Part shown: in pieces, positions 1 to 64,000 of the stretch | Layout: every line of letters begins with the position of its first letter | Position numbering within the stretch: the stretch's first letter is position 1 | NCBI GenBank assembly: GCA_963765495.1 | Contig: CAVXWP010000007.1 | Span: forward strand, 512,001 to 576,000 | DNA length: 64,000 bases | Direction of reading: 5' to 3' | Origin: Blastocatellia bacterium | GTDB taxonomy: Bacteria > Acidobacteriota > Blastocatellia > UBA7656 | Made by a program: the position numbers and the translations under genes | Notes under the pieces: generated by a model | The model's input: the letters and a program-made list of their open reading frames with translations, nothing else | The model's database searches: none | What the model was told of the DNA's origin: nothing

Positions 1-1
1 C

Positions 2-1183
2 TCGCGGATACTCTACAACTACAAGCCGCCATACACTGCAACCGCTGTCAAACGGCTCGAAGAAGCCGGAGCCGTTTTGATAGGCAAGACCAACTGCGAC
101 GAGTTCGCAATGGGTTCGTCGAATGAGAATTCGGCATACGGGCCGGTCAAGAATCCCTGGAACACCGAGCGCGTGCCCGGAGGGTCTTCGGGTGGCTCGG
201 CCGTGGCCGTGGCTGCGGGGATGGCTACAGGCGCTCTCGGGTCGGATACGGGCGGGTCTGTTCGCCAGCCCGCGTCTCTTTGTGGAGTTGTGGGGCTGAA
301 ACCAACTTATGGCCGCGTATCTCGCTACGGGTTGATCGCATTTGGCTCCTCGCTCGACCAGATAGGGCCGCTTGCAAACTCTGTCGAAGATGCGGCTCTT
401 CTGCTTCAAACAATCGCGGGCCACGATGCGAGCGATTCTACATCGAGCAAAATCGAGACTGGCGATTATGTAGCCCGGCTGGGGGAAGACGTGCGCGGAC
501 TGAGGGTAGGTGTGCCGCGCGAATATTACGGCGAAGGGCTTGACCCGGAAGTCAGAGAGCGTATCGAATCGGCCATAAAGAAATTCGAAGAGATGGGCGC
601 ACAGATCGTAGATGTCAGCCTGCCCAACACCGAATACGCGGTCCCCGTTTATTATCTGATCGCAACGGCGGAGGCCAGCGCGAACCTGGCGCGTTACGAC
701 GGAGTGCGCTACGGCTTTCGAGCCGAAGGCATATCGACGCTCAAGGAGATGTACAGCCGCACGCGCGATGAAGGCTTTGGCGCAGAAGTGAAGCGAAGAA
801 TTATGCTCGGCACCTACGCATTGTCGGCCGGGTATTATGACGCCTACTACGGCAAAGCCCAGAAGGTGCGTTCGCTCGTTGAGCGAGATTTTCGCGATGC
901 CTTTGCTTCCTGCGATGTGATTGCAACACCGACTTCGCCCACGCCCGCCTTTCGGCTCGGCGAAAAGACGGATGATCCGCTTGAGATGTATCTATCAGAC
1001 ATCTACACGATCACGGCAAATCTTGCGGGCGTGCCGGGTCTGACCGTGCCGTGCGGCTTCTCTTCTTCGGGGCTGCCTATTGGAATACAACTGATCGGAC
1101 GCCACTTCGATGAAGCGACTTTGTTAAAGGCGGGACACAACCTTGAGAAAGGGATGAGGGATTCAGGGAGGGATGAGGGATGA
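2..1183 (+). CDS. gatA: Asp/Glu-tRNA amidotransferase subunit A (5' truncated by window edge)
   Basis: Amidase signature [33 protein letters not shown] and [11 protein letters not shown]; frame is open from base 2 ([11 protein letters not shown]...). Confidence 0.96.
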
Positions 1184-1319
1184 GGGATGAGGGATGAATC
1201 GAACTTTTAGGAAACACTCTGATAAATGGTTACCCGCAATAATCGGTCTATGTCCCCAGATTCTTATTCATCCCTCATCCCTCATCCCTCATCCCTCATC
1301 CTTCATCCCTTCTTTCATC
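1151..1319. repeat. Inverted heptamer arrays (GGGATGA)n ... (TCATCCC)n between convergent genes
   Basis: GGGATGA units at 1151-1197 and the reverse-complement array at 1268-1319, about 70 nt apart. Confidence 0.9.
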
Positions 1320-3937
1320 GCTTCTCTGGCTGTCTCTATCAATTCCTGCAGGTTGATCGGTTTGGTGATATGCGCGAAGAATCCCGGACGGTGCCCGTTA
1401 CCGGAGTCGTCAAGCTGTTCGAATCCGGTCAGCGCAATGGCAGGCACGTGAGCGGTTTGGGGGCGTTTTCTCAACTCATCGAGCAGATCGTAGCCGTCCA
1501 TCTCAGGCATAGAAATATCTGAGAAAATAATATCGAAAACCCGTGTCTCGGCAATTTGCAGGGCTTCGGCGCCGCTCGTGGCCGTTTCGACTTTTGCTCC
1601 TTCGGCTTTCAGCAGATGGCGCAACATGTCTGTCGTGTCTCTGGAATCGTCTACGACCAGAATACGCTTGCCGTATAAGGCCCCCTCCGCGTTAAAGACG
1701 TCCGGCTGGGCGGATTTGTCGGCAGAGGTTTGGAGCGGGAACCTGACCACGAATCGCGCCCCGCGCCCTATGCCGTCTGAATGGGCATCCACGCGGCCTC
1801 CGTGGAGTTCGGCAAGCTGACGAACAAGCGCAAGCCCTATGCCCATCCCGCCGTGTCTGCGGACGGTGCTGGCATCGGCCTGACGGAACATGTCGAACAC
1901 ATAGGGCAAAAAATCCGGCTCAATGCCTTGCCCGTTGTCTTCTACGGTCAGCCGGGCATGCCCGGCCTCTCGCTCAAGTCTTATCATCACGCGGCCCTGG
2001 TCGGGAGTAAACTTGACGGCATTGTTCAACAAATTCCATGCGATCTGCTGAACGCGCACGGCGTCGGCGTTTATTACGAGCGGCTCCTTTGTGATGATCA
2101 TCATCAGTGTGATCTGTCTGGCTTTCGCATCGGCGCGCACGGTTTCGGCAGCGTCGGTGATGATCTGGCCCAGGGCAACCGGCTGGATATTTAATGCGAG
2201 CTTTCCGGTCTGGAATCGCGACAGGTCGAGCAGATCGGATACGAGTTGCGATTGCGCCAGCGCATTGCGATGAATGACTTCTATCGCTCGCTTGATCATG
2301 GGCGCTTTCTGCGCCTCGTCGTTGCGCGACAGAATCTCTGAATATCCAATAATGACGTTGAGCGGATTTCTCAACTCGTGCGAGAGCGTGGCGAGAAACT
2401 CGTCCTTTATCCGGCTGGCGCGCGACAACTCTTTAACAAGGGCGGCTGCGTCGAGCGCGGCGGCTATCTGATTTGAAATCACCTCCGCGATGTGAATGGT
2501 TGCCTCGTCGCAGGGCGGGTCGCTGTAGTGCCAGTACAACGAGACGACGCCAAGCAATTCCCCGCGCGCCCGCAAAGGGATGGAAAGCACTGACCGTATA
2601 GAGTCGCTGCCCGGTCTGTCATCGCTTTTCAGCCAGACGGGGTCCTGATTCAGATCTCGGATGAATAGTGATCGTTTTGCGCGCGCCGCCCGGGCGCTTG
2701 GAGAGGCTGAGTCTAAATTGAGATGTGTCAGGTTGCTCAACTGCCTGCGCCTTATCCGGTCATCCTCGTCGAGTTGCAGCCCGCATACTCCCTTTGAAGT
2801 GAGCCCGGGACCCTCGCGCTCGGATTCTTCAAGGAGCCAGAAGACGCCTCGCGGCGCTCTCGTCACGTGGCAGATGATTTCAATCAGCCTGTCATAGGTG
2901 GGCGTCTCCTGATTTGAAGCGAGCAGACCGACGCTCGCTTCTTCGAGCCGCAGCAGGGCTTCGGTGCGTTGCTCGGCTTCGTGGCGTGCGGCCTTCGCCT
3001 CTTCGTAGAGCCGGGAATTGATGAGCGCGATTGAAGCTGAATCGGCAAGCGCCTCAAGCAACTCTACTTCGCGGTCGCTCGCCCGGTGAATCTTTGCCCA
3101 GTAGACTCCAATCGCGCCCAGCGGTTTGTCCCGCTTCATCGGAACAATCGCAAGGCTCTTTACAAATGTCGCGCGGTAGTACTCTAAGGGTATGCGCTCG
3201 TCGGCGTAGATGTCTTCGACGATGGCAGGAACATGTTCTTTTACGGCCCAGCCGGAGATGCATTGATTTATATGAAATCGCTGCCCCCGCCAGAGCGGAG
3301 CTACGGCGTCTACATCGGCATAGTGGACCTCGTCTTTTTCAAGCAGGACAAAGCTTGCGCCGTTGGCGTTGACCAGATCGCGCGCCGCCCCGCAAACCAC
3401 TCTCATCACATCACCGAGATCGAGCAGAGCCGACAGTTTTCGGGTTACTTCGGCCAGCAGCGCGCTCTCACGCCGCCTCTGCTCGACTTCCATCTCGTGG
3501 AGCCGGGCGTTGCTGAGCGTGATCGCGGCCTGATCGGCGAGCGCCGCAAGCAACCACCGATCTTCTTCGGTCAGATCAGACGCGCAGGCGACGGCGAGCA
3601 ATCCGTTCAGCGAATTCTTGACCAGAACAGGGACCGCGGTCAGTGACCTATCGGGCGAACAGTCGATCAAACTGGAGAGTCTTTCCACCACCGATTCTTC
3701 CATCGGGGCAGAGAACCGGCTGGCCTTGTCCGCATCAATGCCTCTGGCGGCGCGGATGCGAAGCTGCCCCTCGTTGTCGGCAATCAGCAGCAGGCAATAT
3801 TGGGCGCTCACAAGTTCGCTCGCGTTTGTGACAATCAGGCGCAGTAGCTCATCGAAATCGAGCGAGGCTGTGATTGCGCGATTGATCTCCGTAAGACGTT
3901 TGAATCTCTCGATCCTTCTGGATTGTTCCAATGACAT
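1289..3937 (-). CDS. Hybrid sensor histidine kinase (3 GAF + HisKA + HATPase + REC)
   Basis: FLATLSHELRNPL H-box, NLLNNAVKFT N-box, DNGQG, GGMGIGL; C-terminal receiver VVDD...SDISMPEMDG; three GAF-like segments. Confidence 0.93.
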   Translation of the reverse strand: MSLEQSRRIERFKRLTEINRAITASLDFDELLRLIVTNASELVSAQYCLLLIADNEGQLRIRAARGIDADKASRFSAPMEESVVERLSSLIDCSPDRSLTAVPVLVKNSLNGLLAVACASDLTEEDRWLLAALADQAAITLSNARLHEMEVEQRRRESALLAEVTRKLSALLDLGDVMRVVCGAARDLVNANGASFVLLEKDEVHYADVDAVAPLWRGQRFHINQCISGWAVKEHVPAIVEDIYADERIPLEYYRATFVKSLAIVPMKRDKPLGAIGVYWAKIHRASDREVELLEALADSASIALINSRLYEEAKAARHEAEQRTEALLRLEEASVGLLASNQETPTYDRLIEIICHVTRAPRGVFWLLEESEREGPGLTSKGVCGLQLDEDDRIRRRQLSNLTHLNLDSASPSARAARAKRSLFIRDLNQDPVWLKSDDRPGSDSIRSVLSIPLRARGELLGVVSLYWHYSDPPCDEATIHIAEVISNQIAAALDAAALVKELSRASRIKDEFLATLSHELRNPLNVIIGYSEILSRNDEAQKAPMIKRAIEVIHRNALAQSQLVSDLLDLSRFQTGKLALNIQPVALGQIITDAAETVRADAKARQITLMMIITKEPLVINADAVRVQQIAWNLLNNAVKFTPDQGRVMIRLEREAGHARLTVEDNGQGIEPDFLPYVFDMFRQADASTVRRHGGMGIGLALVRQLAELHGGRVDAHSDGIGRGARFVVRFPLQTSADKSAQPDVFNAEGALYGKRILVVDDSRDTTDMLRHLLKAEGAKVETATSGAEALQIAETRVFDIIFSDISMPEMDGYDLLDELRKRPQTAHVPAIALTGFEQLDDSGNGHRPGFFAHITKPINLQELIETAREAMKEGMKDEG

Positions 3938-4044
3938 ATAATCAGGTTACCGGTTGGCATCCGCAATCCGCTCGGGCGTGATGCGGGACAGGTGATGAGC
4001 ATGCAGCGTCCAGCCGGAATTTATTATATCAGAGTCGGAGAATA

Positions 4045-5442
4045 TCACTCATTGATTTGGCGGGCATTTGTTACGACGACGCCTTCGGACGAAATCTCAA
4101 GCATGTGCTCACGCTGATCGTGGGCGCTGCCCCGCGTCTTGACGGTACGTATAATGCGGAGCATATCCAGGTCGGAAGTAAATTGAAGCAGCAGCACATT
4201 ATCGCTCATATTCGATACCTGTTCATTGCTGATCTGTTGAAAATCGAAGAGGCGGTCAAGCTCGAGCATCATCAGACAGGTCACGTTTTCGACGGCGCAC
4301 CACTGTGTCAGAGAGTATATGTAATCGGCGAAGCGATTATCATCGAGGCTGGAGCGCCGCAGATCTCCGAGCGCATCTATGACGACTCGCTTGATGCGGC
4401 CCTGGCGGATGCGTTGAAACAACTCCGAGGCAACGCTGTCGAGCTGCATCTCTACGGGCGAGCGATACATAAACTCGAATCTGTCTCCGCCCAGAATCTC
4501 ATCCGGGTTCCATCCGAAATTCTGCATGATTCGCGCAATCTGGACGGGATTCTCCTGAAAGCCTACGAATATGCCCGGTTCGCCTTCCTTCACACCCTCT
4601 CGTATGAAGTGCAGCCCGATGACGGTCTTGCCCGACCCCGTAGGGCCTGCCACAAGCGTAGAGCTTCCGCGCCAGAAGCCCCCTTCGATCATCTCGTCAA
4701 GCCCTGTGATTCCGGTCTTCAGGCGCTGAACAGCGGCGGAATAATCGGGGAAGCTCGAGGGGGTCAGCAGTCGGGGATAAACCTCGATGCCGCTGTGGCT
4801 GATCGAAAAAGCGTGCAGTCCGGAGATGGTCGCCGAACCGCGCAATTTTTCTATGCGCAGGAATCGCTGCTCGCGCGTGCCTATGTGTAGCTTGATGAGT
4901 TGGATCACTCCGTCTGCGATGGCGAATTCAGGCAACCGGGTCATCATCTCTTCCGCATACTCTCCTACCAGAAAACTCGTGCAGGAGTATGAAGTGAGCA
5001 CGCTTGCAAGATCGAATGCCAGCGACCGCCGATCTTCGGCGGTTGGGCGAAGATCGCTCAGGGCCTTGAACGAATCGATGATGATCATCTTCGGTCTGTG
5101 TTTGGCAATCATGTCCGTGATAATACCGGCGAGCGCCGAGGTGCCGTGCTGCTTGAGCATAATGCCCAGGTCTTCGAAGAATATGGATACGCCCACCTTG
5201 CCGGTATCGAAAAAATCGGATGTCTGGCCGTGTATGATAAATTTTTCGAGCGGCTCGGAAAGGGTGGAAAGATAGAGAGCCGGTCGCTCGGGTGTCGCAT
5301 TTGCGAAGGCCATCTGCTGCGCAAGAATCGTCTTGCCCGTACCCGGCGCGCCCATGATGATGTTGATCGAATTGGCGAGAAAACCGCCCCGTAATATGAA
5401 ATCAAGTTCCGGGCTACCCGTGCTGGTTCGTTCGTTACTCAT
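4045..5442 (-). CDS. KaiC-like double-domain RecA-family ATPase
   Basis: Two Walker A motifs (GAPGTGKT, GPTGSGKT), IIIDSF/VVIDAL Walker B, KLRGS/KTRGS; ATG at 5442 overlaps the upstream stop (ATGAGTAA). Confidence 0.9.
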   Translation of the reverse strand: MSNERTSTGSPELDFILRGGFLANSINIIMGAPGTGKTILAQQMAFANATPERPALYLSTLSEPLEKFIIHGQTSDFFDTGKVGVSIFFEDLGIMLKQHGTSALAGIITDMIAKHRPKMIIIDSFKALSDLRPTAEDRRSLAFDLASVLTSYSCTSFLVGEYAEEMMTRLPEFAIADGVIQLIKLHIGTREQRFLRIEKLRGSATISGLHAFSISHSGIEVYPRLLTPSSFPDYSAAVQRLKTGITGLDEMIEGGFWRGSSTLVAGPTGSGKTVIGLHFIREGVKEGEPGIFVGFQENPVQIARIMQNFGWNPDEILGGDRFEFMYRSPVEMQLDSVASELFQRIRQGRIKRVVIDALGDLRRSSLDDNRFADYIYSLTQWCAVENVTCLMMLELDRLFDFQQISNEQVSNMSDNVLLLQFTSDLDMLRIIRTVKTRGSAHDQREHMLEISSEGVVVTNARQINE

Positions 5443-5881
5443 GTAATTTGTCCTCAGCAAACAACATTTGCTCGGCGATCAATCTCTCAACGGATTTGAT
5501 GAGCCGCTCATCGCCAAGCGGTTTGAGCACAAAGGCATCTGCTCCTGCCTCGCGCGCCCGATCCTTTGCTTCCAGATGGCTGAAAATAAGCACCTTGATC
5601 GGGCGAGTCACGGGGTCGTTTTTAAGCTTGCGGCATAGACTCAGCCCGTCGAGTTTGGGAACCAATATTTCGCTCACAAGTATATCGGGTAAAAGCTCTC
5701 TTGCCCGTTCAAGAGCCGAAAGCCCGTCGGCGGTGAACTCTACGCTGTAGCCCGCCTGTTCGAGGAAGAAGCGTTCCAATCGCTGAACCACCGGGTTGCG
5801 CTCGACGACAAGGATCAGCGCGCGTCTCTCCAGAGTCGGGCGGGTGGGTGCTTTGTTATCGGCTTCTCCGGGCGATGACAT
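5435..5881 (-). CDS. Single-domain response regulator (atypical receiver)
   Basis: ILVVERN...PDILVSEILVPKLDGLSLC...FVLKP; Glu at the usual phospho-Asp position; start at 5881 is a choice. Confidence 0.85.
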   Translation of the reverse strand: MSSPGEADNKAPTRPTLERRALILVVERNPVVQRLERFFLEQAGYSVEFTADGLSALERARELLPDILVSEILVPKLDGLSLCRKLKNDPVTRPIKVLIFSHLEAKDRAREAGADAFVLKPLGDERLIKSVERLIAEQMLFAEDKLHE

Positions 5882-6034
5882 ATCTGACCTCTTGATCGAA
5901 ACGGGAACGAGCCTTGTCAAATAATTCTGATTTTGGAAGCGCTCGCCACTGGCAAGGGAGTGAAGTTTATACTATCGCGGCAGGAACTGACAATCTGAAA
6001 AAGATGAATGCCAGGAACCTTGAGGACTGACAAG

Positions 6035-6205
6035 CAGGGCCATTCAGTTTTCCAAAATAGAGGGTGAGAAAATAGAAATAGGCCGCGAATTTACGCGGAT
6101 ACGGCGGATGTTCACGGATCAGGTCATATAGAACCAAATCCGTGTAAATTCGCCCGATCCGCGTCCGTCCGCGGTCTATTTCTACTCACCCTACTTTGGA
6201 GTTTC
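6035..6205. mobile_element. MITE/REP-like composite palindromic element
   Basis: Starts CAGGGCCATTCAGTTTT (same end as the 10906 element) and contains an imperfect GAAATAGGCCGCG...CGCGGTCTATTTCT inverted repeat with CGGAT units. Confidence 0.7.
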
Positions 6206-6262
6206 GTTTGTACCCATCTTGTGCATTTCGATTTAGTGCCATTGATGCCGGATGCGGGCCGC

Positions 6263-7876
6263 TTATTGCACTGCGGCGTCGGCAGCCGGTTTTTTGTCGA
6301 CGACAAGCCGGTGGTCGAGATTGGCCACGCGCCAGCCCGTAGCAAAGACCATGCGCGTGATCCGCTCCATCTTCTGGAAATCGATCTTGTCAACGTCGTC
6401 GGTCGGACGATGATAATCCTCGTGAACTCCCGTGAAATAGAATATGATCGGGATGCCGTGCTTGGCATAGTTATAATGATCCGAGCGGTAATAGAACCTC
6501 TGCGGGTGGTTCTCGTCGTTGTATGTGTAGTCAAAATTCATGTGAGCCGTGTCTTTGTTTGTCTGCTCACTGATCTTATTCAACTCGGTCGAAAGCTTGT
6601 CTGCGCCGATGATATAGACCGAGTCCTTATCGGTCAATTCCTTATCGCTTGGTTTTGAGTCGTCCGGCGTGCGGGTGCGACCGATCATATCGATATTGAA
6701 GTCGGCTACCAGTTTCTCAAGCGGAACAACGGGTTTGTAATCGGTATTGTATGAGGACCCGAGCAGCCCCATCTCTTCACCCGTGTGAAATATGATGAGA
6801 ATCGACCGTTTTGGTCTCGGACTTATCGAGAGGGCTTCGGCTATTTCAAGCACTGCCACGGTGCCGCTGCCATCGTCATCTGCGCCGTTATAGATTTCAC
6901 CGTTCTTGCCGGTTTGCAGGTGGTCGTAATGCGCGCTGAAGACCACATATTGATCCTTCAGTTTTGGATCGGAGCCTTCGAGTATGCCTGCCACATTCTG
7001 AGCAGGCGGCGCTTCCTTGACCTCTACGCTCATATTGAGAGCGGCCTTGGCCGGAATCGCCATGGGTTTGAAGGCATCGCCGGAAGCTTTAGTAAAGAAG
7101 GCCTCTTCTTTGCCCATTGCTTCGGCAAGAGCTTTGACAAGCGCAGGGCCGGCCAGAACGGCCGGGAATTTGCTCCCCGCCTCAGCGCCCTTCGGCGGAA
7201 GGCTTGCACCCTGTCGGGTGGCAAACATTTTGACCCTCGGCCACATTGACAGCAGATTCGGGACTATGGCTATTCCGCCTATAGCGCCGTGCTTTATGGC
7301 CGCTTTCTCTCCGTGTTCATCCTCGCTGAGCTTTACATTCTTGAGAGGGTTTTCTATGCCGAGTATTACGACGATCTTCCCCTTCACATCCACGTTCGCG
7401 TAATCGTCGTGATTGTTTCCCGGCGAAGAGACTCCATAACCGACAAAGACCAGATCGCCGCTCAGGTTTGTGTTGACCGGCGATTGCGCGGCGAAATCGT
7501 CCGCATACTTGAATTCCTTCTTACCCCCTCCGACCGTCAGCGAAAGTTTTGTATTTTCAGAATCCACGTTGTTATAGCTGAGCGGCACTTTCTGAAAGAA
7601 TGAACCGCCTTCGGCCGCGCCGTGATAGCCGTAATGCTCCAGGCGCGAGGCCAGATAGCGCGCGGCTATCAGGTTCCCCTGGCTCAGGGTATATCGCCCG
7701 CCGAGTTCGTCGGAAGCGAGAAAGCTCAAATGCATTTTAAGATCGGCGGCCGTGATGCTCGATGTAGCTTCCGGCGACGGGAGCGGCATATTACTGGCGC
7801 TCGCAATCGGGGCCAGAGAGAGCGCCGTAAGCAAGACAACCGCAAACACCCTTTTTAACTGATTAGCTCTTTTCAT
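6263..7876 (-). CDS. Secreted M28 family aminopeptidase with PA domain
   Basis: Signal peptide; SAHYDH, NGADDDGSG, GEEMGLLGS, NIDMIGR, RSDHYNY, DYHRPTD motifs. Confidence 0.92.
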   Translation of the reverse strand: MKRANQLKRVFAVVLLTALSLAPIASASNMPLPSPEATSSITAADLKMHLSFLASDELGGRYTLSQGNLIAARYLASRLEHYGYHGAAEGGSFFQKVPLSYNNVDSENTKLSLTVGGGKKEFKYADDFAAQSPVNTNLSGDLVFVGYGVSSPGNNHDDYANVDVKGKIVVILGIENPLKNVKLSEDEHGEKAAIKHGAIGGIAIVPNLLSMWPRVKMFATRQGASLPPKGAEAGSKFPAVLAGPALVKALAEAMGKEEAFFTKASGDAFKPMAIPAKAALNMSVEVKEAPPAQNVAGILEGSDPKLKDQYVVFSAHYDHLQTGKNGEIYNGADDDGSGTVAVLEIAEALSISPRPKRSILIIFHTGEEMGLLGSSYNTDYKPVVPLEKLVADFNIDMIGRTRTPDDSKPSDKELTDKDSVYIIGADKLSTELNKISEQTNKDTAHMNFDYTYNDENHPQRFYYRSDHYNYAKHGIPIIFYFTGVHEDYHRPTDDVDKIDFQKMERITRMVFATGWRVANLDHRLVVDKKPAADAAVQ

Positions 7877-7970
7877 AAAACTCCTTTTGATGACGCCCGA
7901 TACGTGATTCCACTGTTAACGACAACTTGCAACTCTGGTAACTCACGAATCACATATCACGCATCGCGCG

Positions 7971-10742
7971 TCACTTCTTCACATTGCCGCGTTCGTCTAC
8001 GGGGCCGACGACCACGGTGGTCAATCTTTCCGGGTCGAGATATTTCCGCGCGACCCGCGTTATATCCGCGATTGTAACCGCGCGGATCAATTCGGGATAC
8101 TTCTCCAGATAGTCGAAGCCCAGGCCGTAGGTCTCTGCATCGACAAGGAATTCGGCTATCTGCGAATTGGTTTGAAAATCGAAAACGAAATTACCTGTCA
8201 AATATGCCTTCGCCGTCTCAAGCTCTTCTATAGTGACCGGCTCGGCGACTATGCGATGGATTTCGTGACGCAATCCCGAAACCGCCTTTTCAAGGTTTTC
8301 GGGTGCTGTGCCTATATAGGCGACAAAGCGCCCCGGATCAACACCGGCGCTCGCCGTGATGTTGCTGTATGTCGAATAGGCAAGCCCCTGCTCATCGCGA
8401 AGTATTCGAGGAATGCGCGAGGTAAAGCCGGGGCTTGAGCCTAAGATGGTATCGAGCACGAGCAGGGCGTAATAATCCGGGTTGCTGCGAGAGATGCCGA
8501 TGTGACCTATAAGAATGTTGACCTGTTCTTTAGGCGCGGCTACAAACCTCTCGATTGGTTTGGTCTGGCGGGTAGGTACCGGAGGCGGCGCGGGATTGAA
8601 CTCTTCCGCCTTTGCCCACGAGCCGAATGCTTCTTCGATCTTCTTTTTCAATTCGAGCGAATCTATATCGCCTACAATTGTCAGCACTGTGGCGTTGGGC
8701 ACATAGTAGCGCCGATAAAAATCGACCATATCATCCCTCGTCAACCGGCGAACCGTCTCTTCCAGTCCCACCGAGGGGCGATGTTGCGGATGCCCTTCAA
8801 ATACTATTTCGTTGAAGACATCCGAAGCCTGAACTCGCGGAACATCCAGCCTGCTTTTGAGTTGAGCGAGACGACGGTCGATATGCTGGCGGACTTTATC
8901 TTCCGGGAACGTAGCGTTTACGAGCAAATCGGCGATGATGTCGAGGCCGAGACCTACATCCTGAGATAGAAAAGCCGCCCGCGCACCGCTCTCCTGATAA
9001 TCTCCAAAGGTGGCGAGTCGGCCTCCGACCGACTCGACCGATTCGGCTATCTGCTCGGAAGTTCGGCTCTCGGTTCCCTCATCGATCAACTCTCCGACCA
9101 GAGAGGCGAGGCCCGACTTCGAATCGGGTTCGAATCTTGACCCGGCGCGCGCGATTGCGCTGATGGAGACCGAGGGCGTGGTGTGATTTTCCGAGAGCAG
9201 GACCGTCAGACCGTTAGCAAGTTCAAATCGCTCTACTTCAAGACGTGGCCGTGTGCTGTGACGGCTGTTTATTGATCGGTCATCTTTTCCCGGGGTATCG
9301 GGCGCGTGGGTTGAATTCTGCCCCGCGCCGGTTCTAAACGAAGCATTCTCCGAGATCGCGGATTCGGAATTTGAGGTTTGGGATTTGAGATTCGAGACAT
9401 CAGAGTCCGACTCTGATGTCTCGAATGAGTCTTCGTCTATCAAATAGCCGACCGTGCGATTGTCTTCGGTGAAATACTTTCGCGCAACGCGGGCAACCTC
9501 TTCGCCCCGGACCGCGTGAACCTCTGCGGTCAGCGCGTCGAGGTATTTATAACCCCGCGCGTATTCCGGTATGGACGGATGAAAAGCGATGGTTTCATAC
9601 TGTCCGAGCAGTATGGCCTGTTGCAGTGCGTCTTCGTGATTCAGCACGAGGCCCGCTTCGATCTGCCGTTTGGCGCGCTCAAGTTCGGCGCTCTCGACCG
9701 GCTCGCTTTTCAGTCGCTCTATCTCTTCATAGATGGCGCGCTCGACGGCTTCGAGTTCGAACCCGGGTTTCAACTCGGCCTGAATATAAAACAGCGAAGG
9801 GTCTATGTGATCGTGATAGCTTGCCCTGGCGAATGTGACCGACTGATCTCCTTCAACCAGACGCCGGTAAAGCCGCGATGTCTTGCCCGAAGAGAGCAGC
9901 GTCTCTACGATCTGTAGAGCGTGGGAATCGCTGTGGCCGACGGCGGGCGCGTGATAGCCTATCAAGAGGCGCTCGACGGGGGTCTCTTTTTTTACAACCA
10001 CGCGCTTTTCGCCGCGCTGCGGCGGCTCGACTATGGTGAGGTTCCTGACCTCAGGTGTTGCCGGGATGGAACCGAACAATTCGGTTACTTTTTCGACGAC
10101 TTCATCGGTGTTGAAATCGCCTACGATTACAAGCGACGCGTTTTGCGGATGATACCATTTGTCATAATAAGCCTTCATATCATCGGCCGTAGCCGCTTCC
10201 AGGTCTTCGAGCCACCCGACGGTCGGCCAGTGATAGGGGTGCTGGCGAAAGGCGGTCGCCCACACTTCGTTTTCAAGCGCCTCCCACGGGCCGTCAAGTC
10301 CTATGCGCAACTCTTCTTCGACTACACGTTTTTCGGGTTCGAACTCCTCTTCGGCAAACGTGGTATTGCGCATGCGGTTGGACTCTATTTCGAGGGCGGC
10401 CTGCCATCTGTCTGAGGCGAATGTAAAATAATAGGCGGTAAAATCCAGCCACGTGAAGGCATTGTTTGCCCCGCCGTTCTTTAGCGTTATCATATCTATC
10501 TCGCCCCGGCTGTAGCGATCTGTACCCTTAAAGAGCATATGTTCGAGGAAGTGCGATTTGCCGGTCTGTCCTAGCTCTTCGTTACGCGAGCCTACGCGGT
10601 ACCAGATGATCGTGGCGACCACGGGTTTGTCGTGAATCTCTTTTGTGATCAGCGTGAGCCCGTTTGGTAAAACCGTGCGAGTCACGCCGCGAGTGAGAAA
10701 AGATTGAAGCTGTGGTTCGATGTCTGATTCAGGAGTTTGCAT
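7971..10742 (-). CDS. M16 (pitrilysin/insulinase) zinc peptidase, fused double unit
   Basis: Inverted zinc motif HFLEH in the N half; second unit (LANGLTVLL...) lacks HxxEH; start uncertain (10742 or 10751). Confidence 0.92.
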   Translation of the reverse strand: MQTPESDIEPQLQSFLTRGVTRTVLPNGLTLITKEIHDKPVVATIIWYRVGSRNEELGQTGKSHFLEHMLFKGTDRYSRGEIDMITLKNGGANNAFTWLDFTAYYFTFASDRWQAALEIESNRMRNTTFAEEEFEPEKRVVEEELRIGLDGPWEALENEVWATAFRQHPYHWPTVGWLEDLEAATADDMKAYYDKWYHPQNASLVIVGDFNTDEVVEKVTELFGSIPATPEVRNLTIVEPPQRGEKRVVVKKETPVERLLIGYHAPAVGHSDSHALQIVETLLSSGKTSRLYRRLVEGDQSVTFARASYHDHIDPSLFYIQAELKPGFELEAVERAIYEEIERLKSEPVESAELERAKRQIEAGLVLNHEDALQQAILLGQYETIAFHPSIPEYARGYKYLDALTAEVHAVRGEEVARVARKYFTEDNRTVGYLIDEDSFETSESDSDVSNLKSQTSNSESAISENASFRTGAGQNSTHAPDTPGKDDRSINSRHSTRPRLEVERFELANGLTVLLSENHTTPSVSISAIARAGSRFEPDSKSGLASLVGELIDEGTESRTSEQIAESVESVGGRLATFGDYQESGARAAFLSQDVGLGLDIIADLLVNATFPEDKVRQHIDRRLAQLKSRLDVPRVQASDVFNEIVFEGHPQHRPSVGLEETVRRLTRDDMVDFYRRYYVPNATVLTIVGDIDSLELKKKIEEAFGSWAKAEEFNPAPPPVPTRQTKPIERFVAAPKEQVNILIGHIGISRSNPDYYALLVLDTILGSSPGFTSRIPRILRDEQGLAYSTYSNITASAGVDPGRFVAYIGTAPENLEKAVSGLRHEIHRIVAEPVTIEELETAKAYLTGNFVFDFQTNSQIAEFLVDAETYGLGFDYLEKYPELIRAVTIADITRVARKYLDPERLTTVVVGPVDERGNVKK

Positions 10743-10905
10743 AATAATCATATCTTGAACGAAATAATTGCTGCGACAGTTCTGCCTGAGTCCCCCTTTC
10801 ATAGTTATCTTGCTTTTAACGGGCAAGAATAAAAATTGTAGTTGGGGGCTTGAATAACTGTCAAACCCGCCACCTGAAAGAATGAGTTGAGAGTTGCCAC
10901 GGAGG

Positions 10906-11046
10906 CAGGGCCATTCAGTTTTTGACTTGCGAGTTGTATGCGACAAAATGTTTGCAGGTTAATACGAACGAAAGGCGAGTGGGAATAGGCCGGGACGGCC
11001 TATTTCTATTTTCCAATTCTACATTTTGGAAAACTGAATGGCCCTG
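10906..11046. mobile_element. MITE with 17-bp terminal inverted repeats and a probable 10-bp target-site duplication
   Basis: CAGGGCCATTCAGTTTT ... AAAACTGAATGGCCCTG flanked by GCCACGGAGG (10896-10905) and GCCACAGAGG (11047-11056). Confidence 0.75.
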
Positions 11047-11407
11047 GCCACAGAGGCACCGCAGACACAGAGATTTTTATTCTTTTCTCTGTGTCTTTGT
11101 ACCTCCGTGGCAACTCTTCTCTCTTAATAATCAGATACGCTTGAAAGCACCGCCTTAAAATTTGAGGGAAATCTAAGAGCCGAAGAGACTCGAACTCTAG
11201 TAAAGACTTGATTTCCGTCCCCTTGCTGTAGATACTTGAGCGTACTTGCGAGCCATCGGGTCATCAGTACAAATGTTGAGCTTTAAGTTTTGAAAAACCA
11301 TAGGAGCGAATCGCGCTTGTAGCGAGCCGGAGCCGGACGACAAGCGCGGCCATCGAGGAATATTACCTGATCATCCGCCTGAAGTTTGCGGCGCACGTAG
11401 GAGGCAA

Positions 11408-11776
11408 ATGACTAAGGCAGAACTAGTAGAAGAAGTGGCACGCGCGGCTGAGTTGAACAAGCGCGATGCCGAAGTGATAGTCGAGACTGTTTTCGATTCA
11501 ATCATCGGCGCACTGCACAAGGGCGAAAAGGTGGAACTGCGCGGATTTGGCAGCTTCCGCACTCGCGAGCGAGGCCCGCGCCGGGGAAGAAATCCGAAGA
11601 CGGGCGAGCCGGTAGATGTTCCGGCCAAGCGCGTGCCGTATTTCAAACCCGGCAAAGAGCTAAAAGAGTATTTTACCGACAAGCCGGACGGCGACCAGCA
11701 GACTCCTGGCGAAAGCGAGAGTGCTGCGGAAGCCGGCACACCCGACACGTCCAACAGCGGCGGCTTTGGCCTTTAA
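11408..11776 (+). CDS. HU/IHF-family DNA-binding protein (IHF beta-like) with acidic tail
   Basis: MTKAELVEEVA...VELRGFGSF...GRNPKTGE...PYFKPGKEL; GGAGG RBS. Confidence 0.95.
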   Translation: MTKAELVEEVARAAELNKRDAEVIVETVFDSIIGALHKGEKVELRGFGSFRTRERGPRRGRNPKTGEPVDVPAKRVPYFKPGKELKEYFTDKPDGDQQTPGESESAAEAGTPDTSNSGGFGL

Positions 11777-11862
11777 GCCACAGACCCGCCTGCCGATGCA
11801 ATGAACTATGGATAATGATACTTCACCTGTCATCATCCATAGTCCATCGTTTCGACAGCAGT

Positions 11863-12312
11863 TTACGGCGATCTGCTCCGCTTGAAATAGAAGATAAACG
11901 CCGCCACGAAAACCAGGATCGAGGACGCGAGCCCGAGCCAGTACCAGACGGTCCATTCGAGCGGAAATATCCCCGTTGCATGTCCCGTGTCGGTGCGCTC
12001 TTTGTACATCAGGAAGGCGCTCAACCCGCCGCCCACCGTGCCGCTCAGAGCATAAACGGATGGGATGCGATCCGAGATAAAGCGCATCAGCCCGAGCAGA
12101 AACACCAGAAACATCATAAGCGGAATGAGCCACAGCACCGGGCGTGTGTGTCGCGCCAGGTCAAACCCGCTTGCCGAGTCTCTGGATTGATCGCAGCCTG
12201 CCTGTATCCAGGGAAGAAAAAAACAGATCAGGGTGAACGATGCTGCGCTCAGGTTTACTCGTCGCGCTCCGTTCATATTCGCGCTCCTTTTATCCTTTGG
12301 CCGTCGCGCCAC
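11863..12312 (-). CDS. Hypothetical membrane protein (about 4 TM)
   Basis: CFFLPW...SGFDL motif and four hydrophobic segments; start uncertain. Confidence 0.7.
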   Translation of the reverse strand: MARRPKDKRSANMNGARRVNLSAASFTLICFFLPWIQAGCDQSRDSASGFDLARHTRPVLWLIPLMMFLVFLLGLMRFISDRIPSVYALSGTVGGGLSAFLMYKERTDTGHATGIFPLEWTVWYWLGLASSILVFVAAFIFYFKRSRSP

Positions 12313-12353
12313 AAAGCGGCTTACTCCTTTTAGTTTGAATCACACCCTGGCAA

Positions 12354-12382
12354 TTGACAAATCGATTGGCGGAAAATAGATT
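12354..12382 (+). promoter_or_regulatory. Sigma70-type promoter for the cytochrome c gene
   Basis: TTGACA-17 nt-TAGATT. Confidence 0.65.
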
Positions 12383-12423
12383 GATCCTGCCACTATATTC
12401 CTGCTGAAAAAAATGATGGAGGT

Positions 12424-12855
12424 TTGAGTGTGGGTAAAGTTATCACTGCGGTTGTATCGCTGTTGTTGGTGAGCGGGTTTGCAACATCCGGGGCTCAGCA
12501 GACGCAAAAGAGCCGTATCGCGCGAGGCAAATATCTGGTCGAGCAGGCGGCGATGTGCGTAGACTGCCATTCGCCGCGAAACGAGCGTGGCGAGTTTATA
12601 CGTGAACGGTGGCTTCAGGGCGCGCCGCTCGATTTTGCGCCCATTCATCCGATACCCGACTGGGCCGATCACGCGCCTTCGCTTGTCGGATTGCCGCCGG
12701 GTTGGACCGAGGCCGAAACTATCAAGACGCTTGAAACAGGCATAGCGCCTACGGGTAAGATGTTGCGCCCGCCTATGCCGCAGTACAGGATGTCGCGGGC
12801 TGATGCGTCGGCGATTGTGGCCTATTTGAAATCGCTAAAGAGAGCGGGCGACTGA
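12424..12855 (+). CDS. Exported monoheme c-type cytochrome
   Basis: Signal peptide, ARGKYLV, CVDCH heme motif, PPMP distal Met. Confidence 0.9.
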   Translation: MSVGKVITAVVSLLLVSGFATSGAQQTQKSRIARGKYLVEQAAMCVDCHSPRNERGEFIRERWLQGAPLDFAPIHPIPDWADHAPSLVGLPPGWTEAETIKTLETGIAPTGKMLRPPMPQYRMSRADASAIVAYLKSLKRAGD

Positions 12856-12911
12856 CTATGTCAAACGACAAGAGATAGGTAGAGATGAAATTGTGTGTGA
12901 AGTGTTGAACT

Positions 12912-12984
12912 TTTTAGACAGGATTGACAGGATTAGAAGAGAAACCCGTTGAATCCTTCAAAATCCCGTCAATCCTGTCTAAAA
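12912..12984. terminator. Inverted repeat (GACAGGATT family) between convergent genes; possible bidirectional terminator
   Basis: TTTTAGACAGGATTGACAGGATT ... AATCCCGTCAATCCTGTCTAAAA. Confidence 0.6.
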
Positions 12985-12995
12985 GTCGATCGCTA

Positions 12996-13226
12996 TCAGG
13001 CGCGGCCTGTGCCGTAGCAACTCCGGCCCGAAGACGAGCAGTTCCCCGGCTCCGCAAGTTTCCCGTCAGGCCCCAGACAGGTTTGGGTGTAGAGACACCA
13101 AAACAGCCCGTCATTGGTCGGGGGAACGTGCGGGTCGTGCTCGGCGAGGATGAATTGTCCCTTCCACCTGAGGCAATGGCAAAGGTCGGCGCGGTCCGTG
13201 CTGAATCGTTCGGCTTCTGTGATCAT
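12996..13226 (-). CDS. Small 6-Cys protein, last gene of the Mo-hydroxylase operon
   Basis: Starts 3 nt after the FAD subunit stop with AGGAG RBS; Cys at residues 16, 18, 44, 50, 63, 70. Confidence 0.75.
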   Translation of the reverse strand: MITEAERFSTDRADLCHCLRWKGQFILAEHDPHVPPTNDGLFWCLYTQTCLGPDGKLAEPGNCSSSGRSCYGTGRA

Positions 13227-13229
13227 CTC

Positions 13230-14213
13230 TTAACTCCTTCCCGCGGCCTTTAGTAGCGCGCGTTTGACCGCGACTCGCGCGAGTTGAATCTTGTAGGCAT
13301 TGCGGCCCAGACTCTTTGCGCTTGTCACCGCCGCATCGCCCGCTGCCTGAGCCGTCTCTTCGTTGATCTCCTTGCCCGCAAGTAGCTGTTCGGCTTCCCG
13401 CGCTCGCCACGGCCTCGGGGCCACGTGCCCCATCACTACCTGAGCGTCGCTCACCCGATTGCCTTTCATCTTGAGCACGACCGAAGCCGCAGCCAGCGGC
13501 CAGTCGAGCGCCTCTTTCTGGCGCACCTCATAAGTCGCGCTCTTTGCTCCTCCGGCCACAGGCACAAGGATGTCTGTTACAAACTCCCCCGGGCTCAAAT
13601 CGTGCTCGCGGTCCTTTTCAGTCATAGGCGTGACGAAGAAACGATCCATAGCCACTTCGCGCTGACCCTTCGGCCCGTAAATTCTGACCTTCGCGCCAAA
13701 GGCAATCAGCGCGGGCGCAAGGCTCGAAGGGTTCACAAAGTAGGCCGGACCCGCGTTGCCCAGTATCGCGTGATAGCGGTTATCGCCGCCCGGCACAAGC
13801 GCCTCGCCGTCTTTATCTATGGCGAGAATGCCGTAACCGGCCCGATAAAACCAGCACCTCGGGCGCTGGCACAGATCGCCGCCCACGGTTCCCATATTGC
13901 GAATCTGAGGGCTTGCGATGCCTTCGGCCGCGTGCGCGAGCGCCCGGTACTGACGGGCTACGACGGGCGTGTCGAGCAGTTCCTGAACAGTCGCGAGCGC
14001 GCCTATTCTGAGGCCGTTCGACCCGATGGTGATGCCGCGCAGTTCCTTGATCTCTTTTATGCTGACAAGACGTTTGGGGCTGACCACGTCATCCTTCATC
14101 AGCGAGAGCAGGTCGGTCCCTCCGGCCAGCACCTCCGCCTCGTCCCAGCTTTCGCCCAGTAACTTTACGGCTTGATCTTTTGTCGCAGGGTTTGCGTATT
14201 CAAATGCGCGCAT
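13230..14213 (-). CDS. Xanthine dehydrogenase family FAD-binding subunit (PaoB/YagS-like)
   Basis: LAGGTDL, IASPQIRNMGTVGG, VAPRPWR motifs. Confidence 0.92.
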   Translation of the reverse strand: MRAFEYANPATKDQAVKLLGESWDEAEVLAGGTDLLSLMKDDVVSPKRLVSIKEIKELRGITIGSNGLRIGALATVQELLDTPVVARQYRALAHAAEGIASPQIRNMGTVGGDLCQRPRCWFYRAGYGILAIDKDGEALVPGGDNRYHAILGNAGPAYFVNPSSLAPALIAFGAKVRIYGPKGQREVAMDRFFVTPMTEKDREHDLSPGEFVTDILVPVAGGAKSATYEVRQKEALDWPLAAASVVLKMKGNRVSDAQVVMGHVAPRPWRAREAEQLLAGKEINEETAQAAGDAAVTSAKSLGRNAYKIQLARVAVKRALLKAAGRS

Positions 14214-16347
14214 TGTTGCCTCCCTTCTCTTCGAGAGCCGCGAGCACTCGATCAGGTGTGAGCGGTAGCACAGGCACTCTCACCCCTATGGCGTTTGCAA
14301 CAGCATTCGAGATAGCGGCTCCGGGCGAGATCACGGGCGGCTCGCCGATGCCGATAACTCCGCGATCATCGTATTCCTTTGTCGTCATCATGTGGACCAC
14401 GAGTTCGCCTATGTCGCCGATGCCCGCCAGCTTGTAAAACTCCATGTTCGGATTCAGCATGCGACCCGTCTTTTGATCCATGATCTTCTCTTCATAGAGC
14501 GCGTAACAGACGCCCATAATCAGAGAGCCGTAGACCTGGCTTTCGGCGGTCTTGAGATCGATGATAAGACCGCAATCCTGAACGGCTACGAGCTTGTTGA
14601 TTTTGACTACGCCCGTCTCTATATCTACGGAAACATCGGCCATCTGCGCGCCGCCCACGCCGCTGCTGTTGAGGCGGCCCGGCCCGGGATTCTGACCGCG
14701 AACCGTGATCGGCATAGCGCCCATCTTTGCGCAAGCCTCTTTCCAGCTAAGACTCTGACCTGTGTTCCCAGCCACTCGAATGCGCCCGCCCACGGCTTCA
14801 AGCTCTTCGGGCTTTGCATTGAGCGCGGGCGCTACCTTGGCAAAGAGTTGCTCCAAAGCGTCCTGCGCGCCTCGACGAGTCGAGGCGCTCACGCCTCCGA
14901 TGGTAGTGCTGCCGCCCGACCCGCCCGATACGGGATAGCGGTTGTCGCCTATCATAAGCTTGATGGTTTCAAGCGGAAGGCCGAACGTGTCGGCGGCTAC
15001 GATCATAATCGCCGTGCGGGTGCCGGTCCCAAGGTCCTGCGTGCCCATCTTTATCTCTACCGAGCCGTCGGGCTGAATCGTCACATCGCATGCGCTGGCG
15101 TGACCGCCGCCGCCCCACGTGTGTATCGAAAGCCCGAGCCCGCGTTTCATATGACCGCTCGTTTTGTCGCCGCGTTGATGCCAGTTCTTTTTCCATCCGA
15201 TCAACTCGGCCGCTATGCCCAACTCTTCGCGATAGACCTCGCTGTTTCGCCCGGTCATCTCGATATTCTTCAGGAAGAAATCGAGCGGGTCCATTTCGAG
15301 TTTTGCCGCGAGGTCTTCGAGCGCGGCCATAGTTATCAGCGCCCCCTGCGGATGATTTGGAGCGCGCCAGGCGCGGGCCGGGCCTATGTGATTGACTATC
15401 GCCGTGTGCTGTTTGCGCTGGTTTGGAATGCTGAAGATATAAGGCAGAGGGGGAGAGCCGCCGCCGCCTACTCCACCCGTTCCCCACGACTCCGAATCCC
15501 ACGCCACGATCTCGCCGCTCTTTTTGGCCCCTACTTTCACGTGAGCGTAAGCCGAGGGGCGCGCTCCTGCCACCATCAATTCGGCATCGCGTTCGAGCAT
15601 AAACTTGACGGGTTTGCCGTCTGCAAGCTTCGACACATTTGCGCCTTCGATGCCCCAGCGGTCGGGTCCGAATTTGCTGCCAAAGCCTCCGCCTATGTGA
15701 TCCTGTTTGACCCGGATGTTCCCGGCAGGAATCTCAAGCGGCCCGGCCATCTGTCCAGCGATGCCCGAAACATTTTGCGTAGACATATGCACAAGCAGGT
15801 TCTTTTCGTCTTCCCATTCGGAAATCGAGCCGTGCGTTTCCAGACAGCAATGTGTGATTACCGGCACGCCATACGTGCCTTCGGCGACGACTTCGGCTTC
15901 GGCAAAGCCCTTTTGCGGGTCGCCTACCTTTTGCTCGGCGGTAGCCTTAGCCAGTTCGCCCGCCGCCTTCGGGTCGTCATCGAGCACCAGATGCGGTAGC
16001 ACCTCGTATGTGACTTTGACAGCGCGCGCGGCGTCTTCGGCCGTAGGCTCATCGACGGCCGCTATTGCCAGAATTTCATCGCCTGCCCACTGGATTTCGG
16101 TGCCCGGCCCCTGGGTTATCTTTATAGCTTTTACGCCGGGCATTCGTTCGGCCGCGCTTGTGTCTATGCTGATGACTTTTGCGTGCGCGTGCGGGCATCG
16201 GACTATCTTGCCCTGAAGCATAGCGGGCCGGTTCAGATCATAAGTGTATTTCGCGTGCCCCGAGACCTTTTCAGGTCCGTCAACGCGCGAGATGCGTTTG
16301 CCTATCAGCGACCGTTTCTCAGGTTCCGGCCATTTGTACTCAGCCAT
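14200..16347 (-). CDS. Xanthine dehydrogenase family molybdopterin-binding subunit
   Basis: RVDGPEKVSG, GGGFGSK, WRAP, QDLGTG, GGSGGS, GIGEPP; ATG at 16347 overlaps the 2Fe-2S gene end. Confidence 0.93.
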   Translation of the reverse strand: MAEYKWPEPEKRSLIGKRISRVDGPEKVSGHAKYTYDLNRPAMLQGKIVRCPHAHAKVISIDTSAAERMPGVKAIKITQGPGTEIQWAGDEILAIAAVDEPTAEDAARAVKVTYEVLPHLVLDDDPKAAGELAKATAEQKVGDPQKGFAEAEVVAEGTYGVPVITHCCLETHGSISEWEDEKNLLVHMSTQNVSGIAGQMAGPLEIPAGNIRVKQDHIGGGFGSKFGPDRWGIEGANVSKLADGKPVKFMLERDAELMVAGARPSAYAHVKVGAKKSGEIVAWDSESWGTGGVGGGGSPPLPYIFSIPNQRKQHTAIVNHIGPARAWRAPNHPQGALITMAALEDLAAKLEMDPLDFFLKNIEMTGRNSEVYREELGIAAELIGWKKNWHQRGDKTSGHMKRGLGLSIHTWGGGGHASACDVTIQPDGSVEIKMGTQDLGTGTRTAIMIVAADTFGLPLETIKLMIGDNRYPVSGGSGGSTTIGGVSASTRRGAQDALEQLFAKVAPALNAKPEELEAVGGRIRVAGNTGQSLSWKEACAKMGAMPITVRGQNPGPGRLNSSGVGGAQMADVSVDIETGVVKINKLVAVQDCGLIIDLKTAESQVYGSLIMGVCYALYEEKIMDQKTGRMLNPNMEFYKLAGIGDIGELVVHMMTTKEYDDRGVIGIGEPPVISPGAAISNAVANAIGVRVPVLPLTPDRVLAALEEKGGNNARI

Positions 16348-16975
16348 TTCGCCGCCCTCCCTTTCTGTGGCTCGCGGCCTCGGCGACCGCCGCGCGGATG
16401 CCCATATACGTCCCGCAGCGGCAGAGGTTGCCGCCCAGTCCTTTTTGAACCTCTTCGGGCGTTGGGTTGGGGTTTTTGTCCAGGAAAGCCTTGCAGGCGA
16501 CGACAAACCCCGGGGTGCAGAATCCGCATTGCTGCGCGTCGTTGTTTACAAAAGCCTGCTGAATCGGGTGCAGTTTGCCGCCCTCGGCCAGCCCCTCGAC
16601 CGTAGTGATCTGTTTCCCTTGAGCTTCGACGGCAAGCACCGTACACGAATAGACGGGCTTGCCGTCGAGCAGGACCGTGCAAGCGCCGCAGGTTGCGCGG
16701 TCGCATACGCGCTTTGCCCCCGTGACATCAAGCTCGTTTCGAAGCGCCTCAAGCAGGGTCACTCGCGGCTCTACCTCCGTCTGTCGTTTCAGCCCGTTAA
16801 TGGTGAGCGAGATGGGCATCTTTCCCGGTCCGTAAACCTTTACCTCCGCGCCGGCGACTTTGACTATTCGATAATTCATCACCAGCGGGACCGACAAAGA
16901 GATGCCCGATACTTTCAGGAAATTACGCCGAGACAGGCCCGCGCCCGTCTCTTTCTGCTTTTCATCATCACGCAT
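16340..16975 (-). CDS. 2Fe-2S subunit with twin-arginine signal (PaoA/YagT-like)
   Basis: SRRNFLK Tat motif; CDRATCGAC and QCGFC...NLCRC cluster motifs. Confidence 0.93.
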   Translation of the reverse strand: MRDDEKQKETGAGLSRRNFLKVSGISLSVPLVMNYRIVKVAGAEVKVYGPGKMPISLTINGLKRQTEVEPRVTLLEALRNELDVTGAKRVCDRATCGACTVLLDGKPVYSCTVLAVEAQGKQITTVEGLAEGGKLHPIQQAFVNNDAQQCGFCTPGFVVACKAFLDKNPNPTPEEVQKGLGGNLCRCGTYMGIRAAVAEAASHRKGGRRNG

Positions 16976-17011
16976 CCGTCGCCTCCAAGTTCTAACGCCT
17001 GCCCCGGCCTA

Positions 17012-17473
17012 TCAAGGCGCGGGCGCGGGCGTTTCTCTGAATTCCATTTCTTCGCGACAACAAGGACATGGCCCCGGCGCATACAACTTTATGTTGCAGA
17101 CTTCGCAAAAATAATAGATGTCATAGAGCTTGCCCTCCTTGATCGCTTGAACCTTTACTATTTCTAACTGGTCCTTCGCGTGAAGGCTGGCGGTAATTAG
17201 AAGCTCCCGCTGGCGCACTCTCTTATCCGTAAATATCGCGGCCATAGAATCGGTGGGTGAAAAGGTGTAAACCCGCGCGTCTTCGCCCACAAGGGCGAAC
17301 CTTTCGGGCGACTCCGGGCACTCGTCAAGGCGGTTGCCGCTCTGGTCCGTGCAGACGACTCTGCCCCGAACCTCTACCGGGCCGGATTTCTCTTCGGACT
17401 GACCGGCCGCCGCAAAAGGCGAGAGCAGAATCAACAGAAGCAATACCGAAAGAATGAGAGAGGGAAATCGCAT
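17012..17473 (-). CDS. Exported protein with C-terminal Cys-rich metal-binding motif
   Basis: Signal peptide; YFCEVC-x7-GPCPCC. Confidence 0.7.
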   Translation of the reverse strand: MRFPSLILSVLLLLILLSPFAAAGQSEEKSGPVEVRGRVVCTDQSGNRLDECPESPERFALVGEDARVYTFSPTDSMAAIFTDKRVRQRELLITASLHAKDQLEIVKVQAIKEGKLYDIYYFCEVCNIKLYAPGPCPCCREEMEFRETPAPAP

Positions 17474-17718
17474 GGCCTGCCGCTTCCTGAAAACTATGTT
17501 GTGAAGCTCTATGGTTACGGATGAGGCACAATCGCGCTCCGGGCATCATTGGAATCCCACTGGAAACGGATGCGCGTGAGCGTCAATCTATTTACGTCTT
17601 GGTTACTTTGCTTGCCTCGGCCAATACCTTATCACACGGGCATTTTAAGGCGCAACGATTGGGCAGGCAGCCATTAAAAGAGAATCTCGTTTGATCTTTC
17701 AAAAACCTGTTAATCCTG

Positions 17719-19029
17719 TCAAAGTATCAGGCCGTCAATTTCGTGCATCACGGCGCGAGCGGCCCGGTCAGGGCCCGGCTCGCCTTCGCGCTCAAGCAAC
17801 CGGCGCACGCGCTTCAGATCCTGACGCATTTGAGAAAGACGCGTGGGATTTGAAAGAATCATTTTGACCTCGCGCGCTATCCGCTCGCCCGTCACATCCT
17901 TCTGCATCAATTCGGGCACTATCTTTTGGCCCGCTATCAGATTCACCATGCCGAATGTATCCAGATGAATGAGAGGGCGAAGCAGCCTCCAACTGAGTTC
18001 CGACCCTCGATAGATGATAACCATAGGCGTGAGCGCGAGCGCCGTTTCAACCGTTGCCGTCCCGCTTGCAACGACCGCCATATCCGCGTGATGGAGCGTG
18101 TTATAGAGATCGCCTTCTATTATCCTCACATCCAAAGCGTCGCCCTGGCATCTCTCTTTTATCACCGTTTCGATCTGATCGCGGTCTATCGTAGACGCGA
18201 GCGGGATCAGGAATTGGAAATCCGAGATTTGAGATTTGAGATTTGAGGTTTGAGATTTGAAAGTTGAAATTTCAGACGACGGGTCATCCAAGAGCAGGCG
18301 CGCGGCATCGAGCATGGCAGGCAAATGGTAATGGACCTCTTTTTTTCTGCTGCCGGGAAGCAGCGCAAAGATCGGGCGCGTGGGGTCGAGCCTGTGCGCG
18401 CTGGTAAACTCATCTCTACCGACGCTCGAACGAACGGCGCTTACAAGAGGGTGGCCCACATATTCGACCTCGATTCCCACCCGTTCATAAAATTCTTTCT
18501 CAAACGGCAATATGACAAGCATGCGATTCACGTCGCGGCGGATCGCCCGCACGCGATACTGCTTCCAGGCCCACACCTGCGGGCTGATGTAATAGATTAT
18601 CCTGGTCCCTTTCGGGCGCAATCGTTTTGCCAGACGCAGATTGAAATCGGGCCAGTCTATCAGTATCACCGCAACGGGTCTTCGTTTGCGCGCGGCGGCA
18701 AGTAATCGGCGGTAAGCGCGATACAGCCTGCCGAGCGCCCCGGCCACTTCGAGCACTCCGATGATGCCCACATCGCGAGCATCAACAAGAGTCTCTACTC
18801 CGGCCCGGCGCATCTCCTCACCACCCGCCCCGAATATCTCGAAATCCGTCTCCGGGTATAGCCGCGTCAGTGCCTGCGCAAGCGCCGCCCCGTGCTTGTC
18901 GCCCGAGGCTTCGCCTGCAACCATCATTATGCGGAGCGGAGAGCGATTCGTGATTCGTGATTTGTGATTAGTTAGTGATTCGTGATTCGTGATTCGTGAT
19001 TCATGGTTTGTTTGTTTGTCTTCCGCCAT
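17719..19029 (-). CDS. lpxB: Lipid-A-disaccharide synthase
   Basis: VAGEASGD, IDWPDFN, YYISPQVWAW, VGHPL, LLPGSR, ASGTATVE; start uncertain. Confidence 0.95.
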   Translation of the reverse strand: MAEDKQTNHESRITNHESLTNHKSRITNRSPLRIMMVAGEASGDKHGAALAQALTRLYPETDFEIFGAGGEEMRRAGVETLVDARDVGIIGVLEVAGALGRLYRAYRRLLAAARKRRPVAVILIDWPDFNLRLAKRLRPKGTRIIYYISPQVWAWKQYRVRAIRRDVNRMLVILPFEKEFYERVGIEVEYVGHPLVSAVRSSVGRDEFTSAHRLDPTRPIFALLPGSRKKEVHYHLPAMLDAARLLLDDPSSEISTFKSQTSNLKSQISDFQFLIPLASTIDRDQIETVIKERCQGDALDVRIIEGDLYNTLHHADMAVVASGTATVETALALTPMVIIYRGSELSWRLLRPLIHLDTFGMVNLIAGQKIVPELMQKDVTGERIAREVKMILSNPTRLSQMRQDLKRVRRLLEREGEPGPDRAARAVMHEIDGLIL

Positions 19030-19090
19030 CTGCAATGTCCCCAGATCAATCACACCTTAACCCACAGTCACGAATCACAAATCACTAACT
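18945..19090. repeat. Inverted heptamer arrays (GATTCGT)n / (CACGAAT) overlapping the lpxB 5' end
   Basis: GATTCGT units at 18945-19004; CACGAATCACAAATCAC at about 19068-19090. Confidence 0.85.
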
Positions 19091-20141
19091 AATCATTCAG
19101 GTCCGACAATGATTCATTCAACCACTCATCGGTCAGGAGGTCTTCAAGCAGGGCCGTCCTTGCCTGATATCTTTCAATCAGGGTGTGCTCACGCAAACGC
19201 GGCATGACGGGCGGTATGGAATCTTCTATGGAGGGCTGGGTTTCAGGCCCCTGTTCGAGGAAATAATCCACCGTCTCTCCGAGCGCCCTCAGATATGATG
19301 TAGGCGAAAACCCGAGGTCGCGTCTTGCCGCCTGTATGTTGCAGGCGATGATTCGCCCGCCGGAAAAATAAGGGAAATGCAGGAGGTTGAAGCCAAGGCG
19401 TTCGAGCAGCCTTGAGGGGATGTGAACCATTTTCGCTTCCGCACCCGCTATCTGAGCGATGTTGTCTATGTGTTTATTGACGCTTATAAGATCGGGTTGC
19501 GACAGATTATAAGCCCGCCCGTCTACCTGGTCGGCTTCTAGCGCGTTGGCGAGCACTTCGGCCAGATCTTTCACATATATCGAATAAATAGGCGTTGCCC
19601 CGTAATTGGGCACGATCACCGGGTCGTCCGCTACTATCCGCTTCAGGTAATAATTCTCTCGCGACTTGCGATCTCGCGGGCCGAAAACGGCCGTAGGGCG
19701 AACGCTCACATAAGGAAACCCCGTCTTGGTATACGCCCATCTGAGGGCGCGCTCGCATTCGGCTTTGTCGTATGCGTAGCCCGCTCGCGGGTCTGTAATC
19801 AGAGGGTCGGATTCAGCCACAGGCATGGTTGTCTCGCGGCATACGGCCAGAGTGCTCAGGTGGACGAACCGCTTCAGCCTGCCTTCGAAAATCTTGATTG
19901 CGGCCTGAGTCTCTTCGCGGGTATAAGCGTTGATGTCTATTACGGCGTCAGGCCTGAGCGCGGGAAGGCGGGACATATCCTCGGGATTATGCCGGTCGCC
20001 TTTGATGAGCGTGATCTCTTGAATGAGACTGGAATGGGTTGTGCCGCGTGCAAAAACCGACACCTCATGGCCTCGCCGCAGCAGTTCTTTCACTGTGTGG
20101 TCGCCGATGTAGCCGGTCCCACCGATGACGAGAACTTTCAT
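19089..20141 (-). CDS. NAD-dependent epimerase/dehydratase (SDR) family protein
   Basis: GGTGYIG Rossmann motif, YAYDK (YxxxK), VRPTAVFGP. Confidence 0.88.
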   Translation of the reverse strand: MKVLVIGGTGYIGDHTVKELLRRGHEVSVFARGTTHSSLIQEITLIKGDRHNPEDMSRLPALRPDAVIDINAYTREETQAAIKIFEGRLKRFVHLSTLAVCRETTMPVAESDPLITDPRAGYAYDKAECERALRWAYTKTGFPYVSVRPTAVFGPRDRKSRENYYLKRIVADDPVIVPNYGATPIYSIYVKDLAEVLANALEADQVDGRAYNLSQPDLISVNKHIDNIAQIAGAEAKMVHIPSRLLERLGFNLLHFPYFSGGRIIACNIQAARRDLGFSPTSYLRALGETVDYFLEQGPETQPSIEDSIPPVMPRLREHTLIERYQARTALLEDLLTDEWLNESLSDLND

Positions 20142-20143
20142 AG

Positions 20144-20222
20144 AGGGGTCGGAGGTCAGAGGTCGGAGGTCGTGGCGGGCTTTTTTCAGCCGGCCTCTGA
20201 CCCCTGACCCCTGACCCCTGGC
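20144..20222. repeat. Inverted heptamer arrays (GGAGGTC/AGAGGTC) ... (TGACCCC)n
   Basis: Directly visible in the bamD-epimerase spacer. Confidence 0.8.
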
Positions 20223-20224
20223 TG

Positions 20225-21409
20225 CTAGGGATTTCGCAACAGTTTCGATCCGTTGTTATCGTTCTTCTTCTTGTCCTTCTTGTTTTTGCCCTTGTTCTTT
20301 TCGGGTGCGACCTGATCCTTTTGCGAATCGGGTGCGCCTGCTTTAACTTCTACATCCTGGCTGGCTCCCGTGGCGCGGCGAGGGCGAGCGTTTGGCTCAT
20401 TGCTTGTCGTGGCGGCATCGGGCGTGACGGCGGAATCGCTCTTAGGCGCGCCGCTCAACCCTTGCGCGCGGGCTACGATCTCTTCGGTTTCAAGATCGCG
20501 GTCTATTATCACGCCTTTGTTGGAAGTGTCTATCTTTGGGCCAAAGACAAATCCAAAGACACGCGAGGGCAGCCCCTTGCCTTCGGGAGGTCCGGCGGCG
20601 AGTTTGTCGGGGTTGGGCTCGGGAACCGGCAGCCCCCACTGCTTGAGCATCTCTTCGGCCTTTGGGCGATATTCCGAAAAAGGATAGCTCTGAATTATTC
20701 GCTCAAGATCGTGGCTGGCCGTAACGGTGTCTTCCTGATCGGCCATCGCCCTTGCATGCAGCCAGAGCGCCTCGTCAAAGAGCGAGAAATTCGGGTACTT
20801 GTTCAGAATCTCTTCCGTGCGTCCCTGCGTAGCCGGAGCCGCCTCGCGATGCTCATAATAGAAGCGGGCAACCTTCAGCTCGTGCATTGCCAGAATCTCC
20901 TGAACATCGGTCATCATGCCTTCGACATCTTCCTTCTTGTCGGTTCCCGGATAGCGTCTGAGCAATTCTTTCAGTTGTCGTTCGGCAAGCCGGGCGTGCG
21001 TTATATCGCGGTCAGGCGCAAGAACCTGTTTCAGATGCACTTCGGCCATCTTCATCATCACGTCATCGGCCAGCGCATCATCGGGGAAGAACTGAATCCA
21101 GTCGCGGTATTCGATTTCGGCCTGTGCCAATCCCTTCGACCCGCCTCCCAGATAGAACGAATCGGCGATGGCCAGCTTTGCAATACGCACCATAGGGCTT
21201 TCAGGATAGGTGTTCATCATAGTGTTCAACAGTATCCTGCCTTCGTCAAAGCGCCCTTTGCGAATCGCGTTTATGCCCGAGCGGAAAAGCTCCTGATCGC
21301 GTCCGGGTTTCGCCTCTTCAAGCGTTATCTGCTTTTTGGCTTTACCGCCGCAGGCGGCAAACGGGAGGCCAAGTGCCAGAGCTATTAGAATGATCTTTAC
21401 TGCCTTCAT
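20225..21409 (-). CDS. bamD: Outer membrane protein assembly lipoprotein BamD
   Basis: Lipobox FAAC; TPR helices, YPES, AKLAIADSFY, DRD, LAMHELKVARFY. Confidence 0.85.
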   Translation of the reverse strand: MKAVKIILIALALGLPFAACGGKAKKQITLEEAKPGRDQELFRSGINAIRKGRFDEGRILLNTMMNTYPESPMVRIAKLAIADSFYLGGGSKGLAQAEIEYRDWIQFFPDDALADDVMMKMAEVHLKQVLAPDRDITHARLAERQLKELLRRYPGTDKKEDVEGMMTDVQEILAMHELKVARFYYEHREAAPATQGRTEEILNKYPNFSLFDEALWLHARAMADQEDTVTASHDLERIIQSYPFSEYRPKAEEMLKQWGLPVPEPNPDKLAAGPPEGKGLPSRVFGFVFGPKIDTSNKGVIIDRDLETEEIVARAQGLSGAPKSDSAVTPDAATTSNEPNARPRRATGASQDVEVKAGAPDSQKDQVAPEKNKGKNKKDKKKNDNNGSKLLRNP

Positions 21410-21516
21410 AAAATCCTTAACCGGCTGCCGACACCATACGCCTTGCGGAGAGCGTGGCCGCCTTCTCCATTTCCTATTATTACGGACGGGATTGCCCTGC
21501 CGTAGATGAGCACGGG

Positions 21517-22182
21517 TTAAACTGTAAGCGGTTCCAACGCCTTCTGGCGGAGAGCGCGAGTAGCTTCCTCAGGGTTGTTGTTGAAGACTGCCGATCCGGC
21601 TACGAGCCATTCGCCGCCGTGACGGACTATCTCAGCAACATTCTCAACCACTACTCCGCCATCTACCTCTATGCGAACATCCAGGCCGCGACTATCAATC
21701 ATACCCCGCAGTCGACTTATTTTGTCAAGCGCGGTGCCGATGAACGACTGGCCTCCAAATCCCGGATTTACCGACATGACGAGCACATAATCTACCAGAG
21801 GCAGCACCTCTTCGACCGCGCAGACGGGTGTGCCCGGATTGAGCACTACGCCCGGACGGCAGCCGAGTTCGCGTATCGCCGTGAGCGTGCGGTGTATGTG
21901 GACGACCGCCTCTACGTGAACGGAGATCAGATTGGCTCCGGCCTTTGCGAGCGTGCCTATAAAACGGTCGGGGTCCGAGATCATCAGATGACAATCGAGC
22001 GGCAATTTTGTGACGCGCCGAACGGCCTCGACGACGAGAGGACCCATGGTGATGTTAGGCACAAAATGGCCGTCCATCACATCGATGTGGATGAGTCCTG
22101 CGCCGCCGCGCTCGGCAGCGCTGACCTGTTGGCCAAGCTGGGCGAAATCGGCCGATAAGATGGAAGGAGCTATTTCTACCAT
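21517..22182 (-). CDS. rpe: Ribulose-phosphate 3-epimerase
   Basis: [37 protein letters not shown]. Confidence 0.97.
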
Positions 22183-22197
22183 AACTGCCTCATTGTC

Positions 22198-22668
22198 TCA
22201 GAATGTTAATGTTAGTGAAGCCGCCGGAACATAATGTTTGAGAGGTAATTTTAGAGAGGCGCGCTCGCTCATTCGAGCCAGACCTCCTGAATCGAGCAAG
22301 CCCGGCAGGCTGCTTTTGTTTTGCGCGGGCCCCGTGCTTATTACTATGACGAGACTGGAATCTTTCTTGACGGATGAATTTGGGCCGGGTCTGGTTTCAA
22401 TCACCGTGTTGGCCGGGATCGTGTCATCGTTACGCCGTTGAATCTTGACTTTCAGACCGGCATCTTCGGCCATCTTCTGGGCCGCCGGCTCGGCCTGCCC
22501 TACGACATTCGGCACGCGCGTGTCGCCACTGCGAAACAGAGTATATATGGTGACGATCGCGCTAAGGAAAAAAGCGATGGCAAGGATCAGCACCATGCCA
22601 AGCCGGCGCGTAATGATCCATGCTATGCTGCTCTCTTTAAGCCGATTAACGCCCTGTGGGGAATTCAT
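22198..22668 (-). CDS. Membrane-anchored PASTA domain protein
   Basis: N-terminal TM, then VPNVVG...GLKV...VIETRPGPNSSVK...VISTGP. Confidence 0.85.
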   Translation of the reverse strand: MNSPQGVNRLKESSIAWIITRRLGMVLILAIAFFLSAIVTIYTLFRSGDTRVPNVVGQAEPAAQKMAEDAGLKVKIQRRNDDTIPANTVIETRPGPNSSVKKDSSLVIVISTGPAQNKSSLPGLLDSGGLARMSERASLKLPLKHYVPAASLTLTF

Positions 22669-22768
22669 CGAGCCAAGTCTAGCATTCGTATGATGTGGTT
22701 TTCAACCTTGTGAACCGGCTGTCGAGCGTAGATTCGAGCGGGCGTAAAGGGGAGTCGCAAATCCGCAC

Positions 22769-22945
22769 TCAATGAAAAAAGCCTATCATCCTTGCTTCGT
22801 GCTCAAGAGAAGCCGAAGACATCCACAGAAGCGATAACAACCCATACAGCCCGATGACAAATACGAAAAACATGATCAGATAGTAGAAGAACGCCACGAG
22901 TTTCAGCGAGCGCTCGTGCGTGATTGTCTCCTTTGAGTTTTCCAT
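22769..22945 (-). CDS. Small membrane protein
   Basis: About 58-61 aa ORF with one long hydrophobic helix. Confidence 0.5.
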   Translation of the reverse strand: MENSKETITHERSLKLVAFFYYLIMFFVFVIGLYGLLSLLWMSSASLEHEARMIGFFH

Positions 22946-23068
22946 CAGAATCACCTTTCAATTGCATCTTAATTTACGCCCCTTACTACGACCGGCATGT
23001 TTCAAGCGGATTCGTGAAATTGAGTCCGATCCGTGGGAATTGAGATCCGGGCAGTAGAACCAGGTAGT

Positions 23069-23146
23069 AGAACTAGGCCACGGATGCGGCGGGTTATGAC
23101 TGATCCAATTCGCGTTGGTCTGTTTGACCCGCATCATCCGTGGTCT
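23069..23146. repeat. CGGAT-family palindromic element
   Basis: TAGGCCACGGATGCGGCGGG ... CCCGCATCATCCGTGGTCT. Confidence 0.7.
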
Positions 23147-23252
23147 GAACCAGGCGCTCTTGATTCAAATACATCGCTACTGGTCTCTAATGATTTTGAT
23201 TCAGATTCGCCCGTCTATTAAGGACGTAAAGCGAAGGTGGGATTTTGCATGA

Positions 23253-23450
<198 letters not shown>

Positions 23451-23456
<6 letters not shown>

Positions 23457-23762
23457 TTTGACGCTCTGCCACATGCGATTGAACCATCCGCCTTCTTCTT
23501 CGCGCTCGCGGACCTGTTCCAGTTCGCCTGCATCGAGCCAGACGCCGTTGCATTTGTTGCATCGGTCTATCATCACCTCTTCATAGGCGATCTCTACAAG
23601 CTTGCCGTCGCATCTTGGGCATTGTAGCATCGCCGCCTCGGCAGCTTTGGCCTGCTCTTCTTCGGCACGTTTTGCGCGCACCTTTTCAATGGCCTCCTGT
23701 TCCTTGCGCCGAAAATACTCTTCTTCGAGCGCCTTTTTACGGTCATCCCATGATCCTGACAT
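23451..23762 (-). CDS. Zinc-ribbon (zf-TFIIB-like) protein
   Basis: ALEEEYFRR; CPRC...IDRCNKCNGVWLDAGELE. Confidence 0.88.
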
Positions 23763-23823
23763 TTCACTTTTCTCCTCTTATGAATTTCCAAACAACTGAA
23801 AAAATAACGAGATCAACTCTCTT

Positions 23824-24852
23824 CTAATGCTCTTCGGCAAGTTTGACGATTCGATCAATCGTTTTCTTATCATCGGGCAGCAATCCCGGTTCAACGAGTC
23901 GCGGCGTCAATATCGCCCAGTTCTTATCCATAGCAAAAACGCGTTTGAACAGAGGGAACGATTCATCAACTCGCCCCATGTTCACAAGCGCCACGGCGTG
24001 CCAGTAGACCATTTCCGCGTTGTCGGGGGCAAGGCGGGCAGCCGCGCCGTATTCCTCAAGCGCCCGCTCGTTGTCTTTGTGCTCGACTGCAAGATCGCCT
24101 TCGTTCATGTGATTGTAGGCTCGCTGCAAAACCAGCAACCGGCTCAATTCTTTCAACGGGTCCGGGCTGTCATCGACTCTCAGATCGAATATTCGATCCG
24201 CCCACGCGCGTCCCGTAGGCTTGCCCGTGACTACGATAATCGCCGCCGATTGTTTCCCTCTTATATCACCGCCCGCGGCCTGCGCGGCCTCAAGCGCGGC
24301 CATCATTCGGTCGGCCAGATCGCCTTTCGTCGTCTCGAAAGCCTCAGCCATCGCGGGCCACACCTTTTCGTTCAGCATCAAATTGGCCTGCACAGAATAG
24401 TCTTTGCCTGTCTTGTGGCCTGCGGCCTGTATGCACTTCGCTCCGGTGTGAGCCATCACCCGTCCCTCGGCATCAATCATCGCGACCTGACGAACATCGC
24501 GCCCCTCATCGGCGGCAAGCAACCCCTTTAAGGCGTCGGGCGCGCTGCGGCCCGCGCGCATCAAATCCAATCCCAGCTTGCCGTAGCTCGGATCGACAAA
24601 CGACTGCGTAGCAACCGCACCGACACCGGCTTCGGCCCAGGGCACAGTAGTGCCTACGTCGAACCAGTGCGACTGTACAGCTACGCCGATCTGCCCCGTA
24701 GCCGGATCACGAGCCACGATCGAAAAAGTATGCACCGGACGCAACGGTCGGTGCGCCTGATCTTTGGTCTGTGCTGCCGCATCTTTCGACAGGCTCAAAG
24801 CCGCTATGAGCACCGCGATTATAAGCATCACTTTCTTGAGCATATATTTCAT
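23824..24852 (-). CDS. Exported DUF1028 (Ntn-hydrolase-like) protein with C-terminal TPR
   Basis: Signal peptide, HTFSIVARD, GVGAVATQS, GGDIRGKQSAA, DLRVDD; GAGGTGGAG RBS. Confidence 0.88.
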   Translation of the reverse strand: MKYMLKKVMLIIAVLIAALSLSKDAAAQTKDQAHRPLRPVHTFSIVARDPATGQIGVAVQSHWFDVGTTVPWAEAGVGAVATQSFVDPSYGKLGLDLMRAGRSAPDALKGLLAADEGRDVRQVAMIDAEGRVMAHTGAKCIQAAGHKTGKDYSVQANLMLNEKVWPAMAEAFETTKGDLADRMMAALEAAQAAGGDIRGKQSAAIIVVTGKPTGRAWADRIFDLRVDDSPDPLKELSRLLVLQRAYNHMNEGDLAVEHKDNERALEEYGAAARLAPDNAEMVYWHAVALVNMGRVDESFPLFKRVFAMDKNWAILTPRLVEPGLLPDDKKTIDRIVKLAEEH

Positions 24853-24877
24853 ATTCTCCACCTCTTTGAAATAGTAA

Positions 24878-24985
24878 GCAGTAGGCAGTAGGCAGTTGAT
24901 ACTGAACTGACAACTACAAAGAGAGCACGGCGTATGCATATGAATAGGTGGTATCCAACTCCGTTACTGCCTACTGCCTACTGCT
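24878..24985. repeat. Inverted heptamer arrays (AGGCAGT) ... (ACTGCCT)
   Basis: Same unit as at 23270 and 59570. Confidence 0.85.
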
Positions 24986-26584
24986 CACTATTTCAATCGC
25001 GCCCTGTTCGCGGCGCGCTCTGAGGACTTTTTTATCGAATTTGCCTACGCTGGTCTTTGGGACTTCTTCGATAAAGGCCCATCGTTCGGGAACCCACCAT
25101 TTTGCTACGCGATCAGAGAGAAAGGCGCGCAATTGATCGGCTGAGACTTCGCTGCCCTCCTTCAAGACGACGCAAGCCAGAGGGCGCTCGTCCCACCTGT
25201 CGTCGGGCACGGCTATGACGGCGGCTTCGATTATGTCTGGGTGAGCCATGATCTCGTTTTCAAGCTCTACGGTTGAAATCCACTCGCCGCCCGATTTGAT
25301 GACATCCTTTGCGCGGTCGGTGATCTGGATAAAGCCCTTTGAGTTCATCGTGCCTACATCGCCCGTCCTGAGCCAGCCGTCGTGAAATTTCTCGGGCGTA
25401 TCGTCGCCGTAATAAGCAGCCGTCACCCACGGCCCCCGGACTTCGATCTCGCCTACGGACTGGCCGTCCCACGGCAGGACTTTTTCTCCGTCAACGATTC
25501 GCAACTCGACGCCGAAGCAGACCCGCCCGTTCTTTGCGCGCCATTCCATCCTCTCGTCTTGCGGAACGGTTTTAGGAGGATGCGCGATTGCCGCAAGCGG
25601 GCTTGTTTCCGTCATCCCCCACGCCTGAATTATCCTGACGCCGTAATGCTGCTGAAATTTTTCCATAAGGCTTCGCGGCACGGCAGACCCTCCGCAGGCG
25701 ATCATCCTGAACGACGACAGATCAACGTCTTTGCCCTCGATGTAGCGGAGCATCTCATTCCAGATAGCGGGAACCGCGCCTGAAAACGTAGGCCGTTCCA
25801 AAGCGATCAATCTGCACATAGGCTCGGCCTGAAGGAAGCGGTCGGGCATTACGAAATCAGAGCCGGTCAGCCACCCGGCGTAAGGCAGTCCCCACGCGTT
25901 TGCGTGAAACATAGGCACGATGAGCAGGATGCGGTCGTCCTGACTAAGCCCGAACGCGGCCCCTGTGCATGCGCCCATCGAGTGCAGATAACAGGAGCGG
26001 TGGCTATAGACTACGCCTTTCGGATTGCCCGTAGTCCCGCTCGTATAGCACATCGCCGCAGCCGCGCGTTCGTCAATCTCGGGCCATTCAAAACCGAGTT
26101 GTTCGGCTGCGAGCAACTCCTCGTAGCGGAGCACCTCGCCAAGCGCGCCCGCATCCGAGTCACCGATTACGATGAAGTGCTCGACGGTTTTCAGATCGGG
26201 AGCAACGCGGGCAAGCATCGGGACAAGCGACTCGTCCACGATGATAACGCGGTCTTCGGCGTGATTTATGATGTAGGTCAATTGATCGGGGAAGAGGCGA
26301 ATATTGAGAGTATGAAGGACCGCGCCCATGCTCGGAACCGCGAGGTACGCTTCGAGGTGTTCCTGATTATTCCAGCAGAAAGTGGCTACGCGGTCGCCGG
26401 GACGTATGCCGAGGCGAAAAAGCGCGGCGGCTAGGCGTTCGCTTCTATCGCCGGTTTCAGCGAAGGAGGCGCGGCGCGAGCCTTCGCCCTGAAAAGTGAC
26501 GACCTGACTGTCTGCATAGACGTGTCTTCCGTGATTAAAGATCGAGTTGATCGTAAGCGGCCTGTCCTGCATAGTGCTCTGCAT
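24971..26584 (-). CDS. Fatty-acid--CoA ligase (AlkK/DmdB-like AMP-binding enzyme)
   Basis: [60 protein letters not shown]. Confidence 0.93.
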
Positions 26585-26723
26585 CGCGGTATTCCTCCTA
26601 TGTGAATTGACCTGCCGGACCCGTGATTTTGCGTGTAGGGCATTATCTTAAAGGAGCCGCGATAGAGCAAGCTGAAGGCGCGGAATGTGATGCAGCAGCG
26701 CAAAGGTGAGACGATATTTTGAA

Positions 26724-27353
26724 TCACTGCCCGGCGTTTTCCAACTTTTTTTCAAGCAGTATCAAGTTGTCTTGAGCACCTCTGGTATATGGATGATCGT
26801 CGCTCAGGAATTCGCGAAAGATTTTCAATGAGCGTTCGAATAGAACCTTAGCTCCGTCAATATCCTCTTGTTCTTGCAGTACCAAGCCGAGATTGTTGAT
26901 GTCAATAGCAACGTCCGGATGTTCAGAGCCATATACGACCTCATCAATGGCGAGGGCGCGCTCACGCTTTACGCCATTGAGCAGAGCAGGTTTCGCGGCT
27001 GCTTCGTCAAGCTTTAACAGATCAATATAAACGATAGGATGCAGCAATCCTTTGGTTTCGAATTCGCGGACGCGCACAGGTAACAGCTTGCCTTCTTTGC
27101 CCGTAGGGTCTTTGGCAAACGCGGCGGCCCATTCCGATTGTGTGTAAAGCGCCGCAAGATAATCCGGTGAAAGTACGGCTATCGTGCGTTCGGCTCCGGC
27201 TGCTGCGCGGTCCATCTCAAGGACGAAGTTTGAACCGGCAGGGAAGTCCCATTCCTGAAATATGACCGTGTATTTTTCTTCTTCCAGTATCCACGCGATC
27301 CACCTGCCCCACAGTTTATCCGCTTTGTTGTAGCTGATGAAAAAATCCGCCAT
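26724..27353 (-). CDS. TIR-domain protein with two C-terminal TPR motifs (possibly internally deleted)
   Basis: DFFISY...D...WIAWILE, AVLSPDY...SEW, LLPVRV; then ERALAIDEVVYGSEHPDVAIDINNLG TPR. Confidence 0.85.
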   Translation of the reverse strand: MADFFISYNKADKLWGRWIAWILEEEKYTVIFQEWDFPAGSNFVLEMDRAAAGAERTIAVLSPDYLAALYTQSEWAAAFAKDPTGKEGKLLPVRVREFETKGLLHPIVYIDLLKLDEAAAKPALLNGVKRERALAIDEVVYGSEHPDVAIDINNLGLVLQEQEDIDGAKVLFERSLKIFREFLSDDHPYTRGAQDNLILLEKKLENAGQ

Positions 27354-27478
27354 CGCATTCTTCCGCGTTTGAGACGTTCGACTATTAGCGCCTGCTACCG
27401 TAGCACAAACCGCCTAACGCGACAATGCGCTCTTTCGGCGTCAAACGTATTGAATGTTAATGTGAACCTGAGGCAGTT

Positions 27479-27590
27479 GGAAATAGGCGGCGGATGCGGC
27501 GGATGCGGCGGATCTACGCGGATTAAACCATATAAGGTCAGATCCGCGAAAATCCGCCGCATCCGCGTCATCCGTGGCCTATTTCTACTT
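27479..27590. repeat. CGGAT-family palindromic (REP/MITE-like) element
   Basis: GAAATAGGCGCGGATGCGGCGGAT ... ATCCGCCGCATCCGCGTCATCCGTGGCCTATTTC. Confidence 0.8.
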
Positions 27591-27627
27591 TTCCGACTAT
27601 TCTCTTGCGGGATGAGTTAAGACGGCC

Positions 27628-28869
27628 TTACGCCTCGCTCACTTTTCTTTCCTTGCGCGAAGGGAAGAGCGCAAACAACAGCAGGACCGCGAGCGCCGAT
27701 AGCGCGGCCCCGAAAACGAATGTAGCCCACGAGCCTATTTGATCCCACAGCAGACCGCCTATGTAACTCGCCGCGATCTGCGTCACTCCGATCACCGTAG
27801 AATAAATCCCTATCGCCGTAGCCCGGCCCGCGCTTCCGGCAGTGTCTACGGCCATAGCCTTTGCCACGCCGTCGGTCAGGGCGGGGAAGAGTCCGTATAT
27901 CGCAAACAGCGGCCACACCATCCACGCCTGATTCGCAAACGCAAAACCTAAGTAAGCCGCCGCGTATATCGCATAGCCGATGATCAAAAGATTTCGACGC
28001 CCGAAGCGGTCGCTTGCGCTACCGGCTGGCATCGAGGCAGCCGCCGCTACGGCGTTGTATAGAGCGTATGCCAGTATGGTCAGGCTTGTTGAAAGCCCTA
28101 TCTGCTCGGAGCGCAAAATCAAAAACGCATTGGCTGAATTCGCAAGCCCGAGTAGCCCGATTATCACAAGCAGTTTTCTGTATTCGCGTGTAGTTCCGGC
28201 AAGCGAAAGTCTCAGGCTTTTTGCGCCCGTCACTATATCGCTGCGCCGCTCTCGAATAGCCAGAATCAAGAGCGCCGCGACCGTTGCCGGTATGGCCGAG
28301 ATCATAAAGATCGAGCGCGCATCAAGCCCCGCCCAGTTGAGCAGCATCAGCCCCGCAATAGGCCCAAAGACAGCGCCCGTCGAATCCATTGCGCGCTCGA
28401 AGCCGAATGCCTTGCCTCGCTGTTTTTCATCCGTGCTCTCGGCGAGCAGTGCGTCTCGCGGCGCGCCGCGTATACCCTTTCCGAAACGGTCGGCGAATCG
28501 CGCTCCAAGGACTACGGGCCAGCTACCGGCAAACGCTATCATCGGGCGCGATACGGCCGTAAGCACATAGCCCGCAAACGCCACGGGTTTTCGCCTGCCT
28601 ATTCGATCCGATATCCACCCCGATATGCCTGAGATGATGCTGGCCGTGCCTACGGCGATGCCTTCTATCAAACCTACGGCGGTCGCGGGCGCGTTTAGAG
28701 TCTGCGTGAGAAAGATAGGCAGTATCGGATAGACCATCTCCGAACTTATGTCGGCAAGCAGGCTGACAAGCCCGATTATGACGGCGCTGCGGGATAGAAC
28801 AGATGCGGAGACAGGATGATCTCTCCGCGTCTCTTCTTCGCGTGTATCGGTTTTTTCTCTATTTTTCAT
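27628..28869 (-). CDS. MFS transporter
   Basis: About 12 TM; DISSEM, SDRIGRRK, RFADRFGKGIRGAPRDALL, SDRFGRR. Confidence 0.92.
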   Translation of the reverse strand: MKNREKTDTREEETRRDHPVSASVLSRSAVIIGLVSLLADISSEMVYPILPIFLTQTLNAPATAVGLIEGIAVGTASIISGISGWISDRIGRRKPVAFAGYVLTAVSRPMIAFAGSWPVVLGARFADRFGKGIRGAPRDALLAESTDEKQRGKAFGFERAMDSTGAVFGPIAGLMLLNWAGLDARSIFMISAIPATVAALLILAIRERRSDIVTGAKSLRLSLAGTTREYRKLLVIIGLLGLANSANAFLILRSEQIGLSTSLTILAYALYNAVAAAASMPAGSASDRFGRRNLLIIGYAIYAAAYLGFAFANQAWMVWPLFAIYGLFPALTDGVAKAMAVDTAGSAGRATAIGIYSTVIGVTQIAASYIGGLLWDQIGSWATFVFGAALSALAVLLLFALFPSRKERKVSEA

Positions 28870-30697
28870 CAAGCGTAAGGTTGGCGATGAAATACCACGA
28901 GCCGGAAAGGTCAACGTTTATGTTGCCTACGCGTTTGCGCGCTATGACTACGTTGGATGGATACCAGAGGTAAATCTGAGGCAACTGCTCGGCGACCGCT
29001 TTTTGAATTTTTGAATAAATCTCTTTCTTAACGGCTCGATCAGTTGCGCGCTCGGCCTCGATTATCCAGTTGTCCACCTGCGCATCGCAATAACGCATGC
29101 GATTCTGGCCGCCTCGCCCCGTGAGCAGGCTCGATATGTCGAAATACAATTGCTTCTTTGCTTGCGCGTTTGCGCTCGCGTTTATCTCGGCGGCCTGAGC
29201 GGCGAGCCGCACTACTTCGGGGTCCGCGCAGTAGTCGCGTCGAGCGAGTATCGCGTCAAGCTTATCGAATAAAGGTTTCATCTGGGCCGGGTCTGTGGTT
29301 GCGCGCAGGGCGGTTATGGCGCTCGTAAATTCGGGGTTCTGGTACCGGCTGTGATAGACGAATTGAAATACGTCGGTGCTTTGATTTGCGCCTATGCTTC
29401 TGAGGTAATACAGGTCGAACTGCCCTTTTGTGATTCGATCCATCATGGTCGCAAATTCAAGCGAATCGAGCGTGAGCCCGATGCCTACGCGGCGTAGCTG
29501 ATCCTGCAAAATCGCGCCGATGTTGCGCGACAACTGGTTTGTCGTCGTCAACAGATTGATTTCCAGACGAGTCTGCGGCCCGTCGCCGTCCGGGTCTTTG
29601 AATCCCGCCTCATCGAGCAGTTGTTTTGCTCGCTCGGGGTCGAAGTTGTAGACGGGTATCTCCGACTCGTAGGCCCAGTGCCGGGGTGGAAGGATCGCGT
29701 CGGCCTTGCGCGCCTGATCGCGGAGCAGGCGATGAATTATCACCTCGCGGTCGAGGGCAAAAGCCACGGCCTGCCGCAGTTTTTGATTTGCAAGCAGAGA
29801 GTCTTTCGAAAGATTCAGACCCAGATAATCGATGTTTGTGCCGTCGCTTATGTGCACATTTATGTCGCTGCGATTGCCGAGCGCGCGGATGGTTTCGGGG
29901 TCAAACTGCGCGTTATAAGCGAGGTCGGTTTCGCCGCTCATCAACTCGGCCTGTCTCGTGCTGTTGTCGCCGACCACGGTGACATTGACGCGGGGAATCT
30001 TTGGAGCGCCGCCCCAGTAATCGGCGTTCGCTTCGAGCTTGAGCGGCTGGCCCTCGCTGTAAGAGATAAACTTGTACGGACCGCTTCCGACGGGGTTGTT
30101 GATGATGTCGGGGCCTGCGCCTTCGGGGATTATGCCGATGGCGGGCAGGTTATCAATCAGCGTATAAAACGGCTCGCTTGTGTGAAAGACGGCCGTGAGC
30201 GGGTCGGGCGTGTCTACGGATGTGATGCGGTCGAACCCGGCGCGAAGCGGCGATTTGAGCGCAGGCGAAACCAGCGTCTCGAATGTGTATTTCACATCGG
30301 CCGAGGTGAGGGGTTTGCCGTTATGAAACTTCACATCGGGCCGCAGATGAAAAGTAAACGTCTTGAAATCCGTGGGCGGGTCGAAACTCGCAAGCGACGG
30401 GACAAATTCGAAGTTATCGTTTTTGACTACGAGCGTGTCGTAGACGAGTTGCATTATGCGGGCCGAGATACCGTTACCGGCTGAAAACCTCGGGTCGAAT
30501 CCGCGAGGCGGGGCCTCGATGGCTACGACAAGCGTGCCCGGTTCTCCGCCGCGACGACACGCCGCAGACGGTAGAACGCTCGTCATCAAAACCGAAAGCG
30601 CGATTATGAGTTTCAGACGGAGTGAGCGGTCGTTGCGGCTTGAGGTCTTGGATCGAAGATGAGCAGGACCGGGATTGAACGCCTCGGGTAATTTCAT
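28859..30697 (-). CDS. Family 5 (peptide/nickel) ABC substrate-binding lipoprotein
   Basis: SAAC lipobox, LVYDTLV, FHLRPDVKFHNG, PVGSGPYKF, LRQAVAFALDR; start uncertain. Confidence 0.9.
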   Translation of the reverse strand: MKLPEAFNPGPAHLRSKTSSRNDRSLRLKLIIALSVLMTSVLPSAACRRGGEPGTLVVAIEAPPRGFDPRFSAGNGISARIMQLVYDTLVVKNDNFEFVPSLASFDPPTDFKTFTFHLRPDVKFHNGKPLTSADVKYTFETLVSPALKSPLRAGFDRITSVDTPDPLTAVFHTSEPFYTLIDNLPAIGIIPEGAGPDIINNPVGSGPYKFISYSEGQPLKLEANADYWGGAPKIPRVNVTVVGDNSTRQAELMSGETDLAYNAQFDPETIRALGNRSDINVHISDGTNIDYLGLNLSKDSLLANQKLRQAVAFALDREVIIHRLLRDQARKADAILPPRHWAYESEIPVYNFDPERAKQLLDEAGFKDPDGDGPQTRLEINLLTTTNQLSRNIGAILQDQLRRVGIGLTLDSLEFATMMDRITKGQFDLYYLRSIGANQSTDVFQFVYHSRYQNPEFTSAITALRATTDPAQMKPLFDKLDAILARRDYCADPEVVRLAAQAAEINASANAQAKKQLYFDISSLLTGRGGQNRMRYCDAQVDNWIIEAERATDRAVKKEIYSKIQKAVAEQLPQIYLWYPSNVVIARKRVGNINVDLSGSWYFIANLTLDEK

Positions 30698-30737
30698 CAC
30701 TTGAAAGATAGATGTCTCCTGCCCGCCGCCTGTCGGC

Positions 30738-31820
30738 TCATTTCGAGTGCTGCAACACGAGGTTGAGTTCTGCCACGCGCTCGCGAATGCGCGCAACCGA
30801 CATCTCGCTCAGCGAGAGCGGCGGCGACACCATAGACTTGACGCGCGCGATGTGATCGAAGGCGCGGCTTATGTGAGTGTTGTTTATTCGGTTCTGGCGC
30901 GCCGCCTCGATCATTGCCCGCCACGCGATGTCTATGCGGTCGGCCGAGCCTGAAACAATCGCCATGTCGTTGCCCGCTTCGATTGCCATCACAGCCGCTT
31001 CCGGCAGATCGCGCGTAGAGCGAACCGCGCCCATCTCAAGGTTGTCGGCTATAGCAAGCCCGCGATAGCCAAGTTCATCGCGCAGGAAGCCGTTTACTAC
31101 GTTCTTTGAGAGCGAAGCCGGAAGCGCAGCCGGTCCGTCCAGCGCCGGATAGTGGGCGTGGCCTACGATGACGCTGGTCAGCCGCGCATTGATCTTGCTG
31201 AAGAGTTCGGTATAAGGCGCGACTTCCTGTTTTTGCAATTCGTCGCGCGAGCGATCAATAGTCGGCAACGCGTTTTGCGGGTCTTCACGCGCTGCGCCGA
31301 GACCCGGAAAATGTTTCCCTATTCCGATGATGCCGCCGCGCTGGAGCCCTTCCAGGTATGCGCCCGCGAGCCTCACGACCTCTGCCACGGTGTTTCCGAG
31401 ATAGCGCCCTTTGAGCCCGTTTTCCGCCGAATCGTTTCGCGCGATGTCGAGCACGGGCGCGAGGTTTATGTTGCAGCCGAGCGTGCGCAGGGCTTCGGCT
31501 GTGATCTCTCCGAAACGGGCCGAAATCGAGGCGTCATCGGAGGCGCGCAGGTGGTCGGCCGAGGGCAAAGGCGAGAAAATCTCTTTCAGCGGATCAACGC
31601 GCCCGCCTTCCTGGGCTATGGCGATAAAGGGGGGCACGTTTATAATCTGCCGTATGGCAGATGTGAGTTCGTGCGCCTGCTGTGCGCTCTCTATGTTGCG
31701 GCCTTCGAGCAGGATGCCGCCGGGTTGAACCGTTTCCAGCAACTCGCGGGTTGAGGCGTCCATTTCGCTGCCCGGCAGACTGATTAATAGTAGCTGTCCG
31801 ATTCTGTGTTCTAATTCCAT
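30738..31820 (-). CDS. GH3 NagZ-like beta-N-acetylhexosaminidase (degenerate motifs)
   Basis: QEGGRV, NLAPVLD, KHFPGLG, LRDELGYRG, ADNLEMGA. Confidence 0.85.
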   Translation of the reverse strand: MELEHRIGQLLLISLPGSEMDASTRELLETVQPGGILLEGRNIESAQQAHELTSAIRQIINVPPFIAIAQEGGRVDPLKEIFSPLPSADHLRASDDASISARFGEITAEALRTLGCNINLAPVLDIARNDSAENGLKGRYLGNTVAEVVRLAGAYLEGLQRGGIIGIGKHFPGLGAAREDPQNALPTIDRSRDELQKQEVAPYTELFSKINARLTSVIVGHAHYPALDGPAALPASLSKNVVNGFLRDELGYRGLAIADNLEMGAVRSTRDLPEAAVMAIEAGNDMAIVSGSADRIDIAWRAMIEAARQNRINNTHISRAFDHIARVKSMVSPPLSLSEMSVARIRERVAELNLVLQHSK

Positions 31821-31926
31821 ATCGTTTTATAGAAACCGGGTATGCCTTTCAAAGCGATCCTCTCTCGAAACGACTCTCGTCCCCGCCCTCAAAATAGATG
31901 ATGATGATACCAGTTCGGATCGAGAC

Positions 31927-32973
31927 CTATTGATCTTCAAACAACGCCCTCAAACTCAGATCATAAGGTTCGCGGGCCACGCCCCGGTCGGTGATTATCG
32001 CAGAGACATAGCGGTGCGGGGTCACATCGAAAGCCGGGTTGGCCACTTCAACTCCATCCGGCGAGATCTGATTGCCCTTTATATGTGTGACCTCTTCATC
32101 GGAACGCAGTTCGATAGGAATCTGCTCGCCGGAATTCAGCTTCAGATCCACGGTTGAAAGCGGCGCGGCCACGTAAAACGGGATGTTGTTTTCGTGCGCG
32201 GCGACGGCAACCATATATGTGCCGATCTTGTTGGCCACATCGCCGTTTGCGGCTATGCGGTCAGCGCCTACGACAACGCAATCGACCTCGCCCGACTTCA
32301 GGAAATGTCCGGCCATCCCGTCCGTGATTACGGTGACAGGGATATTATCCTTATTTAGTTCCCAGGCCGTGAGGCGAGCGCCCTGAAGAAAGGGGCGCGT
32401 TTCATCGGCTATCACCCGCACGCGCTTGCCCGCTTCGACCGCCGCGCGAATCACGCCAAGCGCGGTGCCGAACCCGGCTGTCGCCAGCGCGCCCGCGTTG
32501 CAATGTGTCAGCACCGTTGCTTCGTCGGGTATTAGCTCGGCTCCGAACCCGCCCATGCGGCGATTGCTTTCGATGTCTTCGCGGTGAACCGCGCGAGCCT
32601 CTTCGATGAGTCGCTCTTTGATCTCTTCTACGGAAGCGCCTTCGCGTTTTGCCCGGCTAAAGATCCAGCGCATACGCTCCACGCCCCAGAAGAGGTTGAC
32701 CGCCGTGGGCCGCGTCCTGAGAATCCGGTCGCATATCTGTTCGAATTCGGGTTCGAAATCTTCTATCGAGGCGGCGGCGGAATTCTTTGCGCCGATGGCG
32801 ACTCCCATCGCCGCTGCCACTCCTATAGCCGGCGCTCCGCGCACAACCATGTCTTCTATTGCGCGGGCCACTTCTTCGTGGGACTTGAAGACCGGGTATA
32901 ATTCCTCTGTAGGCAACAGGCGCTGATCAATCATCACTACGCCTTCGTCTGTCCATTCAATAGTTTTTATCAT
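31927..32973 (-). CDS. mtnA: S-methyl-5-thioribose-1-phosphate isomerase
   Basis: [53 protein letters not shown]. Confidence 0.95.
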
Positions 32974-33348
32974 CGTCGCAAAGGATAATAGCCAATGGCA
33001 GCGCAGATTGGCAACAAATTGGCAGCGATGTCTTTTGTCGGGGAGGGAGAAGACAGAGGCGTTAACTTCTCGGGAAACTCCTGGCGTGCTCCGGGTACTT
33101 GGCGTATGGGCGAGAAATAGTTGCGCGCAAAGTCGCACAGTCGCACAGCACAAAAAGCTTTTTCACAAGCCAATCAGTCGATTCCTGCGACGCGGCTATG
33201 GATGTTGCCGGGTGGGTTGCCATCAACGGTGAAAAAGAATTTTGCCCGGGCTGTTATCAAGGTTATTATCACAGTGAACGGTTCGAATTTGAGATCTCGA
33301 ATCTCAGAGCCGATAACGTACTAATCTGAATAATGAGGTCAGCCGGTT

Positions 33349-33792
33349 ATGAGCATGATTTCCGCAAGCCACGAAGACGCGCAATTGATACTGAGACTCT
33401 ACGAGTTGCGCCGCGAAGAGAAGATGCGAGAGGCCCGCGAATGGTATGGAAAGAGCTTCTCTCCGCGTTCCATAGATGATTTAAAGGCGCTTTTCAGCAC
33501 TCCCGGCCAGGAGAACGCCTACTTCAGAATGGTTGTATCCTACTGGGACATGGCCGCCTCCTTTATAGTTCACGGAGTTCTCAACGGCGAGCTTTTTCTT
33601 GAATCAGGCAACGAGATGCTTTATGTCTGGGCAAAGATCGAACCCCTGATTCCCCAGATACGAGAGGTGATCGGTCTTCCGAGCTTTCTATCGAACATCG
33701 AACAGGCCATCGAAATCATCCCCGGCGCGCCCGATAGAGTGCACTTCCTCCGCGAGCGCATCGAGCGAAGCAAGCTCTCGTCAACCGAGTAG
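33349..33792 (+). CDS. Hypothetical protein (DUF4760-like)
   Basis: DAQLILRLYELRREEKMREAREW...VVSYWDMAAS pattern. Confidence 0.65.
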   Translation: MSMISASHEDAQLILRLYELRREEKMREAREWYGKSFSPRSIDDLKALFSTPGQENAYFRMVVSYWDMAASFIVHGVLNGELFLESGNEMLYVWAKIEPLIPQIREVIGLPSFLSNIEQAIEIIPGAPDRVHFLRERIERSKLSSTE

Positions 33793-33932
33793 TCCGGGAA
33801 ATCATTTCTCTTGCGCCTCCCGCCTTCGCAATTGTATATTACGAGGCGGGCAGGGACCCCTTGCCTGACCTCCCCCTACAGAATACGGCCCCTCTGATAA
33901 TCGTCCAAAATATCGAGCCAGAGGATTCAGTA

Positions 33933-34706
33933 ATGAGATCAGTAGCAGTCGCCTTGTTGACAGTTGTTTTGCTGACCGCCGCCGTGTCAGCCGGAACCGC
34001 CCAGGCGCAGAAAGCGCCCGCCTCACCTGCCGAAACAGTGATCAATTTTTACCGCGCTCTCAAACAGAAGCATTACCAGGAAGGGTTCCGCCACTCGGTC
34101 TACAGGGGGGCCGTCGAGGGGCTGACCGCTGCGGAGCTAAAGGACCTGGAAGATGATTTCGCCAGCACCTTTTCGGCAATCCCGGAAAAGATCGAGTCGC
34201 GCGGCGAGCAGATAACCGGAGAGACGGCTGTCGTCTTCCTGAAATTCGAAGGGATCGAAGAGGCGCAGCCGGTGGGACTGATTCGCGCAAACGGCGAGTG
34301 GCTCGTAGGCGATAAGGCGGCGCTCGATATGGTCAAGGCTCAGGGCACGGCCTTCTTTTTCAACACGCGAATGCAGGTTAATGAACAAGAGGCGTTTCAG
34401 ATGCTCCAGCGAATGATCGGCGTGGAATTGCTTTACTCTCGAAAATTCGAGGGCCGCGTTGCCACGATTGAAGAACTGGTAAAACTCAACGGCCTGCCCG
34501 CAGACATACAGGGCGGCGAATCGAGCGGCTACAGATTCACATTGACGGTGAGCGCGGACGGGAAATCATTCTTTGCGACCGCCACGCCGATGGTCTACGG
34601 CAAGAGCGGGCGAGTATCGTTTTACGCAGATCCGAACGGCGTGCGCGGCGAAGACATGCGAGGCCAACTGGCCGGCCTTAACTCACCGCTTTACCAGCCG
34701 AAATAG
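33933..34706 (+). CDS. Exported hypothetical protein (NTF2/DUF4878-like N domain, DUF2950/pilin-like C domain)
   Basis: GAGGA RBS, signal peptide AQA, SPAETVINFY, SGYRFTL...ATPMVYGKSGRVSFY. Confidence 0.65.
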   Translation: MRSVAVALLTVVLLTAAVSAGTAQAQKAPASPAETVINFYRALKQKHYQEGFRHSVYRGAVEGLTAAELKDLEDDFASTFSAIPEKIESRGEQITGETAVVFLKFEGIEEAQPVGLIRANGEWLVGDKAALDMVKAQGTAFFFNTRMQVNEQEAFQMLQRMIGVELLYSRKFEGRVATIEELVKLNGLPADIQGGESSGYRFTLTVSADGKSFFATATPMVYGKSGRVSFYADPNGVRGEDMRGQLAGLNSPLYQPK

Positions 34707-34824
34707 CCCGGGCGAGGGCCGGTTGGCGATGCTACTATCAGTTCTAAAATCGACCGCCGGGACAACCTGCAAAATTCCTGATCTCTGTTGCCTGCAAGTC
34801 AAAAACTCAACGGCCCTGAGTGTC

Positions 34825-34854
34825 TTGACTCAATGTTCATAAATAAGCTAGATT
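34825..34854 (+). promoter_or_regulatory. Sigma70-type promoter upstream of C25 gene 1
   Basis: TTGACT-18 nt-TAGATT. Confidence 0.55.
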
Positions 34855-35002
34855 TCGTGCCGCTCTAAGTGGGGATAAACCGTTTTATTTCTTTCAGGTG
34901 AAATAAAGATAGTCAGGGGGGAAGAATCTGCTATTGCCGGGTTTTATAGCCACCTGAGCGGCTCTCTACATTTAAGTTTCAGTATTCAGTCGGAGGATCA
35001 AA

Positions 35003-38000
35003 ATGAAACCGCATTCACGCTCGCTTTGGATTGCTTTGTTTCTGGTAGCTTTATTTACAATGGTATCGATGGGCGGAGTTGTTCCCGTACGGGTTAGCGC
35101 TCATGGCCCTCAAGGTCAGTCAACCAAACCAGCGCCGCAAAAGGGCGTCGCACCAAAAGAAGATTCCGATGAAGGGGAAGACCCCGACTTGCCCCGTTTC
35201 GCAAACGGCAAGGTGGATAAAGAGGCTTATATGAGGGCCAGACAGGATAATATAAGCCTGATTCGGGGAGTTGATCTGAACGGCAAATTCGATCCGTCCC
35301 TGCGCGTCAAGGCCATACGCCAACTGGAATTGCAGGCAGCGGCAAATGCGCCTGTAATCACCACGGCGGCGTGGACACAGATCGGCCCGGCTCCTATCCC
35401 CAACGGACAGACACAGACGACGACGACCGCCGTGAGCGGGCGCGTCACGGTTGTGGAGATTGATCCGACAAATTCAAGCCGGCTTTATGTAGGCACGGCT
35501 CAAGGCGGCGTCTATCGCTCGCTTGACGGCGGCACGACATGGGCTGCGATATTCGACGGCGCTCAATCGCTCGCCATCGGCGCGCTTGCGCTTGTTCCTA
35601 CCGACCCGACCACGCTTTATGTAGGCACGGGCGAAGCAAACGGCTCGTGCGACAGCTTTGCCGGTGTCGGGTTGTATCGCATAGATACTGTGACGACCAC
35701 TCCTGTGCTTGTAGGCCCGATAAACCCGGTTCGCAACTACAACGATGCCGGGGGCAATCCGCAGAGCGTACCCGCTTTCAACGGGCGCAGCATAAGCAAA
35801 ATACTTGTAAACCCGACCGATCCCGGCTCGCTTCTTGTCGGGACCGCTGGCGGAGTCATAGGAATCGGTTGCGACTCACCGCTCGGCGGCGCGGTTCCGC
35901 CTCTTTCAACGAGAGGGCTTTATCGGCTGGCGAATGCGGACGGCGACCCCGCAGGAGTAACGGTTGAGAAGATACCTGTTGCCACGACCGCGGTTGCGGG
36001 CGGATGTTTCGATCTTCCCTGCACGGCAAATCGCAGCGTAAACGATATGGTCTATGATCCGGCGGACACCAATATCCTGACGCTGTGGCTGAACGGAATA
36101 AACGTATCGGGTGACGGAGGCATATGGCGTTCGACAAACGCGCAGTCCGCCTCTCCGACCTTCACGCAGGTCTTTACCACGACGGCCACAAGCACCTCGA
36201 ACGGCAGAGGGGTCTTTGCCATTTACAAGCAGGGCGCAAACCCTACGGTCATTTATGAAGGAAGCGGGGAAGCAAGCACGGGCGGAACGCTCTGCAACAG
36301 TTCCGCAAACCAGGGGGCGCTCAGAAGATCGACCGACGGCGGCGCTACGTGGTCTGCAAAGCTTCCGGGCGGCGGCGGTTTCTGCGGCGGGCAATGTTTC
36401 TATAATCTCGGCCTCGCGGTAGTTCCCGGCGCGACCACCGCTACGGATACGGTTTATGTGGCAGGAAACGTGCAGAGCGCAAACTGCGCGAAGCTGCTGG
36501 GGAAATCGCTTGACGGCGCTGCGACCGTTTTTGCCAATCTCGATAACGGTCTGCACGCCGATACCCATGTGGTTAAGATCGATCCCAACAACTCTTCGGT
36601 TATCTATCACGGCAATGACGGCGGGATATACAAATCAACAAACGCCGCAGCTTCGTGGACCAGCCTCAACAACACAGGCTTTCACGCCACGCAGTTTCAG
36701 AGCATAGCCACGCATCCTACTGATCAGTTTTATACCATCGGCGGCACGCAGGATAACGGGACGGAATTTCTACAGCCGACCAATATCTGGACGCGCGCCG
36801 ATGCCGGGGACGGCGGCTTTGCCATGATAGATCAGAACGCGGTCAATACGACCAATGTGACGATGTATCACACCTACTTCAATCAGGCCGGAACTCAGAT
36901 AGGCTATGCCCGCGCTACGACAGCGGGCGGAGCCTGGTCGTTTCTCGGCTGCTCAGGGTCGGGAACCACAAGAGGCATCAGTTGCACAAACACGGTGAAT
37001 TTCTATGCGCCGACGGCTCTTGGGCCGGGAAGCCCGAACGTAGTCTATCTCGGCACCGACCGCCTCTATCGCTCTACCGATACGGGCAACAACAACACAA
37101 TAGTCAGCCAGGCGCCGCTTGTGAGCGGCGTGCCCATAAGCAGCATAGCCATTTCGCCGTTGAGCGACCTTGTGCGCGTAGTGGGTCTCAACGACGGCTC
37201 GCTTTTTTACACGACTACCGGGTCATCTACGCTGACAAATTTAGACCCGTCAAACATGATCCCGAATAAATATGTGGGGCGAATAAAAGTCGATCCGAAT
37301 AACAGCAACACGGTTTATATCGCGCTCGCTGGCTACACGGGCGCTACTACGCCGGACAACTCGCATGTGTGGAAGGTGACAAACCTGAGCACGACCCCTG
37401 TGATAACCGCGATCAACGGATCGGGACCTGACGCCCTGCCCGATGTTCCTGTGAACGGCTTTGTGGTTGACCCGGTCAACTCGAACGTGCTCTATGCCGG
37501 GACCGACATAGGTGTTTACAGATCAACGGACGCGGGGGCCAACTGGATGCCGTTTGGCACGGGGCTTCCGATAGTCGCTGTTTTCGATATGGAAATAGCG
37601 CAGAAGGGGACCACCTCTGAAATCCTGCGAATCGCAACGCACGGTCGCGGAATGTGGGAGATTTCGCTTGCCCCGACGCTTGCCAAAGTAGTCGATATAA
37701 ATGCCAGCCGCTTTGATGACGGGCGCGTGCTCGTAGAGTGGCAGACCGGCAGCGAGGTGAACAACCTCGGCTTCAATATTTATCGCGAGCAGGACGGCCA
37801 GCGCATTCGCGTGACTCCGCAACTCGTCGCAGGCGCGGCGCTCGTAACAGGTGCGGGAAGGTCACTGCTTTCAGGCCATACATATCAGTGGGCGGATATC
37901 CCGCCCGCAAATGCCAGAAAGGTGAGCTACTGGCTTGAAGACGTAGACCTCAACGGCCAGAGTTCGTGGACCGGGCCTATTGAGATAAAGCTCGCTCACG

Positions 38001-40159
38001 GCAAGAAATCCGACATAGATCTCAGGTCGGTGACGTTGGGCAGCCTCGGTATGCATCAGGCGCAGGTGACGGGCGGGGTCGGAACCGAGATAGCAGAGCG
38101 AGCGGCGGAAGTTCGAACGCTCACCCCGGCAGCTCAGGCTTCTCAGACCGCGATTGCTTCCGCCCCAGCCGTAAAGATCGGTGTGAAGCAGGAGGGCTGG
38201 TACAGGGTTAGTATGGCCGAACTCCTCGCGGCGGGGCTCAACCCGAATGCCGATCCTCGCAATCTGAAGGTTTTTGTAGACGGTCAGGAAATCCCAATCG
38301 TAGTCAAGAACGCGCCGTCCGGCTCGCCCGATGCGGTTGAATTTTACGCAGTAGGTCTGGATTCCGTCTCATCCAATATCCGCACCTACTGGGTAGTGGC
38401 GACAGATACCCCGGGGCTGAGGATCAGTCCTCAATCGGGCAAGGCCGGGACAATTACGGCGGGAAGCTTCCCCTACACCGTTCAAAGAAAGGATCGGACC
38501 ATATACTTTTCGGCGCTAAAAAACGGCGAGAAAGAGAATTTCTTTGGCCCGGTCGTTTCATCATCACCAATAGACCAGACGCTCACGCTCACGCATGTAG
38601 CTCAATCCGACGCTTCGGCCACGCTCGAAGTAGCTATGCAGGGCGTGACCCGACTGGCGCACGCGGTTACGATAACGCTCAACGGTGAGGCTGTGGGAAC
38701 GCTGAATTTTGCCGGGCAGGCTGCCGGGGTTGCCCGCCTCTCGATTCCGCAATCGAAACTGAAGGAAGGAAGCAACATCGTTCGGTTGACGGGCGGAAGT
38801 TCCGGCCAGGACGTGAGCCTCATCGATTCGATCAGCATCACCTATCAGCACAGCTATATCGCCGATAGCGATGCGCTTCAGCTCACGGCTGAGGCCGGTC
38901 GCCAGATTACTATAGACGGGTTCACGAGCGCATCGGTACGGGTCGTGGATGCCACCAACCCCGATTCCGTTCAGGAACTGGCCGCAACGGTCAAATCCGG
39001 CAAGTCGGGATTTTCCGTCACGGCCACTGCTCAAGGGTCGGGGGATCGCACTCTTCTGGCCTTTGGCGATTCGCAGGTAAGGCATCCGGTCTCGATTGTT
39101 TACAACCAGCCCTCGAACTGGCGGCAGTCAACTACAAGCGCTGACCTGATTATCATCACACGTCAGGATTTCATGACGAGCGTGCAGCCGCTTGTCAGCG
39201 CAAGACAGAATCAGGGGCTTTCTGTGGCTGTCGTCGATGTCGAGGACATCTATGATGAATTCAGCTTTGGCCATAAATCGCCGCAGGCGCTCAAGGATTT
39301 CATACTCTACGCGAGAAATTCCTGGGCAACGCCCGCTCGTTTTGCGCTGCTTGTCGGCGACGGCAGCTTCGATCCGAAGGACTATCTCGGCTATGGAAAT
39401 GCGGACCTCGTGCCGAGCAAACTCATAGACTCTCAGTTTGTAGAGACTGCCTCCGACGACTGGTATGCCGACTCAAACGAAGACGGTCTGGCGGAAATAG
39501 CCGTGGGACGTCTGCCGGTTCGCACCGCTCAGGAGGCCGCCGTTATGATTTCAAAGATCGTAGCCTTTGACCGCCAGGGAGTCACAAATTCGGTGTTGCT
39601 GGTCTCCGACAGCAACGACGGCTATAACTTTGAAGCCGCCAGCGCGCAGGTTCGAGGCATCATACCCGCCGGGATCAATGTGGAGCAGATTGACAGAGGG
39701 CAGGTGGGAACCCTTACGGCAAAGAGCCAGTTGATCGACGCAATAGCGCGAGGACAGAAGATAGTCAATTACACGGGGCACGGAAACGCGACCATTTGGA
39801 GAGATAATCTTCTGACGGCAGCAGACGCCAGAAAGCTGACCAACCGCACCCATCTGCCGCTGTTTGTTACGATGTCGTGTTTGAACGGGTATTATCAAGA
39901 CCCGGTGCTCGACTCGCTGGCCGAATCGCTGATGAAGGCCGAACGCGGCGGAGCCGTTGCCGTGTGGGCTTCATCGGGACTGACCGAGCCAAGCGGTCAG
40001 GTGGTTATGGATCGTCAGGTATTTCAGTTTATCCTGAACTCCACCGGCTCAGGGATGCGTCTGGGAGAAGCCGTTCTTGGAGCGAAGGCTTCCGTATATG
40101 ACGGCGATCTTCGCCGTACGTGGATACTTTTCGGCGACCCGACGATGAGGCTAAGATAA
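35003..40159 (+). CDS. Secreted BNR/Asp-box beta-propeller passenger + Ig-like + C25 peptidase domain protein (C25-1)
   Basis: Signal peptide; repeated RSxDGGxTW Asp boxes, GGTQDNG, ATHGRG; C-terminal IYDEFSFG, GRLP, YTGHG, MSCLNG, LFGDP. Confidence 0.9.
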   Translation: MKPHSRSLWIALFLVALFTMVSMGGVVPVRVSAHGPQGQSTKPAPQKGVAPKEDSDEGEDPDLPRFANGKVDKEAYMRARQDNISLIRGVDLNGKFDPSLRVKAIRQLELQAAANAPVITTAAWTQIGPAPIPNGQTQTTTTAVSGRVTVVEIDPTNSSRLYVGTAQGGVYRSLDGGTTWAAIFDGAQSLAIGALALVPTDPTTLYVGTGEANGSCDSFAGVGLYRIDTVTTTPVLVGPINPVRNYNDAGGNPQSVPAFNGRSISKILVNPTDPGSLLVGTAGGVIGIGCDSPLGGAVPPLSTRGLYRLANADGDPAGVTVEKIPVATTAVAGGCFDLPCTANRSVNDMVYDPADTNILTLWLNGINVSGDGGIWRSTNAQSASPTFTQVFTTTATSTSNGRGVFAIYKQGANPTVIYEGSGEASTGGTLCNSSANQGALRRSTDGGATWSAKLPGGGGFCGGQCFYNLGLAVVPGATTATDTVYVAGNVQSANCAKLLGKSLDGAATVFANLDNGLHADTHVVKIDPNNSSVIYHGNDGGIYKSTNAAASWTSLNNTGFHATQFQSIATHPTDQFYTIGGTQDNGTEFLQPTNIWTRADAGDGGFAMIDQNAVNTTNVTMYHTYFNQAGTQIGYARATTAGGAWSFLGCSGSGTTRGISCTNTVNFYAPTALGPGSPNVVYLGTDRLYRSTDTGNNNTIVSQAPLVSGVPISSIAISPLSDLVRVVGLNDGSLFYTTTGSSTLTNLDPSNMIPNKYVGRIKVDPNNSNTVYIALAGYTGATTPDNSHVWKVTNLSTTPVITAINGSGPDALPDVPVNGFVVDPVNSNVLYAGTDIGVYRSTDAGANWMPFGTGLPIVAVFDMEIAQKGTTSEILRIATHGRGMWEISLAPTLAKVVDINASRFDDGRVLVEWQTGSEVNNLGFNIYREQDGQRIRVTPQLVAGAALVTGAGRSLLSGHTYQWADIPPANARKVSYWLEDVDLNGQSSWTGPIEIKLAHGKKSDIDLRSVTLGSLGMHQAQVTGGVGTEIAERAAEVRTLTPAAQASQTAIASAPAVKIGVKQEGWYRVSMAELLAAGLNPNADPRNLKVFVDGQEIPIVVKNAPSGSPDAVEFYAVGLDSVSSNIRTYWVVATDTPGLRISPQSGKAGTITAGSFPYTVQRKDRTIYFSALKNGEKENFFGPVVSSSPIDQTLTLTHVAQSDASATLEVAMQGVTRLAHAVTITLNGEAVGTLNFAGQAAGVARLSIPQSKLKEGSNIVRLTGGSSGQDVSLIDSISITYQHSYIADSDALQLTAEAGRQITIDGFTSASVRVVDATNPDSVQELAATVKSGKSGFSVTATAQGSGDRTLLAFGDSQVRHPVSIVYNQPSNWRQSTTSADLIIITRQDFMTSVQPLVSARQNQGLSVAVVDVEDIYDEFSFGHKSPQALKDFILYARNSWATPARFALLVGDGSFDPKDYLGYGNADLVPSKLIDSQFVETASDDWYADSNEDGLAEIAVGRLPVRTAQEAAVMISKIVAFDRQGVTNSVLLVSDSNDGYNFEAASAQVRGIIPAGINVEQIDRGQVGTLTAKSQLIDAIARGQKIVNYTGHGNATIWRDNLLTAADARKLTNRTHLPLFVTMSCLNGYYQDPVLDSLAESLMKAERGGAVAVWASSGLTEPSGQVVMDRQVFQFILNSTGSGMRLGEAVLGAKASVYDGDLRRTWILFGDPTMRLR

Positions 40160-40193
40160 GGTCTCCGCTCATATCCGGCGGTTAAACGATCTG

Positions 40194-40235
40194 GGGCTGA
40201 AAATGCGGTTTTAGCTGCATTTTCAGCCCTTTTTT
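40194..40235 (+). terminator. Rho-independent terminator
   Basis: GGGCTGAAAATGC ... GCATTTTCAGCCC followed by a T run. Confidence 0.85.
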
Positions 40236-40331
40236 ATTCGAGTCGAAAACCCTTGAGGGGCTTTCTATCTATGCCGCCTCAAAAAGAGCCCAATAAAAAG
40301 CTTTCAACAGGGAAAACCGGGGATTTTCTGC

Positions 40332-40360
40332 TTGACTTAAATTTACGACAAGCATAAATT
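40332..40360 (+). promoter_or_regulatory. Sigma70-type promoter upstream of C25 gene 2
   Basis: TTGACT-17 nt-TAAATT, about 410 nt before the ATG. Confidence 0.55.
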
Positions 40361-40771
40361 AGCCTCCATCAAGGGGAAGCAGTAACCAATTCAGTATGAG
40401 TATTCAAGAGCGAACAAGGGTCTTCTTGCTGAGGGCGGCCTTTCAGCCTCAGCTTACGGGTTGAAGACTAAGACACACCTTATTTTTAGTCGGTCATGAA
40501 AGACCGGCTTGAAGTTTGATTCAACTTAACAATCTGTTTTTGTAAGGCAGCTTTGCGCTGCGCCTGATACGTCAGTTTCTCGTTTTGAGGCTCCGGCTTG
40601 GCATCGGTTTAGCCCGACAGCCACAGGCAACACGCCGGGTGATGATCAGCCGCTGGCCGCGATGTAGAAACTGTATATCGGCGAGTTGGGTGGTGGCGTT
40701 CCTTATCAAATGGGATAGGAGCTAACTGCTAATGAATAACATATCGAGAAGAGATTAATGGAGAGTCCCCA

Positions 40772-43700
40772 ATGAAGATATCAAAGAAGAATTTGACACT
40801 GAAAAAATCGAGTGGACGGCTGATCGTCGCCACAACATTGATGTTTTTCTTATCAGTCATATTTTATCCAGTGACGCAGGGCCAGAATGGGTCGCAGGGC
40901 CAGAATGTAATCGAGCGCGCAACTGCGACGCTTGATGGGTCCGCGCTTGAAAGTGGAAAGAAGGCCCAGGCCTCAAGGGGACTGGGTGAAAGCGGCGCTA
41001 AAGGCTCGGGGGTCTCCGGCTCCGGCTCCGGCTCAGCCACTAAGCAGTCTCCAAACGTGGGCGAAGTTGCCAGTAATTACACCTTTGCCACAAATACCAC
41101 CGCGTCGCTTACCGATATGAGCACCGGCACAACTCAATTGCTCGGGCCAAACATTGACGACACCGCTTCGGCGCTCACCAATATCGGGTTTGACTTCTAT
41201 TTTCAGGGGGCGCGCTTCAGCCAGTTCTCGATCAATGAGAACGGCGTGTTTCGTCTAGGCGCAACCGCGCAGAGTTCTACTCCCTACAAGCCGCTTGCGC
41301 AGGCCGGTATTCCGATCATCACCGCTTACGGCGCAGACCAGCGGACGCACGCCGGAGACGGCAAAGTGCATTTCAAGGTGACCGGCTCGGCCCCGAACCG
41401 CGTGCTGACGGTTGAATGGCTCAACAACCAGGCCAATTTCAACACGGGCGGGACGGCAGACCTCACCTATCAGGTCAGACTCTATGAAACGACCGGCGTG
41501 ATCGAACTCGTCTACGGCAGCATGACGATGAGCGCTGCCGGGGCGGCCGATGCCAATTCAAGAGACCCGAACATCGGGTTTTCTTCGAGCAACACGGTCG
41601 GGACGGTCGGCTCTGTGACCGCCGCGCAAAGCGGCACACCCGCGCCGACATTCGACGGGACATCGGCCACAGCGGTGGCGAATCTTTATACGGCTGGCGC
41701 GATCACGGTGCTTACCTCTGCTACTAACGGCTCAAGGCGGATTTTTAGTTTCACGCCACCGACACCGACCGCGCCGACCGGCTTAAATTTCACCGGCGTC
41801 GCCCCGACCGCGATGATGCTCAACTGGACGGATTCACCAAATGAAACCATCTATGCCATATACCGCTCAACCGATGGCACAAACTTCACCTTCGACGGCA
41901 CGGCGGCACAGAACGCGACCTCATACGCGGCGTCGGGTTTGAATCCCAGCACGACTTATTTCTGGCGCGTGTTTGCCGTATCCGAAGGCGCGTTGAGCAC
42001 GGCGCTATCGGGCAGCCAGATGACATCGCCTGCCGGAATCGTTATGTCAACGGCTGCCGGCGGCAATTGGAGCAACCCGGCGACGTGGGTCGGGGGCAGC
42101 GTTCCTATCGCCAGCGACAATGTGACGATAGTTGACGGCGCGACCGTAACGATTGACACGGCGGCCGTAGCTTTGAACGTCACCGTAGGGCAGGGATCAT
42201 CCGGCATCTTGCAGTACGAGACTACGACGGCCCGCACGCTCACCGTTGGGCAGTCAGTGGTGGTATCGGCAGGAGGCACTTTCCAATCAGCCGCGACCGG
42301 CACCGTTACCACGCACGTTCTTTCGGTCGGAACGGATTTGACAAACAACGGCAATATTGATTTCAGCACCAACAGCAACACGGCGGGCGCGGGCATCACC
42401 TTTACCGGCGCAAACGACGCATCCTTTACCCTCGGCGCTGCCAGCACTACCGACTTCAAACAGACCGCTGGCGTCACCTTAAATAAGGGAACCAACAACA
42501 CGCCGGTTCTGACCTTCCTGCCCGGCGGCACAGTCACCGTATTGGGCGCTAATGCGGTCGGTTTCCTCACTATCACAAACGGCACGTTCAAGCTGTCGGG
42601 TGCCAATACATTCAGTAACCCGGTCTTTAACGCGGCGGCTTATTCGATTCCCGCGACGGGCGGATTCTGGATGAACAATGCCAACGCCACCGTCGTCGGG
42701 CTGAACGGCACGTCCACCCTTACGGGTATGTTCAGAATGTCGCAAGGCACGTTCAACATAGGCATCGCCACAGGCAACTCGATGGGCTTTGCTACGGGCA
42801 GTAACATTCTTGTGGAAGGGGGCGCAATAAACGCCACAGGCCGATTCGCCGTGTCGGCTTCAACCAGTGTCATTACCTACAATCAATCCGGCGGTACGAT
42901 CACTGTTTGCACCATCGGTAATGCCTCGACCACTCTCGCCAATTTCGACCTGGGAACCGCCATCGGGTCTACCGTTAACATAACCGGCGGCACGATCATC
43001 GTTCAACTCGCGAACACGGGAGGGTCCGGCCCGCGCGATTATCGCCATCAAGCCGGTACGACCGGGATTTTGAGCGTGACGGCGGGGACATTGCAACTGG
43101 GCAATGCCGCGTCAGGCGCAGCAAAGGCGTTCAACATCGCCGGTGTGCTTCCGAACCTTGTACTGAATAATGCCTCGGCCAATCATTCGGCGACCTTCCT
43201 GGCCCCGGTAGCCTTCAACAACATCTCGCTCGACATCACAATCAACACGGGCAATACGCTGAACATCGGCAACAATGTGTTTCTGATGAACGGGGCTACG
43301 TTAACCAATAATGGAACCTTGACCGCGAACGGAGCGAGTTCCAATTTTGTCTGGTTTCTGACGACGGCTCCGCAGATGTATACCGGCAGCGGCACGGTCA
43401 CAGCGCCGGTGACCAATTTCGCCATACAGTCAGACATGGGGCTGACCATTGACCCGGCCTCGTCCAACATCGTGGTCGGCGCAATCCGATTGTTCAGCGG
43501 CAATCTGATCAATTCCAACAAGATCACGCTAGGCAACGGCGGCGCTACCACAGGCATAGTGCAAATCGGCAATACGACTACGCCGACCGCAGCCGGAACT
43601 TTCGATGTGCCGTTTACCTTCAACCTCGGCACGGGCGGCGAAACGGTATCCTACTTGAGGACGACCTTGACCAGGACTACAGGGCCGGAGATCAATCCGA

Positions 43701-46700
43701 CCCGCACGCTCACGAGCATGACCTATGACGACAACGATGTTACCCATAGTCTGACCATCGCGGGCGGCGATCTCACGCTTGCAAGCGCCGCGACGGCGCT
43801 GACTTTGACAAACGGGCATATCCTCACCGGGGCCAATACTTTGATCCTGTCTTCCGGCACGGCCACTGTGACGCGAACAAACGGTTTCGTAGACGGCAAT
43901 TTCAGAAAGACCTACGCGGCGGCGGTCAACAAGACGTTCGAGGTGGGAACGGCCAACGGATTTTCGCCCGTAGCGGTCAACGCAACGGCCGGGACGTTCC
44001 CGGCTACGTTTACCGTAAAGGCGGTGCAGGGGCCGCAGCCCAATATCCTGTCGCCTCAACTGGCGCTGCAAAGATACTGGGTCCTCGACACCGCAGGAAT
44101 TACGACCGCCGATTTGACGTTCAACTATCTCGACCCGACCGACATCCCTGTCTCGGCTACCGAGGCGAATTTCGTCATCTTCAAGTATGACGGCGCGTTT
44201 ACAATGCCCGGCGGCACGGTCAACACCGCGGCCAATACGGCAAACATTACCGGCGTCATGTCGTTTTCAGACTGGACGCTTGCCGAACCGACCGCGCCTA
44301 CCGCTATCCAACTGGCGAGCTTCAGGGCCAGCAGCTATGACGCGGAGACGACCGGCGGCGGCGCTTCCGCTTCGAAGCGGAAATCGGGCGTCCTCATCGA
44401 ATGGAGAACCGGATTTGAGGTCGCCAACCTCGGCTTTAACATCTACAGACAGGAAGGCGAGAACCGCGTGCGGGTCAACCCCGATCTGATAGCGGGCTCG
44501 GCGCTGTTTGTAGGCGGCTCGACCGCATTGACCGCCGGACGCAGCTACAATTGGCGCGATCTCGGGTCGCGTGCCGGAGCAAACACCGATTACTGGCTCG
44601 AAGAGATCGACCTCAACGGCCAGAGCATCTGGCACGGTCCTGTAAGACCGACGCCTTCATCGGGCAGGCAGTTGTCATCGCTCGCCTCAGGCGACTCGAA
44701 GACGATGAGCGAGGTAAGCACCGAAACGGCCCGCTCGGGCGTGACCCGCCCCGTCGAGCAGTTCGCGCAATCGAGTAAATTCACAACCGCCCAGAAGAAG
44801 GCGCAACTTACCCTCGCGGGACAATCTGCGGTTAAAATAAGCGTGAGGCAGGCGGGCTATTACAGAGTCGGCCAGCCTGAATTGATCGCGGCCGGAATCA
44901 ACCCTTCGGTCGATCCGCGCCTGTTGCAGTTGAGCGTCAACGGGCAGGAAGTGCCGATCAGAGTGAGCGGAGAAAGTGACGGTCACTTCGATGCCGAGGA
45001 CGCGGTCGAGTTTTACGGCACGGGCGTAAACACGGCCTCAACGGATGCCCGCGTTTACTGGCTTGTGGCGGGGGCTCAGGCGGGCCGCCGCATTCAACCC
45101 GTGAGCGACGAGGGGACGGTCGAGTCGGGCAGCGGCTTTGCCTATACGGTTGAGCGCAGAGACCGCACGGTCTATTTCTCGGCGCTCAGAAACGGAGAGG
45201 CCGAGAACTTCTTTGGCGCGGTCCTTGCGCGCGATGCCGTGGATCAGACGCTCGCAGTCGAGCATCTGGACGGAGCGGGCGAGCAGGCGACGATTGAGGT
45301 CGCAGTGCAGGGAGTCACGCAGGTTCCGCACCGTGTCGGTGTCGAGATCAACGGCGAGTATGCCGGAGAAATGCTGTTTTACGGGCAAGCGGAAGGCAGA
45401 GGCACGTTTGCCGTATCGCATTCCTCGTTGAAAGAAGGCGATAACACGGTCAGGCTCGAATCGCGCGGCGGCCAAAATGATGTGAGCCTTGTGAATTACA
45501 TCAGGCTCACCTATCAGCACACCTTCATGGCTACGGACAATCTGTTGCGCGTGAATGCTTCGGGCAATCAGGAGGTGAGCATCAATGGATTCAGCACGTC
45601 AGATATTCGAGTGCTTGATGTCACCGACCCCGATAACGTTCAGGAAGTGCAGGGAAGCATAAAACGGGTGAAGGCGACTTATCAGGTGACCGTAGGCGTA
45701 CCGGGCGCGGGGGCGCGAAGTCTGCTTGCGATTGCCGAAGATCGGTTCGACGCTTCGGCGGCGGTTGTAGCAAATCAGCCTTCGAGCTTGCGGCAGCCGA
45801 AGAATGGAGCCGACCTGCTTATCATTACGCGAGCGGAATTCATCCCCGCCCTCGATCCGCTGGTTGCGCTGCGCCAGAGCCAGAAACTCGCCGTGGCGGT
45901 CATAGATATAGAAGACATCTATGATGAGTTTAGCTTCGGGCAGAAGTCGCCCGAGGCGGTCAGAGATTTCCTTGCCTATACGCGGGCAAGCTGGAAGAGG
46001 AAGCCGCAATATCTGCTCCTGGCAGGAGATTCCAGCTTCGATGCGAAGAATTATCTTGGGCTGGGAGATTACGATCTGGTTCCGTCGAAGCTTCTCGATA
46101 CTGTCTATCTCGAAACGGCGTCGGATGACTGGCTGGCGGATTTTGACGGAGACGGGCTGGCCGATATGGCCGTAGGCCGTTTGCCTTTCCGCTCTGTGGA
46201 TGAGGCGACCAGACTGGTATCAAAGATAGTCGGATATGAGAAGAAGGGAAGCTCGGCCTCGGTGCTGCTTGTAGCCGACCTGCCCGACGGGTACAACTTC
46301 GGGGAAACCAACGATCAGTTGAAGACGCTTGTTCCCGGAAACATTCGCGTTGTGGATGTGCGGCGCGGCGTAGACGATGATGCGACTACGAGGCAAAGGT
46401 TGATTGATGCTATCAACCAGGGTCAGAAGGTAGTCAATTACGTCGGGCATGGTTCGGTGACACTGTGGAGGGGCGACCTTCTGACATCGGATGATGTGAA
46501 TCAGTTAACAAACGCCGACAGATTGCCGTTGTTTGTGACGATGACGTGTCTGAACGGATACTTCCAGGACCCGACGCTTGATTCGTTGGCCGAGACCCTT
46601 TTGAAGGCCGAGCGCGGAGGAGCTATAGCCGTGTGGGCATCAAGCGGAATGACGATACCGGGAGATCAATCGTTGATGGATCGCGAGATGTTTAGAACGT

Positions 46701-46825
46701 TGTTTGGCACACCCGCCGGGCAGCGTCTGGGCGACCTGACGGTTAAAGCAAAGGCGGCGACCGGAGACAAAGACGTTCGGCAAACGTGGATACTGTTTGG
46801 CGATCCAAGCATGAGATTGAAATAA
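40772..46825 (+). CDS. Secreted adhesin-like protein: Fn3 + beta-helix passenger + Ig-like + C25 peptidase domain (C25-2)
   Basis: Fn3 (LNWTD...YAASGLNPSTTYFWRVFA), GNWSNPATW, Thr/Gly/Asn-rich beta-strand repeats; YVGHG, MTCLNG, LFGDP. Confidence 0.9.
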   Translation: MKISKKNLTLKKSSGRLIVATTLMFFLSVIFYPVTQGQNGSQGQNVIERATATLDGSALESGKKAQASRGLGESGAKGSGVSGSGSGSATKQSPNVGEVASNYTFATNTTASLTDMSTGTTQLLGPNIDDTASALTNIGFDFYFQGARFSQFSINENGVFRLGATAQSSTPYKPLAQAGIPIITAYGADQRTHAGDGKVHFKVTGSAPNRVLTVEWLNNQANFNTGGTADLTYQVRLYETTGVIELVYGSMTMSAAGAADANSRDPNIGFSSSNTVGTVGSVTAAQSGTPAPTFDGTSATAVANLYTAGAITVLTSATNGSRRIFSFTPPTPTAPTGLNFTGVAPTAMMLNWTDSPNETIYAIYRSTDGTNFTFDGTAAQNATSYAASGLNPSTTYFWRVFAVSEGALSTALSGSQMTSPAGIVMSTAAGGNWSNPATWVGGSVPIASDNVTIVDGATVTIDTAAVALNVTVGQGSSGILQYETTTARTLTVGQSVVVSAGGTFQSAATGTVTTHVLSVGTDLTNNGNIDFSTNSNTAGAGITFTGANDASFTLGAASTTDFKQTAGVTLNKGTNNTPVLTFLPGGTVTVLGANAVGFLTITNGTFKLSGANTFSNPVFNAAAYSIPATGGFWMNNANATVVGLNGTSTLTGMFRMSQGTFNIGIATGNSMGFATGSNILVEGGAINATGRFAVSASTSVITYNQSGGTITVCTIGNASTTLANFDLGTAIGSTVNITGGTIIVQLANTGGSGPRDYRHQAGTTGILSVTAGTLQLGNAASGAAKAFNIAGVLPNLVLNNASANHSATFLAPVAFNNISLDITINTGNTLNIGNNVFLMNGATLTNNGTLTANGASSNFVWFLTTAPQMYTGSGTVTAPVTNFAIQSDMGLTIDPASSNIVVGAIRLFSGNLINSNKITLGNGGATTGIVQIGNTTTPTAAGTFDVPFTFNLGTGGETVSYLRTTLTRTTGPEINPTRTLTSMTYDDNDVTHSLTIAGGDLTLASAATALTLTNGHILTGANTLILSSGTATVTRTNGFVDGNFRKTYAAAVNKTFEVGTANGFSPVAVNATAGTFPATFTVKAVQGPQPNILSPQLALQRYWVLDTAGITTADLTFNYLDPTDIPVSATEANFVIFKYDGAFTMPGGTVNTAANTANITGVMSFSDWTLAEPTAPTAIQLASFRASSYDAETTGGGASASKRKSGVLIEWRTGFEVANLGFNIYRQEGENRVRVNPDLIAGSALFVGGSTALTAGRSYNWRDLGSRAGANTDYWLEEIDLNGQSIWHGPVRPTPSSGRQLSSLASGDSKTMSEVSTETARSGVTRPVEQFAQSSKFTTAQKKAQLTLAGQSAVKISVRQAGYYRVGQPELIAAGINPSVDPRLLQLSVNGQEVPIRVSGESDGHFDAEDAVEFYGTGVNTASTDARVYWLVAGAQAGRRIQPVSDEGTVESGSGFAYTVERRDRTVYFSALRNGEAENFFGAVLARDAVDQTLAVEHLDGAGEQATIEVAVQGVTQVPHRVGVEINGEYAGEMLFYGQAEGRGTFAVSHSSLKEGDNTVRLESRGGQNDVSLVNYIRLTYQHTFMATDNLLRVNASGNQEVSINGFSTSDIRVLDVTDPDNVQEVQGSIKRVKATYQVTVGVPGAGARSLLAIAEDRFDASAAVVANQPSSLRQPKNGADLLIITRAEFIPALDPLVALRQSQKLAVAVIDIEDIYDEFSFGQKSPEAVRDFLAYTRASWKRKPQYLLLAGDSSFDAKNYLGLGDYDLVPSKLLDTVYLETASDDWLADFDGDGLADMAVGRLPFRSVDEATRLVSKIVGYEKKGSSASVLLVADLPDGYNFGETNDQLKTLVPGNIRVVDVRRGVDDDATTRQRLIDAINQGQKVVNYVGHGSVTLWRGDLLTSDDVNQLTNADRLPLFVTMTCLNGYFQDPTLDSLAETLLKAERGGAIAVWASSGMTIPGDQSLMDREMFRTLFGTPAGQRLGDLTVKAKAATGDKDVRQTWILFGDPSMRLK

Positions 46826-46835
46826 GATAACCCGG

Positions 46836-46902
46836 TTTGACAGGACTTACGGGATTAAAAAGATCAGGAGAAAATCTTTTTGAATCCCCTACGTCCTGTC
46901 AA
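46836..46902. terminator. GACAGGA-family inverted repeat between convergent genes
   Basis: TTGACAGGAC ... GTCCTGTCAA. Confidence 0.6.
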
Positions 46903-46959
46903 CCCCGGATTTCATTTACGCATTCCCAATAAACGGAGGTTGGTTTAATCTCTACGGGT

Positions 46960-47367
46960 TTAATGGGGCTGGATGCCGGAAGGGTTACAGGTCATCTCGA
47001 TGACGGTGTATTGCTTCTTTAGCCTTTCAAGCTCTTTACTCTGCTGATCCAGAATCTCCAAATAATCGGCGGGTGGATTGCCCCAGCATCCCGCGAGCCT
47101 GTAAAAGCGAATCTCTCTGCCGGTCCGGTCAACGAGTTTGCCAGGATCGCATCGCGCTTTCATCTCCGTCAATTTGTCTCGGACGGATATCTGTTTGATC
47201 GCGCCCGTCTCTTTCCCGGGCTTTGCGTCTTCGGTCGAGACGATGTCGGAAAGTTTTATATCAGGCGGAAGACAATCCTGGAGCGACTCCTGATTTTTGT
47301 GGCACGTCGTCATAGGAAGGCTCAACCCGAGCCAGAGCGCGAAACTGAGAGCGGCAAACAATTGCAT
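46960..47367 (-). CDS. Exported hypothetical protein with four spaced Cys in the mature region
   Basis: GGAGG RBS, signal-like N terminus, CLPP, ARC, GCWGNPPADY, MTCNPSG. Confidence 0.7.
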   Translation of the reverse strand: MQLFAALSFALWLGLSLPMTTCHKNQESLQDCLPPDIKLSDIVSTEDAKPGKETGAIKQISVRDKLTEMKARCDPGKLVDRTGREIRFYRLAGCWGNPPADYLEILDQQSKELERLKKQYTVIEMTCNPSGIQPH

Positions 47368-47595
47368 GATATTCCTCCCGGCGTGCTGGTCATGTGTCTT
47401 TATATATGCCAGGGTCGGGCGCGGTCAATGTGCGGTCAATTTCTTGTGGAAGGGGGTAAATATATTCGACGCGGAAATACATGCGAGGAGCTTTGAAAGA
47501 CAAAGGCTCACAGCGAAAGCTATAGATTTTTGATGGCTGCATGCCTTAGTGATAAATCATCCTTTTTGTGGTGCTGAAATCCTTACTATATACCC

Positions 47596-47625
47596 TTGAC
47601 GAATGGCACAGGCTGGAAGTAGGAT
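47596..47625 (+). promoter_or_regulatory. Sigma70-type promoter upstream of C25 gene 3
   Basis: TTGACG-18 nt-TAGGAT. Confidence 0.5.
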
Positions 47626-47919
47626 AGCGCCACACCAGTGATTGTTGAGTTGAGGAGGCTTTTTCAAGACCTGTAACCTGGGATTATGCTCTGCTGATTA
47701 CAATACAAAAGCAAATCGCGTCGGTTTTGAAATGCTAAATAAATATCTGTGAGTTTTGCGGGCCGGAAATGCGCTGGTTTTACTTGAATCCATCAGTGGA
47801 AATAGCTCTGATAGGTATAACCGAGGATTTGCTCGGATTGAGCGCGAATCCTTCGAAGAACTGGCGCTGAATCTTCCGGGTTTCGTTAAGGCATAAATAG
47901 CATCAAGAGGAGACATAGA

Positions 47920-50900
47920 ATGAGGGTTTCAATAAAGCGCGCAAGGCATTTGGGAAGTCTGGCAATTATTGTTGTTGGATTGGCAGGCTGGCTGGTTTTG
48001 CCGGGACTTTTAGGCCGGGCTACAACATCCGCTCATATCGGCGAACAGGGGTTGTCAAAGGGAGCACAGGTAGAGGCCGGACTCGACCCCCAACGCCAAA
48101 AAGCGCTTGAGAACCTCTATGCTCAATTTACGGCAGGCGCACCTTTTTCAAGAGAGGAATCCAATATCCTGACCAGATTTGGCGCAGGTGAGAAGATATA
48201 CGATCTTGAGGCCGATATAGTAATCTCTCGCGCGCTTTACGCTTATTACATTCTGGGCAAGGCATTGACGCGTGATCAGCAGGTTTTGCTCGACAGGTAC
48301 AGTTCAGCCGTTGCGCACCGAAACACCGATATAGCCGACCTGAAAGAACAGCTACAGCAGCGGCGCAAGGCTGCCGCCGCAAATGCGCCGCCTCGGACGA
48401 CACCCGAAGTTGCGCCCGCAAATGACACCTGCGCAGGCGCTCAGGTTGTTCCCGCCGCCGGGCCGTTTCCTTTTCTGACTACAACCGTCGATATCACCGA
48501 CGCGACAGGCACAAATGAACCGGCGCTCCCTACGTGCACGTCACCGGCATCGCCTCCCGATCCGACCGTTGTCACGCGAGGCGTCTGGTACACCTTTACT
48601 CCGTCAGCGACGGCAACCTACACCCTGGCCACCTGCGCGGAAGCGCCCACCGCTACGACGGTTGACGATACGGTTATGGCAATCTACACCTCCACGGGAG
48701 GTTGCGCCGGTCCGTTCACTCAGTTGGCGAATGATTCCGGGGATATTGACGGGTGTAACGACGACAGTTGCGTCACTTTACAATCATCATTGCAATCGCA
48801 AATAACGACGCGTCTCAATGCGAGCACTACATATTACATCGTGATCTCGCTTTATGGCTCAGACCCACCAATAACGGGCATGACAAATGTCCAGATGAGA
48901 ATTACCAAAGAGAACCCTCCTGTAAATGACACATGCGCGACAGCGCCTTCGCTATCGCTCAATACGCCTGTCACAGGGTCTTTAATAGCAGCGCAAAATG
49001 ATTATCAACTAAATAATTCAGGTTGTTTTTCAGGCGTAGGGCAGACGCCGTCAACCGCAGCGGGTCGCGATGTGGTCTATTCTTTCACAGCGCCTTCGGC
49101 GGGTACCTACTCATTCAGAGTTACAAAATATAACGGCAGCGAGAGCGATCTGGTTATGTATGCCGCAAGCACCTGTCCGGCGGCAACGCCCGGAACCCCT
49201 GTAACCGTTAGCGGTTGTCTGGGCGCATCCAATCGGTTCGTTTCCGATTTCTTTGGAGGCCCATTCTCTTCGGAGGAAATTACTTGTCTTTCGCTTACTG
49301 CGAGCCAGCAGATCTTCATATTCGTAGACCAGGATAGTTTGAGCACGGGCAGCACTTTTACCATCGAAGCGAACCAGTGTGTTCGCGAAACCGAGGCGAA
49401 TAATACTCCTGCCACAGCCAATCCTTTCGTATGCGGTATAGAAGGAAGTATTACTCCGGCAGGAGATGCGGATTTTTATTCTCTGGGGACATTTACGTCC
49501 GGCTCGCGTCTGTTTGCGCTGGTTGATGGCGTGGCCGCCAACGGGGACGATTTCGATCTGCGCGTGACCACAACCACCGACACACTTGAGTACGACGATA
49601 TAGATTCAACCGAAGCCTTTGGCGATAACTCGGGAACCGTTGCGGGTACGCCTCTAACGAGCGCGGCAACGTTTCTGAGGGTGAGCTATTTCGATCCCTC
49701 AACGGCGAGCGAGCCATATCGTGTGTACGCGGCGGTGCAACCTCCAATCGCTTCGGCTACTTCGGAAACCGAGCCGAACAACACAATAGGAACTGCCAAT
49801 TCGGCTGCGAATAACTATTTCACTGGAACGTTGAGCGGCCCGTCGCCATCGACCGATATAGACATCTATAGCTTCACGGGGCAGGCCGGAGACCTGGTAT
49901 TCATCGGTCTGGATGGCGACCCGCTTCGAAACAACACTCCGATCAATGCCAGGCTGGCATTGCTGGACTCGTCCGGCAACTTAATACTTGAAGTCAACAA
50001 CAACAATTCTTTTTCAAATACGACTTCGGGTGCGGGCAGCCTGACATCAACGACACCAAATTCGCCTGCCGAGTCTATCGTATTTCGGGTGATGACAGGA
50101 GGCACTTATTACGCGAGAGTAGCAATTGATTCATTCGCCACCGGAGCGGTTGCAAGCGGAGATTATCTGCTTTCGATAGCAAAGAATTGTACGACAGGCC
50201 CTTCGGTCAGCAATTCAATATCAGGGACGATCTCTTATTGCATCGACAACTCAAAGAAAGTCCCCAACGCCACCGTCCAGACTACCAGCGGTTCCCCTTC
50301 CGCTTCCACTACTACTAACGCCTCCGGCTTCTATCAACTCGATAACCTCGGCACTGGCCCTTACACCGTTGCTCCTTCCAAAACCGGTGCCGTCTCCGGC
50401 ATCTCTGCTCAGGATATCGGTATCCTCCGCCGCCTCGCCGCTGGCATCGATACCCCCACTCCCTGTCAATCCATCGCTGGCGATACAGATAACAACGGCT
50501 CGCTCGGCGCCCAGGACATCGGCTTCCTTCGAAGATTTGTCGCTCAACTTACTACCACTGGCATCACTGGCTCCTGGAAATTCTCTCCCGCCTCTAGGAG
50601 TTATCCCTCGCTTGTTTCAAATCAAACAAACCAGGATTACGATGCCTTGCTGATCGGAGATGTTGACGGCAACTGGACCCCCGCTGCTCCTGATCCTGCT
50701 TCATTTCAGAAGAGTCAGGCTCCTTCGGCCACTAACCTTGCCCTCTCTTTGCCCAGTGTCGTTGCTCCTCCCGGTTCTACTGATGTCTCTATCCCGGTCA
50801 TGGTTAACGGCACTCTCACAAACGGCGATTTCGTTTTGGGCTACACAATCGAGATCAGTTTCGATCCCAGCGTGCTGGTTCCACATTCGCCCTCATTCAA

Positions 50901-53667
50901 CACGACAGGGACGGTCTCATCGACCGGGGTCGTCACAGAGAACACGGGTGTGTCGGGGAGGCTCCGACTTGTGGTCGATTTCCAGAATCCGCTGATATTC
51001 ACAGGGCAGCAGACGCTGATAATATTGAGGTTCGATGTGGTAGGGACACAGGGACAGATGAGCGGGCTCAACTGGTTCTTCACGGAATTTGGGAGCGGCC
51101 CACCTGCCGTCACCACCACGACTACAAACGGCAACTTCACCGTCACAAGCCCCACTGCCGTAAAAGTCGATGCCTTCAAGGCCACGGGCTTTGACAAGGG
51201 CGTATATCTCCAGTGGCAGACCGGGTTTGAATCTACTAACCTCGGCTTCAACATCTATCGCCAGCAGGCGGGCAAACTCTCTCTTGTTACGCCTGAAATA
51301 TTGGCCGGGTCGGCGCTTTTGACAGGTGACACGCCCTTGCTTGCCGGGCGGAAATATTCGTGGTGGGATAATTCACCCGATAGTAAACAGGACGCGCTCT
51401 ATTATCTGGAAGACATTGACCTCAACGGCACAAGGAGCCTGCACGGGCCGATAGTTGCAACCAGAGCATCAGGCAATCCGCCTGCTGGCTCTCGGGCCGA
51501 GTTGTTGAGCCGGATGGGCAGAGGCAAGGCTACAATCAGCGACTACGTCGCTTCCTCCTCCCCTGGCAGCGCCCAACTGGCAACCGTTTCCTCAAAGAAA
51601 GGATTACAAAACTCCAGGCGAGAGACAGTGCCTGTTGATCTGGCGACCTCCTCTGCCATAAAGATGTGGATAGGCAATAGCGGGCTCTATCGCCTCACTC
51701 AGCCGCAACTGCTGAGCGCCGGCCTCGATTCCGGGATAGATCCGCGACTCTTGCAGATGTATGTCGACGGGCAGGAGGTTCCAATCCTTGTCACTGGCCA
51801 GGAGGACGGAAGATTTGATGCCACGGACACAGTGGAATTCTACGCTTCGGCAATCGACAGCCCGTTCACCTCGAAGCGGGTCTACTGGCTTGTGGCAGGG
51901 ACAGTGGCGGGAAGACGGATAACAAAAGTGACGAGTCCCGGGAAGGGGCAGAGCAACGCTAGTTTTACCTCGACCCTGGAGCGACGAGACAAGACGATCT
52001 ACTTTTCGAGTTTGAGGAACGGGGATGAGGAGAACTTCTTTGGGCCGGTCATAGCCTCGCAGGAAGTCGATCAGTCGATAGATGTGAAAGATATGGCAGC
52101 GGGAGGAGGAACTGGGGCAGTGCTTGAAGTGGGATTACAGGGAGTAAGTGCGGTCAACCATCGAGTAAAAGTGAGGTTGAACGGGACGGAGTTGGGAGAG
52201 GTAGATTACAGTGGGCAGGGAGCAGGAGTAGGGAGATTCACACTCTCAAGCGGGCAACTGGTGGAAGGAAGAAACGACATCAAGATGGAGGGGGTGGGAA
52301 CAGGAGGAGATGTGAGCCTGGCCGAGTATGTGAGAGTGAGCTATGAGAGGAGGTACAAGGCGGAAGGAGATGAGTTGAGATTCCGAGCAGAGGGGGGCCA
52401 GGAGGTAAAGATAGGAGGGTTCACAAGCGAACGGATACGAGTATTTGATGTAACGGAGGAAGGGAATGTAGTGGAGATAGGAGGAGCGATAGAAGAGAGC
52501 GGGAACGGGTATGAGATAGGGATCAAGGTAGGAGGAGCAGGAGAGAGAGAGATGATGGCGATAGAGGAAGGGGAGGTGAGAGAGGTAGGAGAGATGAGAA
52601 AGAACGAGGCGTCGAAGCTGAGAGCGACGAGCCAGGGAGCGGACCTGTTGATAATCACGACGGGAGAGATGGGAGGAAGTCTGGAAGGGTTGAAGGCGCT
52701 GAGACAGAGTCAGGGGATGGCGGTAGCGATAGTGAAGGTGGAAGACATCTATGACGAGTTCAGCCAGGGAGAGAAGACGCCGTATGCGATAAGAGAATTT
52801 CTGATATATGCGAAGAGGAACTGGAAGAGGAAGCCGGGATATGTGTTGATGGGAGGGGATGCGAGTTACGACCCGAAGAATTATCTGGGAGCGGGGGAAT
52901 GGGATCTGGTGCCGACGAAGTTGGTGGACACGGCGTATCTGGAGACGGCCTCAGATGAATGGATGGTGGACGAGGATGGAGACGGGATAGGAGAGATGGC
53001 GATAGGGCGACTGCCGATAAGGAGCGAGGAAGAAGGGATGAGGATGGTAGGGAAGATAATGAGTTATGAGAGAGGAGTATCGAGGAGGAGTGTGTTATTG
53101 GTATCGGATGCGAATGATGGATACAACTTTGAGCAGGCGAACGAAGAGTTGAAGGGGATGATACCGAAGGGGACGAGGATAGAAGAGGTAAAGAGGGGGC
53201 AGATGAGCGAGGAGGAAGCGAGGGCGAGGGTGATAGGAGGGATAAACGAAGGGCAGGCGATAGTGAGTTATGCAGGGCACGGGTCGGTGGATATATGGAG
53301 AGGAGAGATATTGAGGAGCGAGGATGGAGAGATAATGAGGAATGGTAATCAGTTGAGTGTATTTCTGATGATGACGTGTTTGAACGGATATTTTGAGGAT
53401 CCGATGTTGGAGAGTTTGGGAGAGGCGATGATGAAGGCGGAGAGGGGAGGAGCGGTAGCGGTATGGGGGTCGAGCGGGATGTGTGAAGCGGGAGAGCAGG
53501 CGGCAGTGAGCAAGGAGATGATGAGGGAGCTAAACAGTGTGGAGGGGTTGACGAAGAAGAAGGTGACGATAGGAGAAGCGGCGAGGAGGGCGAAGGGGAG
53601 GATAGGAGATGTGGATGTAAGGAGGACGTACGTGTTGTTGGGAGACCCGACTATGCGCCTCAGATAA
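47920..53667 (+). CDS. Secreted protein: PxNDTC and ETExNN (PPC-like) repeats + dockerin-like + cohesin-like + Ig-like + C25 peptidase domain (C25-3)
   Basis: GAGGAG RBS; PANDTC/PVNDTC, ETEANN/ETEPNN; GDTDNNGSLGAQD; ISFDPSVL; YAGHG, MTCLNG, LLGDP. Confidence 0.9.
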   Translation: MRVSIKRARHLGSLAIIVVGLAGWLVLPGLLGRATTSAHIGEQGLSKGAQVEAGLDPQRQKALENLYAQFTAGAPFSREESNILTRFGAGEKIYDLEADIVISRALYAYYILGKALTRDQQVLLDRYSSAVAHRNTDIADLKEQLQQRRKAAAANAPPRTTPEVAPANDTCAGAQVVPAAGPFPFLTTTVDITDATGTNEPALPTCTSPASPPDPTVVTRGVWYTFTPSATATYTLATCAEAPTATTVDDTVMAIYTSTGGCAGPFTQLANDSGDIDGCNDDSCVTLQSSLQSQITTRLNASTTYYIVISLYGSDPPITGMTNVQMRITKENPPVNDTCATAPSLSLNTPVTGSLIAAQNDYQLNNSGCFSGVGQTPSTAAGRDVVYSFTAPSAGTYSFRVTKYNGSESDLVMYAASTCPAATPGTPVTVSGCLGASNRFVSDFFGGPFSSEEITCLSLTASQQIFIFVDQDSLSTGSTFTIEANQCVRETEANNTPATANPFVCGIEGSITPAGDADFYSLGTFTSGSRLFALVDGVAANGDDFDLRVTTTTDTLEYDDIDSTEAFGDNSGTVAGTPLTSAATFLRVSYFDPSTASEPYRVYAAVQPPIASATSETEPNNTIGTANSAANNYFTGTLSGPSPSTDIDIYSFTGQAGDLVFIGLDGDPLRNNTPINARLALLDSSGNLILEVNNNNSFSNTTSGAGSLTSTTPNSPAESIVFRVMTGGTYYARVAIDSFATGAVASGDYLLSIAKNCTTGPSVSNSISGTISYCIDNSKKVPNATVQTTSGSPSASTTTNASGFYQLDNLGTGPYTVAPSKTGAVSGISAQDIGILRRLAAGIDTPTPCQSIAGDTDNNGSLGAQDIGFLRRFVAQLTTTGITGSWKFSPASRSYPSLVSNQTNQDYDALLIGDVDGNWTPAAPDPASFQKSQAPSATNLALSLPSVVAPPGSTDVSIPVMVNGTLTNGDFVLGYTIEISFDPSVLVPHSPSFNTTGTVSSTGVVTENTGVSGRLRLVVDFQNPLIFTGQQTLIILRFDVVGTQGQMSGLNWFFTEFGSGPPAVTTTTTNGNFTVTSPTAVKVDAFKATGFDKGVYLQWQTGFESTNLGFNIYRQQAGKLSLVTPEILAGSALLTGDTPLLAGRKYSWWDNSPDSKQDALYYLEDIDLNGTRSLHGPIVATRASGNPPAGSRAELLSRMGRGKATISDYVASSSPGSAQLATVSSKKGLQNSRRETVPVDLATSSAIKMWIGNSGLYRLTQPQLLSAGLDSGIDPRLLQMYVDGQEVPILVTGQEDGRFDATDTVEFYASAIDSPFTSKRVYWLVAGTVAGRRITKVTSPGKGQSNASFTSTLERRDKTIYFSSLRNGDEENFFGPVIASQEVDQSIDVKDMAAGGGTGAVLEVGLQGVSAVNHRVKVRLNGTELGEVDYSGQGAGVGRFTLSSGQLVEGRNDIKMEGVGTGGDVSLAEYVRVSYERRYKAEGDELRFRAEGGQEVKIGGFTSERIRVFDVTEEGNVVEIGGAIEESGNGYEIGIKVGGAGEREMMAIEEGEVREVGEMRKNEASKLRATSQGADLLIITTGEMGGSLEGLKALRQSQGMAVAIVKVEDIYDEFSQGEKTPYAIREFLIYAKRNWKRKPGYVLMGGDASYDPKNYLGAGEWDLVPTKLVDTAYLETASDEWMVDEDGDGIGEMAIGRLPIRSEEEGMRMVGKIMSYERGVSRRSVLLVSDANDGYNFEQANEELKGMIPKGTRIEEVKRGQMSEEEARARVIGGINEGQAIVSYAGHGSVDIWRGEILRSEDGEIMRNGNQLSVFLMMTCLNGYFEDPMLESLGEAMMKAERGGAVAVWGSSGMCEAGEQAAVSKEMMRELNSVEGLTKKKVTIGEAARRAKGRIGDVDVRRTYVLLGDPTMRLR

Positions 53668-53783
53668 CGGCTCTGACATTTTGAAAAGAGCGGATTATGC
53701 AAAGCAGGTTTGTATTTTGACGAATGGGGGATGTGGTATTGTCTGTTCTGGATTTACCTCGGCATAAAGTGAGAACCACCTGA

Positions 53784-54608
53784 ATGGAGAAAATTGACCG
53801 CCTGGGCTGGGCGGATGGGATCTCTTTTACCTCCTATGGTGTGCGGATAGGTATTAGAGTAAACAGGACCGAAGCTCTTGAGCGCATAAAAGAGCATTTG
53901 CCTCCGGGATGGAAGTTCTCGCGGGCAAAGATCGTTGATCGGTTGTATTCGCTCATAATTGGCGGCTCGGGAGCGAAGCCTAATGTCCGCCGCTTCAATA
54001 TACTTTATGCCGATCTGTTAAAGATCGCTCGAACGCTCGATCTGGATGCTGTGCTTGATACGCTCGAATCGGATTTGCAGCTTTATGTTGCAGAAGAGGC
54101 GCGTCGGAGAGTCTTTGTGCATGCGGGCGTCGTCGCATGGGACGGGCAGGCCATAGTAATCCCCGGACGCAGCCATTCGGGGAAGACCACTCTGGTGACG
54201 GAATTCGTGCGAGCCGGAGCAGTTTATTATTCGGATGAATATGCAGTACTCGATCAACAGGGGCGCGTCCATCCTTATCCTCGCCCGCTTGGAATAAGGG
54301 AAGGCGACTCCAGCAAACAGACAAAATATCCTGTGGAAGAGATAGGCGGTAGGGCCGGGATTAAGCCCTTGCCAGTTGGAATGGTGGTGGTAAGCAAGTA
54401 TAGAAATGGGGCGCGGTGGCGGCCTCGTAAACTGACTCCCGGGCAGGGGGCGCTGGCTTTACTCGACAATACGGTCTCTGCCCGCAGACAGCCGGAAAAG
54501 GCCCTTTCAGCCTTCAAACACATAGTGCCTCAGGCGGTTGTGCTTAAGGGCGAAAGAGGTGAAGCCAGCGAGGTTGTTAACTCGATATTAACTAGGATAA
54601 TGGCTTGA
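53784..54608 (+). CDS. HPr kinase-related P-loop kinase
   Basis: FVHAGVV, PGRSHSGKTTL, YYSDEYA, PYPRPL. Confidence 0.88.
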   Translation: MEKIDRLGWADGISFTSYGVRIGIRVNRTEALERIKEHLPPGWKFSRAKIVDRLYSLIIGGSGAKPNVRRFNILYADLLKIARTLDLDAVLDTLESDLQLYVAEEARRRVFVHAGVVAWDGQAIVIPGRSHSGKTTLVTEFVRAGAVYYSDEYAVLDQQGRVHPYPRPLGIREGDSSKQTKYPVEEIGGRAGIKPLPVGMVVVSKYRNGARWRPRKLTPGQGALALLDNTVSARRQPEKALSAFKHIVPQAVVLKGERGEASEVVNSILTRIMA

Positions 54609-54625
54609 ATTATTAAAGGTTTTGA

Positions 54626-54655
54626 TTGACTTTTTCAGGCATTACGTTGTATAAC
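54626..54655 (+). promoter_or_regulatory. Sigma70-type promoter for the PqqD-peptide gene
   Basis: TTGACT-18 nt-TATAAC, then GGAGAG RBS. Confidence 0.65.
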
Positions 54656-54708
54656 CCAAGCACGTGAAAAACGATGCTTATAGCTGCTTTTAAGCTCATG
54701 GAGAGTAT

Positions 54709-55188
54709 ATGAAGAATACAGATCAAGTTTTACCGCTCGCTCGGAAGGACGGACTGGTTGTTCAAGAGTTACCTGATGAAGTATTAATCTATGATTTAGA
54801 TCGACATAAAGCTCATTGCCTCAATCCAACTGCTGCTCTTGTCTGGAATCATTGCGACGGCCAGATGACTATGACCGAGATGATAGGTATCCTGAAGGAA
54901 GAAACACACTCTCCAATAGATGAGGATGTGGTGTGGCTGGCTCTTGATCAATTAGCCAAAACCCATCTGTTATCTGAGCAGGTAATCCGGCCTACAGGAA
55001 GCGGGAAACTCAATCGAAGAGACGTGATGCGACGCATAGGCTGGGCAGCGGCAGTGGCACTTCCACTGGTCACAAGCATCGTCGCCCCATCTGCGGTTCA
55101 GGCCGTGACCTGTAGAGCACCCGGACAACCCTGCACTACAGGCGTGCAATGCTGTTCAGGTGTGTGCAACACTACAACGTGCGCGTAG
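54709..55188 (+). CDS. PqqD/RRE domain fused to a twin-arginine signal and a 6-Cys peptide (putative RiPP precursor)
   Basis: VVQELPDEVLIYD...HCLNPTAALVWNHCDG...ALDQL (PqqD pattern); NRRDVMRR + hydrophobic stretch + AVQA; VTCRAPGQPCTTGVQCCSGVCNTTTCA. Confidence 0.88.
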   Translation: MKNTDQVLPLARKDGLVVQELPDEVLIYDLDRHKAHCLNPTAALVWNHCDGQMTMTEMIGILKEETHSPIDEDVVWLALDQLAKTHLLSEQVIRPTGSGKLNRRDVMRRIGWAAAVALPLVTSIVAPSAVQAVTCRAPGQPCTTGVQCCSGVCNTTTCA

Positions 55189-55257
55189 TCCGAATACGCC
55201 GTCTATCAACTGACATTATCGGCTGCTGCCTCTATCGGTGAGTGAAGGTCTATCTTC

Positions 55258-56328
55258 ATGGTCGAGGCCGACGCAGATAATTCACTTGGAGAACAGGTTT
55301 CAGCCGTCCTTACTGGAGCCTGGCGTTGTGATCCTCCTGTTCCCGACTTTTCAGTTCGAGAATTGAGTGAAGTCGCTCCCCTGCTTTTAGGGTCCGGGGG
55401 AGCGGCTTTGGGCTGGTGGCGAGTTCGCCTATCTCATCTTAAAGACTCTCCTGCGGCGCTGGAACTGCAACACGCCTATCGCATTCATACGTTGAATTCC
55501 TTTGTGCACGAACGGGCGATAAAAGAGGTTTTCGCGCTCTTGCGCTCGGCGGGGATCGAGCCTGTGCTCGTTAAAGGCTGGGCGATTGCCCGCCTCTATC
55601 CTGAAAAATGTCTCCGCCCTTACGGAGACCTCGACCTTTGCTTTCGGCCCGAACAATACGAGCAGGCTTCGGATGTGCTGGAGAGTCCCGAGGGCAGGCA
55701 TTACAACGTAGACGCGCACGAAGGGTTTGCCAAACTCGACGATTACAGCGTAGACGAATTGTACAGTCGTTCCGAGTTGATAGCTCTGGATAACATCGAA
55801 GTGCGCGTGTTGGGGCCTGAAGATCATCTTCGCATTCTGTGCGTGCACCTGCTCAGGCATGGGGCGTTTCGGCCTTCGTGGTTGTGCGACATCGCGGTGG
55901 CGCTCGAAAATCGACCCGCCGACTTCGATTGGAATCGATGTCTTGGAAAAGAGACCCGAAAGGCCGGCTGGGTTGTCTCATCGCTCGCTCTTGCCCATAG
56001 ATTACTGGGCGCGAGAGTGGATGATACTCCGGCAGCGGGCGCAAGCGCGCGGCTTCCGTCCTGGCTGGTTGCGCACGTCCTCAAGCAATGGGAAGCCCCC
56101 TATCCGGCGCTCTACCCGCCGATGAGTTATTATCCCCCGTTGATTACTTACTTCCGTCATCCGGCTGGATTTCTGAAGGCTCTTCGCAAGCGATGGCCCG
56201 ACCCGCTTGAGGCTACGATAAGATTGGAAAGACCGATAGATGAAGCCCCGCGGCTCCCTTATCAGATAGGTTATTGTCTCTTGCGATTAAAGAACTTTCT
56301 GGCGAGCCTGCTGAAATCATCCGAATGA
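55258..56328 (+). CDS. Nucleotidyltransferase family protein (NTP_transf_5-like)
   Basis: GIEPVLVKGWAIARLYP...RPYGDLDL, VDAH, LGPEDHL..LCVH, WLCDIA. Confidence 0.88.
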   Translation: MVEADADNSLGEQVSAVLTGAWRCDPPVPDFSVRELSEVAPLLLGSGGAALGWWRVRLSHLKDSPAALELQHAYRIHTLNSFVHERAIKEVFALLRSAGIEPVLVKGWAIARLYPEKCLRPYGDLDLCFRPEQYEQASDVLESPEGRHYNVDAHEGFAKLDDYSVDELYSRSELIALDNIEVRVLGPEDHLRILCVHLLRHGAFRPSWLCDIAVALENRPADFDWNRCLGKETRKAGWVVSSLALAHRLLGARVDDTPAAGASARLPSWLVAHVLKQWEAPYPALYPPMSYYPPLITYFRHPAGFLKALRKRWPDPLEATIRLERPIDEAPRLPYQIGYCLLRLKNFLASLLKSSE

Positions 56329-56441
56329 TGCGTAAAGAGTGAAGAGTGATGCGTGCCTTTCAGGCAATCAACTGTTAACCATCTCATCGCTGACTTCATA
56401 AATCACGAATCACGTATCGCTCCTCACTCTTTACATTTCAT

Positions 56442-57758
56442 CTAATCTGCCGCGCTTGCCTTCTCCGTGATTATTGATGTCGATTCGAACAGAAGCGACT
56501 GCAAGAGGAGCGAATCGTGGAAGGATGAGTATATATCCTCAAACTCATCCTGCAACTGAGTGGCATATTCTGCCGGATATGATCTTTCGACCTCCTGTTT
56601 TATCTGCTCAATCGAAAGACCCCGCAAAAGGCACCGGAGTATGAACAAACAATCCTCATCGAAGTAGTCCATACCGAGTATATTTGGCTCTGCCGATCCC
56701 AGCACTTTCGTGGTTGAAAACTCCATCACCCAATCGGCAACCGTGTCGACAGAATCCTTTTCGGGAAAGCGTTGCTTGACCAGATCGAGGATCATCTCTC
56801 TTTGCGGCACGTTCAGCAGCAACGCCATAAAGAATCGGTGGTCGCTTTCGGTCAAATAGGCCCTTCGTCTCGACATATTTAACTGTCTCTGGAGTTCGGC
56901 AAAGACCCGGGGAACAATATCCATCAACTGCCCATGCTTGAGGCGGGCCTTTTCGAGCAGCTTATTGAAGCGTTCTCTGCCGGTCGAAAGCTGAAATATG
57001 CGTTCCATCTCGTCGGAGGTCAGGTGTTGAAATGCCGTATAGAGTATCGAAAAAGAGGTGTGAAAATCTGAGTGAGCGATCATCTCACTGATCATGGAAT
57101 CGGCGTCCTGATGCTTCATCCTGAGGAGCAGGGCGGCGCTCTGAACCTTCTTTGTGGATGAGATTTCAGCAAAGAAAGGATTCGAGGCAATATAAGGTTT
57201 CAGATATTCAAACTGCGGCAACACGCCGGGGGTTTGATAGGTTCTGATTGTGATAGTCGTCGATGGTCTGTCAAGATGAAACAGCGAGTGTATGTAGCGG
57301 TCGCCGGGCAATATCTTTCTGATCTGGCCCTTCTTCAGCAACTCGACCTCCTTAAAAACAGTCTGCCCGACCTGAAGATGAGAGTTTATCTCAACCTCCC
57401 GGTTGAATCCGTACTGGCTGTGGATGCTCGACCCGGAGAGCACCTGAAAGGCCCCTGAAAAGGCGTGCTGATGGATGCTTGTGGTTCCATCGAGCCAGTA
57501 ATAGATATCTATATAAAACCGTGGTCCGCTATAGAGCGTGATCGGGGGGTCGCCGAAACGGGCGTCAATGTCTTGCTGCGGAGGAATCTGTATGGCTTTG
57601 CCAAGCCACTCGATTATGTTCCAGGGGTCGACCTGCTCGCTCGGATTGGTTTCGGCGAGCGCCTGCGCAGCAATGTCGGGGAATATATCTTCGTTATAAT
57701 TTTTGTCTCTCCATCGCTGTTCTACAAGCGATCCGAGTCTCTGAAAAAAGTCCATCAT
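56442..57758 (-). CDS. Cupin-fold (cysteine-dioxygenase-like) metalloprotein with helical C-terminal domain
   Basis: YYWLDGTTSIHQHAFSGAFQVLSG ... YIHSLFH; GGAGG RBS. Confidence 0.7.
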   Translation of the reverse strand: MMDFFQRLGSLVEQRWRDKNYNEDIFPDIAAQALAETNPSEQVDPWNIIEWLGKAIQIPPQQDIDARFGDPPITLYSGPRFYIDIYYWLDGTTSIHQHAFSGAFQVLSGSSIHSQYGFNREVEINSHLQVGQTVFKEVELLKKGQIRKILPGDRYIHSLFHLDRPSTTITIRTYQTPGVLPQFEYLKPYIASNPFFAEISSTKKVQSAALLLRMKHQDADSMISEMIAHSDFHTSFSILYTAFQHLTSDEMERIFQLSTGRERFNKLLEKARLKHGQLMDIVPRVFAELQRQLNMSRRRAYLTESDHRFFMALLLNVPQREMILDLVKQRFPEKDSVDTVADWVMEFSTTKVLGSAEPNILGMDYFDEDCLFILRCLLRGLSIEQIKQEVERSYPAEYATQLQDEFEDIYSSFHDSLLLQSLLFESTSIITEKASAAD

Positions 57759-57856
57759 CCTACCTCCAGAAGTTCCTTTGGCTGAGGAAGAATATCTCTA
57801 ATCTCGATTGCTGGCAACAAGGCGATGAGTATTGGCCGGGCGATTTTTTTATGGTA

Positions 57857-57886
57857 TTGACAATTGGGAAATGCCCACATTATGCT
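57857..57886 (+). promoter_or_regulatory. Sigma70-type promoter for the polysaccharide operon
   Basis: TTGACA-18 nt-TATGCT. Confidence 0.55.
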
Positions 57887-58295
57887 TTTTCGCGCTTTAG
57901 GTTTCCGAACAAGATGAGGTCGCCAGGAGCGATCAGGGGTGCAGATAAGATCAAAGCTTTTGGAGAAGTATTGTTCGTCTCACCTTAGGAAGCGCGCGCG
58001 GAGAAATCCAGGAAAATTGAAGAGAATGGAGACTCGCAGATTGTGCTTGTCTGTCGAGCGTCCTTGATGATTCCAGAATTTGCTCGTAACATCTCAGCAT
58101 CAAACTCCCCCTTAAGAACTCATAAGGATGCTGTTTTGACAAACTGAATTGCCGTCGTGTCGGCTTCCCTCGCGGGCTTACCTTTCAAAGGGCGTAGCCT
58201 GCTCAAAACGCCGCAATACGAAGGGTAATTTTCGACTGCCCCCAGGCCCGGCCCATTCGATCAATGATCAGGTTCCTCAGGAAATCGTAATACTA

Positions 58296-59582
58296 ATGAC
58301 CCTGGAAATATCTCTAAAAAAGGCGACAGCCAGGATTGCCCTGATGGGGGCCGCCGCCGCTTTGTTTTGTCTGCTTTCCGTATTGATAATTTCCAATTTC
58401 ATTACGGGAATAATGGCCGACGAGCGTATCAAGGTGAATCGCGGGCTTCTGGCCTCGACAATCATATATTTTCCGAATTCGGCCCGTTTGCAGGCCCGGC
58501 TTGCGCAGGTTGAGCTGGCGGAGCCTGACCGCGATCTTTCCGTAGCCGAAGCTCACGCCCGGCGTGCAATCGCGCTTTTGCCGGATAATTACAAGCCCCG
58601 GCTTTTACTTGCTTCAATCGAAGAATTGAAGGGGGATCGCGACTCCGCCGAGCTCTCCTTGCGCGAGGCGGTTCGGCTCGCACCACACAATCGAGAGGTC
58701 CACTACCGACTGGCTAATCTGCTGCTGAGAGAAGGCAAACTTGACGAATCGGTTGAAGAGTTTCGCCTGACGACCGAAGCCAATCCCTCTCTTCTTCCCG
58801 CGACGCTCGATCTCGTATGGCGGGCCACGGGTGGCGATACGGAAGCGGTGAAAAAGATCGCGGGCACAGATGTGAAAGCGAGGCTCGCGCTCGCTCAATT
58901 TCTCGTCAATCAATCGCGCGCAGATGACGCGGCAACGGTTTTCGACGGCCTCGACCGCTCGACGCAGATGGATGCGCCAGAGACCGCTCCTTTCCTCAAT
59001 TCGCTCATCGCAAAGGGGGAGGGAGGGGTTGCGCGAAGGATTTGGGGTGAATTGCTGGGAGGCAGCCGCACAGGCGCGCTCGTTTCAAACGGCGGATTTG
59101 AAGACGACATCCTCAAGAACTTCGATCAATTCGACTGGGCTATTTCGCGCAGCGAATACGCACGCATTCTTATAGACACTCGCCTGGCGCACGGCGGGAC
59201 GCGTTCGCTTAAGATAGATTTCACAGGCCGGGATACGACCCGACTCGATAACGAGATTCGCCAGCTTGTAATGGTCAACGCGGGAGTCCGATACAGATTG
59301 GAGTGCTACGCAAGAACAGAGGAGCTTGTCACGCCCGAAGGACCGCGCGTGGTTGTGACAGACAAGTCGAACAACTGGCTGGCCTCTTCCGCGCCCCTTG
59401 CTTCGGGGACGAGCGACTGGCAGCGAATCGCGATTGAGTTTGCCGCTCCATCAGGCGACATAGGGGATAAACCCGGCGGGCAGATGGTTTACATCTCGAT
59501 CAAACGAAAGCCTGAATTCAGCTATGACGATCCTACACGGGGAAGCGTCTGGTTTGACGATTTCTTAATCAGTAGGCAGTAG
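58296..59582 (+). CDS. Membrane-anchored TPR + carbohydrate-binding (CBM4/9-like) protein
   Basis: N-terminal TM, TPRs (AVRLAPHN...YRLANLLLREG), LVSNGGFE...VWFDDF. Confidence 0.8.
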   Translation: MTLEISLKKATARIALMGAAAALFCLLSVLIISNFITGIMADERIKVNRGLLASTIIYFPNSARLQARLAQVELAEPDRDLSVAEAHARRAIALLPDNYKPRLLLASIEELKGDRDSAELSLREAVRLAPHNREVHYRLANLLLREGKLDESVEEFRLTTEANPSLLPATLDLVWRATGGDTEAVKKIAGTDVKARLALAQFLVNQSRADDAATVFDGLDRSTQMDAPETAPFLNSLIAKGEGGVARRIWGELLGGSRTGALVSNGGFEDDILKNFDQFDWAISRSEYARILIDTRLAHGGTRSLKIDFTGRDTTRLDNEIRQLVMVNAGVRYRLECYARTEELVTPEGPRVVVTDKSNNWLASSAPLASGTSDWQRIAIEFAAPSGDIGDKPGGQMVYISIKRKPEFSYDDPTRGSVWFDDFLISRQ

Positions 59583-59705
59583 GCAGTAGGCAGTTATAGG
59601 AATCGGGTACCAACTACTCATATTCATATCCGGCTTCTACCTCTATCTGATCCGGTTTAACTTGATTTACCGCTTTATAACTGCCTACTGCCTACTGCCT
59701 ACTGC
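59570..59705. repeat. Inverted heptamer arrays (AGGCAGT)n ... (ACTGCCT)n
   Basis: Arrays at 59570-59594 and 59680-59705. Confidence 0.88.
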
Positions 59706-59722
59706 TTATAGCGGCTCTGATT

Positions 59723-60910
59723 GTGATCGGCCTTGCGCAGAGCGTGGCATTTACGGACGGCGACGGCCGCAGGGTGAGCCTCTCGATGAATGTAGATGCT
59801 ACTCGCCCGGCGGTGATGGTGATGTTTTTTCTGCTGGTTTCGTTTATAATTGCTCGGAACTTTGTTGCTACACGCGAGCGGGTAGGTTCACTGGCCAGCT
59901 TCCTCGTATTCTACGGACTGGCCATGTCGGTATTTGCGCTGATTCAACATTTTGCCTGGGATGGTCGGTTCTATTGGTTGAGGCCGACCGATCAGGGAAC
60001 GGTATTCGGACCGTTTGTCAATCGCAATCACTATGCCGGCTACATAGAGATGCTGGCCCCGATTCCGGTTGCGCTCATAATCACTCGCGGCGTGAGCCGG
60101 GAATCGTGGGCGCTCTACGGTTTTGCAGCCGCGATCATGGGTATATCGGTGATTGTTACCCTCTCGCGAGGAGGCACAATCAGCCTAATCTCAGGAATGG
60201 TGTTTCTGGCGATTGCGAGCGCCCGGCTCAATAAAAGGAACGAAGGTAAAACAGTGACGGACGCAAAAGCGCCTGCAAAACGGCACTTTTCATCCTTCAA
60301 GCGCGTCGGGGTTGTTGCTTTCATCAGTATTGCGGTCCTTGCGGGCGTGATCTGGATAGGAGCCGAAGCGGTTCTGAATCGCGCGGTCGAGACTCTGAAT
60401 ACGGTTCGGAAAAGCGAAACTCAGATCCTGAGCCGCACAGGGATTTGGAAAGATACGTGGGCGATGATTCGCGCCAATCCGGTTATGGGAGTAGGTATCG
60501 GCGCTTACGAAGCAGTTTACCCTATGTATGGTCGCGGCGACGGCACTATGATAGTAGATTATGCGCACAATGATTATTTGCAGGTGCTCTCGGATACGGG
60601 CATCATTGGCGGATTTGTCGCGCTCTGTTTCCTCGGGCTGATCTTTCGCGCGATCAGGCGAGGGGCTGAAAATAATGATCCTCTTCTGAGAGGAGCAGCG
60701 CTTGGCGGCGGCGCGTCCATTTTTTCGATCCTCGTTCATAGTTTATTTGACTTCAATCTGCAAATACCATCTAATGCTTTGCTGTTTCTGGTTCTTGCTG
60801 CCGTGGTCTCGTCAGTCGGCGCGCTTGAAGGCGCGAGCGAACTGACGAAGGCGGGGCAGCCGGCTGTCGCGATTGATACGACCGGCCTTCATACAGGAGT
60901 ACGATCATGA
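59723..60910 (+). CDS. O-antigen ligase/Wzy_C family membrane protein (5' end unclear)
   Basis: GPFVNRNHYAGY, TLSRGG, RTGIW, PVMGVGIG, AHNDYLQ, HSLFDFNL. Confidence 0.88.
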   Translation: MIGLAQSVAFTDGDGRRVSLSMNVDATRPAVMVMFFLLVSFIIARNFVATRERVGSLASFLVFYGLAMSVFALIQHFAWDGRFYWLRPTDQGTVFGPFVNRNHYAGYIEMLAPIPVALIITRGVSRESWALYGFAAAIMGISVIVTLSRGGTISLISGMVFLAIASARLNKRNEGKTVTDAKAPAKRHFSSFKRVGVVAFISIAVLAGVIWIGAEAVLNRAVETLNTVRKSETQILSRTGIWKDTWAMIRANPVMGVGIGAYEAVYPMYGRGDGTMIVDYAHNDYLQVLSDTGIIGGFVALCFLGLIFRAIRRGAENNDPLLRGAALGGGASIFSILVHSLFDFNLQIPSNALLFLVLAAVVSSVGALEGASELTKAGQPAVAIDTTGLHTGVRS

Positions 60911-62016
60911 GATTTAGAACTGAAAGAATGCCGACACAAGTTTTCCGGTTATTTGTTTTGTCAGTAATTTTGTTTGCGCCCGCAGGCGGCATATCCTTTT
61001 CTCAACAGCGCGAGCACCCTCAGCAGATGCGGCCCCCGTCTCAGTCGATCACCGATCCCCTGCCTGCGCCAAGCATCCTTGTCTCTCCCGACGAGGATTA
61101 CCGCATAGGCCCGGCCGATGTGATCGAGATACAGATAGAGGATGCGCCGGAGCTTTCTAATACCTGGCGCGTGAGCGCAAACGGCACCGTCTCGATGCCT
61201 TATCTGGATAGCGTGAAGGCGGAAGGCAAGTCGCCCGTGGAGCTTGAGAAATTCATAGCCGACGGATTGCGCGGTCGCTATTTGAAAGACCCGCAGGTCC
61301 ACGTTCTGGTCAAACAGATCAACAGCCGGTCATTTTTTATTCAAGGTTCTGTTCGGCGTCCGGGCGTATATCAGATAGAGGGTCGCCCGTCGCTGCTAAA
61401 GCTCATCACAGTCGCCGGAGGACTGGCCGACAGTCATGGCTCTACCGCTTTCATCATCAGCGAGAAAAAGCCAAAGAGAGACGAAGGCGCAGAAACCGTT
61501 GATGCGGCTCCGGCAAAAGAGATATTGCAGACATCCGGGCAGAGATCCGACGGTAAGATTGAAAATGCTGATGCAGGCGCGGATTATGATCTCAAGACCG
61601 TAAACATCAGCGGGTTGCTCAGAGGCCGTTTCAATCAGAACATGTATCTTGATCCCGGAGATATAGTAAATATCCCGCCGCTCGATGTCTTTTTCGTGGC
61701 GGGCGAAGTAAACGCGCCGGGGTCGTTTCCCCTGAAAGAAGGCACGACCTTGCGGCAGGCGGTCTCTCTGGCTCAAGGCACGACTTTCAATGCTGCCGGA
61801 AGCGAGGGAGTCATCTTCCGCGAAGACCTGGCCACCGGGCAGCGCAACGAAATCAAGGTTGATATCGGCGAAGTTATGAGAGGCAAAAAGGAAGATATAC
61901 AGATACAGGCAAACGATATAATCATAGTCCCAAACAGCCGGTTCAAATCCGTAGGCAACGCATTGCTCAGGGCCTTCGGACTCGGAACGGCTCAACGCGG
62001 GCCTTATCGTTATTGA
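60907..62016 (+). CDS. Polysaccharide export protein (Wza/OPX, SLBB repeats)
   Basis: YRIGPADVIEI, VSANGTVSMPY, YLKDPQV, GSVRRPG, GEVNAPG. Confidence 0.92.
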   Translation: MRFRTERMPTQVFRLFVLSVILFAPAGGISFSQQREHPQQMRPPSQSITDPLPAPSILVSPDEDYRIGPADVIEIQIEDAPELSNTWRVSANGTVSMPYLDSVKAEGKSPVELEKFIADGLRGRYLKDPQVHVLVKQINSRSFFIQGSVRRPGVYQIEGRPSLLKLITVAGGLADSHGSTAFIISEKKPKRDEGAETVDAAPAKEILQTSGQRSDGKIENADAGADYDLKTVNISGLLRGRFNQNMYLDPGDIVNIPPLDVFFVAGEVNAPGSFPLKEGTTLRQAVSLAQGTTFNAAGSEGVIFREDLATGQRNEIKVDIGEVMRGKKEDIQIQANDIIIVPNSRFKSVGNALLRAFGLGTAQRGPYRY

Positions 62017-62120
62017 TGCTTGCGGGACTGTTATTTTCGAGAGCGCGGGCAGAGGTGCGCGCTCTCGTATCCACTTAACACAATCATTTTAGTAATGAGC
62101 GGTCATATCGGAGAACCCCG

Positions 62121-64000
62121 ATGGATAAAGAAAGATTCGAATTAGAAAAGCTCCCAATAGATACGGAACACAAAGAGATAGGCGGGCTGCGCCCGCGCTA
62201 CGCGAGCGCAGGTTATGGTTACGGAAGTAATTACGGCGTGGACGAAGGCAAAATCCATGTGCGCGAACTGTGGCGAACAATCCGCAAGCGCAAATGGATG
62301 ATCCTCACGCTGATCCTCGTCATTACTACGCTTGTAACTATCGAGATGTATCGGACCAGGAATACCTATCAGGCAAGCGCCTTGATAGAGATAGGCAAAG
62401 ACAGCGCCTCGCTTGGAAAGACCGGCAGCCTCTTCGGAGACGATTACGACCCGTATTATATGGTCAATATAAAGACGAAGATGCTCTCGCTACAGAGCCG
62501 GTCATTGATGGAAAGCGTGGTCACAAGTCTCAATCTCGACCAGAACCCGAAATTTCTGGAAGCGGGTCGAAAGAAATCCTTCTGGGGGGGGATAAAATCA
62601 ATAGCCGCCAGAGTGGGTCTCGGAAGCCCGGAAGACAACAAAAATCTTGATGATGAGAAGTTCGACGTTCAATCCGACATGACCGAACAGGAGGCCGAAG
62701 AGAAACGACGCGAAGCCTGCGTCACTATACTTCAGGCAACCTTGAACGTAGAGCCGATTCGCGAGACGAAAGCCATCAGAATTTCATACACGCACGCCGA
62801 CCCTGAGATCGCGCAGGCGGTCACAAACAGCATCGCCGAAAACTTCCTGAACAACAATTTCCAGTCCAAGACCGAGAAATTCACGAGGACGGCCAAGTGG
62901 CTTGACGAACAAACGAACCGCCTCAAGGCTCAGGTCGAAAAGGCCGAACAGGCGCTTGCAAACTACACTCGCGAAAGAGGAATCTTTTCGACCGACGGGA
63001 AAGATGCGACCCTGACTACCGACAAGCTTTCGCGTCTGCACGAGCAGGCTATGCGGGCCGAAACCGACCGCATGCTGAAGCAATCGCTTTACGAAGAGGT
63101 CAAGCAGGGCCGCGTTCAGCAACTCCCCGAAGCCTTCGCCGACATGGTTTACAAATCGTCTCCGAAGATGGCCGAGCTTCAAAGACAACTCGGAGAACTT
63201 GAAGCCAACGCCGCCGAACTCGGCGTAAAGTTTGGTCCCGACAACCCGCAGGTCAGAGAGGTGAAGGGGCGAATAGAGGCCATCAAAGAACAGATAGCTC
63301 AAAACAGCACCTCGCTCGAAGCGAAGGTTCGAAACGATTATGAGCGTGCCTTGCGCGACGAGCAGATGCTTAAAAACGCCCTGACGCAGGCAAAAGGCGA
63401 AGCCATACAGCAGAATCAGGATGCTATTCAATTCAATATTCTGAAGCAGGACGTAGACACGGCTAAGACGCTTTACACGGAATTTCTGGGCAAGACCAGC
63501 CAGGCAAACGCCCAGATAGCCGAGCAGTACAACAACCTGAAGGTGATCGAGCCCGCGCAGTTGCCTCACTCAGCGGTCGGCCCCCGGCGTATGCTCATGA
63601 TTATGGCCAGTTTTATGTTGAGTCTGGCCGTCGGCGTGGGGCTGGCGTTCTTCCTCGAATATCTGGACAACACAATCAAGACGGTCGAAGACGTGAGCCG
63701 CTACACGCAGCTACCCGCCCTGAGCGTAATACCGGCAGCGACCGGAAACGGCATTCGCCGCCTTTCATCCAAAGGGAGAAAGCGGATCGCCACCGCGAAT
63801 CTTGAGAATGCGGGCGGCAACTCTCAACTCGTGGCGCTCGATACCCGATCATCTGCCGCCGAAGCCTATCGCGTATTGCGTACGTCGGTGCTGTTGTCGG
63901 CTGCCGGGCACCCGCCAAAGACCATACTCGTCACAAGCGGGCAGCCGGGCGAGGGCAAGACCACGACCGTAGTCAACACGGCCATCTCGCTTGCGCAACT
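62121..64000 (+). CDS. Polysaccharide co-polymerase/tyrosine autokinase (Wzc/GumC), 3' truncated by window edge
   Basis: Not in the ORF track; read by hand as MDKERFELEK...ELWRTIRKRKW, TM, coiled coil, TM, AEAYRVLRT, Walker A GQPGEGKTT near 63940. Confidence 0.92.
   Translation, partial: MDKERFELEKLPIDTEHKEIGGLRPRYASAGYGYGSNYGVDEGKIHVRELWRTIRKRKWMILTLILVITTLVTIEMYRTRNTYQASALIEIGKDSASLGKTGSLFGDDYDPYYMVNIKTKMLSLQSRSLMESVVTSLNLDQNPKFLEAGRKKSFWGGIKSIAARVGLGSPEDNKNLDDEKFDVQSDMTEQEAEEKRREACVTILQATLNVEPIRETKAIRISYTHADPEIAQAVTNSIAENFLNNNFQSKTEKFTRTAKWLDEQTNRLKAQVEKAEQALANYTRERGIFSTDGKDATLTTDKLSRLHEQAMRAETDRMLKQSLYEEVKQGRVQQLPEAFADMVYKSSPKMAELQRQLGELEANAAELGVKFGPDNPQVREVKGRIEAIKEQIAQNSTSLEAKVRNDYERALRDEQMLKNALTQAKGEAIQQNQDAIQFNILKQDVDTAKTLYTEFLGKTSQANAQIAEQYNNLKVIEPAQLPHSAVGPRRMLMIMASFMLSLAVGVGLAFFLEYLDNTIKTVEDVSRYTQLPALSVIPAATGNGIRRLSSKGRKRIATANLENAGGNSQLVALDTRSSAAEAYRVLRTSVLLSAAGHPPKTILVTSGQPGEGKTTTVVNTAISLAQ

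Follow-up and report, generated by a model that had tools for sequence, protein, structure and literature searches.

Three giant proteins of a Blastocatellia bacterium join variable N-terminal parts to a constant PorU-like C25 module: candidates for self-processing

Introduction

PorU, a peptidase of family C25, is the sortase in Bacteroidota's type IX secretion system (T9SS), where it cleaves cargo proteins and links them to A-LPS; it is the Gram-negative sortase that has been described, and it is tied to that system. Gingipains carry their adhesins at the C-terminal side. Hedgehog proteins use an intein-like chemistry, with cholesterol as the acceptor.

PorU orthologs are marked by a conserved arginine, Arg722, located 32 residues after the catalytic Cys (PMC4560394). 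The PorU cut sites of P. gingivalis have the form X/(GSA)(VLI) and include EPT/ATE (PMC4560394), and the site in Prevotella intermedia is PT/GI (PMC11969387). The active site is covered by a prodomain loop in pro-RgpB (PMC4357240) and by a hairpin in latent PorU dimers (PMC10202324). The MARTX cysteine protease domain (family C80, clan CD) cuts its own giant chain in cis, just upstream of itself (PMC4357240), and the C-terminal Hedgehog domain releases the passenger N-terminal to it by cleavage and adds an anchor in a single turnover (bioRxiv 10.1101/2021.09.01.458638).

Here we describe three genes in a 64,000-nucleotide stretch of a Blastocatellia genome (the window). An earlier inspection of the window had predicted an array of giant secreted proteins in which swappable passengers precede a constant C25 module, and had proposed that this module releases its own passenger or attaches it to a surface glycan.

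Results

Architecture of the three genes

All three giant open reading frames were present, each on the forward strand. Their features are as follows.

35003..40159, +: gene A, 1718 aa; Asp-box/Vps10-like propeller passenger (aa 1-890), constant module (aa 891-1718)
37673..37987, +: gene A PT junction motif (37673-37684) and Fn3/Ig domain; Lx[AST]G loop at 37865-37876
38168..40156, +: gene A PorU-like body; catalytic His 39779-39781, Cys 39878-39880
40193..40230, +: terminator-like hairpin after gene A; 17 pairs and a T run, from a consensus scan only
40772..46825, +: gene B, 2017 aa; fn3 and G8-like/beta-rich passenger (aa 1-1175), constant module (aa 1176-2017)
44297..44650, +: gene B PT junction motif (44297-44308) and Fn3/Ig domain; loop LTAG at 44528-44539, predicted over the catalytic cleft
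44828..46822, +: gene B PorU-like body; catalytic His 46448-46450, Cys 46547-46549
47920..53667, +: gene C, 1915 aa; passenger with PPC repeats, carboxypeptidase-regulatory-like, dockerin-like (by eye) and cohesin domains (aa 1-1077), module (aa 1078-1915)
51151..51459, +: gene C PT junction motif (51151-51162) and Fn3/Ig domain
51655..53664, +: gene C PorU-like body; catalytic His 53278-53280, Cys 53377-53379

The N termini of A, B and C resemble Sec signal peptides by eye. Each pairwise BLASTP comparison yielded one long match (41-47% identity), beginning at aa 890, 1175 and 1077 of A, B and C, respectively, and running to the last residue; the modules are 828, 842 and 838 aa long. Upstream of the module, the same comparisons gave nothing better than E 0.24, consistent with the predicted arrangement of unrelated N-terminal halves and collinear C-terminal halves. 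The His-Cys dyad was retained in all three proteins (H1593/C1626 in A, H1893/C1926 in B and H1787/C1820 in C) and, as anticipated, nothing follows the C25 domain, the Pfam match to PF01364 extending to the penultimate residue. The passenger labels held only in part: Pfam supported Asp-box/BNR repeats in A (with matches below the curated cut-offs), fn3 in B, and PPC and cohesin domains in C, while the beta-helix of B and the dockerin of C, both read by eye, had no Pfam match. The constant part is larger than the C25 domain alone, comprising the PT motif, the Ig domain and the PorU-like body.

The three genes are probably not one operon, because of their spacing, the hairpin after gene A, and an opposite-strand gene between B and C; on these grounds the single-operon reading was dropped. 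Promoter and terminator counts across the window showed no excess over shuffled sequence. Between B and C, 46960-47367 (-) encodes a 135-aa secreted-looking protein with four Cys and no match in Pfam or NCBIfam, homologs of which adjoin module genes at two other loci (L030 and L036). The body of gene C (window approximately 51630-53667) has a G skew of 0.48, compared with 0.03 in A and 0.14 in B, and encodes a Glu/Gly/Met-rich protein; it is 99.5% identical to C1:311400-314861 of the same genome. Elsewhere in the window, 26724-27353 (-) encodes a 209-aa protein with TIR_2 and TPR domains.

A fixed junction between passenger and module

Mean pairwise identity among seven paralogs, measured in 25-residue bins, jumped from 0.13-0.21 to 0.46-0.57 at the bin that begins with the PT motif. 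Homology therefore starts at a fixed PT-(A/L)-(V/I/A) junction rather than declining gradually, and this junction, together with the differing N-terminal parts, bears out the idea of swappable passengers on a constant module. Gene C and its paralog at C7:414567 share a cohesin-side block of 91-100% DNA identity that ends two codons before the PT motif; past that point, identity is 68-82% across the Ig domain and 40-69% beyond, which places the end of one exchange at the junction. Between gene C and C1:311124, the block and module are 99.5% identical and the sequences differ further upstream, so that other domain borders are sites of exchange as well.

Among 304 passenger-bearing modules, the junction residues were P in 271 and T or S in 300 (253 and 291, respectively, in a cruder alignment register), while the residue after PT was A in only 201 and L or E in 55. 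Proteins with two Ig copies had the Pro in 11 of 20 first copies and none of the 20 second copies, of which 18 kept T or S, and passenger-less proteins had it in register in 2 of 17 (counted by eye); these counts are not independent, as 13 of the 17 passenger-less forms belong to one family (f3) and the double-Ig proteins are also kin. The junction Pro tracks the passenger boundary.

At the level of sequence, the PT/AV junction resembles the PorU cut sites reported (PMC11969387; PMC4560394). In a Bacteroidota homolog, the motif reads LLPV, with Pro after the presumed bond, so that a cut at this position is unlikely there. The Pro-Thr pair may also be just a domain cap.

Structure of the module and predicted docking

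In an AlphaFold2 model of residues 1156-2017 of B (pLDDT 92.6, pTM 0.91), the PT motif is followed by a Fn3/Ig domain of about 105 aa, a linker and the PorU-like body, which contains several beta-sandwich domains; the C-terminal domains of PorU are absent. The body (model residues 181-862) aligned to PorU 27-788 (6ZA2; Z 20.6, rmsd 6.2, 556 residues aligned), and PorU was its best Foldseek match (E 5e-29). The predicted PorU-like build was thus borne out, N-terminal and middle domains included. The catalytic domain alone fitted RgpB best (Z 42.5, rmsd 1.9, 311 aligned). At the position of the PorU marker Arg722, the modules have G (280), A (53), S (17) or T (4), and R in none of 354, although two Bacteroidota PorUs processed in the same way show R. 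The Ig domain folds as a generic Fn3/Ig sandwich (best Z 9.6, to 2r2c, rmsd 2.5, 93 aligned, with many near ties), and its Foldseek matches were antibody-type domains only. Its identification as a T9SS C-terminal domain (CTD) was considered and dropped, as none of the CTD families matched it by profile and no CTD was among the fold matches listed.

When the Ig domain and body were predicted as a complex, the score was 0.91, compared with 0.02 for the best of three controls; the mark applied to this score is reached by 116 of 157 solved pairs and by 2 of 215 mismatched pairs, and a pass was favoured here, as the chains are halves of one protein in one shared alignment. The runs had at least 82% of contacts in common, with a partner pLDDT of at least 78. 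The confident interface joins Ig residues 59, 65, 82-105 and 124-129 to the body, including His738, Cys771 and residues 684, 780-781 and 805. The PT motif (model residues 21-24) lay outside the confident interface, and the stretch preceding it had a pLDDT below 50. Ig residues 98-101 form a conserved Lx[AST]G loop (L in 86%, A/S/T in 98% and G in 98% of 292), whose length in fused modules exceeds that in cargo-type Ig domains. The Ig domain is predicted to dock over the catalytic cleft by means of this loop, not the PT motif, and the loop could be either a latency loop or a scissile site. In the Fn3 topology, these loops and the first strand's N terminus lie at the same pole, so that the PT motif would come near the cleft. 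Coevolution analysis (mean-field DCA of 304 rows with Neff 248, a shallow alignment) gave a few Ig-body pairs that fit the docking (A63-T627, z 6.9; G59-A628, 6.4; A100-P779, 5.0) among many that do not, and did not place the PT motif.

This predicted docking bears on a rival explanation, which we consider somewhat unlikely, namely that the module is a zymogen. The Ig domain would be an inhibitory prodomain that replaces the gingipain propeptide. Once activated, the enzyme would cleave other proteins at the surface, with the N-terminal half serving as a targeting, stalk or partner domain, an arrangement that reverses the order of a gingipain. In the predicted complex, the conserved loop lies over His and Cys much as described for the RgpB prodomain loop (PMC4357240) and the hairpin of the latent PorU dimer (PMC10202324); further, the catalytic domain fits RgpB best, the PorU Arg is missing, passenger-less forms exist, and the Ig domain occupies the place of Propeptide_C25 in stand-alone enzymes. 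However, a zymogen leaves unexplained (i) why separate cargo proteins terminate in this same Ig domain, (ii) why the Pro tracks the passenger boundary, and (iii) why there are up to 27 copies per genome, which here sit nearly all behind different N-terminal parts. Self-processing, the reading we prefer, is taken up again in the Discussion.

Copies in the genome and spread of the family

The host genome (7.3 Mb, 97.9% complete) contains 11 C25 matches, and all 11 belong to the module; nine copies are intact and two are split by frameshifts. The broken genes lie at C1:146598-156821 and C1:608934-about 613800. Almost every copy sits behind a different N-terminal part, the passengers elsewhere in the genome including FG-GAP/beta-helix, a nuclease with a lamin-tail domain, an SBBP propeller and PKD domains. 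All 11 Ig domains of the genome are tied to a C25 module; there is no cargo acting in trans in this genome, the Ig profile matching just the 11 module loci.

The search for T9SS components in this genome found none. The CTD profile PF18962 had no match, compared with five in two Bacteroidota control records, and a single PorV query gave no tblastn match. Profiles for SprA, PorP, GldM (PorM) and TIGR04183 (TIGR04189, PF11751, TIGR03517 and TIGR04183, respectively) likewise had no match, but they matched no control genome either. Two secretins are present.

Most of the 78 related loci carry the label Blastocatellia; the others comprise a few further Acidobacteriota, a single Chloroflexia and some contigs with a Clostridia label. 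Within the class, the Ig profile matched 33 of 61 genomes, and of 11 other genomes in the same family, 10 carry between 1 and 27 copies; a whole-module profile matched 121 of 301 genomes of the phylum, many of them partially. At E 1e-30, 5,757 clusters match, the full module not being present in all. Among the best 150 representative proteins, the Ig domain is present in 149, and in 148 the last G/A-D-P lies no more than 12 residues from the C-terminal end; the passengers (at least 60 aa) of the 111 with PT in register form 72 groups at 60% coverage. The catalytic His and Cys are retained by every one of the 354 modules, fused or passenger-less, and the existence of passenger-less copies with an intact dyad indicates that cis action is not the sole role of the family. 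In the ESM Atlas, the best matches (0.86) were unnamed; the nearest named cluster (0.77) bears PF18962 and is a lead only. We found no description of the module family in the literature, of which subscription papers were covered to a limited extent. One related locus, L105:3640-12798 (+), encodes a module protein of 3053 aa with an N terminus that looks, by eye, like the S24/S26 peptidase of the cassettes described below, a possible cassette-module fusion.

Split forms in relatives

In a sample of 12 hand-picked Acidobacteriota genomes, most of which had partial matches, the Ig profile gave 37 matches. Thirty were fetched: 14 end within 30 aa of a stop codon (12 clear, 2 weak), three more lie within 120 residues of the stop, and 13 continue into long frames. 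Many of the cargo-terminal Ig domains open with PTAV/PTSV/PLL-type motifs. All 12 genomes have C25 genes, and the stand-alone C25 enzymes read from such genomes (seven) are without an Ig domain; Propeptide_C25 was above cut-off in four of six, weak in one and absent from one. The genes for cargo and enzyme are neighbours in two of the genomes. One (G044) has a row consisting of a PT-Ig subtilase cargo, PqqD, an S24 peptidase, an intact C25 enzyme, a kinase-like gene and a radical SAM gene; in the other (G311), cargo and enzyme are 2.6 kb apart. No cargo-type Ig domain was found in G163 and G201.

Outside the Acidobacteriota, plasmid pHAU01 of Herpetosiphon aurantiacus encodes a PT-Ig-terminated protein without C25 (E 6e-22), which has about nine relatives, as well as separate C25 genes. 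In a T9SS cargo protein of Bacteroidota, a homologous Ig domain stands directly before the CTD (E 5e-9). Judged by these sequences, the genes of the window appear to be a fused version of this split cargo/enzyme system, with the tag in the place of the propeptide.

Three side observations concern these proteins. The stand-alone C25 enzyme of G311 that neighbours the cargo gene and its ortholog in G323 (L144:6965-9877 (-) and L148:227-3139 (-)) keep the His, whereas the catalytic Cys is replaced by Ser; PT-Ig cargo genes nevertheless persist in both genomes. The Herpetosiphon cargo and C25 enzyme (L110:1471-3300 (-) and L107:18582-21155 (+)) both end in a short tail of the aromatic-x-Pro-x-Val type, perhaps a shared export signal. 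In the double-Ig proteins (P0114, P0117, P0126, P0152-P0175), the first Ig is cargo-type, with a short loop and the PT often kept, and the second is enzyme-type, with a long loop and no Pro; these proteins may be fusion intermediates.

Linked cassette and polysaccharide genes

The array is followed by a cassette of three genes (53784..56328).

53784-54608, +: HprK-related kinase
54709-55188, +: PqqD/RRE domain fused to a twin-Arg-like segment and a Cys-rich tail
55258-56328, +: NTP_transf_5 protein

The cassette recurs beside module genes: at least one of its genes is present at 22 of the 78 related loci (NTP_transf_5 at 18 of these) and none at the other 56, in flanks of up to 10 kb, many of them shorter. 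In this genome, two of four NTP_transf_5 and two of five PqqD matches adjoin a module gene. The cassette also flanks split-form enzymes (L145, L149, L150), and neighbouring cassettes often include radical SAM and S24/S26 genes. A functional link of the cassette to the module genes is something we only infer. The product of 54709-55188 (+), of 159 aa, has a PqqD/RRE domain, a twin-Arg-like hydrophobic segment, an AxA site and a six-Cys tail, and looks like a fusion of chaperone and precursor for an exported Cys-rich peptide; homologs occur at 13 loci, and a third copy in this genome lies in the cassette at C2:232336-234920.

The same cassette underlies a second rival, which we hold to be quite unlikely: C25 would cut or ligate the exported Cys-rich peptide of the PqqD/kinase/NTP_transf_5 genes. 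The recurrence beside modules and split-form enzymes and the share of this genome's NTP_transf_5 and PqqD genes found next to a module both favour it, as does, by analogy, a precedent in which an HprK kinase and an NTP-transferase add a phospho-hexose to a lasso peptide (PMC6993621). It is weakened by the 56 loci without a cassette gene in the flanks examined and by a complete cassette of the window type at C2:232336-234920 of the same genome, which lies in a polysaccharide cluster with no C25 nearby; further, it leaves the passengers unaccounted for. If the modified peptide were the acceptor, this proposal would be compatible with the explanation we prefer, a fusion of cargo, tag and peptidase.

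Past the cassette lie genes for a TPR protein, a Wzy_C O-antigen ligase-like protein, Wza, Wzc and glycosyltransferase-like proteins (window 58149-64000). The flippase/glycosyltransferase-like run continues on C7 to about 591000, and the first genes of the cluster recur beside modules at L005, L033, L080 and L086. This export cluster is relevant to a third rival, in our view also quite unlikely, in which the module is a non-catalytic carrier: as an export, lattice or glycan-binding anchor, it would keep the passenger uncut on the surface, and the dyad would be secondary. An EPS export cluster after the array, several beta-sandwich domains in the body, and the persistence of Cys-to-Ser stand-alone homologs in two genomes are in its favour; the invariance of His and Cys in all 354 fused or passenger-less modules argues against it.

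Discussion

Each gene is best read as a fusion of cargo, a cargo-terminal PT-Ig tag and a PorU-like C25 peptidase that processes its own chain, a reading we hold with about even confidence. The split form, the junction motif and the presence of an intact enzyme with each passenger gene favour self-processing, as do the invariant dyad, the predicted docking of the Ig domain on the body and the alignment of the body to PorU. The proposal that the module is a cis-acting protease that releases its passenger draws on the same points, but it is set back by the finding that the loop, not the junction, is in predicted contact with the catalytic residues; that the PT motif lies outside the confident interface counts against the junction as cut site. 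Further points against self-processing are the missing PorU Arg, the variable residue after PT, the LLPV motif of the Bacteroidota homolog, the passenger-less enzymes with intact dyads, the finding of no cargo-type Ig domain in G163 and G201, and the Ser-for-Cys enzymes of G311 and G323. Of the proposed attachment to a surface glycan, less survives: the Arg is absent from all 354 modules, and PorV and T9SS CTDs were not found.

We postulate the following sequence of events. The PT-Ig domain would serve as a sorting or docking tag on variable cargo, and the protein would first be exported by Sec. The docked Ig domain would keep the enzyme latent and position the precursor, after which the Cys would cut its own chain and free the cargo. 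If there is a cut, our guess favours the T|A(V/I) bond of the junction slightly over all other sites together, followed by the Lx[AST]|G loop and, as the least likely site, the linker after the Ig domain. The acyl-enzyme could then be resolved (i) by water, giving release, or (ii) by a surface amine, giving anchoring as PorU does. Given cleavage, anchoring would be possible, though we lean toward its not occurring; candidate acceptors are the cassette product and the polysaccharide. Self-anchoring by transpeptidation as a whole we rate as unlikely, because the conserved Arg of PorU is absent and the acceptors are candidates only. The fullest version is likewise an unlikely one: a single-turnover cis transpeptidase would link the cargo's new C terminus either to a glycan on the surface or to the cassette's modified peptide, without a type IX system, and would represent, in fused form, a wider PT-Ig/C25 sorting system of Acidobacteriota and Chloroflexota, as yet undescribed, that has its ancestry in common with the attachment step of T9SS.

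If this is true, a PorU-like enzyme with a cargo tag, split or fused by lineage, would extend such sorting to Acidobacteriota and Chloroflexota, would bear on the origin of the T9SS attachment step, and would show by what means nucleases, proteases and adhesin-like domains are deployed by abundant soil Blastocatellia, whose genomes contain as many as 27 of these genes. In the fused form, a single construct together with one point mutant is enough to test the question, and a tag that cleaves or ligates itself could serve as a tool.

Comparison with known systems

The Hedgehog domain is a conceptual analogue of the proposed mechanism, and no homology is expected. The MARTX protease domain shares with the module its place as a clan CD domain within a giant secreted protein; however, it belongs to another family, is activated by a ligand in host cells and performs hydrolysis only, and no toxin domains were seen in the window proteins.

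The modules are members of family C25 (clan CD): PF01364 matches at 252-286 bits, against a cut-off of 23, over its full length, the fold is that of the gingipains, and the dyad is kept. The gingipains RgpB and Kgp (MEROPS C25, clan CD) are similar in the close superposition of the catalytic domains and in having an N-terminal domain over the active site, predicted in our case. They differ in that the window proteins have no Propeptide_C25 (PF08126), although that profile matches stand-alone relatives, and in that the modules are without C-terminal IgSF/adhesin domains or a CTD, contain PorU-type middle domains and have their variable domains at the N-terminal side.

PorU itself has a collinear body, the same His-Cys dyad and cut sites that the junction motif resembles. 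Its profile (NF033707), however, gives the modules 252-272 bits against a cut-off of 420, over positions 2-733 of 1095 only. Unlike PorU, the modules have no domains or CTD after the catalytic domain, show Gly at the Arg722 position, are fused behind cargo and an Ig tag, and are present in 11 copies in this genome, in which the searches found no T9SS parts. The module is therefore a C25 member that is built like PorU but falls outside PorU proper.

Follow-up and report, generated by a model that had tools for sequence, protein, structure and literature searches.

The described system closest to the locus analysed here is that of the linear polyphosphorylated peptide (LPP) clusters of Bacillota, which, according to the available part of their description, lie in capsule loci and make a peptide whose leader is cut by a signal-peptidase-type enzyme (Popov et al., Nat Commun 2026, PMC13381572). 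In related lasso-peptide tailoring, the accessible portion of the relevant account has an HprK-like kinase phosphorylating a precursor Ser and links the nucleotidyltransferase to hexose addition (PMC8498205). The type IX secretion sortase PorU is described as a transpeptidase that attaches cargo to a glycolipid (PMC4560394, PMC8545088). Genes resembling parts of all three systems lie together in the locus described below.

Gene content of the locus

The window is the whole 64,000-nt stretch of DNA analysed, from a Blastocatellia-type acidobacterium, and the locus occupies its positions 35003-64000 (Table 1; ORF list, Pfam and NCBIfam scans). Ten of the 12 genes are co-oriented on the + strand, because the - strand holds orf438 and orf135 only, and the near-uniform orientation reported in the preliminary description therefore stands; the spacing of 116 nt that it gave from the end of C25_3 to the first base of the kinase gene was measured again, and the TPR, Wzy_C ligase, Wza and Wzc genes (58149-64000) follow the cassette of kinase, "PqqD" gene and nucleotidyltransferase as it had stated. 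The genes upstream of 35003 are unrelated housekeeping genes, and beyond its Wzc gene the TPR/Wzy_C-ligase/Wza/Wzc operon is continued by polysaccharide genes for at least 18 kb. The 20 kb downstream of the window (L004), where a search for an exosortase had been proposed, contain a flippase, eight glycosyltransferase-type genes, a methyltransferase, a Wzy-like polymerase fragment, DUF362 and a heparinase-like gene, and no exosortase.

Table 1. Features at positions 35003-64000 of the window.
Feature	Position	Strand	Description
C25_1	35003-40159	+	1718 aa; signal peptide, BNR/sortilin-like propeller passenger, then PorU-like C25 module 37667-40156
C25_2	40772-46825	+	2017 aa; signal peptide, FN3-containing passenger, then PorU-like C25 module 44297-46822
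orf135	46960-47367	-	small protein; N-terminus hydrophobic, signal-like
C25_3	47920-53667	+	1915 aa; signal peptide, PPC/CarboxypepD_reg passenger, then PorU-like C25 module 51148-53664
C25_3 catalytic His codon	53278-53280	+	
C25_3 catalytic Cys codon	53377-53379	+	
HprK-related P-loop kinase	53784-54608	+	274 aa, predicted cytoplasmic; TIGR04352
tripartite "PqqD" precursor	54709-55188	+	159 aa
precursor part 1	54709-54993	+	RRE/PqqD domain, lasso-B1-type recognition domain
precursor part 2	55012-55104	+	internal twin-arginine-type signal-like leader ending in AxA
precursor part 3	55105-55185	+	27-aa six-cysteine knottin-like core
PF14907 (NTP_transf_5) nucleotidyltransferase	55258-56328	+	356 aa, predicted cytoplasmic; E 2.6e-28
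orf438	56442-57758	-	conserved accessory protein
TPR protein	58149-59582	+	C-terminal part weakly CBM-like; PrsT-like, under cut-off
Wzy_C family ligase	59723-60910	+	Pfam E 3.3e-24
Wza-type outer-membrane polysaccharide export protein	60907-62016	+	Pfam/NCBIfam
Wzc-type chain-length/tyrosine-kinase co-polymerase	62121-64000, past window end	+	800 aa in genome

All three C25 proteins share one plan, in which a variable passenger is followed by a beta-sandwich of ~105 aa, a flexible linker and a PorU-like multidomain C25 module of ~840 aa, with Peptidase_C25 at the extreme C-terminus (Pfam, E 1e-74 to 1e-85); in each, ~670 aa match the PorU model (NCBIfam). A charged and then hydrophobic N-terminus resembling a Sec signal was read by eye in all three, and no membrane anchor or secretion tail was found after the C25 domain. 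In an alignment of 29 C25 modules, His711 and Cys744 never vary, and the AF2 model of C25_3 (pLDDT 85, pTM 0.86) has latent PorU (6za2) as its best fold match (E 2.4e-30, 803 columns). The kinase contains a GxxxxGKT P-loop and matches TIGR04352 at E 2.8e-16 with 59 bits against a cut-off of 200, and the nucleotidyltransferase contains a G-x15-DLD motif.

The "PqqD" gene is itself predicted to encode an exported peptide precursor, which the preliminary description had overlooked, and its core is classed as knottin-like from its Cys spacing and sub-threshold Pfam matches. Among the best 120 of 1483 precursor matches, six Cys lie within the last 32 residues in 118, the exact spacing C-x6-C-x5-CC-x3-C-x4-C-x occurs in 88, CCS in 112 and the RR motif in 107. 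In 28 aligned precursors, RR, the Ala at -1 and all six Cys are invariant and the loops between the Cys vary; the Ser of CCS is the sole invariant hydroxyl residue of the core, and these 28 sequences contain no Ser/Thr at a fixed position by the cleavage site equivalent to Ser3 of LPP. The AF2 model of the precursor (pLDDT 82) has a strand predicted at leader residues 121-125, and the best structural match of its N-terminal domain is the leader-bound lasso B1 RRE TbiB1 (5v1v). TatC is encoded in the window genome; a signal placed after a folded domain of ~100 aa would be unusual, and the segment may serve solely as an RRE-binding leader. In six loci of relatives with neither C25 nor Wza/Wzc, the precursors have long Cys-rich tails, and five of these loci encode MauE-thioredoxin proteins (fused in four, two ORFs in one), by domain content a likely disulfide-forming system, which supports export of the Cys-rich part.

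The Wzy_C protein would be either an O-antigen ligase or an O-oligosaccharyltransferase-type enzyme, with weak NCBIfam matches to PEP_O_lig_1 and TfpM. For orf438, no Pfam or NCBIfam family was found and the Atlas matches are unnamed acidobacterial and verrucomicrobial clusters only; the gene recurs by the cassette in G017_C7, G024, G032, G042, G055 and L122-L124. The Pfam and NCBIfam scans likewise assigned no family to orf135, of which a homologue (49% identical) adjoins the C25_1 orthologue in genome G047.

Recurrence in the window genome and its relatives

Thirty kinase loci were fetched, all from one order and 29 from one family, and since such relatives are not independent, the following counts overstate separate events. 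C25 lies next to the cassette in 18 of these loci, a Wzy_C ligase in 16, and either of them in 27; the remaining three have TPR and/or Wza/Wzc, and each of the 30 has at least one envelope partner. C25 and Wza/Wzc occur together in eight, and the exact gene order of the window was found again in at least six. The proposal that C25 proteins, cassette and polysaccharide genes form one conserved superlocus is borne out by these figures, and the blocks are linked in relatives. The cassette lacks C25 in 12 of the 30, nine of them with the ligase and three with TPR/Wza/Wzc. The kinase is present in 43 of the 58 genomes of the order and is 50-66% identical across the fetched loci.

The window genome itself has three paralogous units of PqqD precursor, nucleotidyltransferase and ligase/Wza/Wzc, with the kinase beside two (window, C2) and C25 with two; the C2 locus combines cassette and polysaccharide genes without C25. 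The TPR protein is syntenic with ligase/Wza/Wzc in two of these three loci (window, C2) and in relatives. Linkage of the blocks exceeds chance: the unit of cassette and ligase/Wza/Wzc occurs three times in this genome and recurs in relatives. As sequence and comparison show, what is found again and again with each of the other two blocks is the cassette.

Among the 47 PqqD-type genes outside the fetched kinase loci, 17 have a C25 gene in the same orientation that stops less than 400 nt upstream of their start, the gaps measuring 8-332 nt. When all fetched loci are taken together, a C25 3' end lies less than 1.5 kb upstream of 38 of the 84 PqqD-type ORFs (knottin type, 23/41; long-Cys type, 12/39), the nucleotidyltransferase adjoins PqqD-type genes in most loci, and the order C25 then PqqD is also found outside the class, in G114. 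C25_3 orthologues lie directly 5' of the kinase in G048, G022 and G023, and a C25_1 orthologue heads the G047 locus, so that both have matching locus positions in other genera. The peptide, and not the glycan alone, is the element coupled tightest to C25. C25 genes can nevertheless do without the peptide, because C25 is present without a PqqD-type match in 8 of 58 genomes of the order (one with 7 copies), and in a phylum sample of 201 genomes C25 occurs in 88 and a PqqD-type match in 28.

A possible adaptor peptide and competing explanations

The locus may tentatively be read, with a likelihood put somewhat below even, as one conserved multi-operon cell-envelope/matrix locus that has the lasso/LPP-type cassette as its hub and in which the peptide serves as a protein-glycan adaptor. 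The N-terminal domain of the precursor would grip its own leader at the conserved LPxV.. segment and so present it to the kinase and nucleotidyltransferase, which would add phosphate and then sugar or a nucleotide to a core Ser/Thr, by analogy with paeninodin, pseudomycoidin and LPP; the expected order, in which a Ser is phosphorylated and hexose is then placed on that phosphate, is taken from the paeninodin and pseudomycoidin systems, as set out in the available part of their description (PMC8498205). The signal-like segment would carry the C-terminal core over the inner membrane, signal-peptidase-type cleavage after AxA would release the 27-aa peptide, and this would fold in the periplasm with three disulfides. 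As a periplasmic adaptor, the peptide could be linked to a lipid-linked glycan, or extended, by the Wzy_C-type ligase, and could be recognised or processed by the PorU-like modules of the giant proteins encoded nearby, so that protein, peptide and polysaccharide would form one surface or matrix assembly. The glycan link is plausible. Co-retention of proteases, peptide kit and polysaccharide operon in many soil acidobacteria points to a common part in constructing the cell surface or the matrix of biofilms. Against the adaptor reading count the 14 of 30 kinase loci with no ligase within the fetched span, the 46 of 84 PqqD-type ORFs with no C25 less than 1.5 kb upstream, the many C25/PqqD/nucleotidyltransferase groups without a nearby kinase, and the independence of C25 from the peptide.

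Knottins are classic protease inhibitors, and in some known operons a small inhibitor is encoded alongside a secreted protease. The exported knottin could thus be a dedicated periplasmic latency or immunity factor of C25, with the polysaccharide genes merely co-regulated neighbours, an explanation that is unlikely but agrees with the close succession of protease and small exported protein in the 17 of 47 orphan PqqD-type genes, with the several knottin paralogues that each trail a particular C25 gene (G010a, G017_C8, G018) and with the variable inter-Cys loops. It leaves unexplained, however, why a recognition domain, kinase and nucleotidyltransferase are needed, as well as the C25-free cassettes with ligase or TPR/Wza/Wzc and the C2 locus, and most C25 genes have no such neighbour (in G050, for example, there are 24 C25 genes vs 5 PqqD-type genes).

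It is likewise rather improbable that the product is a stand-alone LPP-type peptide, acting as a secreted signal, antimicrobial or matrix peptide, which shares a surface island and its regulation with the other blocks, makes no molecular contact with them and receives at most extracellular trimming by C25. Bacillota LPP/paeninodin clusters also lie in capsule loci with no molecular link given in the available text, and their expression rises along with that of an adjacent polysaccharide gene (PMC13381572); no C25 accompanies the cassette in the 12 loci noted above, and the window genome contains a separate canonical lasso cluster (L074, C1:1260001-1272000) with cyclase, B2 peptidase, kinase and nucleotidyltransferase. 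The tight same-strand spacing of C25 and then PqqD across genera and in another family of the phylum, and the presence of a Wzy_C ligase even in minimal cassette loci, are nevertheless more specific than a shared island predicts and argue against this explanation.

The preliminary description had instead placed C25 in the role of an exosortase, with its modules fixing passengers to the exported polysaccharide and the cassette modifying another substrate; this part of its interpretation, in contrast to the conserved superlocus, found no support and is very doubtful. It is consistent with the PorU fold of the entire C25 module, given the transpeptidase activity attributed to PorU (PMC4560394, PMC8545088), with the lack of an anchor or tail after the C25 domain, and with polysaccharide genes that resemble XrtA-associated sets below cut-offs. 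However, in six sister-family genomes (G165, G188, G218, G236, G245, G254) the cassette co-occurs with a full-length exosortase, the two lying on separate contigs in every case, and five of the six also have C25; by hand count, 13 of the 39 genomes that have a strong exosortase match carry C25, vs 75 of the 162 that have none. In addition, C25 is far commoner than the cassette in the phylum sample, 7 of the 11 C25 genes of the window genome lie away from any cassette, the cassette substrate is visible within the PqqD gene, and C25 arrays with a cassette have no polysaccharide genes within 20 kb in G017_C8, G018, G023 and G034. A literature search found no paper to bear out the statement, on which the exosortase analogy had drawn, that HprK, PqqD and nucleotidyltransferase genes occur in PEP-CTERM loci.

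Inherited gene order without a functional link is most unlikely, since, although 30 kinase loci from one order and 29 from one family mean that shared ancestry alone yields some synteny, the kinases have diverged to the identities given above, the set of partners stays constant although the genes differ in number, order and strand, the unit is triplicated in the window genome, and the partnership takes other arrangements in another family of the phylum (G114, G188, G170).

Comparison with described systems

Wzy_C enzymes of the PglL/PilO/TfpM type are protein O-oligosaccharyltransferases. The Wzy_C membrane enzyme of the window similarly lies beside a small exported Ser/Thr-rich peptide, which is therefore a plausible acceptor for a lipid-linked glycan, although this enzyme may simply be a polysaccharide-pathway ligase or polymerase. 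The window has in common with PEP-CTERM/exosortase loci the concept of a sorting function for proteins that is encoded next to Wza/Wzc/ligase genes, and its Wza, Wzc, ligase and TPR proteins match XrtA-associated NCBIfam models, all below cut-offs. It differs in that the locus and its surroundings have no exosortase; the single weak exosortase-like gene of the window genome lies on another contig behind a VIT-VWA gene, and PEP-CTERM gave no match in this genome, which is a weak test.

The likeness to PorU, the type IX sortase of Porphyromonas gingivalis, covers the whole ~840-aa module, which has the PorU-like multidomain fold (6za2), keeps the His/Cys catalytic dyad and aligns with NCBIfam T9SS_sortase over model positions 2-733. 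The window modules score 252-272 bits vs an equivalog cut-off of 420, however, and form the C-terminal ends of giant multi-domain proteins without a C-terminal sorting domain of their own, whereas PorU is stand-alone; C25 is also present in 11 copies in the window genome and in 1-27 across the order. Searches of the window genome for a type IX tail and SprA gave no match, with search controls equally silent.

Lasso tailoring in paeninodin and pseudomycoidin, as far as the accessible text goes, likewise involves kinase, nucleotidyltransferase and B1-type RRE, but the window has neither the lasso cyclase nor the B2 peptidase (PMC8498205). The LPP clusters, within the available part of their description (PMC13381572), share with the window an HprK-like kinase, a lasso-B1-type RRE, an NTP transferase, the lack of any macrolactam cyclase, a setting within polysaccharide loci and signal-peptidase-type leader removal, which for the window is a prediction. 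In contrast to LPP, in which the RRE is a separate protein, the window RRE is fused to the precursor, and no SpI-like peptidase or MsbA-like exporter was found among the window's genes (Pfam/NCBIfam). In place of the YxxPxVL.. motif, the window leader has a twin-arginine-like segment with AxA; the conserved core peptide is knottin-like with six cysteines, the bacterium belongs to the Acidobacteriota, and the cassette is coupled to PorU-like C25 giants and Wzy_C ligases.

Gene content of the locus

The hub of the locus, which lies in a Blastocatellia genome of 7.3 Mb in 17 contigs, is a cassette encoding an HprK-related kinase, a PqqD-domain precursor and a PF14907 nucleotidyltransferase, preceded by three tandem giant C25 genes and followed by a polysaccharide block (see the table, compiled from an ORF listing and Pfam and NCBIfam scans). 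Ten of the 12 genes share the + strand, in agreement with the nearly uniform orientation given in the preliminary description, and the gap of 116 nt between C25_3 and the kinase start is as stated there. Unrelated genes precede 35003, among them those for an amidase, kinases, peptidases, LpxB, and BamD, and the window together with the following 20 kb contains the gene types of a Wzx/Wzy-dependent pathway (flippase, glycosyltransferases, a Wzy-type polymerase or ligase, Wza, and Wzc). The family-less gene orf438 matched unnamed clusters only in an Atlas search, stands beside the cassette in at least eight fetched loci, and has in its N-terminal half, read by eye, His-rich motifs that may recall a metal-binding cupin. 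Window 62001-64000, over the Wzc gene, shows an AT skew of +0.22 without GC skew. Rfam at gathering thresholds gave no matches in 33000-64000, and a consensus scan of 46700-64000 found 12 promoter-like sites (11.6 expected) and 23 terminator-like sites (16.5 expected, sd 4.8), values that are not informative on operon limits. No RNA run covering 52500-58500 was listed among the sequencing runs, the sole run being soil DNA, possibly from the source sample.

Features of the locus, of other regions of the same genome (C, contig) and of relatives' fetched loci (L); positions without a prefix are those of the window
Feature	Position	Strand	Size or content
KaiC-like double ATPase	4045-5920	-	adjoins response regulator and GAF/His-kinase hybrid
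TIR-domain protein	26724-27353	-	with TPR repeats
C25_1	35003-40159	+	1718 aa
C25_2	40772-46825	+	2017 aa
C25_3	47920-53667	+	1915 aa
HprK-related kinase	53784-54608	+	
PqqD-domain precursor	54709-55188	+	159 aa
PF14907 nucleotidyltransferase	55258-56328	+	
orf438	56442-57758	-	family-less gene between nucleotidyltransferase and TPR protein
Polysaccharide block	58149-64000		TPR protein, Wzy_C ligase, Wza, Wzc, in that order
Next 20 kb of contig			flippase, many glycosyltransferases, methyltransferase, Wzy-like fragment, DUF362, heparinase-like gene
Paralogous unit 1			window
Paralogous unit 2	C1:1215074-1229156		C25, PqqD, nucleotidyltransferase, ligase, Wza, Wzc
Paralogous unit 3	C2:232336-264556		TPR, ligase, Wza, Wzc, ~23 kb of glycan genes, kinase, PqqD, nucleotidyltransferase; without C25
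Canonical lasso cluster	C1:1260001-1272000 (L074)		Asn-synthase-like cyclase, transglutaminase-like B2 peptidase, HprK-like kinase, methyltransferase, PF14907 nucleotidyltransferase, ABC exporter
Exosortase-like gene	C8:230102-232884 (L073:6102-8884)		directly behind VIT-VWA protein
MauE domain fused or adjacent to two thioredoxin/AhpC-type domains	L028:895-2439; L060:922-2481; L019:18371-19918; L042:2027-3610; L057:11874-13434		Wzy_C ligase nearby

Recurrence of the linkage

The proposal that the C25, cassette and polysaccharide blocks form one superlocus is borne out by their recurrence both within the genome, where blastp of the window proteins against all ORFs identified three paralogous units, and among relatives. 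In a sample of 58 genomes of the order, this one included, the kinase was detected in 43, C25 in 51 (1-27 copies) and a PqqD-type gene in 46, with C25 and PqqD together in 43, C25 alone in eight, PqqD alone in three and neither in four; these genomes are related and the events behind the counts are not independent. Thirty kinase loci (±20 kb), picked for long contigs and a spread of genera, were searched by tblastn with the window proteins; C25 modules lie beside the cassette in 18, eight of which also have Wza/Wzc, polysaccharide genes occur without C25 in five, and seven have neither C25 nor Wza/Wzc (among them G055, with a TPR gene only). The exact gene order of the window was found again in G008, G009, G010a, G026, G050_C49, and G052. 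Four other genera have orthologues of the C25_3 passenger at these loci. The orthologue immediately precedes the kinase in G048, G022, and G023 and is the second gene before it in G010a, G017_C8, and G018, and a C25_1 orthologue stands at the head of the G047 locus.

A profile built from six ligases detected a Wzy_C ligase in 16 of the 30 kinase loci, including six of the seven that have neither C25 nor Wza/Wzc, and in these six the precursors end in long Cys-rich tails. Counting either C25 or a ligase, 27 of the 30 loci are covered, with TPR and/or Wza/Wzc in the remaining three. MauE-thioredoxin proteins are encoded in five of the six long-Cys loci (fused in four, as two ORFs in G014), and their domain content suggests a dedicated periplasmic disulfide-forming system for the exported peptide.

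The link from C25 to precursor is the tightest in the superlocus. Among 47 PqqD-type genes in 40 regions around matches away from the fetched kinase loci, taken in match-list order, 17 start 8-332 nt behind a full C25 C-terminus encoded in the same orientation, in many cases with a nucleotidyltransferase next and with no kinase. When all fetched loci are pooled, 38 of the 84 PqqD-type ORFs have a C25 3′ end ≤1.5 kb upstream of them, as do 23/41 precursors with knottin spacing, 12/39 with long Cys-rich tails, and 3/4 that are truncated. Outside the order, the cassette occurs in the sister family and in a small number of further families within the phylum (profile matches, not all full length, in 28 of 201 sampled genomes). 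In G114, C25 is again followed by PqqD, in G188 C25 adjoins the cassette, and G114, G170, G235, and G245 have Wza/Wzc in the vicinity.

The C25 proteins and the precursor peptide

All three C25 proteins have a signal-peptide-like N-terminus and share the same C-terminal module of ~840 aa behind passengers that differ (Pfam: a BNR/sortilin-like propeller in C25_1, FN3 in C25_2, PPC and CarboxypepD_reg in C25_3). Because the modules are merely 40-47% identical to one another, the three genes are not duplicates produced by the assembly. The modules match PF01364 (E 1e-74 to 1e-85) and span positions 2-733 of the NCBIfam T9SS_sortase (PorU) model at 252-272 bits, below the equivalog cut-off of 420, and the dyad His711/Cys744, formed by the His of a GHG motif and the Cys of a TCLNG motif, is invariant across 29 aligned modules from the window and relatives. 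In the AlphaFold2 model of the C25_3 module (pLDDT 85, pTM 0.86), an N-terminal beta-sandwich (~6-105) is followed by a low-confidence linker (130-161), which is probably disordered, by further beta domains, and by a terminal alpha/beta catalytic domain. Foldseek against this model ranks latent PorU (6za2) first, at E 2.4e-30 across 803 columns, with gingipain catalytic domains far behind (~375-400 columns), and the predicted structure shares with PorU the multidomain fold as well as the gingipain-type catalytic domain. Pfam at lenient thresholds gave sub-threshold matches only for the first ~130 aa and the middle beta-rich part of the modules. The genome has 11 C25 ORFs and no match to the models for the type IX tail domain and SprA (TIGR04183, TIGR04189), neither of which matched any control genome either.

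The last ~1.77 kb of C25_3 (51900-53667) is poor in cytosine, with a GC skew of +0.35 to +0.76 and with cytosine at 9% of first, 15% of second, and 11% of third codon positions, against 19, 35, and 33%, respectively, in the remainder of the gene. Purines occupy 78% of its third positions; the genome mean lies ~7 SD below, at 47% (SD 4.4, 3265 ORFs of at least 300 aa), the highest value for a whole ORF is 68.6%, and amino-acid use in the segment, read by eye, is tilted to purine-rich codons. Window 50206-53669 is 99.5% identical to C1:311400-314863 (3464 nt, 18 mismatches, ending at the stop codon), and the bias recurs in this near-identical paralogue (C1:313094-314861) and in these two copies only. 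A second paralogue, C7:408064-414567, is 93% identical over 1230 nt to the adjoining part (50205-51430), and the sequence identities together suggest recent exchange among C25 paralogues, by gene conversion or duplication within the family. The bias is absent from orthologous C25 genes of other genomes, and in the other 57 genomes of the order no DNA relative of the segment exceeded ~69% identity over at least 700 nt, shorter matches reaching 70-81%. Read by eye, the C25_3 passenger at aa ~760-1060 (window ~50200-51100) appears to contain dockerin-like repeats (DxDxNG..D.. twice) and then a cohesin-like beta region, for which Pfam gave no supporting match at E ≤ 0.01.

The precursor is tripartite. 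Residues ~16-95 adopt an RRE fold in an AlphaFold2 model (pLDDT 82) whose top structural match is the lasso B1 protein TbiB1 in its leader-bound form, followed by further RREs. In the C-terminal stretch after the RRE (NRRDVMRRIGWAAAVALPLVTSIVAPSAVQAVTCRAPGQPCTTGVQCCSGVCNTTTCA), a twin-arginine motif is followed by a segment of moderate hydrophobicity, an AxA site, and then the 27-aa core, whose Cys pattern is C-x6-C-x5-CC-x3-C-x4-C. These features are of Tat type, and TatC is encoded in the genome; Tat signal peptides are N-terminal, whereas the signal-like segment of the precursor begins at about residue 102, behind the RRE domain. A search for homologues returned 1483 at E ≤ 1e-5, which, where named, are labelled only as PqqD family protein, chaperone or "hypothetical protein". 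Homologues of the window's proteins carry, in public sources, the organism names Blastocatellia, Pyrinomonadaceae or Acidobacteriota bacterium. Of the best 120 of the 1483, six Cys fall within the final 32 residues in 118, and the exact window spacing is found in 88; CCS occurs in 112 and the RR motif in 107. An alignment of 28 sequences shows no variation at the Arg pair (R103, R104), the -1 Ala (A132), LP.VTS..AP, any of the six Cys, or the Ser of CCS, and the model predicts a short strand at residues 121-125 (VTSIV), as an RRE-bound leader would look. The six-Cys spacing in a peptide of ~30 aa is compatible with a knottin, and the core is putatively a knottin-like peptide; as to the I-IV, II-V, III-VI disulfide knot of that fold, Toxin_29 matched below threshold (E 0.0013, 19 vs 25 bits), and PF11703 is precomputed on a few homologues. 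No relic of a PqqD-type gene was found after C25_1 or C25_2, either by blastp within the genome, which gave three copies only, or among small ORFs in the gaps. A complex prediction with the C25_3 module (839 aa) and the last 40 residues of the precursor scored 0.00, which, run as it was without control predictions, counts neither for nor against binding.

Readings of the locus and related systems

The cassette recurs with C25 where polysaccharide genes are absent, with a ligase or polysaccharide genes where C25 is absent, and with both, and an exported, modified Cys-rich peptide as the common partner of the two blocks is the simplest account. The fuller adaptor model, in which the exported peptide would link C25 proteins and polysaccharide, is held tentatively, at somewhat under an even chance, and each of its steps past gene and domain content is inferred. 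Literature searches among openly accessible papers found no paper joining exosortase with HPr kinase or PqqD, none tying C25 or PorU to Acidobacteria in substance, and none on PqqD-fused twin-arginine Cys-rich precursors or bacterial RRE-linked knottins.

The exported knottin could act as an inhibitor of the C25 proteases, which would suit the close spacing of C25 and precursor genes and would leave the ligase loci lacking C25 to be explained; we regard this as unlikely. The peptide might also be an independent member of a surface island, a reading that accords with the 12 kinase loci lacking C25 and that is improbable too.

A specific version of surface anchoring that is free of a type IX system appears quite unlikely, although its steps can be named. 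The C-terminal PorU-like module would cut its own giant protein in the flexible linker, the free N-terminal end of the knottin peptide, once exported, would receive the passenger, and the Wzy_C ligase would couple the peptide, phospho-glycosylated by the kinase and nucleotidyltransferase, to the polysaccharide, giving a covalent chain of passenger, peptide, and glycan. PorU is described as cutting cargo tails and attaching cargo to anionic LPS (PMC4560394, PMC8545088), and the scheme, if true, would give Acidobacteria an equivalent of PorU/A-LPS anchoring and of exosortase sorting in which a ribosomal peptide serves as linker.

The preliminary description had placed C25 directly in the role of an exosortase with passengers anchored to the glycan, which is very doubtful. 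The PorU likeness of the modules and the neighbouring polysaccharide genes accord with it; there is no sign that C25 replaces exosortase, because the cassette and a full-length exosortase co-exist, on different contigs, in six genomes of the sister family. The exosortase sought downstream of the window was not found, either in the window or in the next 20 kb, and the sole exosortase-like gene of the genome, a weak match on a different contig (28-32 bits, at C8 ~232 kb), is unrelated to the studied locus. PEP-CTERM cargo (TIGR02595) gave no match in the genome, the model being short and without a match in controls either. Complementarity of C25 and exosortase was considered across 201 genomes of the phylum and showed no exclusive pattern, with C25 in 88 and exosortase in 64, totals that include genomes flagged as unpublished (G201; G080), on which no individual claim depends. 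Pure inheritance of gene order would account for shared neighbours and is highly improbable, the kinase being 50-66% identical across loci while arrangements vary around one set of partners.

The substrate is legible from sequence, since one protein combines it with its recognition domain and has a conserved knottin-like peptide at the C-terminal end, and candidate roles for such peptides are the linking or regulating of surface proteins and polysaccharide. The cassette is coupled repeatedly and tightly to PorU-like proteases, whose copy number reaches 27 in a single genome, and it is also coupled to Wzy_C ligases; the type IX models used matched neither the genome studied nor the control genomes. 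Three to five genes thereby form a defined unit for expression and assay. If the peptide is a bacterial knottin with a phospho-sugar, it would constitute a new natural-product scaffold.

The tailoring enzymes can be compared with those of lasso clusters. The kinase has a P-loop (TIGR04352, 59 bits vs a cut-off of 200) and the nucleotidyltransferase a G..DLD motif, and PDB sequence searches with both returned nothing meaningful. In kinase-bearing lasso clusters, an HprK homologue is described as phosphorylating a precursor Ser and a nucleotidyltransferase as required for hexose addition onto that phosphate (PMC8498205). A canonical lasso cluster is present elsewhere in the same genome, and the window cassette, from which the Asn-synthase-like cyclase and B2 peptidase are absent, is therefore seen as a diverged, cyclase-less relative of the lasso machinery.

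The closest comparison is with the LPP clusters of Bacillota, which are described as sitting in capsule loci, with a kinase that polyphosphorylates core Ser3 (Popov et al. 2026, PMC13381572). Experimental description of cassettes of kinase, RRE, and nucleotidyltransferase at polysaccharide loci dates only from 2026, in Bacillota. The transferase is reported inactive in a heterologous host, with partners suspected among neighbouring polysaccharide genes, and for the function of LPPs the authors tentatively float biofilm formation (PMC13381572). LPP clusters combine an HprK-like kinase with a PF14907-type NTP transferase, as does the window cassette, whose kinase falls below the TIGR04352 cut-off. 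The RRE is a discrete protein in LPP clusters, whereas it is the N-terminal domain of the precursor in the window, and the SpI (SipW-like) leader peptidase and MsbA-like exporter of LPP clusters were found neither among the window genes nor in the 20 kb downstream. Similarly, the LPP leader motif YxxPxVLxHQxIxFETxxS differs from the LPxVTSI..AP segment and RR of the window, the P-x-V core alone being alike. The locus can be described as a diderm version of the Bacillota peptide-tailoring cassettes, found in abundant soil bacteria.

Follow-up and report, generated by a model that had tools for sequence, protein, structure and literature searches.

What process can strip one end of a bacterial gene of nearly all pyrimidines at its freely variable positions and leave the encoded protein intact? 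The question arises from gene 3, the gene for a secreted multidomain protein in the genome of a Blastocatellia bacterium (G000), which lies in the 64,000-nt stretch of DNA that was analysed as a whole and is called the window here. An earlier note had singled out a G- and A-dominated block at 51890-53650 of this gene and had judged the bias to be strong, local and strand-specific, a description that the base composition bears out. The 1761 nt of the block comprise 524 A, 206 C, 739 G and 292 T (71.7% purine) with a GC skew of 0.564, and the note's hand count of 25 G and 1 C at 53041-53100 is reproduced. In 36,352 windows of the same length taken across the genome at a step of 200, the skew has a mean of 0.0002, an SD of 0.057 and a maximum of 0.570, which places the block about 10 SD from the mean, and an absolute skew of at least 0.5 occurs in only five of them. 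When followed in sliding windows of 300 nt between 51950 and 53749, the skew ranges from 0.36 to 0.70; the GC content of the block (0.51-0.54) is close to that of the genome (0.54). The C25 modules of genes 1 and 2, as had been stated, show no comparable skew (0.04 and 0.15), with a purine fraction at four-fold degenerate sites, denoted R4 from here on, of 0.23-0.74. The skew runs from -0.16 to +0.28 in a set of 110 homologous modules taken from metagenomes and from other genomes.

The shift in codon usage that had been described is pronounced: GGA and GGG encode 75 of 77 glycines, ATA 24 of 28 isoleucines, AGR 34 of 39 arginines, and GTA and GTG 44 of 45 valines. The term C-depleted captures only part of this shift. 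At the 213 four-fold sites of the block, C is indeed scarce (about.023-.024), but T is scarce too (.014), the remainder being A (about.366-.368) and G (about.594-.596); across the genome, the same class of sites holds A.149, C.355, G.325 and T.171. The ratio of C to T in two-fold NNY codons is 41:52, which is near normal. Wherever the code leaves a choice, T is avoided as well as C, and it is this avoidance of pyrimidines in general, not of C alone, that shapes the block. Antisense open reading frames of 234 and 296 aa also lie within the block, and we read them as side effects of the scarcity of stop-forming triplets on one strand. A scan for purine at each third base was dropped as unspecific, as it also catches low-complexity runs and the purines that are usual at the first position of codons.

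The protein has come through this rewriting with its reading frame open throughout and its Pfam domain complete. The Peptidase_C25 match (PF01364) covers aa 1577-1914 and profile positions 2-374 of 374 (E 1.6e-74; score 251.8 bits, cut-off 23). The motifs YAGHGSV and MTCLNGYFEDP, which may carry the catalytic His and Cys of C25, are identical in the closest homologue, P0003, and are also conserved with gene 2. The reported drift of residues toward Gly, Glu, Arg, Lys and Met is likewise real. For example, TTGEMGGSLEGL in gene 3 stands at the place where gene 2 has TRAEFIPALDPL, and 94 replacements relative to P0003 in the biased segment are purine-richer and 22 pyrimidine-richer, with A>G, L>M, P>A, Q>E and P>G as the types. 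When the replacements in the module were polarised by 55 outgroups, 34 purine-gaining and 8 purine-losing changes fell to G000 compared with 6 and 9 to P0003. DNA encoding P0003 was looked for in metagenome contigs and not found, the best match being one of 92% to its first 557 residues only.

The block lies within a repeat. The 3' part of gene 3 belongs to a 3464-nt sequence (Table 1) whose second copy is joined to another, short head, and the homology between the two copies ends on the right 2 nt past the stop codon. Just inside the left repeat edge, in the middle of the gene, R4 drops from about 0.5 to 0.0-0.18, and an arm of opposite sign sets in about 55 nt inside that edge. Its four-fold sites (codons 775-1000, n=138) hold A.087, C.464, G.072 and T.377, so that 84% are pyrimidine. 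Beyond a neutral middle follows the purine arm, with purine at 96% of its four-fold sites, which ends about 22 nt short of the right repeat edge. The two arms are unequal in length, at about 610 nt on the left and about 1750 nt on the right, which speaks against the conversion model put forward below. Together they form an antisymmetric purine/pyrimidine pattern that is tied to the repeat edges, and the block is its 3' arm.

Table 1. Features of gene 3 and of the repeat it contains (window coordinates; R4, purine fraction at four-fold sites)
Feature	Coordinates	Strand	Description
Gene 3	47920..53667	+	1915-aa secreted multidomain protein with C-terminal C25 (gingipain/PorU-like) module; from ORF list, translation and Pfam
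Unique head of gene 3	47920..50205	+	Ordinary codon usage; R4 0.36-0.69 (15 windows of 50 codons); outside the repeat
Repeat, 3464 nt	50206..53669		99.48% identical to G000 contig C1:311400-314863 (blastn)
Left (pyrimidine) arm	50260..50870	+	Nearly all four-fold codons end in C or T (codon-by-codon view); GC skew -0.2 to -0.33
Neutral middle of repeat	50875..51889	+	Purine- and pyrimidine-ending codons mixed; R4 0.32-0.72
Right (purine) arm, the block of the earlier note	51890..53645	+	R-ending codons; AGR Arg, AGY Ser, ATA Ile; residues toward G/E/R/K/M
Peptidase_C25 domain	52648..53661	+	Inside the purine arm; Pfam match and alignment with P0003
Unbiased margin at right repeat edge	53646..53669	+	Last 7 codons GAC CCG ACT ATG CGC CTC AGA, then stop

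The differences between the two copies are also distributed unevenly. Blastn finds 18 mismatches and no gaps, and all 18 lie at 50217-52204, within the first 1999 nt, with none in the last 1465 nt (52205-53669); the clustering has P = 5e-5, or 0.012 if clustered differences are taken as one event. By this comparison of the copies, the block is the most homogenised portion of the 3.46-kb repeat. The proposal in the earlier note that the skew is linked to recombination between paralogous modules has gained from these results, the pattern being bound to the repeat and its edges, whereas the variant in which divergence suppresses recombination is not supported, given the absence of differences in the last 1465 nt.

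Uniqueness of the gene 3 block is not supported: of the genome's 34 repeat families, at least 16 share its polarity. The pattern also marks tuf and a radical-SAM gene, both of them duplicated, as well as transposases and further repeats. The suggested check of other multi-copy modules found R4 of at least 0.8 in 98 of 960 repeat windows versus 28 of 35,482 single-copy windows. The skew of the block lies outside the genome-wide distribution as far as single-copy DNA is concerned but is typical of the genome's repeats. As an orientation-free statistic, the purine fraction of the first 300 nt was subtracted from that of the last 300 nt in each of the 34 families. It is positive in 28, exceeds 0.1 in 16 and is below -0.1 in one; random single-copy intervals, used as the control, give a mean of 0.0016 and an SD of 0.055. 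In six of the 34 families the polarity is reversed or absent; three long repeats and one of 5.7 kb are among these six, which count against a model of bias. The arms can be extreme. Four-fold sites of the radical-SAM gene hold C.634 and T.28 in one arm and G.74 and A.20 in the other, and those of an IS4-like ORF hold T.469 and C.281 versus A.717 and G.196. Wherever homology between copies stops at the stop codon, the purine arm ends 5-8 codons short of it, and tuf, the radical-SAM gene and a number of transposase-like ORFs show this reversion as well; in the C4/C6 pair, where the homology extends downstream, the purine arm reaches the stop. The polarity tracks the coding strand, whichever DNA strand that is. 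In one-armed cases the coding strand is mostly the purine-rich one, a possible sign that transcription or selection contributes as well.

In tuf, R4 jumps from 0.2 to 0.9 near codon 150, and the adjoining rpoB, rpoC and ribosomal-protein ORFs have R4 of 0.37-0.51. The codon bias of highly expressed genes was rejected as an explanation because tuf is not uniform and its rpoB, rpoC and rpl neighbours are normal, and translational selection or rare-codon pausing was set aside on the same grounds. A diversity-generating retroelement target, which would be a short variable stretch at the gene's 3' end departing from a template repeat at adenines, close to a reverse transcriptase, was also considered and discarded, since the biased region spans 1.75 kb and the second copy is a full part of a gene, with 18 differences at mixed sites and none in the core of the arm. 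Reverse transcriptases (RVT_1 matches) are encoded on other contigs and look group II intron-like by eye. The idea that 3'-primed cDNA was copied back into the gene is disfavoured by the mirror-image pyrimidine arm and by a bias that ends before the stop codon and not at the end of the mRNA.

Related genomes show that the phenomenon is shared within the family. A 5'-to-3' rise in R4 of at least 0.35 is found in tuf at 11 of 14 loci, from 9 of the 11 other genomes of the family, compared with 1 of 8 loci in the other families of the class and none of 22 in the remaining phylum. Homology between tuf copies is limited to the ORF in all four genomes compared (G000 and three relatives). In G008 and G021 tuf is purine-ended throughout, which a simple two-arm model does not foresee, and in G008 the homology between copies again covers the ORF only. 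In G000 the radical-SAM gene is duplicated and two-armed; in relatives the arms are absent at all 29 orthologous loci (R4 0.36-0.62, one locus analysed per genome). Copy numbers in relatives come from draft genomes, which may be under-assembled. In G015, which belongs to another genus, two C25 genes lie in tandem. Identity between them is 58-87% in the heads and rises to 91-100% in the final 2.4 kb, and their R4 is 0.29-0.42 and then 0.67-0.96. A purine-rich C25 gene in G019 begins at the end of a contig, the first 223 nt of which match the end of another contig, and one in G028 has a single match among 890 contigs.

The explanation that we favour, by a little more than an even chance, is that strand-polar biased gene conversion between the repeat copies makes the block. 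Its observable elements are the mirror image, the tie to repeat edges, the dependence on duplication, the recurrence in relatives and the stronger homogenisation of the arm. Gene 3 and the second gene with the 3.46-kb repeat would correct one another by gene conversion, as in concerted evolution, and in this bacterial family the correction would be biased and strand-polar. Near each repeat edge, hybrid DNA may keep a constant strand make-up during repair, and mismatches of purine with purine may be treated differently from those of pyrimidine with pyrimidine. Given a constant strand make-up and unequal handling, differences of the transversion type would be resolved in an edge-specific manner, to pyrimidine near the left edge and to purine near the right edge on the top strand. 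Over long times such a bias would act like directional selection and be filtered by purifying selection on the protein, and the expected outcome would be saturated synonymous sites and, in the right arm, amino acids nudged toward those with purine-rich codons. We infer that the biased step is mismatch repair in heteroduplex DNA, and the identity of the corrected strand is inferred with it. The sign of the bias flips with the excised strand and with the sites at which breaks start and is not derivable from first principles. Genes for MutS and MutL are present. Purine-purine mismatches are generally well repaired. In E. coli, according to the accessible part of one report (PMC5416779), C-C mismatches escape mismatch repair, T-T mismatches are among the least repaired and G-T mismatches are repaired efficiently.

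Other routes to such a pattern have to be weighed against biased conversion. Mutagenesis that accompanies recombination, in which exposed single-stranded DNA or error-prone resynthesis between copies gains strand-specific transversions and purifying selection leaves the synonymous ones, would explain the same geometry, namely the association with repeats, the mirror-image arms and the unbiased margins where homology ends. The known damage to single-stranded DNA consists of cytosine deamination and of purine loss with insertion of A opposite the gap, and either would turn an exposed strand T-rich and C-poor. The arms seen here do not resemble this outcome, as C is abundant in the pyrimidine arm (.464-.634) and G in the purine arm, and proportions within the purines and within the pyrimidines resemble those of the genome, as a sorting of existing variants predicts; we regard this route as unlikely. 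Exposure to a deaminase, which had been suggested in the earlier note, is not supported, as C has not been turned to T, which makes up 1.4% of the four-fold sites. Selection on the nucleic acid itself is a further candidate, with a purine-rich sense RNA or pyrimidine-rich template being useful through RNA-DNA hybrids that promote or steer recombination, escape from Rho or nucleases, or slowed translation. A non-template GC skew of 0.6-0.7 favours RNA-DNA hybrids, and the high skew of the non-template strand here, the 21 occurrences of GGAGG in the purine arm versus 4 in the longer head of gene 3, and the one-armed cases that are chiefly purine-rich on the coding strand would all suit such selection. 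It is nevertheless a doubtful candidate that we rate as quite improbable: the same transcripts carry the opposite, pyrimidine-rich arm, the boundaries fall at mid-gene repeat edges and not at transcript or ORF edges, and genes as unrelated as tuf, a radical-SAM enzyme, transposases and secreted proteins are hit equally. Moreover, the radical-SAM orthologues analysed at one locus per genome lack the pattern, and the highly expressed neighbours of tuf are normal. The R-loop-prone, G-rich transcript that had been offered as a cause is not supported on the same two counts of the pyrimidine arm and the repeat-edge limits, and 51890-53645 contains no canonical G4 motif (four runs of at least 3 G with loops of 1-7).

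That the 3' block was recombined in from a donor with purine-ending codon usage is highly improbable. Swapping of modules between heads is common in this family, and R4 of tuf is near 0.9-1.0 across the whole gene in some relatives, as a foreign origin might produce; P0003, however, is the closest homologue of block and head alike, with an even identity to gene 3 of 0.56-0.58 along head, arms and middle, and a donor leaves the mirror arm and the edge margins unexplained. Between genera, both halves of tuf show saturation at four-fold sites and so give no sign of recent transfer. An artefact of assembly or base calling in repeats is very unlikely. Repeat-rich regions of the assembly do contain odd stretches (500 nt of poly(A), a copy in which all C have become T and a polypurine tract), but the block respects the genetic code, with 590 open codons, NNY two-fold codons kept and protein identity to homologues unchanged, and the polarity goes with the coding strand whichever DNA strand carries the gene. 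The pattern also recurs in separately made assemblies of relatives, one of them a 2-contig genome. As for the chimera against which the earlier note had advised a check, a k-mer assembly of one public soil run, made independently of the genome assembly, contains the block, and a contig of 1654 nt bridges its 5' boundary (51391-53044) with 7 differences, the run possibly being the assembly's own source. Two further public runs (X2, X3) gave no more than short pieces of 90-95%, or nothing, and no run of RNA was among those listed as containing the block.

Biased conversion of this kind can be set beside known systems. Codon usage in enterobacterial tuf genes is uniform. According to its abstract, a study of Salmonella found that the duplicate tuf genes evolve in concert by gene conversion, the copies being near identical and the tracts bounded by the gene (PMC5485169). 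The tuf genes of G000 are alike in having homology confined to the ORF and differ in their polarity of base composition, of which that abstract makes no mention (PMC5485169). GC-biased gene conversion, known from eukaryotes and proposed for bacteria, is also linked to recombination, resembles selection, shifts the composition of converted tracts and can fix amino-acid changes, and confinement to recombining tracts, by which it is recognised, is found here in the restriction of the polarity to repeats and their edges. Its preference is for G/C at the expense of A/T on both strands alike, whereas here GC content is unchanged and the bias is between purine and pyrimidine with opposite sign at the two repeat ends. 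According to Szybalski's rule, mRNAs are purine-loaded. This loading, the skews due to transcription or replication and the R-loop zones of immunoglobulin switch regions all share an excess of purine and of G on the coding, non-template strand, but they span whole transcripts or replichores and do not change sign at a repeat edge inside a gene; here the unique head and single-copy neighbours are normal, and of the features of R-loop and G4 zones the non-template G excess is present (skew 0.56) and clustered G4 runs are absent. Repeat-induced point mutation in fungi and deaminase hypermutation likewise act on repeated DNA, but they do so through C-to-T and G-to-A transitions that destroy genes, whereas in G000 transversions dominate, T is depleted along with C and the genes are intact. 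Strand-dependent resolution of mismatches during recombination or annealing repair has reportedly been seen in mouse cells. This and the E. coli work (PMC5416779), in which C-C and T-T mismatches largely evade repair by MutS, have in common with the present pattern an outcome set by mismatch type and strand polarity; both are experimental, and the accessible parts of these sources do not describe a genomic footprint that saturates the synonymous sites of natural duplicates. No published description of such a pattern was found in the literature searched, which covered articles without their supplements and largely journals free of subscription.

We therefore put forward, at even odds, that this soil family of Blastocatellia has an undescribed gene conversion bias, specific for purine versus pyrimidine and changing sign along a repeat, by which any duplicated gene, even tuf, is rewritten at its synonymous sites, almost wholly to pyrimidines at one end and almost wholly to purines at the other, and protein composition follows. 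If this reading holds, the 96% purine at four-fold sites and the 94 versus 22 replacements would be the work of a nonadaptive force and would mean that a repair bias can override bacterial codon usage and, in part, protein composition, even in an essential and highly expressed gene. Such blocks would imitate horizontal transfer, positive selection or functional RNA and DNA elements and would distort analyses based on dN/dS, codon adaptation or skew. Two-armed polarity would serve as a marker of actively converting repeats, also in drafts with collapsed copies, and the pattern would read out where conversion tracts start, how far they extend and which strand wins, so that the polarity of heteroduplexes and the preferences of bacterial mismatch repair could be read from genomes.

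The earlier note described a block at the end of gene 3 in which G and A dominate the coding strand, and the full counts for window positions 51890-53650 (A 524, C 206, G 739, and T 292) bear this out. GC skew is 0.564 and purine content 71.7%, against a background of 36,352 same-length genome windows with mean skew 0.0002, SD 0.057, and maximum 0.570, only 5 of which reach |skew| 0.5. Its hand count for 53041-53100 (25 G, 1 C) was exact, the block is open throughout with its peptidase module recognizable, and the versions of that module in genes 1 and 2 lack the skew. The residue contrast drawn between gene 2 (TRAEFIPALDPL) and gene 3 (TTGEMGGSLEGL) also holds. Elsewhere, in 110 homologous modules drawn from metagenomes and other genomes, skew runs from -0.16 to +0.28. 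The block is present in Logan contigs from one public soil run, including a 1654-nt contig spanning its 5′ boundary; these exclude a chimera or polishing artefact, with the caveat that this run may itself be the source of the assembly and is not independent biology.

At four-fold degenerate sites, the block core has A.368, C.024, G.594, and T.014, compared with.149,.355,.325, and.171 genome-wide. Arg is encoded by AGR at 34 of 39 positions, Ser by AGY at 23 of 30, and Ile by ATA at 24 of 28, while two-fold NNY codons, where a purine would alter the residue, show a C:T ratio of 41:52. The block avoids pyrimidine and not cytosine alone, and sites that were free to become purine have done so. Because T falls together with C, the signature of deaminase exposure, one of the causes suggested earlier, is excluded. 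Two antisense frames on the minus strand of 52246-53650 stay open for 234 and 296 codons and encode Ser/Pro/Leu-rich strings; they are expected by-products of a sense strand lacking triplets that are read as stops opposite.

The block lies within a 3464-nt repeat whose other copy, on contig C1, is the tail of a 1246-codon ORF carrying a different short head. Homology stops 2 nt past the gene 3 stop codon. All 18 differences between the copies fall within the first 1999 nt, leaving the last 1465 nt identical (P 5e-5, or 0.012 with clustered differences taken as a single event). Eleven of the 18 crowd into 25 nt (window 50595-50619) and alter three residues (SRSYPSL vs SKTYLSL), suggestive of a small patch acquired by copying from some third sequence. 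Codon endings in gene 3 are mixed to ~50255 and then nearly all pyrimidine through ~50260-50870, a left arm whose four-fold sites (A.087, C.464, G.072, T.377) are the complement of those in the right, purine arm, which stops at ~53645, 7 codons ahead of the stop. Whichever DNA strand is read, pyrimidines are in excess toward the 5′ edge of the repeat and purines toward its 3′ edge, and the outermost few tens of bases at each edge are unbiased.

Features of gene 3, other repeats of the source genome, and tuf in relatives (R4, purine fraction at four-fold degenerate sites; replacements are relative to P0003, a metagenome protein, and counted as purine-richer/pyrimidine-richer in the source genome)
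Feature	Location or sample	Result
Block, 3′ third of gene 3	gene at window 47920-53667, 1915 aa	Peptidase_C25 match, E 1.6e-74
Repeat	window 50206-53669; C1:311400-314863	99.48% identical
Gene 3, unique head		R4 0.36-0.69
Gene 3, just inside left edge of repeat		R4 0.0-0.18
Gene 3, middle of repeat		R4 0.32-0.72
Gene 3, last 500 codons		R4 0.89-1.0
Replacements, head		57/56
Replacements, left arm		14/24
Replacements, right arm		94/22
tuf	both copies	polarity, switch near codon 150
Radical-SAM-like gene, 711 aa	duplicated	left arm C.634/T.28; right arm G.74/A.20
Transposase-like ORF, 485 aa	6 copies	polarity
447-aa ORF	4 copies	polarity
Secreted protein, ~1460 aa	three copies	polarity
C-terminal domain	common to three giant proteins	polarity
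Further transposase-like ORFs	several	polarity
tuf rise >=0.35	other genomes of same family	11/14 loci, 9/11 genomes
tuf rise >=0.35	other families of class	1/8 loci
tuf rise >=0.35	other classes of phylum (phylum sample omits two loci from unpublished genomes)	0/22 loci; range -0.16 to +0.09

Two-armed or one-armed blocks are seen in repeats of this genome well beyond gene 3 (table; gene names were read from translations, except RVT_1 and C25). Repeats, defined at >=90% identity, account for 3.55% of the genome and contain 98 of the 126 100-codon windows with R4 >= 0.8 (98/960 repeat windows vs 28/35,482 single-copy windows, taken from every stop-to-stop ORF that reaches 250 codons and not from curated genes). 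By eye, most of the 28 single-copy windows belong to paralogs under the 90% threshold or to transposase-like ORFs. An orientation-free statistic, in which the purine content of the first 300 nt is subtracted from that of the last 300 nt of the assembled strand, was positive for 101 and negative for 12 of 116 repeat intervals; over 34 repeat families it was positive in 28, with 16 exceeding 0.1 and a single family under -0.1. Random single-copy intervals gave a mean of 0.0016 (SD 0.055) and 2108 single-copy ORFs a mean of 0.017 (SD 0.047). A second C25-module pair (C1:125733-128617 and C1:146590-149475, 93% identical over 2.9 kb) has milder polarity, with an overall skew of 0.22-0.23 that climbs locally to as much as 0.5 toward the 3′ end. 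The ends of the pattern track homology, not genes. Where the homology of the copies ends at the stop codon, as in tuf, the radical-SAM gene, gene 3, and several transposase-like ORFs, the last 5-8 codons revert to pyrimidine-ending; in a pair on contigs C4 and C6, homology extends downstream and purine codons reach the stop. The left arm of gene 3 begins mid-gene at the repeat edge.

The pattern depends on duplication, not on gene identity or expression. The radical-SAM gene was found in 39 of 41 genomes searched; R4 is 0.36-0.62 without arms in relatives (29 loci from 29 genomes), and in the two copies of the source genome it goes from 0.0-0.15 to 0.87-1.0. ORFs neighboring tuf, read as secE, nusG, rplK/A/J/L, rpoB, and rpoC, have R4 of 0.37-0.51. 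For tuf itself, we measured the R4 rise from the first 100 to the last 100 codons with the final 8 omitted (table); the three same-family exceptions are purine-ended along the entire gene. In all four two-copy genomes, the tuf copies share homology within the ORF only. Since four-fold sites differ between genera at 0.51-0.85 across the 5′ portion and 0.26-0.55 across the 3′ portion, the tuf pattern is, judged from this divergence, old and not a recent transfer. A replicate comes from a relative of another genus (G015, a 2-contig genome) with a tandem pair of 1804-aa C25 genes, whose heads are 58-87% identical and whose last 2.4 kb up to the stop codon are 91-100% identical, R4 there going from 0.29-0.42 to 0.67-0.96. 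Relatives have two more C25 genes with purine arms, and a metagenome contig shows the same.

The pattern points to recombination between copies, and not to transcription, translation, or RNA function, because it is reverse-complement symmetric, set a few tens of bases inside the homology edges, neutral mid-repeat, found only with a second copy, and strongest where the copies are most alike. In the explanation that we favor, and consider on balance the probable one if narrowly so, invading 3′ ends would form heteroduplex of fixed strand make-up near each repeat edge. At a transversion difference, the strand contributed by each copy would then decide whether purine faces purine or pyrimidine faces pyrimidine, and the two kinds of mismatch would be handled unequally. 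Repeated over many rounds, this bias would work like directional selection on transversion variants, and purifying selection on the protein would lend the result its codon-aware look. Recombination-linked mutagenesis between copies fits the geometry equally but predicts exposed strands that are T-rich, not C-rich as seen, and we regard it as unlikely. Functional selection on the RNA or DNA itself is more doubtful still, as it leaves unexplained both the opposite arm of the same transcript and the spread across unrelated genes. A foreign origin of the block is very improbable: head and block have their closest homologue in one protein, P0003 (1890 aa, like gene 3 in architecture), whose identity to gene 3 is even across regions (0.56-0.58). 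An assembly or base-calling artefact is hardly credible given the codon-awareness, read support, and independent assemblies.

Purine-purine mismatches are generally well repaired. In E. coli, C-C escapes mismatch repair, T-T ranks among the mismatches repaired least, and G-T is repaired efficiently (PMC5416779). MutS and MutL genes are present in the source genome. Two strong MutS domain V matches lie at C9:305371-305940 (902-codon ORF) and C15:170255-170818 (845-codon ORF), with a third, weaker match in an 841-codon ORF on C7, and a second MutS1-like paralog might relate to the unusual repair bias. The sign of the effect hinges on the excised strand and on where events start, and either sign is derivable from the heteroduplex proposal. 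The proposal leaves unaccounted the unequal arm lengths, the tuf genes of two relatives (G008 and G021) that are purine-ended throughout, and the excess of one-armed cases with purine on the coding strand.

Odd tracts also occur outside the window. At C9:40400-41080, ~700 nt with 0-1% C and ~48% T are a copy of another repeat (C2:553748-554449) in which almost all C read as T and many C preceding G are missing; the two match at 73% as ordinary DNA, or at 91% once C and T are treated as one letter, which could reflect strand-specific hypermutation or a read artefact. A run of ~500 A without C, G, or T (C9:32824-33343) in a repeat-rich region, near reverse-transcriptase gene fragments (C9:34933-35613), may be an assembly artefact or a retroelement trace. 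At C2:165600-166300, ~700 nt that lack a long ORF consist almost wholly of A and G (A 0.55-0.73, T 0.01-0.07). Several reverse-transcriptase genes, complete or partial (Pfam RVT_1; C2:554944-559267, C8:1-1892, C9:1-1125) are by eye group II intron-like with an HNH-like tail, some of them nested; those at contig ends probably broke the assembly there.

Both biased gene conversion and the concerted evolution of tuf have been described before. In the literature searched, which excluded most subscription journals and supplements and so does not prove absence, we found no account of a bias that is specific to purine versus pyrimidine, changes sign, and drives the synonymous sites of duplicated bacterial genes to saturation. 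The bias reaches the protein as well. Replacements relative to P0003 differ by region (table), and with 55 outgroup modules the source lineage shows 34 purine-gaining vs 8 purine-losing replacements, the commonest being A>G, L>M, P>A, Q>E, and L>V, compared with 6 vs 9 in the P0003 lineage. As these alignments indicate, the gene 3 protein appears to have been carried along by the nucleotide bias.

Follow-up and report, generated by a model that had tools for sequence, protein, structure and literature searches.

A candidate phosphorylated-peptide cassette of Blastocatellia with an RRE domain fused to its own precursor

The closest described counterparts of the locus studied here are the linear polyphosphorylated peptide (LPP) clusters of Bacillota, which encode LppA/B/K/N/S/D (Popov et al. 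2026, PMC13381572). In the parts of that paper available to us, Pro-13 and the phosphorylated Ser3 of LppA lie 15 apart, LppK took only Ser and not Thr, and the deletion of lppN produced no detectable change in LPP. The accessible portions of two further papers describe BsfK, which phosphorylates Ser3 or Thr3 at Pro+16 and whose activity is boosted by its RRE (PMC10368454), and the phosphorylated lasso peptides paeninodin and pseudomycoidin, in which a C-terminal Ser is modified, with the pseudomycoidin transferase putting hexoses on the phosphate (PMC8498205).

We describe a locus from a Blastocatellia genome, contained in a window (i.e., the whole stretch of DNA analyzed) of 64,000 nucleotides, that can be compared with these systems and with two others. 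The latter are the HPr-rel-A cassette, which shows a three-gene layout near EPS loci, and MauA, the small subunit of methylamine dehydrogenase, which combines a Tat-type signal and a Cys-rich passenger with MauD/MauE partners.

Composition of the cassette and its surroundings

The first-pass annotation had proposed a same-strand trio of kinase, RRE-peptide, and NTP_transf_5 genes, and its coordinates and intact ORFs are borne out. The features of the trio and its surroundings are:

35003-40159, 40772-46825, and 47920-53667, + strand: three giant C25/PorU-like proteins (PF01364) upstream of the cassette, a recurring context
53784..54608, + strand: HprK-related kinase, 274 aa, with His113, P-loop 128-135, and Ser150-Asp151-Glu152
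54709..55188, + strand: RRE-leader-core fusion precursor, 159 aa (PF05402)
54727..54978, + strand: PqqD/RRE domain of the precursor, residues ~7-90, with three strands and three helices (AlphaFold2)
55012..55104, + strand: twin-arginine leader, residues 102-132, with N-R-R-D-V-M, a hydrophobic stretch, Pro119, and a cleavage-like V-Q-A end
55105..55185, + strand: predicted mature core, 27 aa, six Cys, C-X6-C-X5-CC-X3-C-X4-C
55108..55110, + strand: Thr134, predicted phospho-acceptor, at Pro119+15 and mature-peptide position +2
55258..56328, + strand: NTP_transf_5 nucleotidyltransferase, 356 aa (PF14907, E 2.6e-28)
56442..57758, - strand: 438-aa protein, an optional partner with an H-x-H...H motif, cupin-like by eye
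58149..63998, + strand: start of an exopolysaccharide (EPS) locus (TPR, Wzy_C, Wza, Wzc), a recurring context

The same annotation had stated that the window contains no lasso cyclase, B2 protease, or radical SAM gene, and this was upheld: whole-genome family searches recovered no Asn_synthase, Transglut_core3 (B2), or S26 peptidase in the window (C7:512001-576000), nor any radical SAM match there among 40 scored candidates, and Pfam scans of 13 + 23 larger window ORFs were likewise free of all four. A complete, separate lasso cluster lies elsewhere in the genome (C1:1263085-1271326), with its own B1, B2, C, precursor, kinase, transferase, and ABC transporter. The C25/PorU-like proteins retain intact His/Cys motifs. 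A P-T-A motif precedes the Ig-like domain in 21/39 C25 proteins and resembles the A-P-T-A end of the leader, a likeness that is possibly due to chance. The 438-aa protein found no match in Pfam, NCBIfam, or PDB, and a promoter scan gave 7 hits as against 3.7 +/- 1.9 expected by chance, which is not a clear excess.

Taking the evidence below together, we favor as the rather likely reading that the 159-aa protein is a one-piece, LPP/Bsf-like phosphorylated-peptide precursor that would be exported by Tat.

The RRE-leader unit, its passengers, and export

The precursor matches PqqD above the cut-off (PF05402, E 5.4e-7) and has 1,483 relatives at E<=0.001, with a family size of 1,560 50%-identity clusters at E<=1e-30; RRE and precursor form one reading frame both in the window and across the family, and the Atlas matches comprise only unnamed or PqqD clusters. 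The best structural matches of the RRE are the lasso B1 proteins TbiB1 (Foldseek E 6.5e-4) and 6JX3 (VIA Z 8.9, rmsd 2.3, 83 aligned). In the AlphaFold2 model the leader strand 121-125 is bound to the RRE, and this strand is still present when the core is omitted (pTM 0.81), while helix 103-110 packs within the RRE-leader unit; in the alignment to NisB carrying the NisA leader, model residues 2-128 are covered, whereas free RREs end near 90. The RRE-leader pair His36-Ser123 ranks third in covariation, with Ala42-Ala114, Leu77-Leu118, and Ala42-Gly111 also among the top 11 pairs. The models hence make it very probable that the leader is bound by the very RRE to which it is attached; as a first step, this RRE would hold the Pro119 region in its cleft while residues 121-125 extend the sheet. 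The earlier description of the product as an RRE plus a knottin is too simple, as it overlooks the twin-arginine, hydrophobic, AxA-ending leader (102-132) between them.

The leader reads V-A-L-P at the Pro, which is invariant in the family, and the consensus contains no Tyr. An RR motif, whose spacing to the Pro hardly varies, is found in 114/115 copies; at least 14 uncharged residues come after it, and 104/115 copies have a small-x-Ala end. The family thus displays the Tat-type pattern S/T-R-R-x-hydrophobic-hydrophobic, uncharged stretch, and AxA, with the consensus Phe absent. In the window protein the RR (residues 103-104) is internal, behind the RRE and not at the N-terminus, and TIGR01409 (E<=0.01) matches 11/118 members, the window protein not being among them. 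The genome encodes TatC and two S26 peptidases.

To judge from the sequences, the cores behind the constant RRE-leader unit are hypervariable, and they look disulfide-bonded: the Cys number is even in 123/123 cores with at least six Cys and, in a second count across the family, in 130/132. The C-C-CC-C-C knottin spacing of the window core is common to only 43/134 copies, the window protein scores below the cut-off for Toxin_29 (19.1 bits against 25), and Asp and Glu are missing from its 27-aa core. The passengers include predicted disulfide knots, collagen-like repeats, and, in one case, a 240-aa glycine-rich PF12810 domain, with a core Ser+Thr content of 17-19% across the family.

We propose the leader as an export signal. 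Neither a peptidase nor an exporter is dedicated to the cassette: a BLAST search that used the S26 and lasso ABC proteins of this genome as queries found, within 5 kb of 75 copies, one S26 peptidase and one ABC exporter, the latter being part of an adjacent lasso cluster. It is fairly probable that the leader acts as a Tat signal from its internal position, to be cut by signal peptidase I after Ala132, and that the core disulfides would form outside the cytoplasm, assisted in some loci by a MauE-thioredoxin (MauE/MauD-like) fusion, which lies near 14/75 copies and not in the window's own cassette. The product would be a putative mini-protein with a phospho(glyco) tag, located in the cell envelope or the EPS matrix. 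In an unlikely alternative, the precursor is modified in the same way, and its RR is merely a part of the RRE-bound leader, with release by an unlinked exporter or, after export, by the neighboring C25 proteases. The packing of helix 103-110, the internal motif with its weak TIGR01409 match, and the C25 genes that adjoin 20/75 copies with intact His/Cys motifs and recur outside the class fit this alternative; however, it leaves aside the near-universal RR with its near-fixed Pro distance, uncharged stretch, and small-x-Ala end, the lack of an accompanying exporter or peptidase, and the even Cys counts, which call for an oxidizing compartment.

Kinase, predicted acceptor, and transferase

The kinase has no Pfam match and no significant relative in a PDB sequence search; its score against TIGR04352 (HprK-related kinase A; E 2.8e-16, 59.4 bits) is below the cut-off of 200, and TIGR04352 is the best match for all 66 kinases of the family, in which the HAG, GxSxxGKT, and YYSDE motifs are invariant or nearly so. 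Prediction of the enzyme together with the RRE protein, a check named in the first-pass annotation, has the kinase binding the precursor with a score of 0.86, as opposed to 0.00 for the best of three controls, the mark for this score being reached by 116/157 solved complexes and 2/215 mismatched pairs, counts that are only roughly valid here. The runs share at least 95% of contacts, with a partner pLDDT of at least 84. The prediction places kinase helices 218-249 against the sheet formed by RRE and leader, and the modeled interface joins kinase residues 112-113, 129-131, and 152 to precursor residues 126-137, the output not naming the residue that faces the catalytic site. By these models and by analogy to the described kinases, the kinase would probably dock on the composite sheet and phosphorylate Thr134.

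Ser/Thr occupies Pro+15 in 110/134 locus copies and 128/144 diverse representatives, as against 10-15% at the flanking positions, 10-12% among the representatives, and a core background of 17.5%. The Ser is also retained in all four intact passengers that lack Cys (L064, L144, L150, and L163), including the 5-residue tail of L150, which adjoins kinase and transferase genes. Several observations count against Thr134. Asn stands at Pro+15 in 61/120 of the closest homologs, 51 of these 61 having Ser/Thr at Pro+19, and in 7/40 kinase-adjacent pairs, all in the window's own family and with the kinase motifs kept; some kinase columns do distinguish Asn-type from Ser/Thr-type partners, but they are confounded with kinship. 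The acceptor does not differ with kinase proximity (Ser/Thr in 60/76 copies beside a kinase and 23/29 with none nearby), and Ser/Thr is also retained in copies from G001, G145, and G148, drafts of 340-740 contigs in which no kinase was detected. Both copies examined in G325 are devoid of Ser/Thr at Pro+15; this is no natural kinase-free experiment, because a kinase is encoded elsewhere in that genome.

These exceptions bear on another improbable reading, in which Pro+15 matters for structure or as context for signal peptidase and the kinase targets other hydroxyls, viz., knot Thr/Ser or leader Ser123. Ser, Thr, and Asn are all turn-capping residues, and the prevalence of Asn in the nearest subfamily, the Ser+Thr content of the cores, and the Ser/Thr at position 123 in 109/115 would suit it. 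Yet Ser/Thr reaches at most 41% at any other core position, the Ser persists in unrelated passengers down to the L150 tail, and a crude signal-peptide control has Ser/Thr at +2 in only 33/157. Ser123 was rejected as a phospho-site, as it covaries with RRE His36 and sits in the docked strand, and so was a C-terminal Ser as in paeninodin, since only 7/115 cores end in one. The earlier proposal that Thr/Ser of the knottin are phosphorylated thus narrows to one likely residue before the first Cys, Thr134, rather than the many inside the knot.

The transferase, which found no significant relative in a PDB sequence search, conserves the KG, GDxDL, and EDH motifs, with Lys106, Gly107, Asp124, Asp126, and Asp152 invariant in 73 relatives. 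Under the favored phosphorylated-precursor reading, it might, as a more tentative step, add a sugar or nucleotide to the phosphate as in pseudomycoidin, from a donor that the neighboring EPS locus would probably supply.

Distribution, implications, and relation to known systems

In a census of 151 Blastocatellia genomes, which includes the unpublished G128 and in which related genomes are not independent, all three genes are present in 71 and absent in 65, as expected from the first-pass prediction of co-occurrence. The fusion is found in 81 genomes, the kinase in 76, and the transferase in 81 (76 shared with the fusion). Among 75 copies with 5-kb flanks, the transferase is near 49, the kinase near 47, and both near 39; an EPS gene lies near 41, a C25 gene near 20, and a 438-aa-type protein near 8. 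The substrate is most likely provided in cis, as had been proposed.

It is quite improbable that the kinase and transferase work in EPS synthesis or on other substrates of the envelope, with the fusion being an unmodified, co-located secreted mini-protein. Both enzymes do persist in EPS loci without a nearby fusion (L106-L108, L111, L115, L121), in five genomes the transferase occurs with no fusion and in four the fusion with no detected kinase, and the loss of lppN is without visible effect in LPP in the available text of PMC13381572; against this, the fusion is present in every one of the 76 kinase-positive genomes, the kinase gene is directly upstream of 50/118 copies, the complex model is confident, and the acceptor register is conserved. 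A role for the cassette as a satellite for lasso peptides, with the C1 cluster supplying B2 and cyclase in trans, is hardly credible, since, despite the B1-like RRE fold, the full C1 cluster, and a locus (L095) abutting a lasso cluster, the core has no Asp/Glu for ring closure, B2 is near 0/75 copies and, within their 5-kb flanks, only one copy shows a partial match of the asparagine-synthetase type, and the C1 cluster owns a precursor, RRE, kinase, and transferase.

RRE domains are described as discrete adaptors or enzyme parts. In the available text of two surveys (PMC7470986, PMC12710340) we found none that continues, through an export-like signal, into its own precursor, and our search, which covered few subscription papers, found no paper on the fusion family, whose members could be listed in the supplements of PMC12710340 (8,000 RRE-peptide pairs). 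A bolder and rather doubtful possibility is that the RRE-leader is a portable "tag and export" header, as opposed to a small-molecule precursor: the RRE would retain its own Tat signal until residue +2 bears the phospho-sugar, the passenger would then leave, and the tag would link it to exopolysaccharide, possibly with participation of the PorU-like C25 neighbors. If true, this would represent a new route of protein sorting and surface anchoring, and would suggest why HprK/PqqD/transferase trios occupy EPS loci across bacteria. The family further offers a wide library of apparently disulfide-rich cores from soil bacteria, and the presence of enzyme, adaptor, substrate, and predicted site in three adjacent genes renders the products of HprK/RRE/transferase trios directly testable, including the transferase addition that is unsettled for LPP and Bsf in the accessible accounts.

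With regard to the HPr-rel-A cassette (TIGR04352 kinase, TIGR04353 PqqD chaperone), the family scores far below its cut-offs: TIGR04353 is weakly matched by 43/118 RRE parts (best family member E 2.4e-6) and the window precursor has no match to it at E 0.01. The HPr-rel-A PqqD is a discrete protein of ~74 positions without leader or core, whereas here both are attached. A Tat-type signal, Cys-rich passenger, and, in 14/75 loci, the MauE-thioredoxin partner are shared with MauA, which in turn has no RRE, kinase, or transferase and differs from the present family, where no redox cofactor motif is seen. As far as the available texts go, the phosphorylated lasso clusters have in common with the cassette an HPr-kinase homolog, a nucleotidyltransferase, and a B1-type RRE, but the cassette has no B2, cyclase, or ring acceptor. 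Hence, the first-pass analogy to paeninodin/pseudomycoidin-type tailoring stands for the enzyme types, but given the rarity of C-terminal Ser the cyclase-less LPP system, modified at Ser3, is closer. Within the published portions accessible to us, LPP has a discrete RRE and a separate precursor gene, a YxxP leader, and a dedicated SipW-like peptidase and ABC exporter, whereas here RRE and precursor are fused in that order, the leader carries RR, a hydrophobic stretch, and V-A-L-P, and neither peptidase nor exporter is dedicated (1/75 each); disulfide-rich cores, Thr and Asn at the site, and the Acidobacteriota host are further distinctions. The two share an RRE, HprK-like kinase, and NTP transferase in a cyclase-less polysaccharide locus, a conserved leader with a variable core, and a hydroxyl at leader Pro+15 with signal-peptidase-type cleavage, here predicted, just ahead of it.

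The three-gene cassette and its genomic setting

The kinase–RRE/peptide–nucleotidyltransferase trio recognized in the first-pass annotation is intact and encoded on one strand, and the same genome holds two further loci with a fusion of the RRE (a peptide-gripping, PqqD-like domain) to a leader and core:

53784-54608, +, 274-aa HprK-related kinase (HprK-related kinase A model, E 2.8e-16, under cut-off)
54709-55188, +, 159-aa RRE-leader-core precursor (PqqD match)
55258-56328, +, 356-aa nucleotidyltransferase (NTP_transf_5, E 2.6e-28)
C2:233496-234089, second RRE-fusion locus, with kinase and transferase
C1:1218419-1218904, third RRE-fusion locus, adjoining a C25 gene and a transferase

The kinase retains its His, P-loop, and SDE motifs, as across 66 relatives, and the KG and DxD residues of the transferase are invariant across 73. 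The annotated absence of a cyclase, B2 protease, and radical SAM gene also holds: whole-genome family searches, with 40 candidates scored for radical SAM, place no match to these in the window, nor one to an S26 peptidase. Three giant C25/PorU-like genes flank the cassette on one side and an EPS locus on the other. The kinase–precursor intergenic region contains a promoter-like TTGACT-18-TATAAC (54626-54655), recognized by eye and unlisted by a scan requiring T at the last position. A complete, separate lasso cluster (B1, B2, cyclase, precursor, kinase, PRMT-like methyltransferase, transferase, and ABC transporter) lies at C1:1263085-1271326.

The co-occurrence on which the annotation had staked the cassette is found across genomes: when the same 151 genomes of the class (including the unpublished G128) were searched with each protein (cut-offs 1e-5 for the fusion, 1e-30 for both enzymes), the full trio was recovered in 71 and none of the three genes in 65, counts in which closely related genomes are not independent. 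The fusion occurs in 81, the kinase in 76, and the transferase in 81, with all kinase-positive genomes (76/76) encoding the fusion. Named relatives are from Blastocatellia; a phylum-wide draw, with the best 14 candidates per genome scored, matched at least 30 of 301 genomes, 14 of them beyond the class. About 8 of these 14 matches span most of the RRE and leader, and several again adjoin kinase, transferase, C25, or EPS genes.

Neighborhoods were compared in loci from searches plus 100 regions hand-picked for diversity (not a random sample), yielding 134 distinct copies with a recognizable leader, 75 of them with 5 kb on either side. Within that distance the 75 have a transferase (49), kinase (47), both (39), EPS gene (41), C25 gene (20), MauE-thioredoxin fusion (14), S26 peptidase (1), or ABC exporter (1), and none has B2 (0/75). 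The kinase and transferase sometimes occur in EPS loci with no fusion nearby, which counts against their proposed action on the precursor. Five loci (L046, L047, L048, L049, and L050) carry two to three neighboring RRE-fusion genes with differing cores, like multi-precursor peptide clusters.

The C25/PorU-like giants (35003-53667) share a layout of passenger, P-T-A-x motif, Ig-like domain, PorU-like part, and C25, with the C25 His/Cys intact in all 11 C25 genes of the genome; they may lie on the cell surface and process themselves. Over its 3' 3.46 kb (50206-53669), the third gene is 99.5% identical to C1:311400-314863, the end of a C25 gene whose N-terminal half differs, and 50205-51430 is 93% identical to C7:410268-411493; these identities suggest recent domain swapping among the 11 genes. 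A 438-aa protein (56442-57758, minus strand; near 8 of the 75 copies), with conserved H95-x-H97 and H156 and a cupin-like appearance by eye, has no database match and is a candidate for an optional tailoring role. A 401-aa Cys-cluster protein without a Pfam or NCBIfam match lies directly beside some cassettes (7 loci, e.g., C2:231033-232238 and L001:13723-14934). Other window features include a 135-aa ORF (46960-47367, minus strand) between two C25 genes on the opposite strand, with a signal-like start, four Cys, and no family match, and a short TIR_2 + TPR protein (26724-27353, minus strand; 209 aa).

Precursor anatomy and a candidate phospho-acceptor

Structure modeling and comparison give residues 7-90 of the precursor an RRE fold, nearest to lasso B1 proteins. 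Residues 102-132 follow the consensus (S/T)-R-R-x-hydrophobic-hydrophobic, an uncharged stretch, L-P-x-V-x-S-I-x-A-P, and a small-x-Ala end; leaving out the 3 of 118 copies without the motif, RR is present in 114/115 and the small-x-Ala end in 104/115. The sequence beyond is hypervariable, with an even Cys number in 123/123 locus copies having at least 6 Cys and in 130/132 among the 50%-identity representatives (5 of 150 representatives are without the motif); the knottin-like spacing of the window's core is common to only 43/134 copies. Cys-free passengers include a Gly-Pro-Thr collagen-like repeat (L064), a 240-aa PF12810 glycine-rich domain (L144), a Pro-rich tail (L163), and a mere five residues (L150). 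One family member (P0199) has a 12-Cys core followed by a domain resembling Hint (intein-like) by eye with a His-Asn end, Pfam detecting PqqD only.

Fifteen residues past the leader proline (Pro119) lies Thr134, by analogy the likely phosphorylation site. Ser/Thr occupies Pro+15 in 110/134 locus copies and 128/144 representatives, against 10-15% at +14 and +16 and 17.5% in the remaining core; in a crude comparison set of 157 signal-peptide-like proteins of the same genome, Ser/Thr is at +2 in 33. All four intact Cys-free passengers have Ser there, and 40 kinase-then-fusion pairs show Ser/Thr at +15 in 29, Ser at +16 in 2, Asn in 7, and an apparent frameshift in 2. Several observations count against this assignment: 61 of the 120 closest homologs, a redundant subfamily inside the window's own family with kinases that appear intact, have Asn at Pro+15; the acceptor does not track the kinase (60/76 beside one versus 23/29 without one nearby); it is kept in copies from three genomes where the kinase search found none; and two copies in one genome (G325) have no acceptor though a kinase is encoded elsewhere.

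Predicted kinase contact and leader docking, and a proposed export route

Modeling of the RRE protein with the kinase, as the annotation had advised, gave a confident complex (with ATP and Mg and our own alignments; score 0.86 versus 0.00 for the best control), which supports binding of the precursor by the kinase. The score mark is reached by 116/157 solved complexes and 2/215 mismatched pairs, rates that are only approximate here because our own alignments and ligand were used. Model runs share at least 95% of contacts, with partner pLDDT at least 84. Kinase helices 218-249 rest on the RRE strands and leader 122-127 in the model; the interface list comprises kinase 112-113, 129-131, and 152 and precursor 126-137, and does not itself give whether Thr134 faces the catalytic site. 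Since sequence search finds no solved relative of the kinase, recall of a similar complex by the model is less likely, yet the PDB has RRE-leader complexes.

In the core-less model (residues 1-133; pTM 0.81), strand 121-125 is retained, and as modeled the RRE sheet is its sole available pairing partner. His36-Ser123 is the third-ranked pair in a rough mean-field covariation analysis of 383 sequences (about 241 effective), and Ala42-Ala114, Leu77-Leu118, and Ala42-Gly111 are among the top 11. NisB with bound leader (chain numbers up to 1020, which we take to be the leader given the length of NisB) aligns with residues 2-128 of the precursor model (Z 7.4, rmsd 4.0, 102 aligned), whereas free RREs align only to near residue 90. 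The simplest reading of these models is that the leader binds its own RRE in cis, swapped binding between two precursor copies being a possible alternative.

A Tat route is suggested by the leader motif, the even Cys counts, the absence of a linked exporter, the TatC encoded in the genome, and the MauE/MauD-like partner, presumably comparable to the MauA system. Against it, the RR signal is internal rather than N-terminal and TIGR01409 matches only 11/118 family members, though internal Tat signals have precedent.

Relationship to known phosphopeptide systems

By analogy, the cassette would work like the linear polyphosphorylated peptide (LPP) clusters and the tailoring step of the Bsf lasso peptide. 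LPP clusters, located in capsule loci, combine an RRE, HprK kinase, NTP transferase, signal-peptidase-like enzyme, and ABC pump without a cyclase; LppK targets Ser3, 15 residues past leader Pro-13. Against the reading proposed here, LppK does not accept Thr and lppN deletion has no visible effect (PMC13381572). In Bsf the kinase acts on Ser3, 16 residues past Pro-14, tolerates Thr as the acceptor, and works better with the RRE (PMC10368454). The cassette belongs to neither: its RRE is not discrete, and it lacks YxxP, a dedicated peptidase, an exporter, and a cyclase. It also falls under the cut-offs of the HPr-rel-A models. An unfused cousin (L119:1466-9789, genome G098) encodes a discrete RRE, radical SAM, kinase, SipW-like peptidase, C25 gene, and same-family transferase, with a 63-aa precursor bearing a YxKP leader and a Ser at Pro+16 preceding a Cys. 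The LPP main text makes no mention of Acidobacteria, and the acidobacterial rows among the matches listed in its supplement are discrete RREs of about 100 residues (PMC13381572). Passages of PMC7470986, PMC12710340, PMC8498205, and bioRxiv 2023.03.08.531785 describe no RRE-precursor fusion of this type, and our literature searches found no paper on such an RRE-leader-core family. The cassette is a real and conserved variant, with RRE and precursor in one piece, of the phosphopeptide systems built on RRE, HprK, and transferase. It is apparently undescribed so far and offers a specific, testable candidate site.
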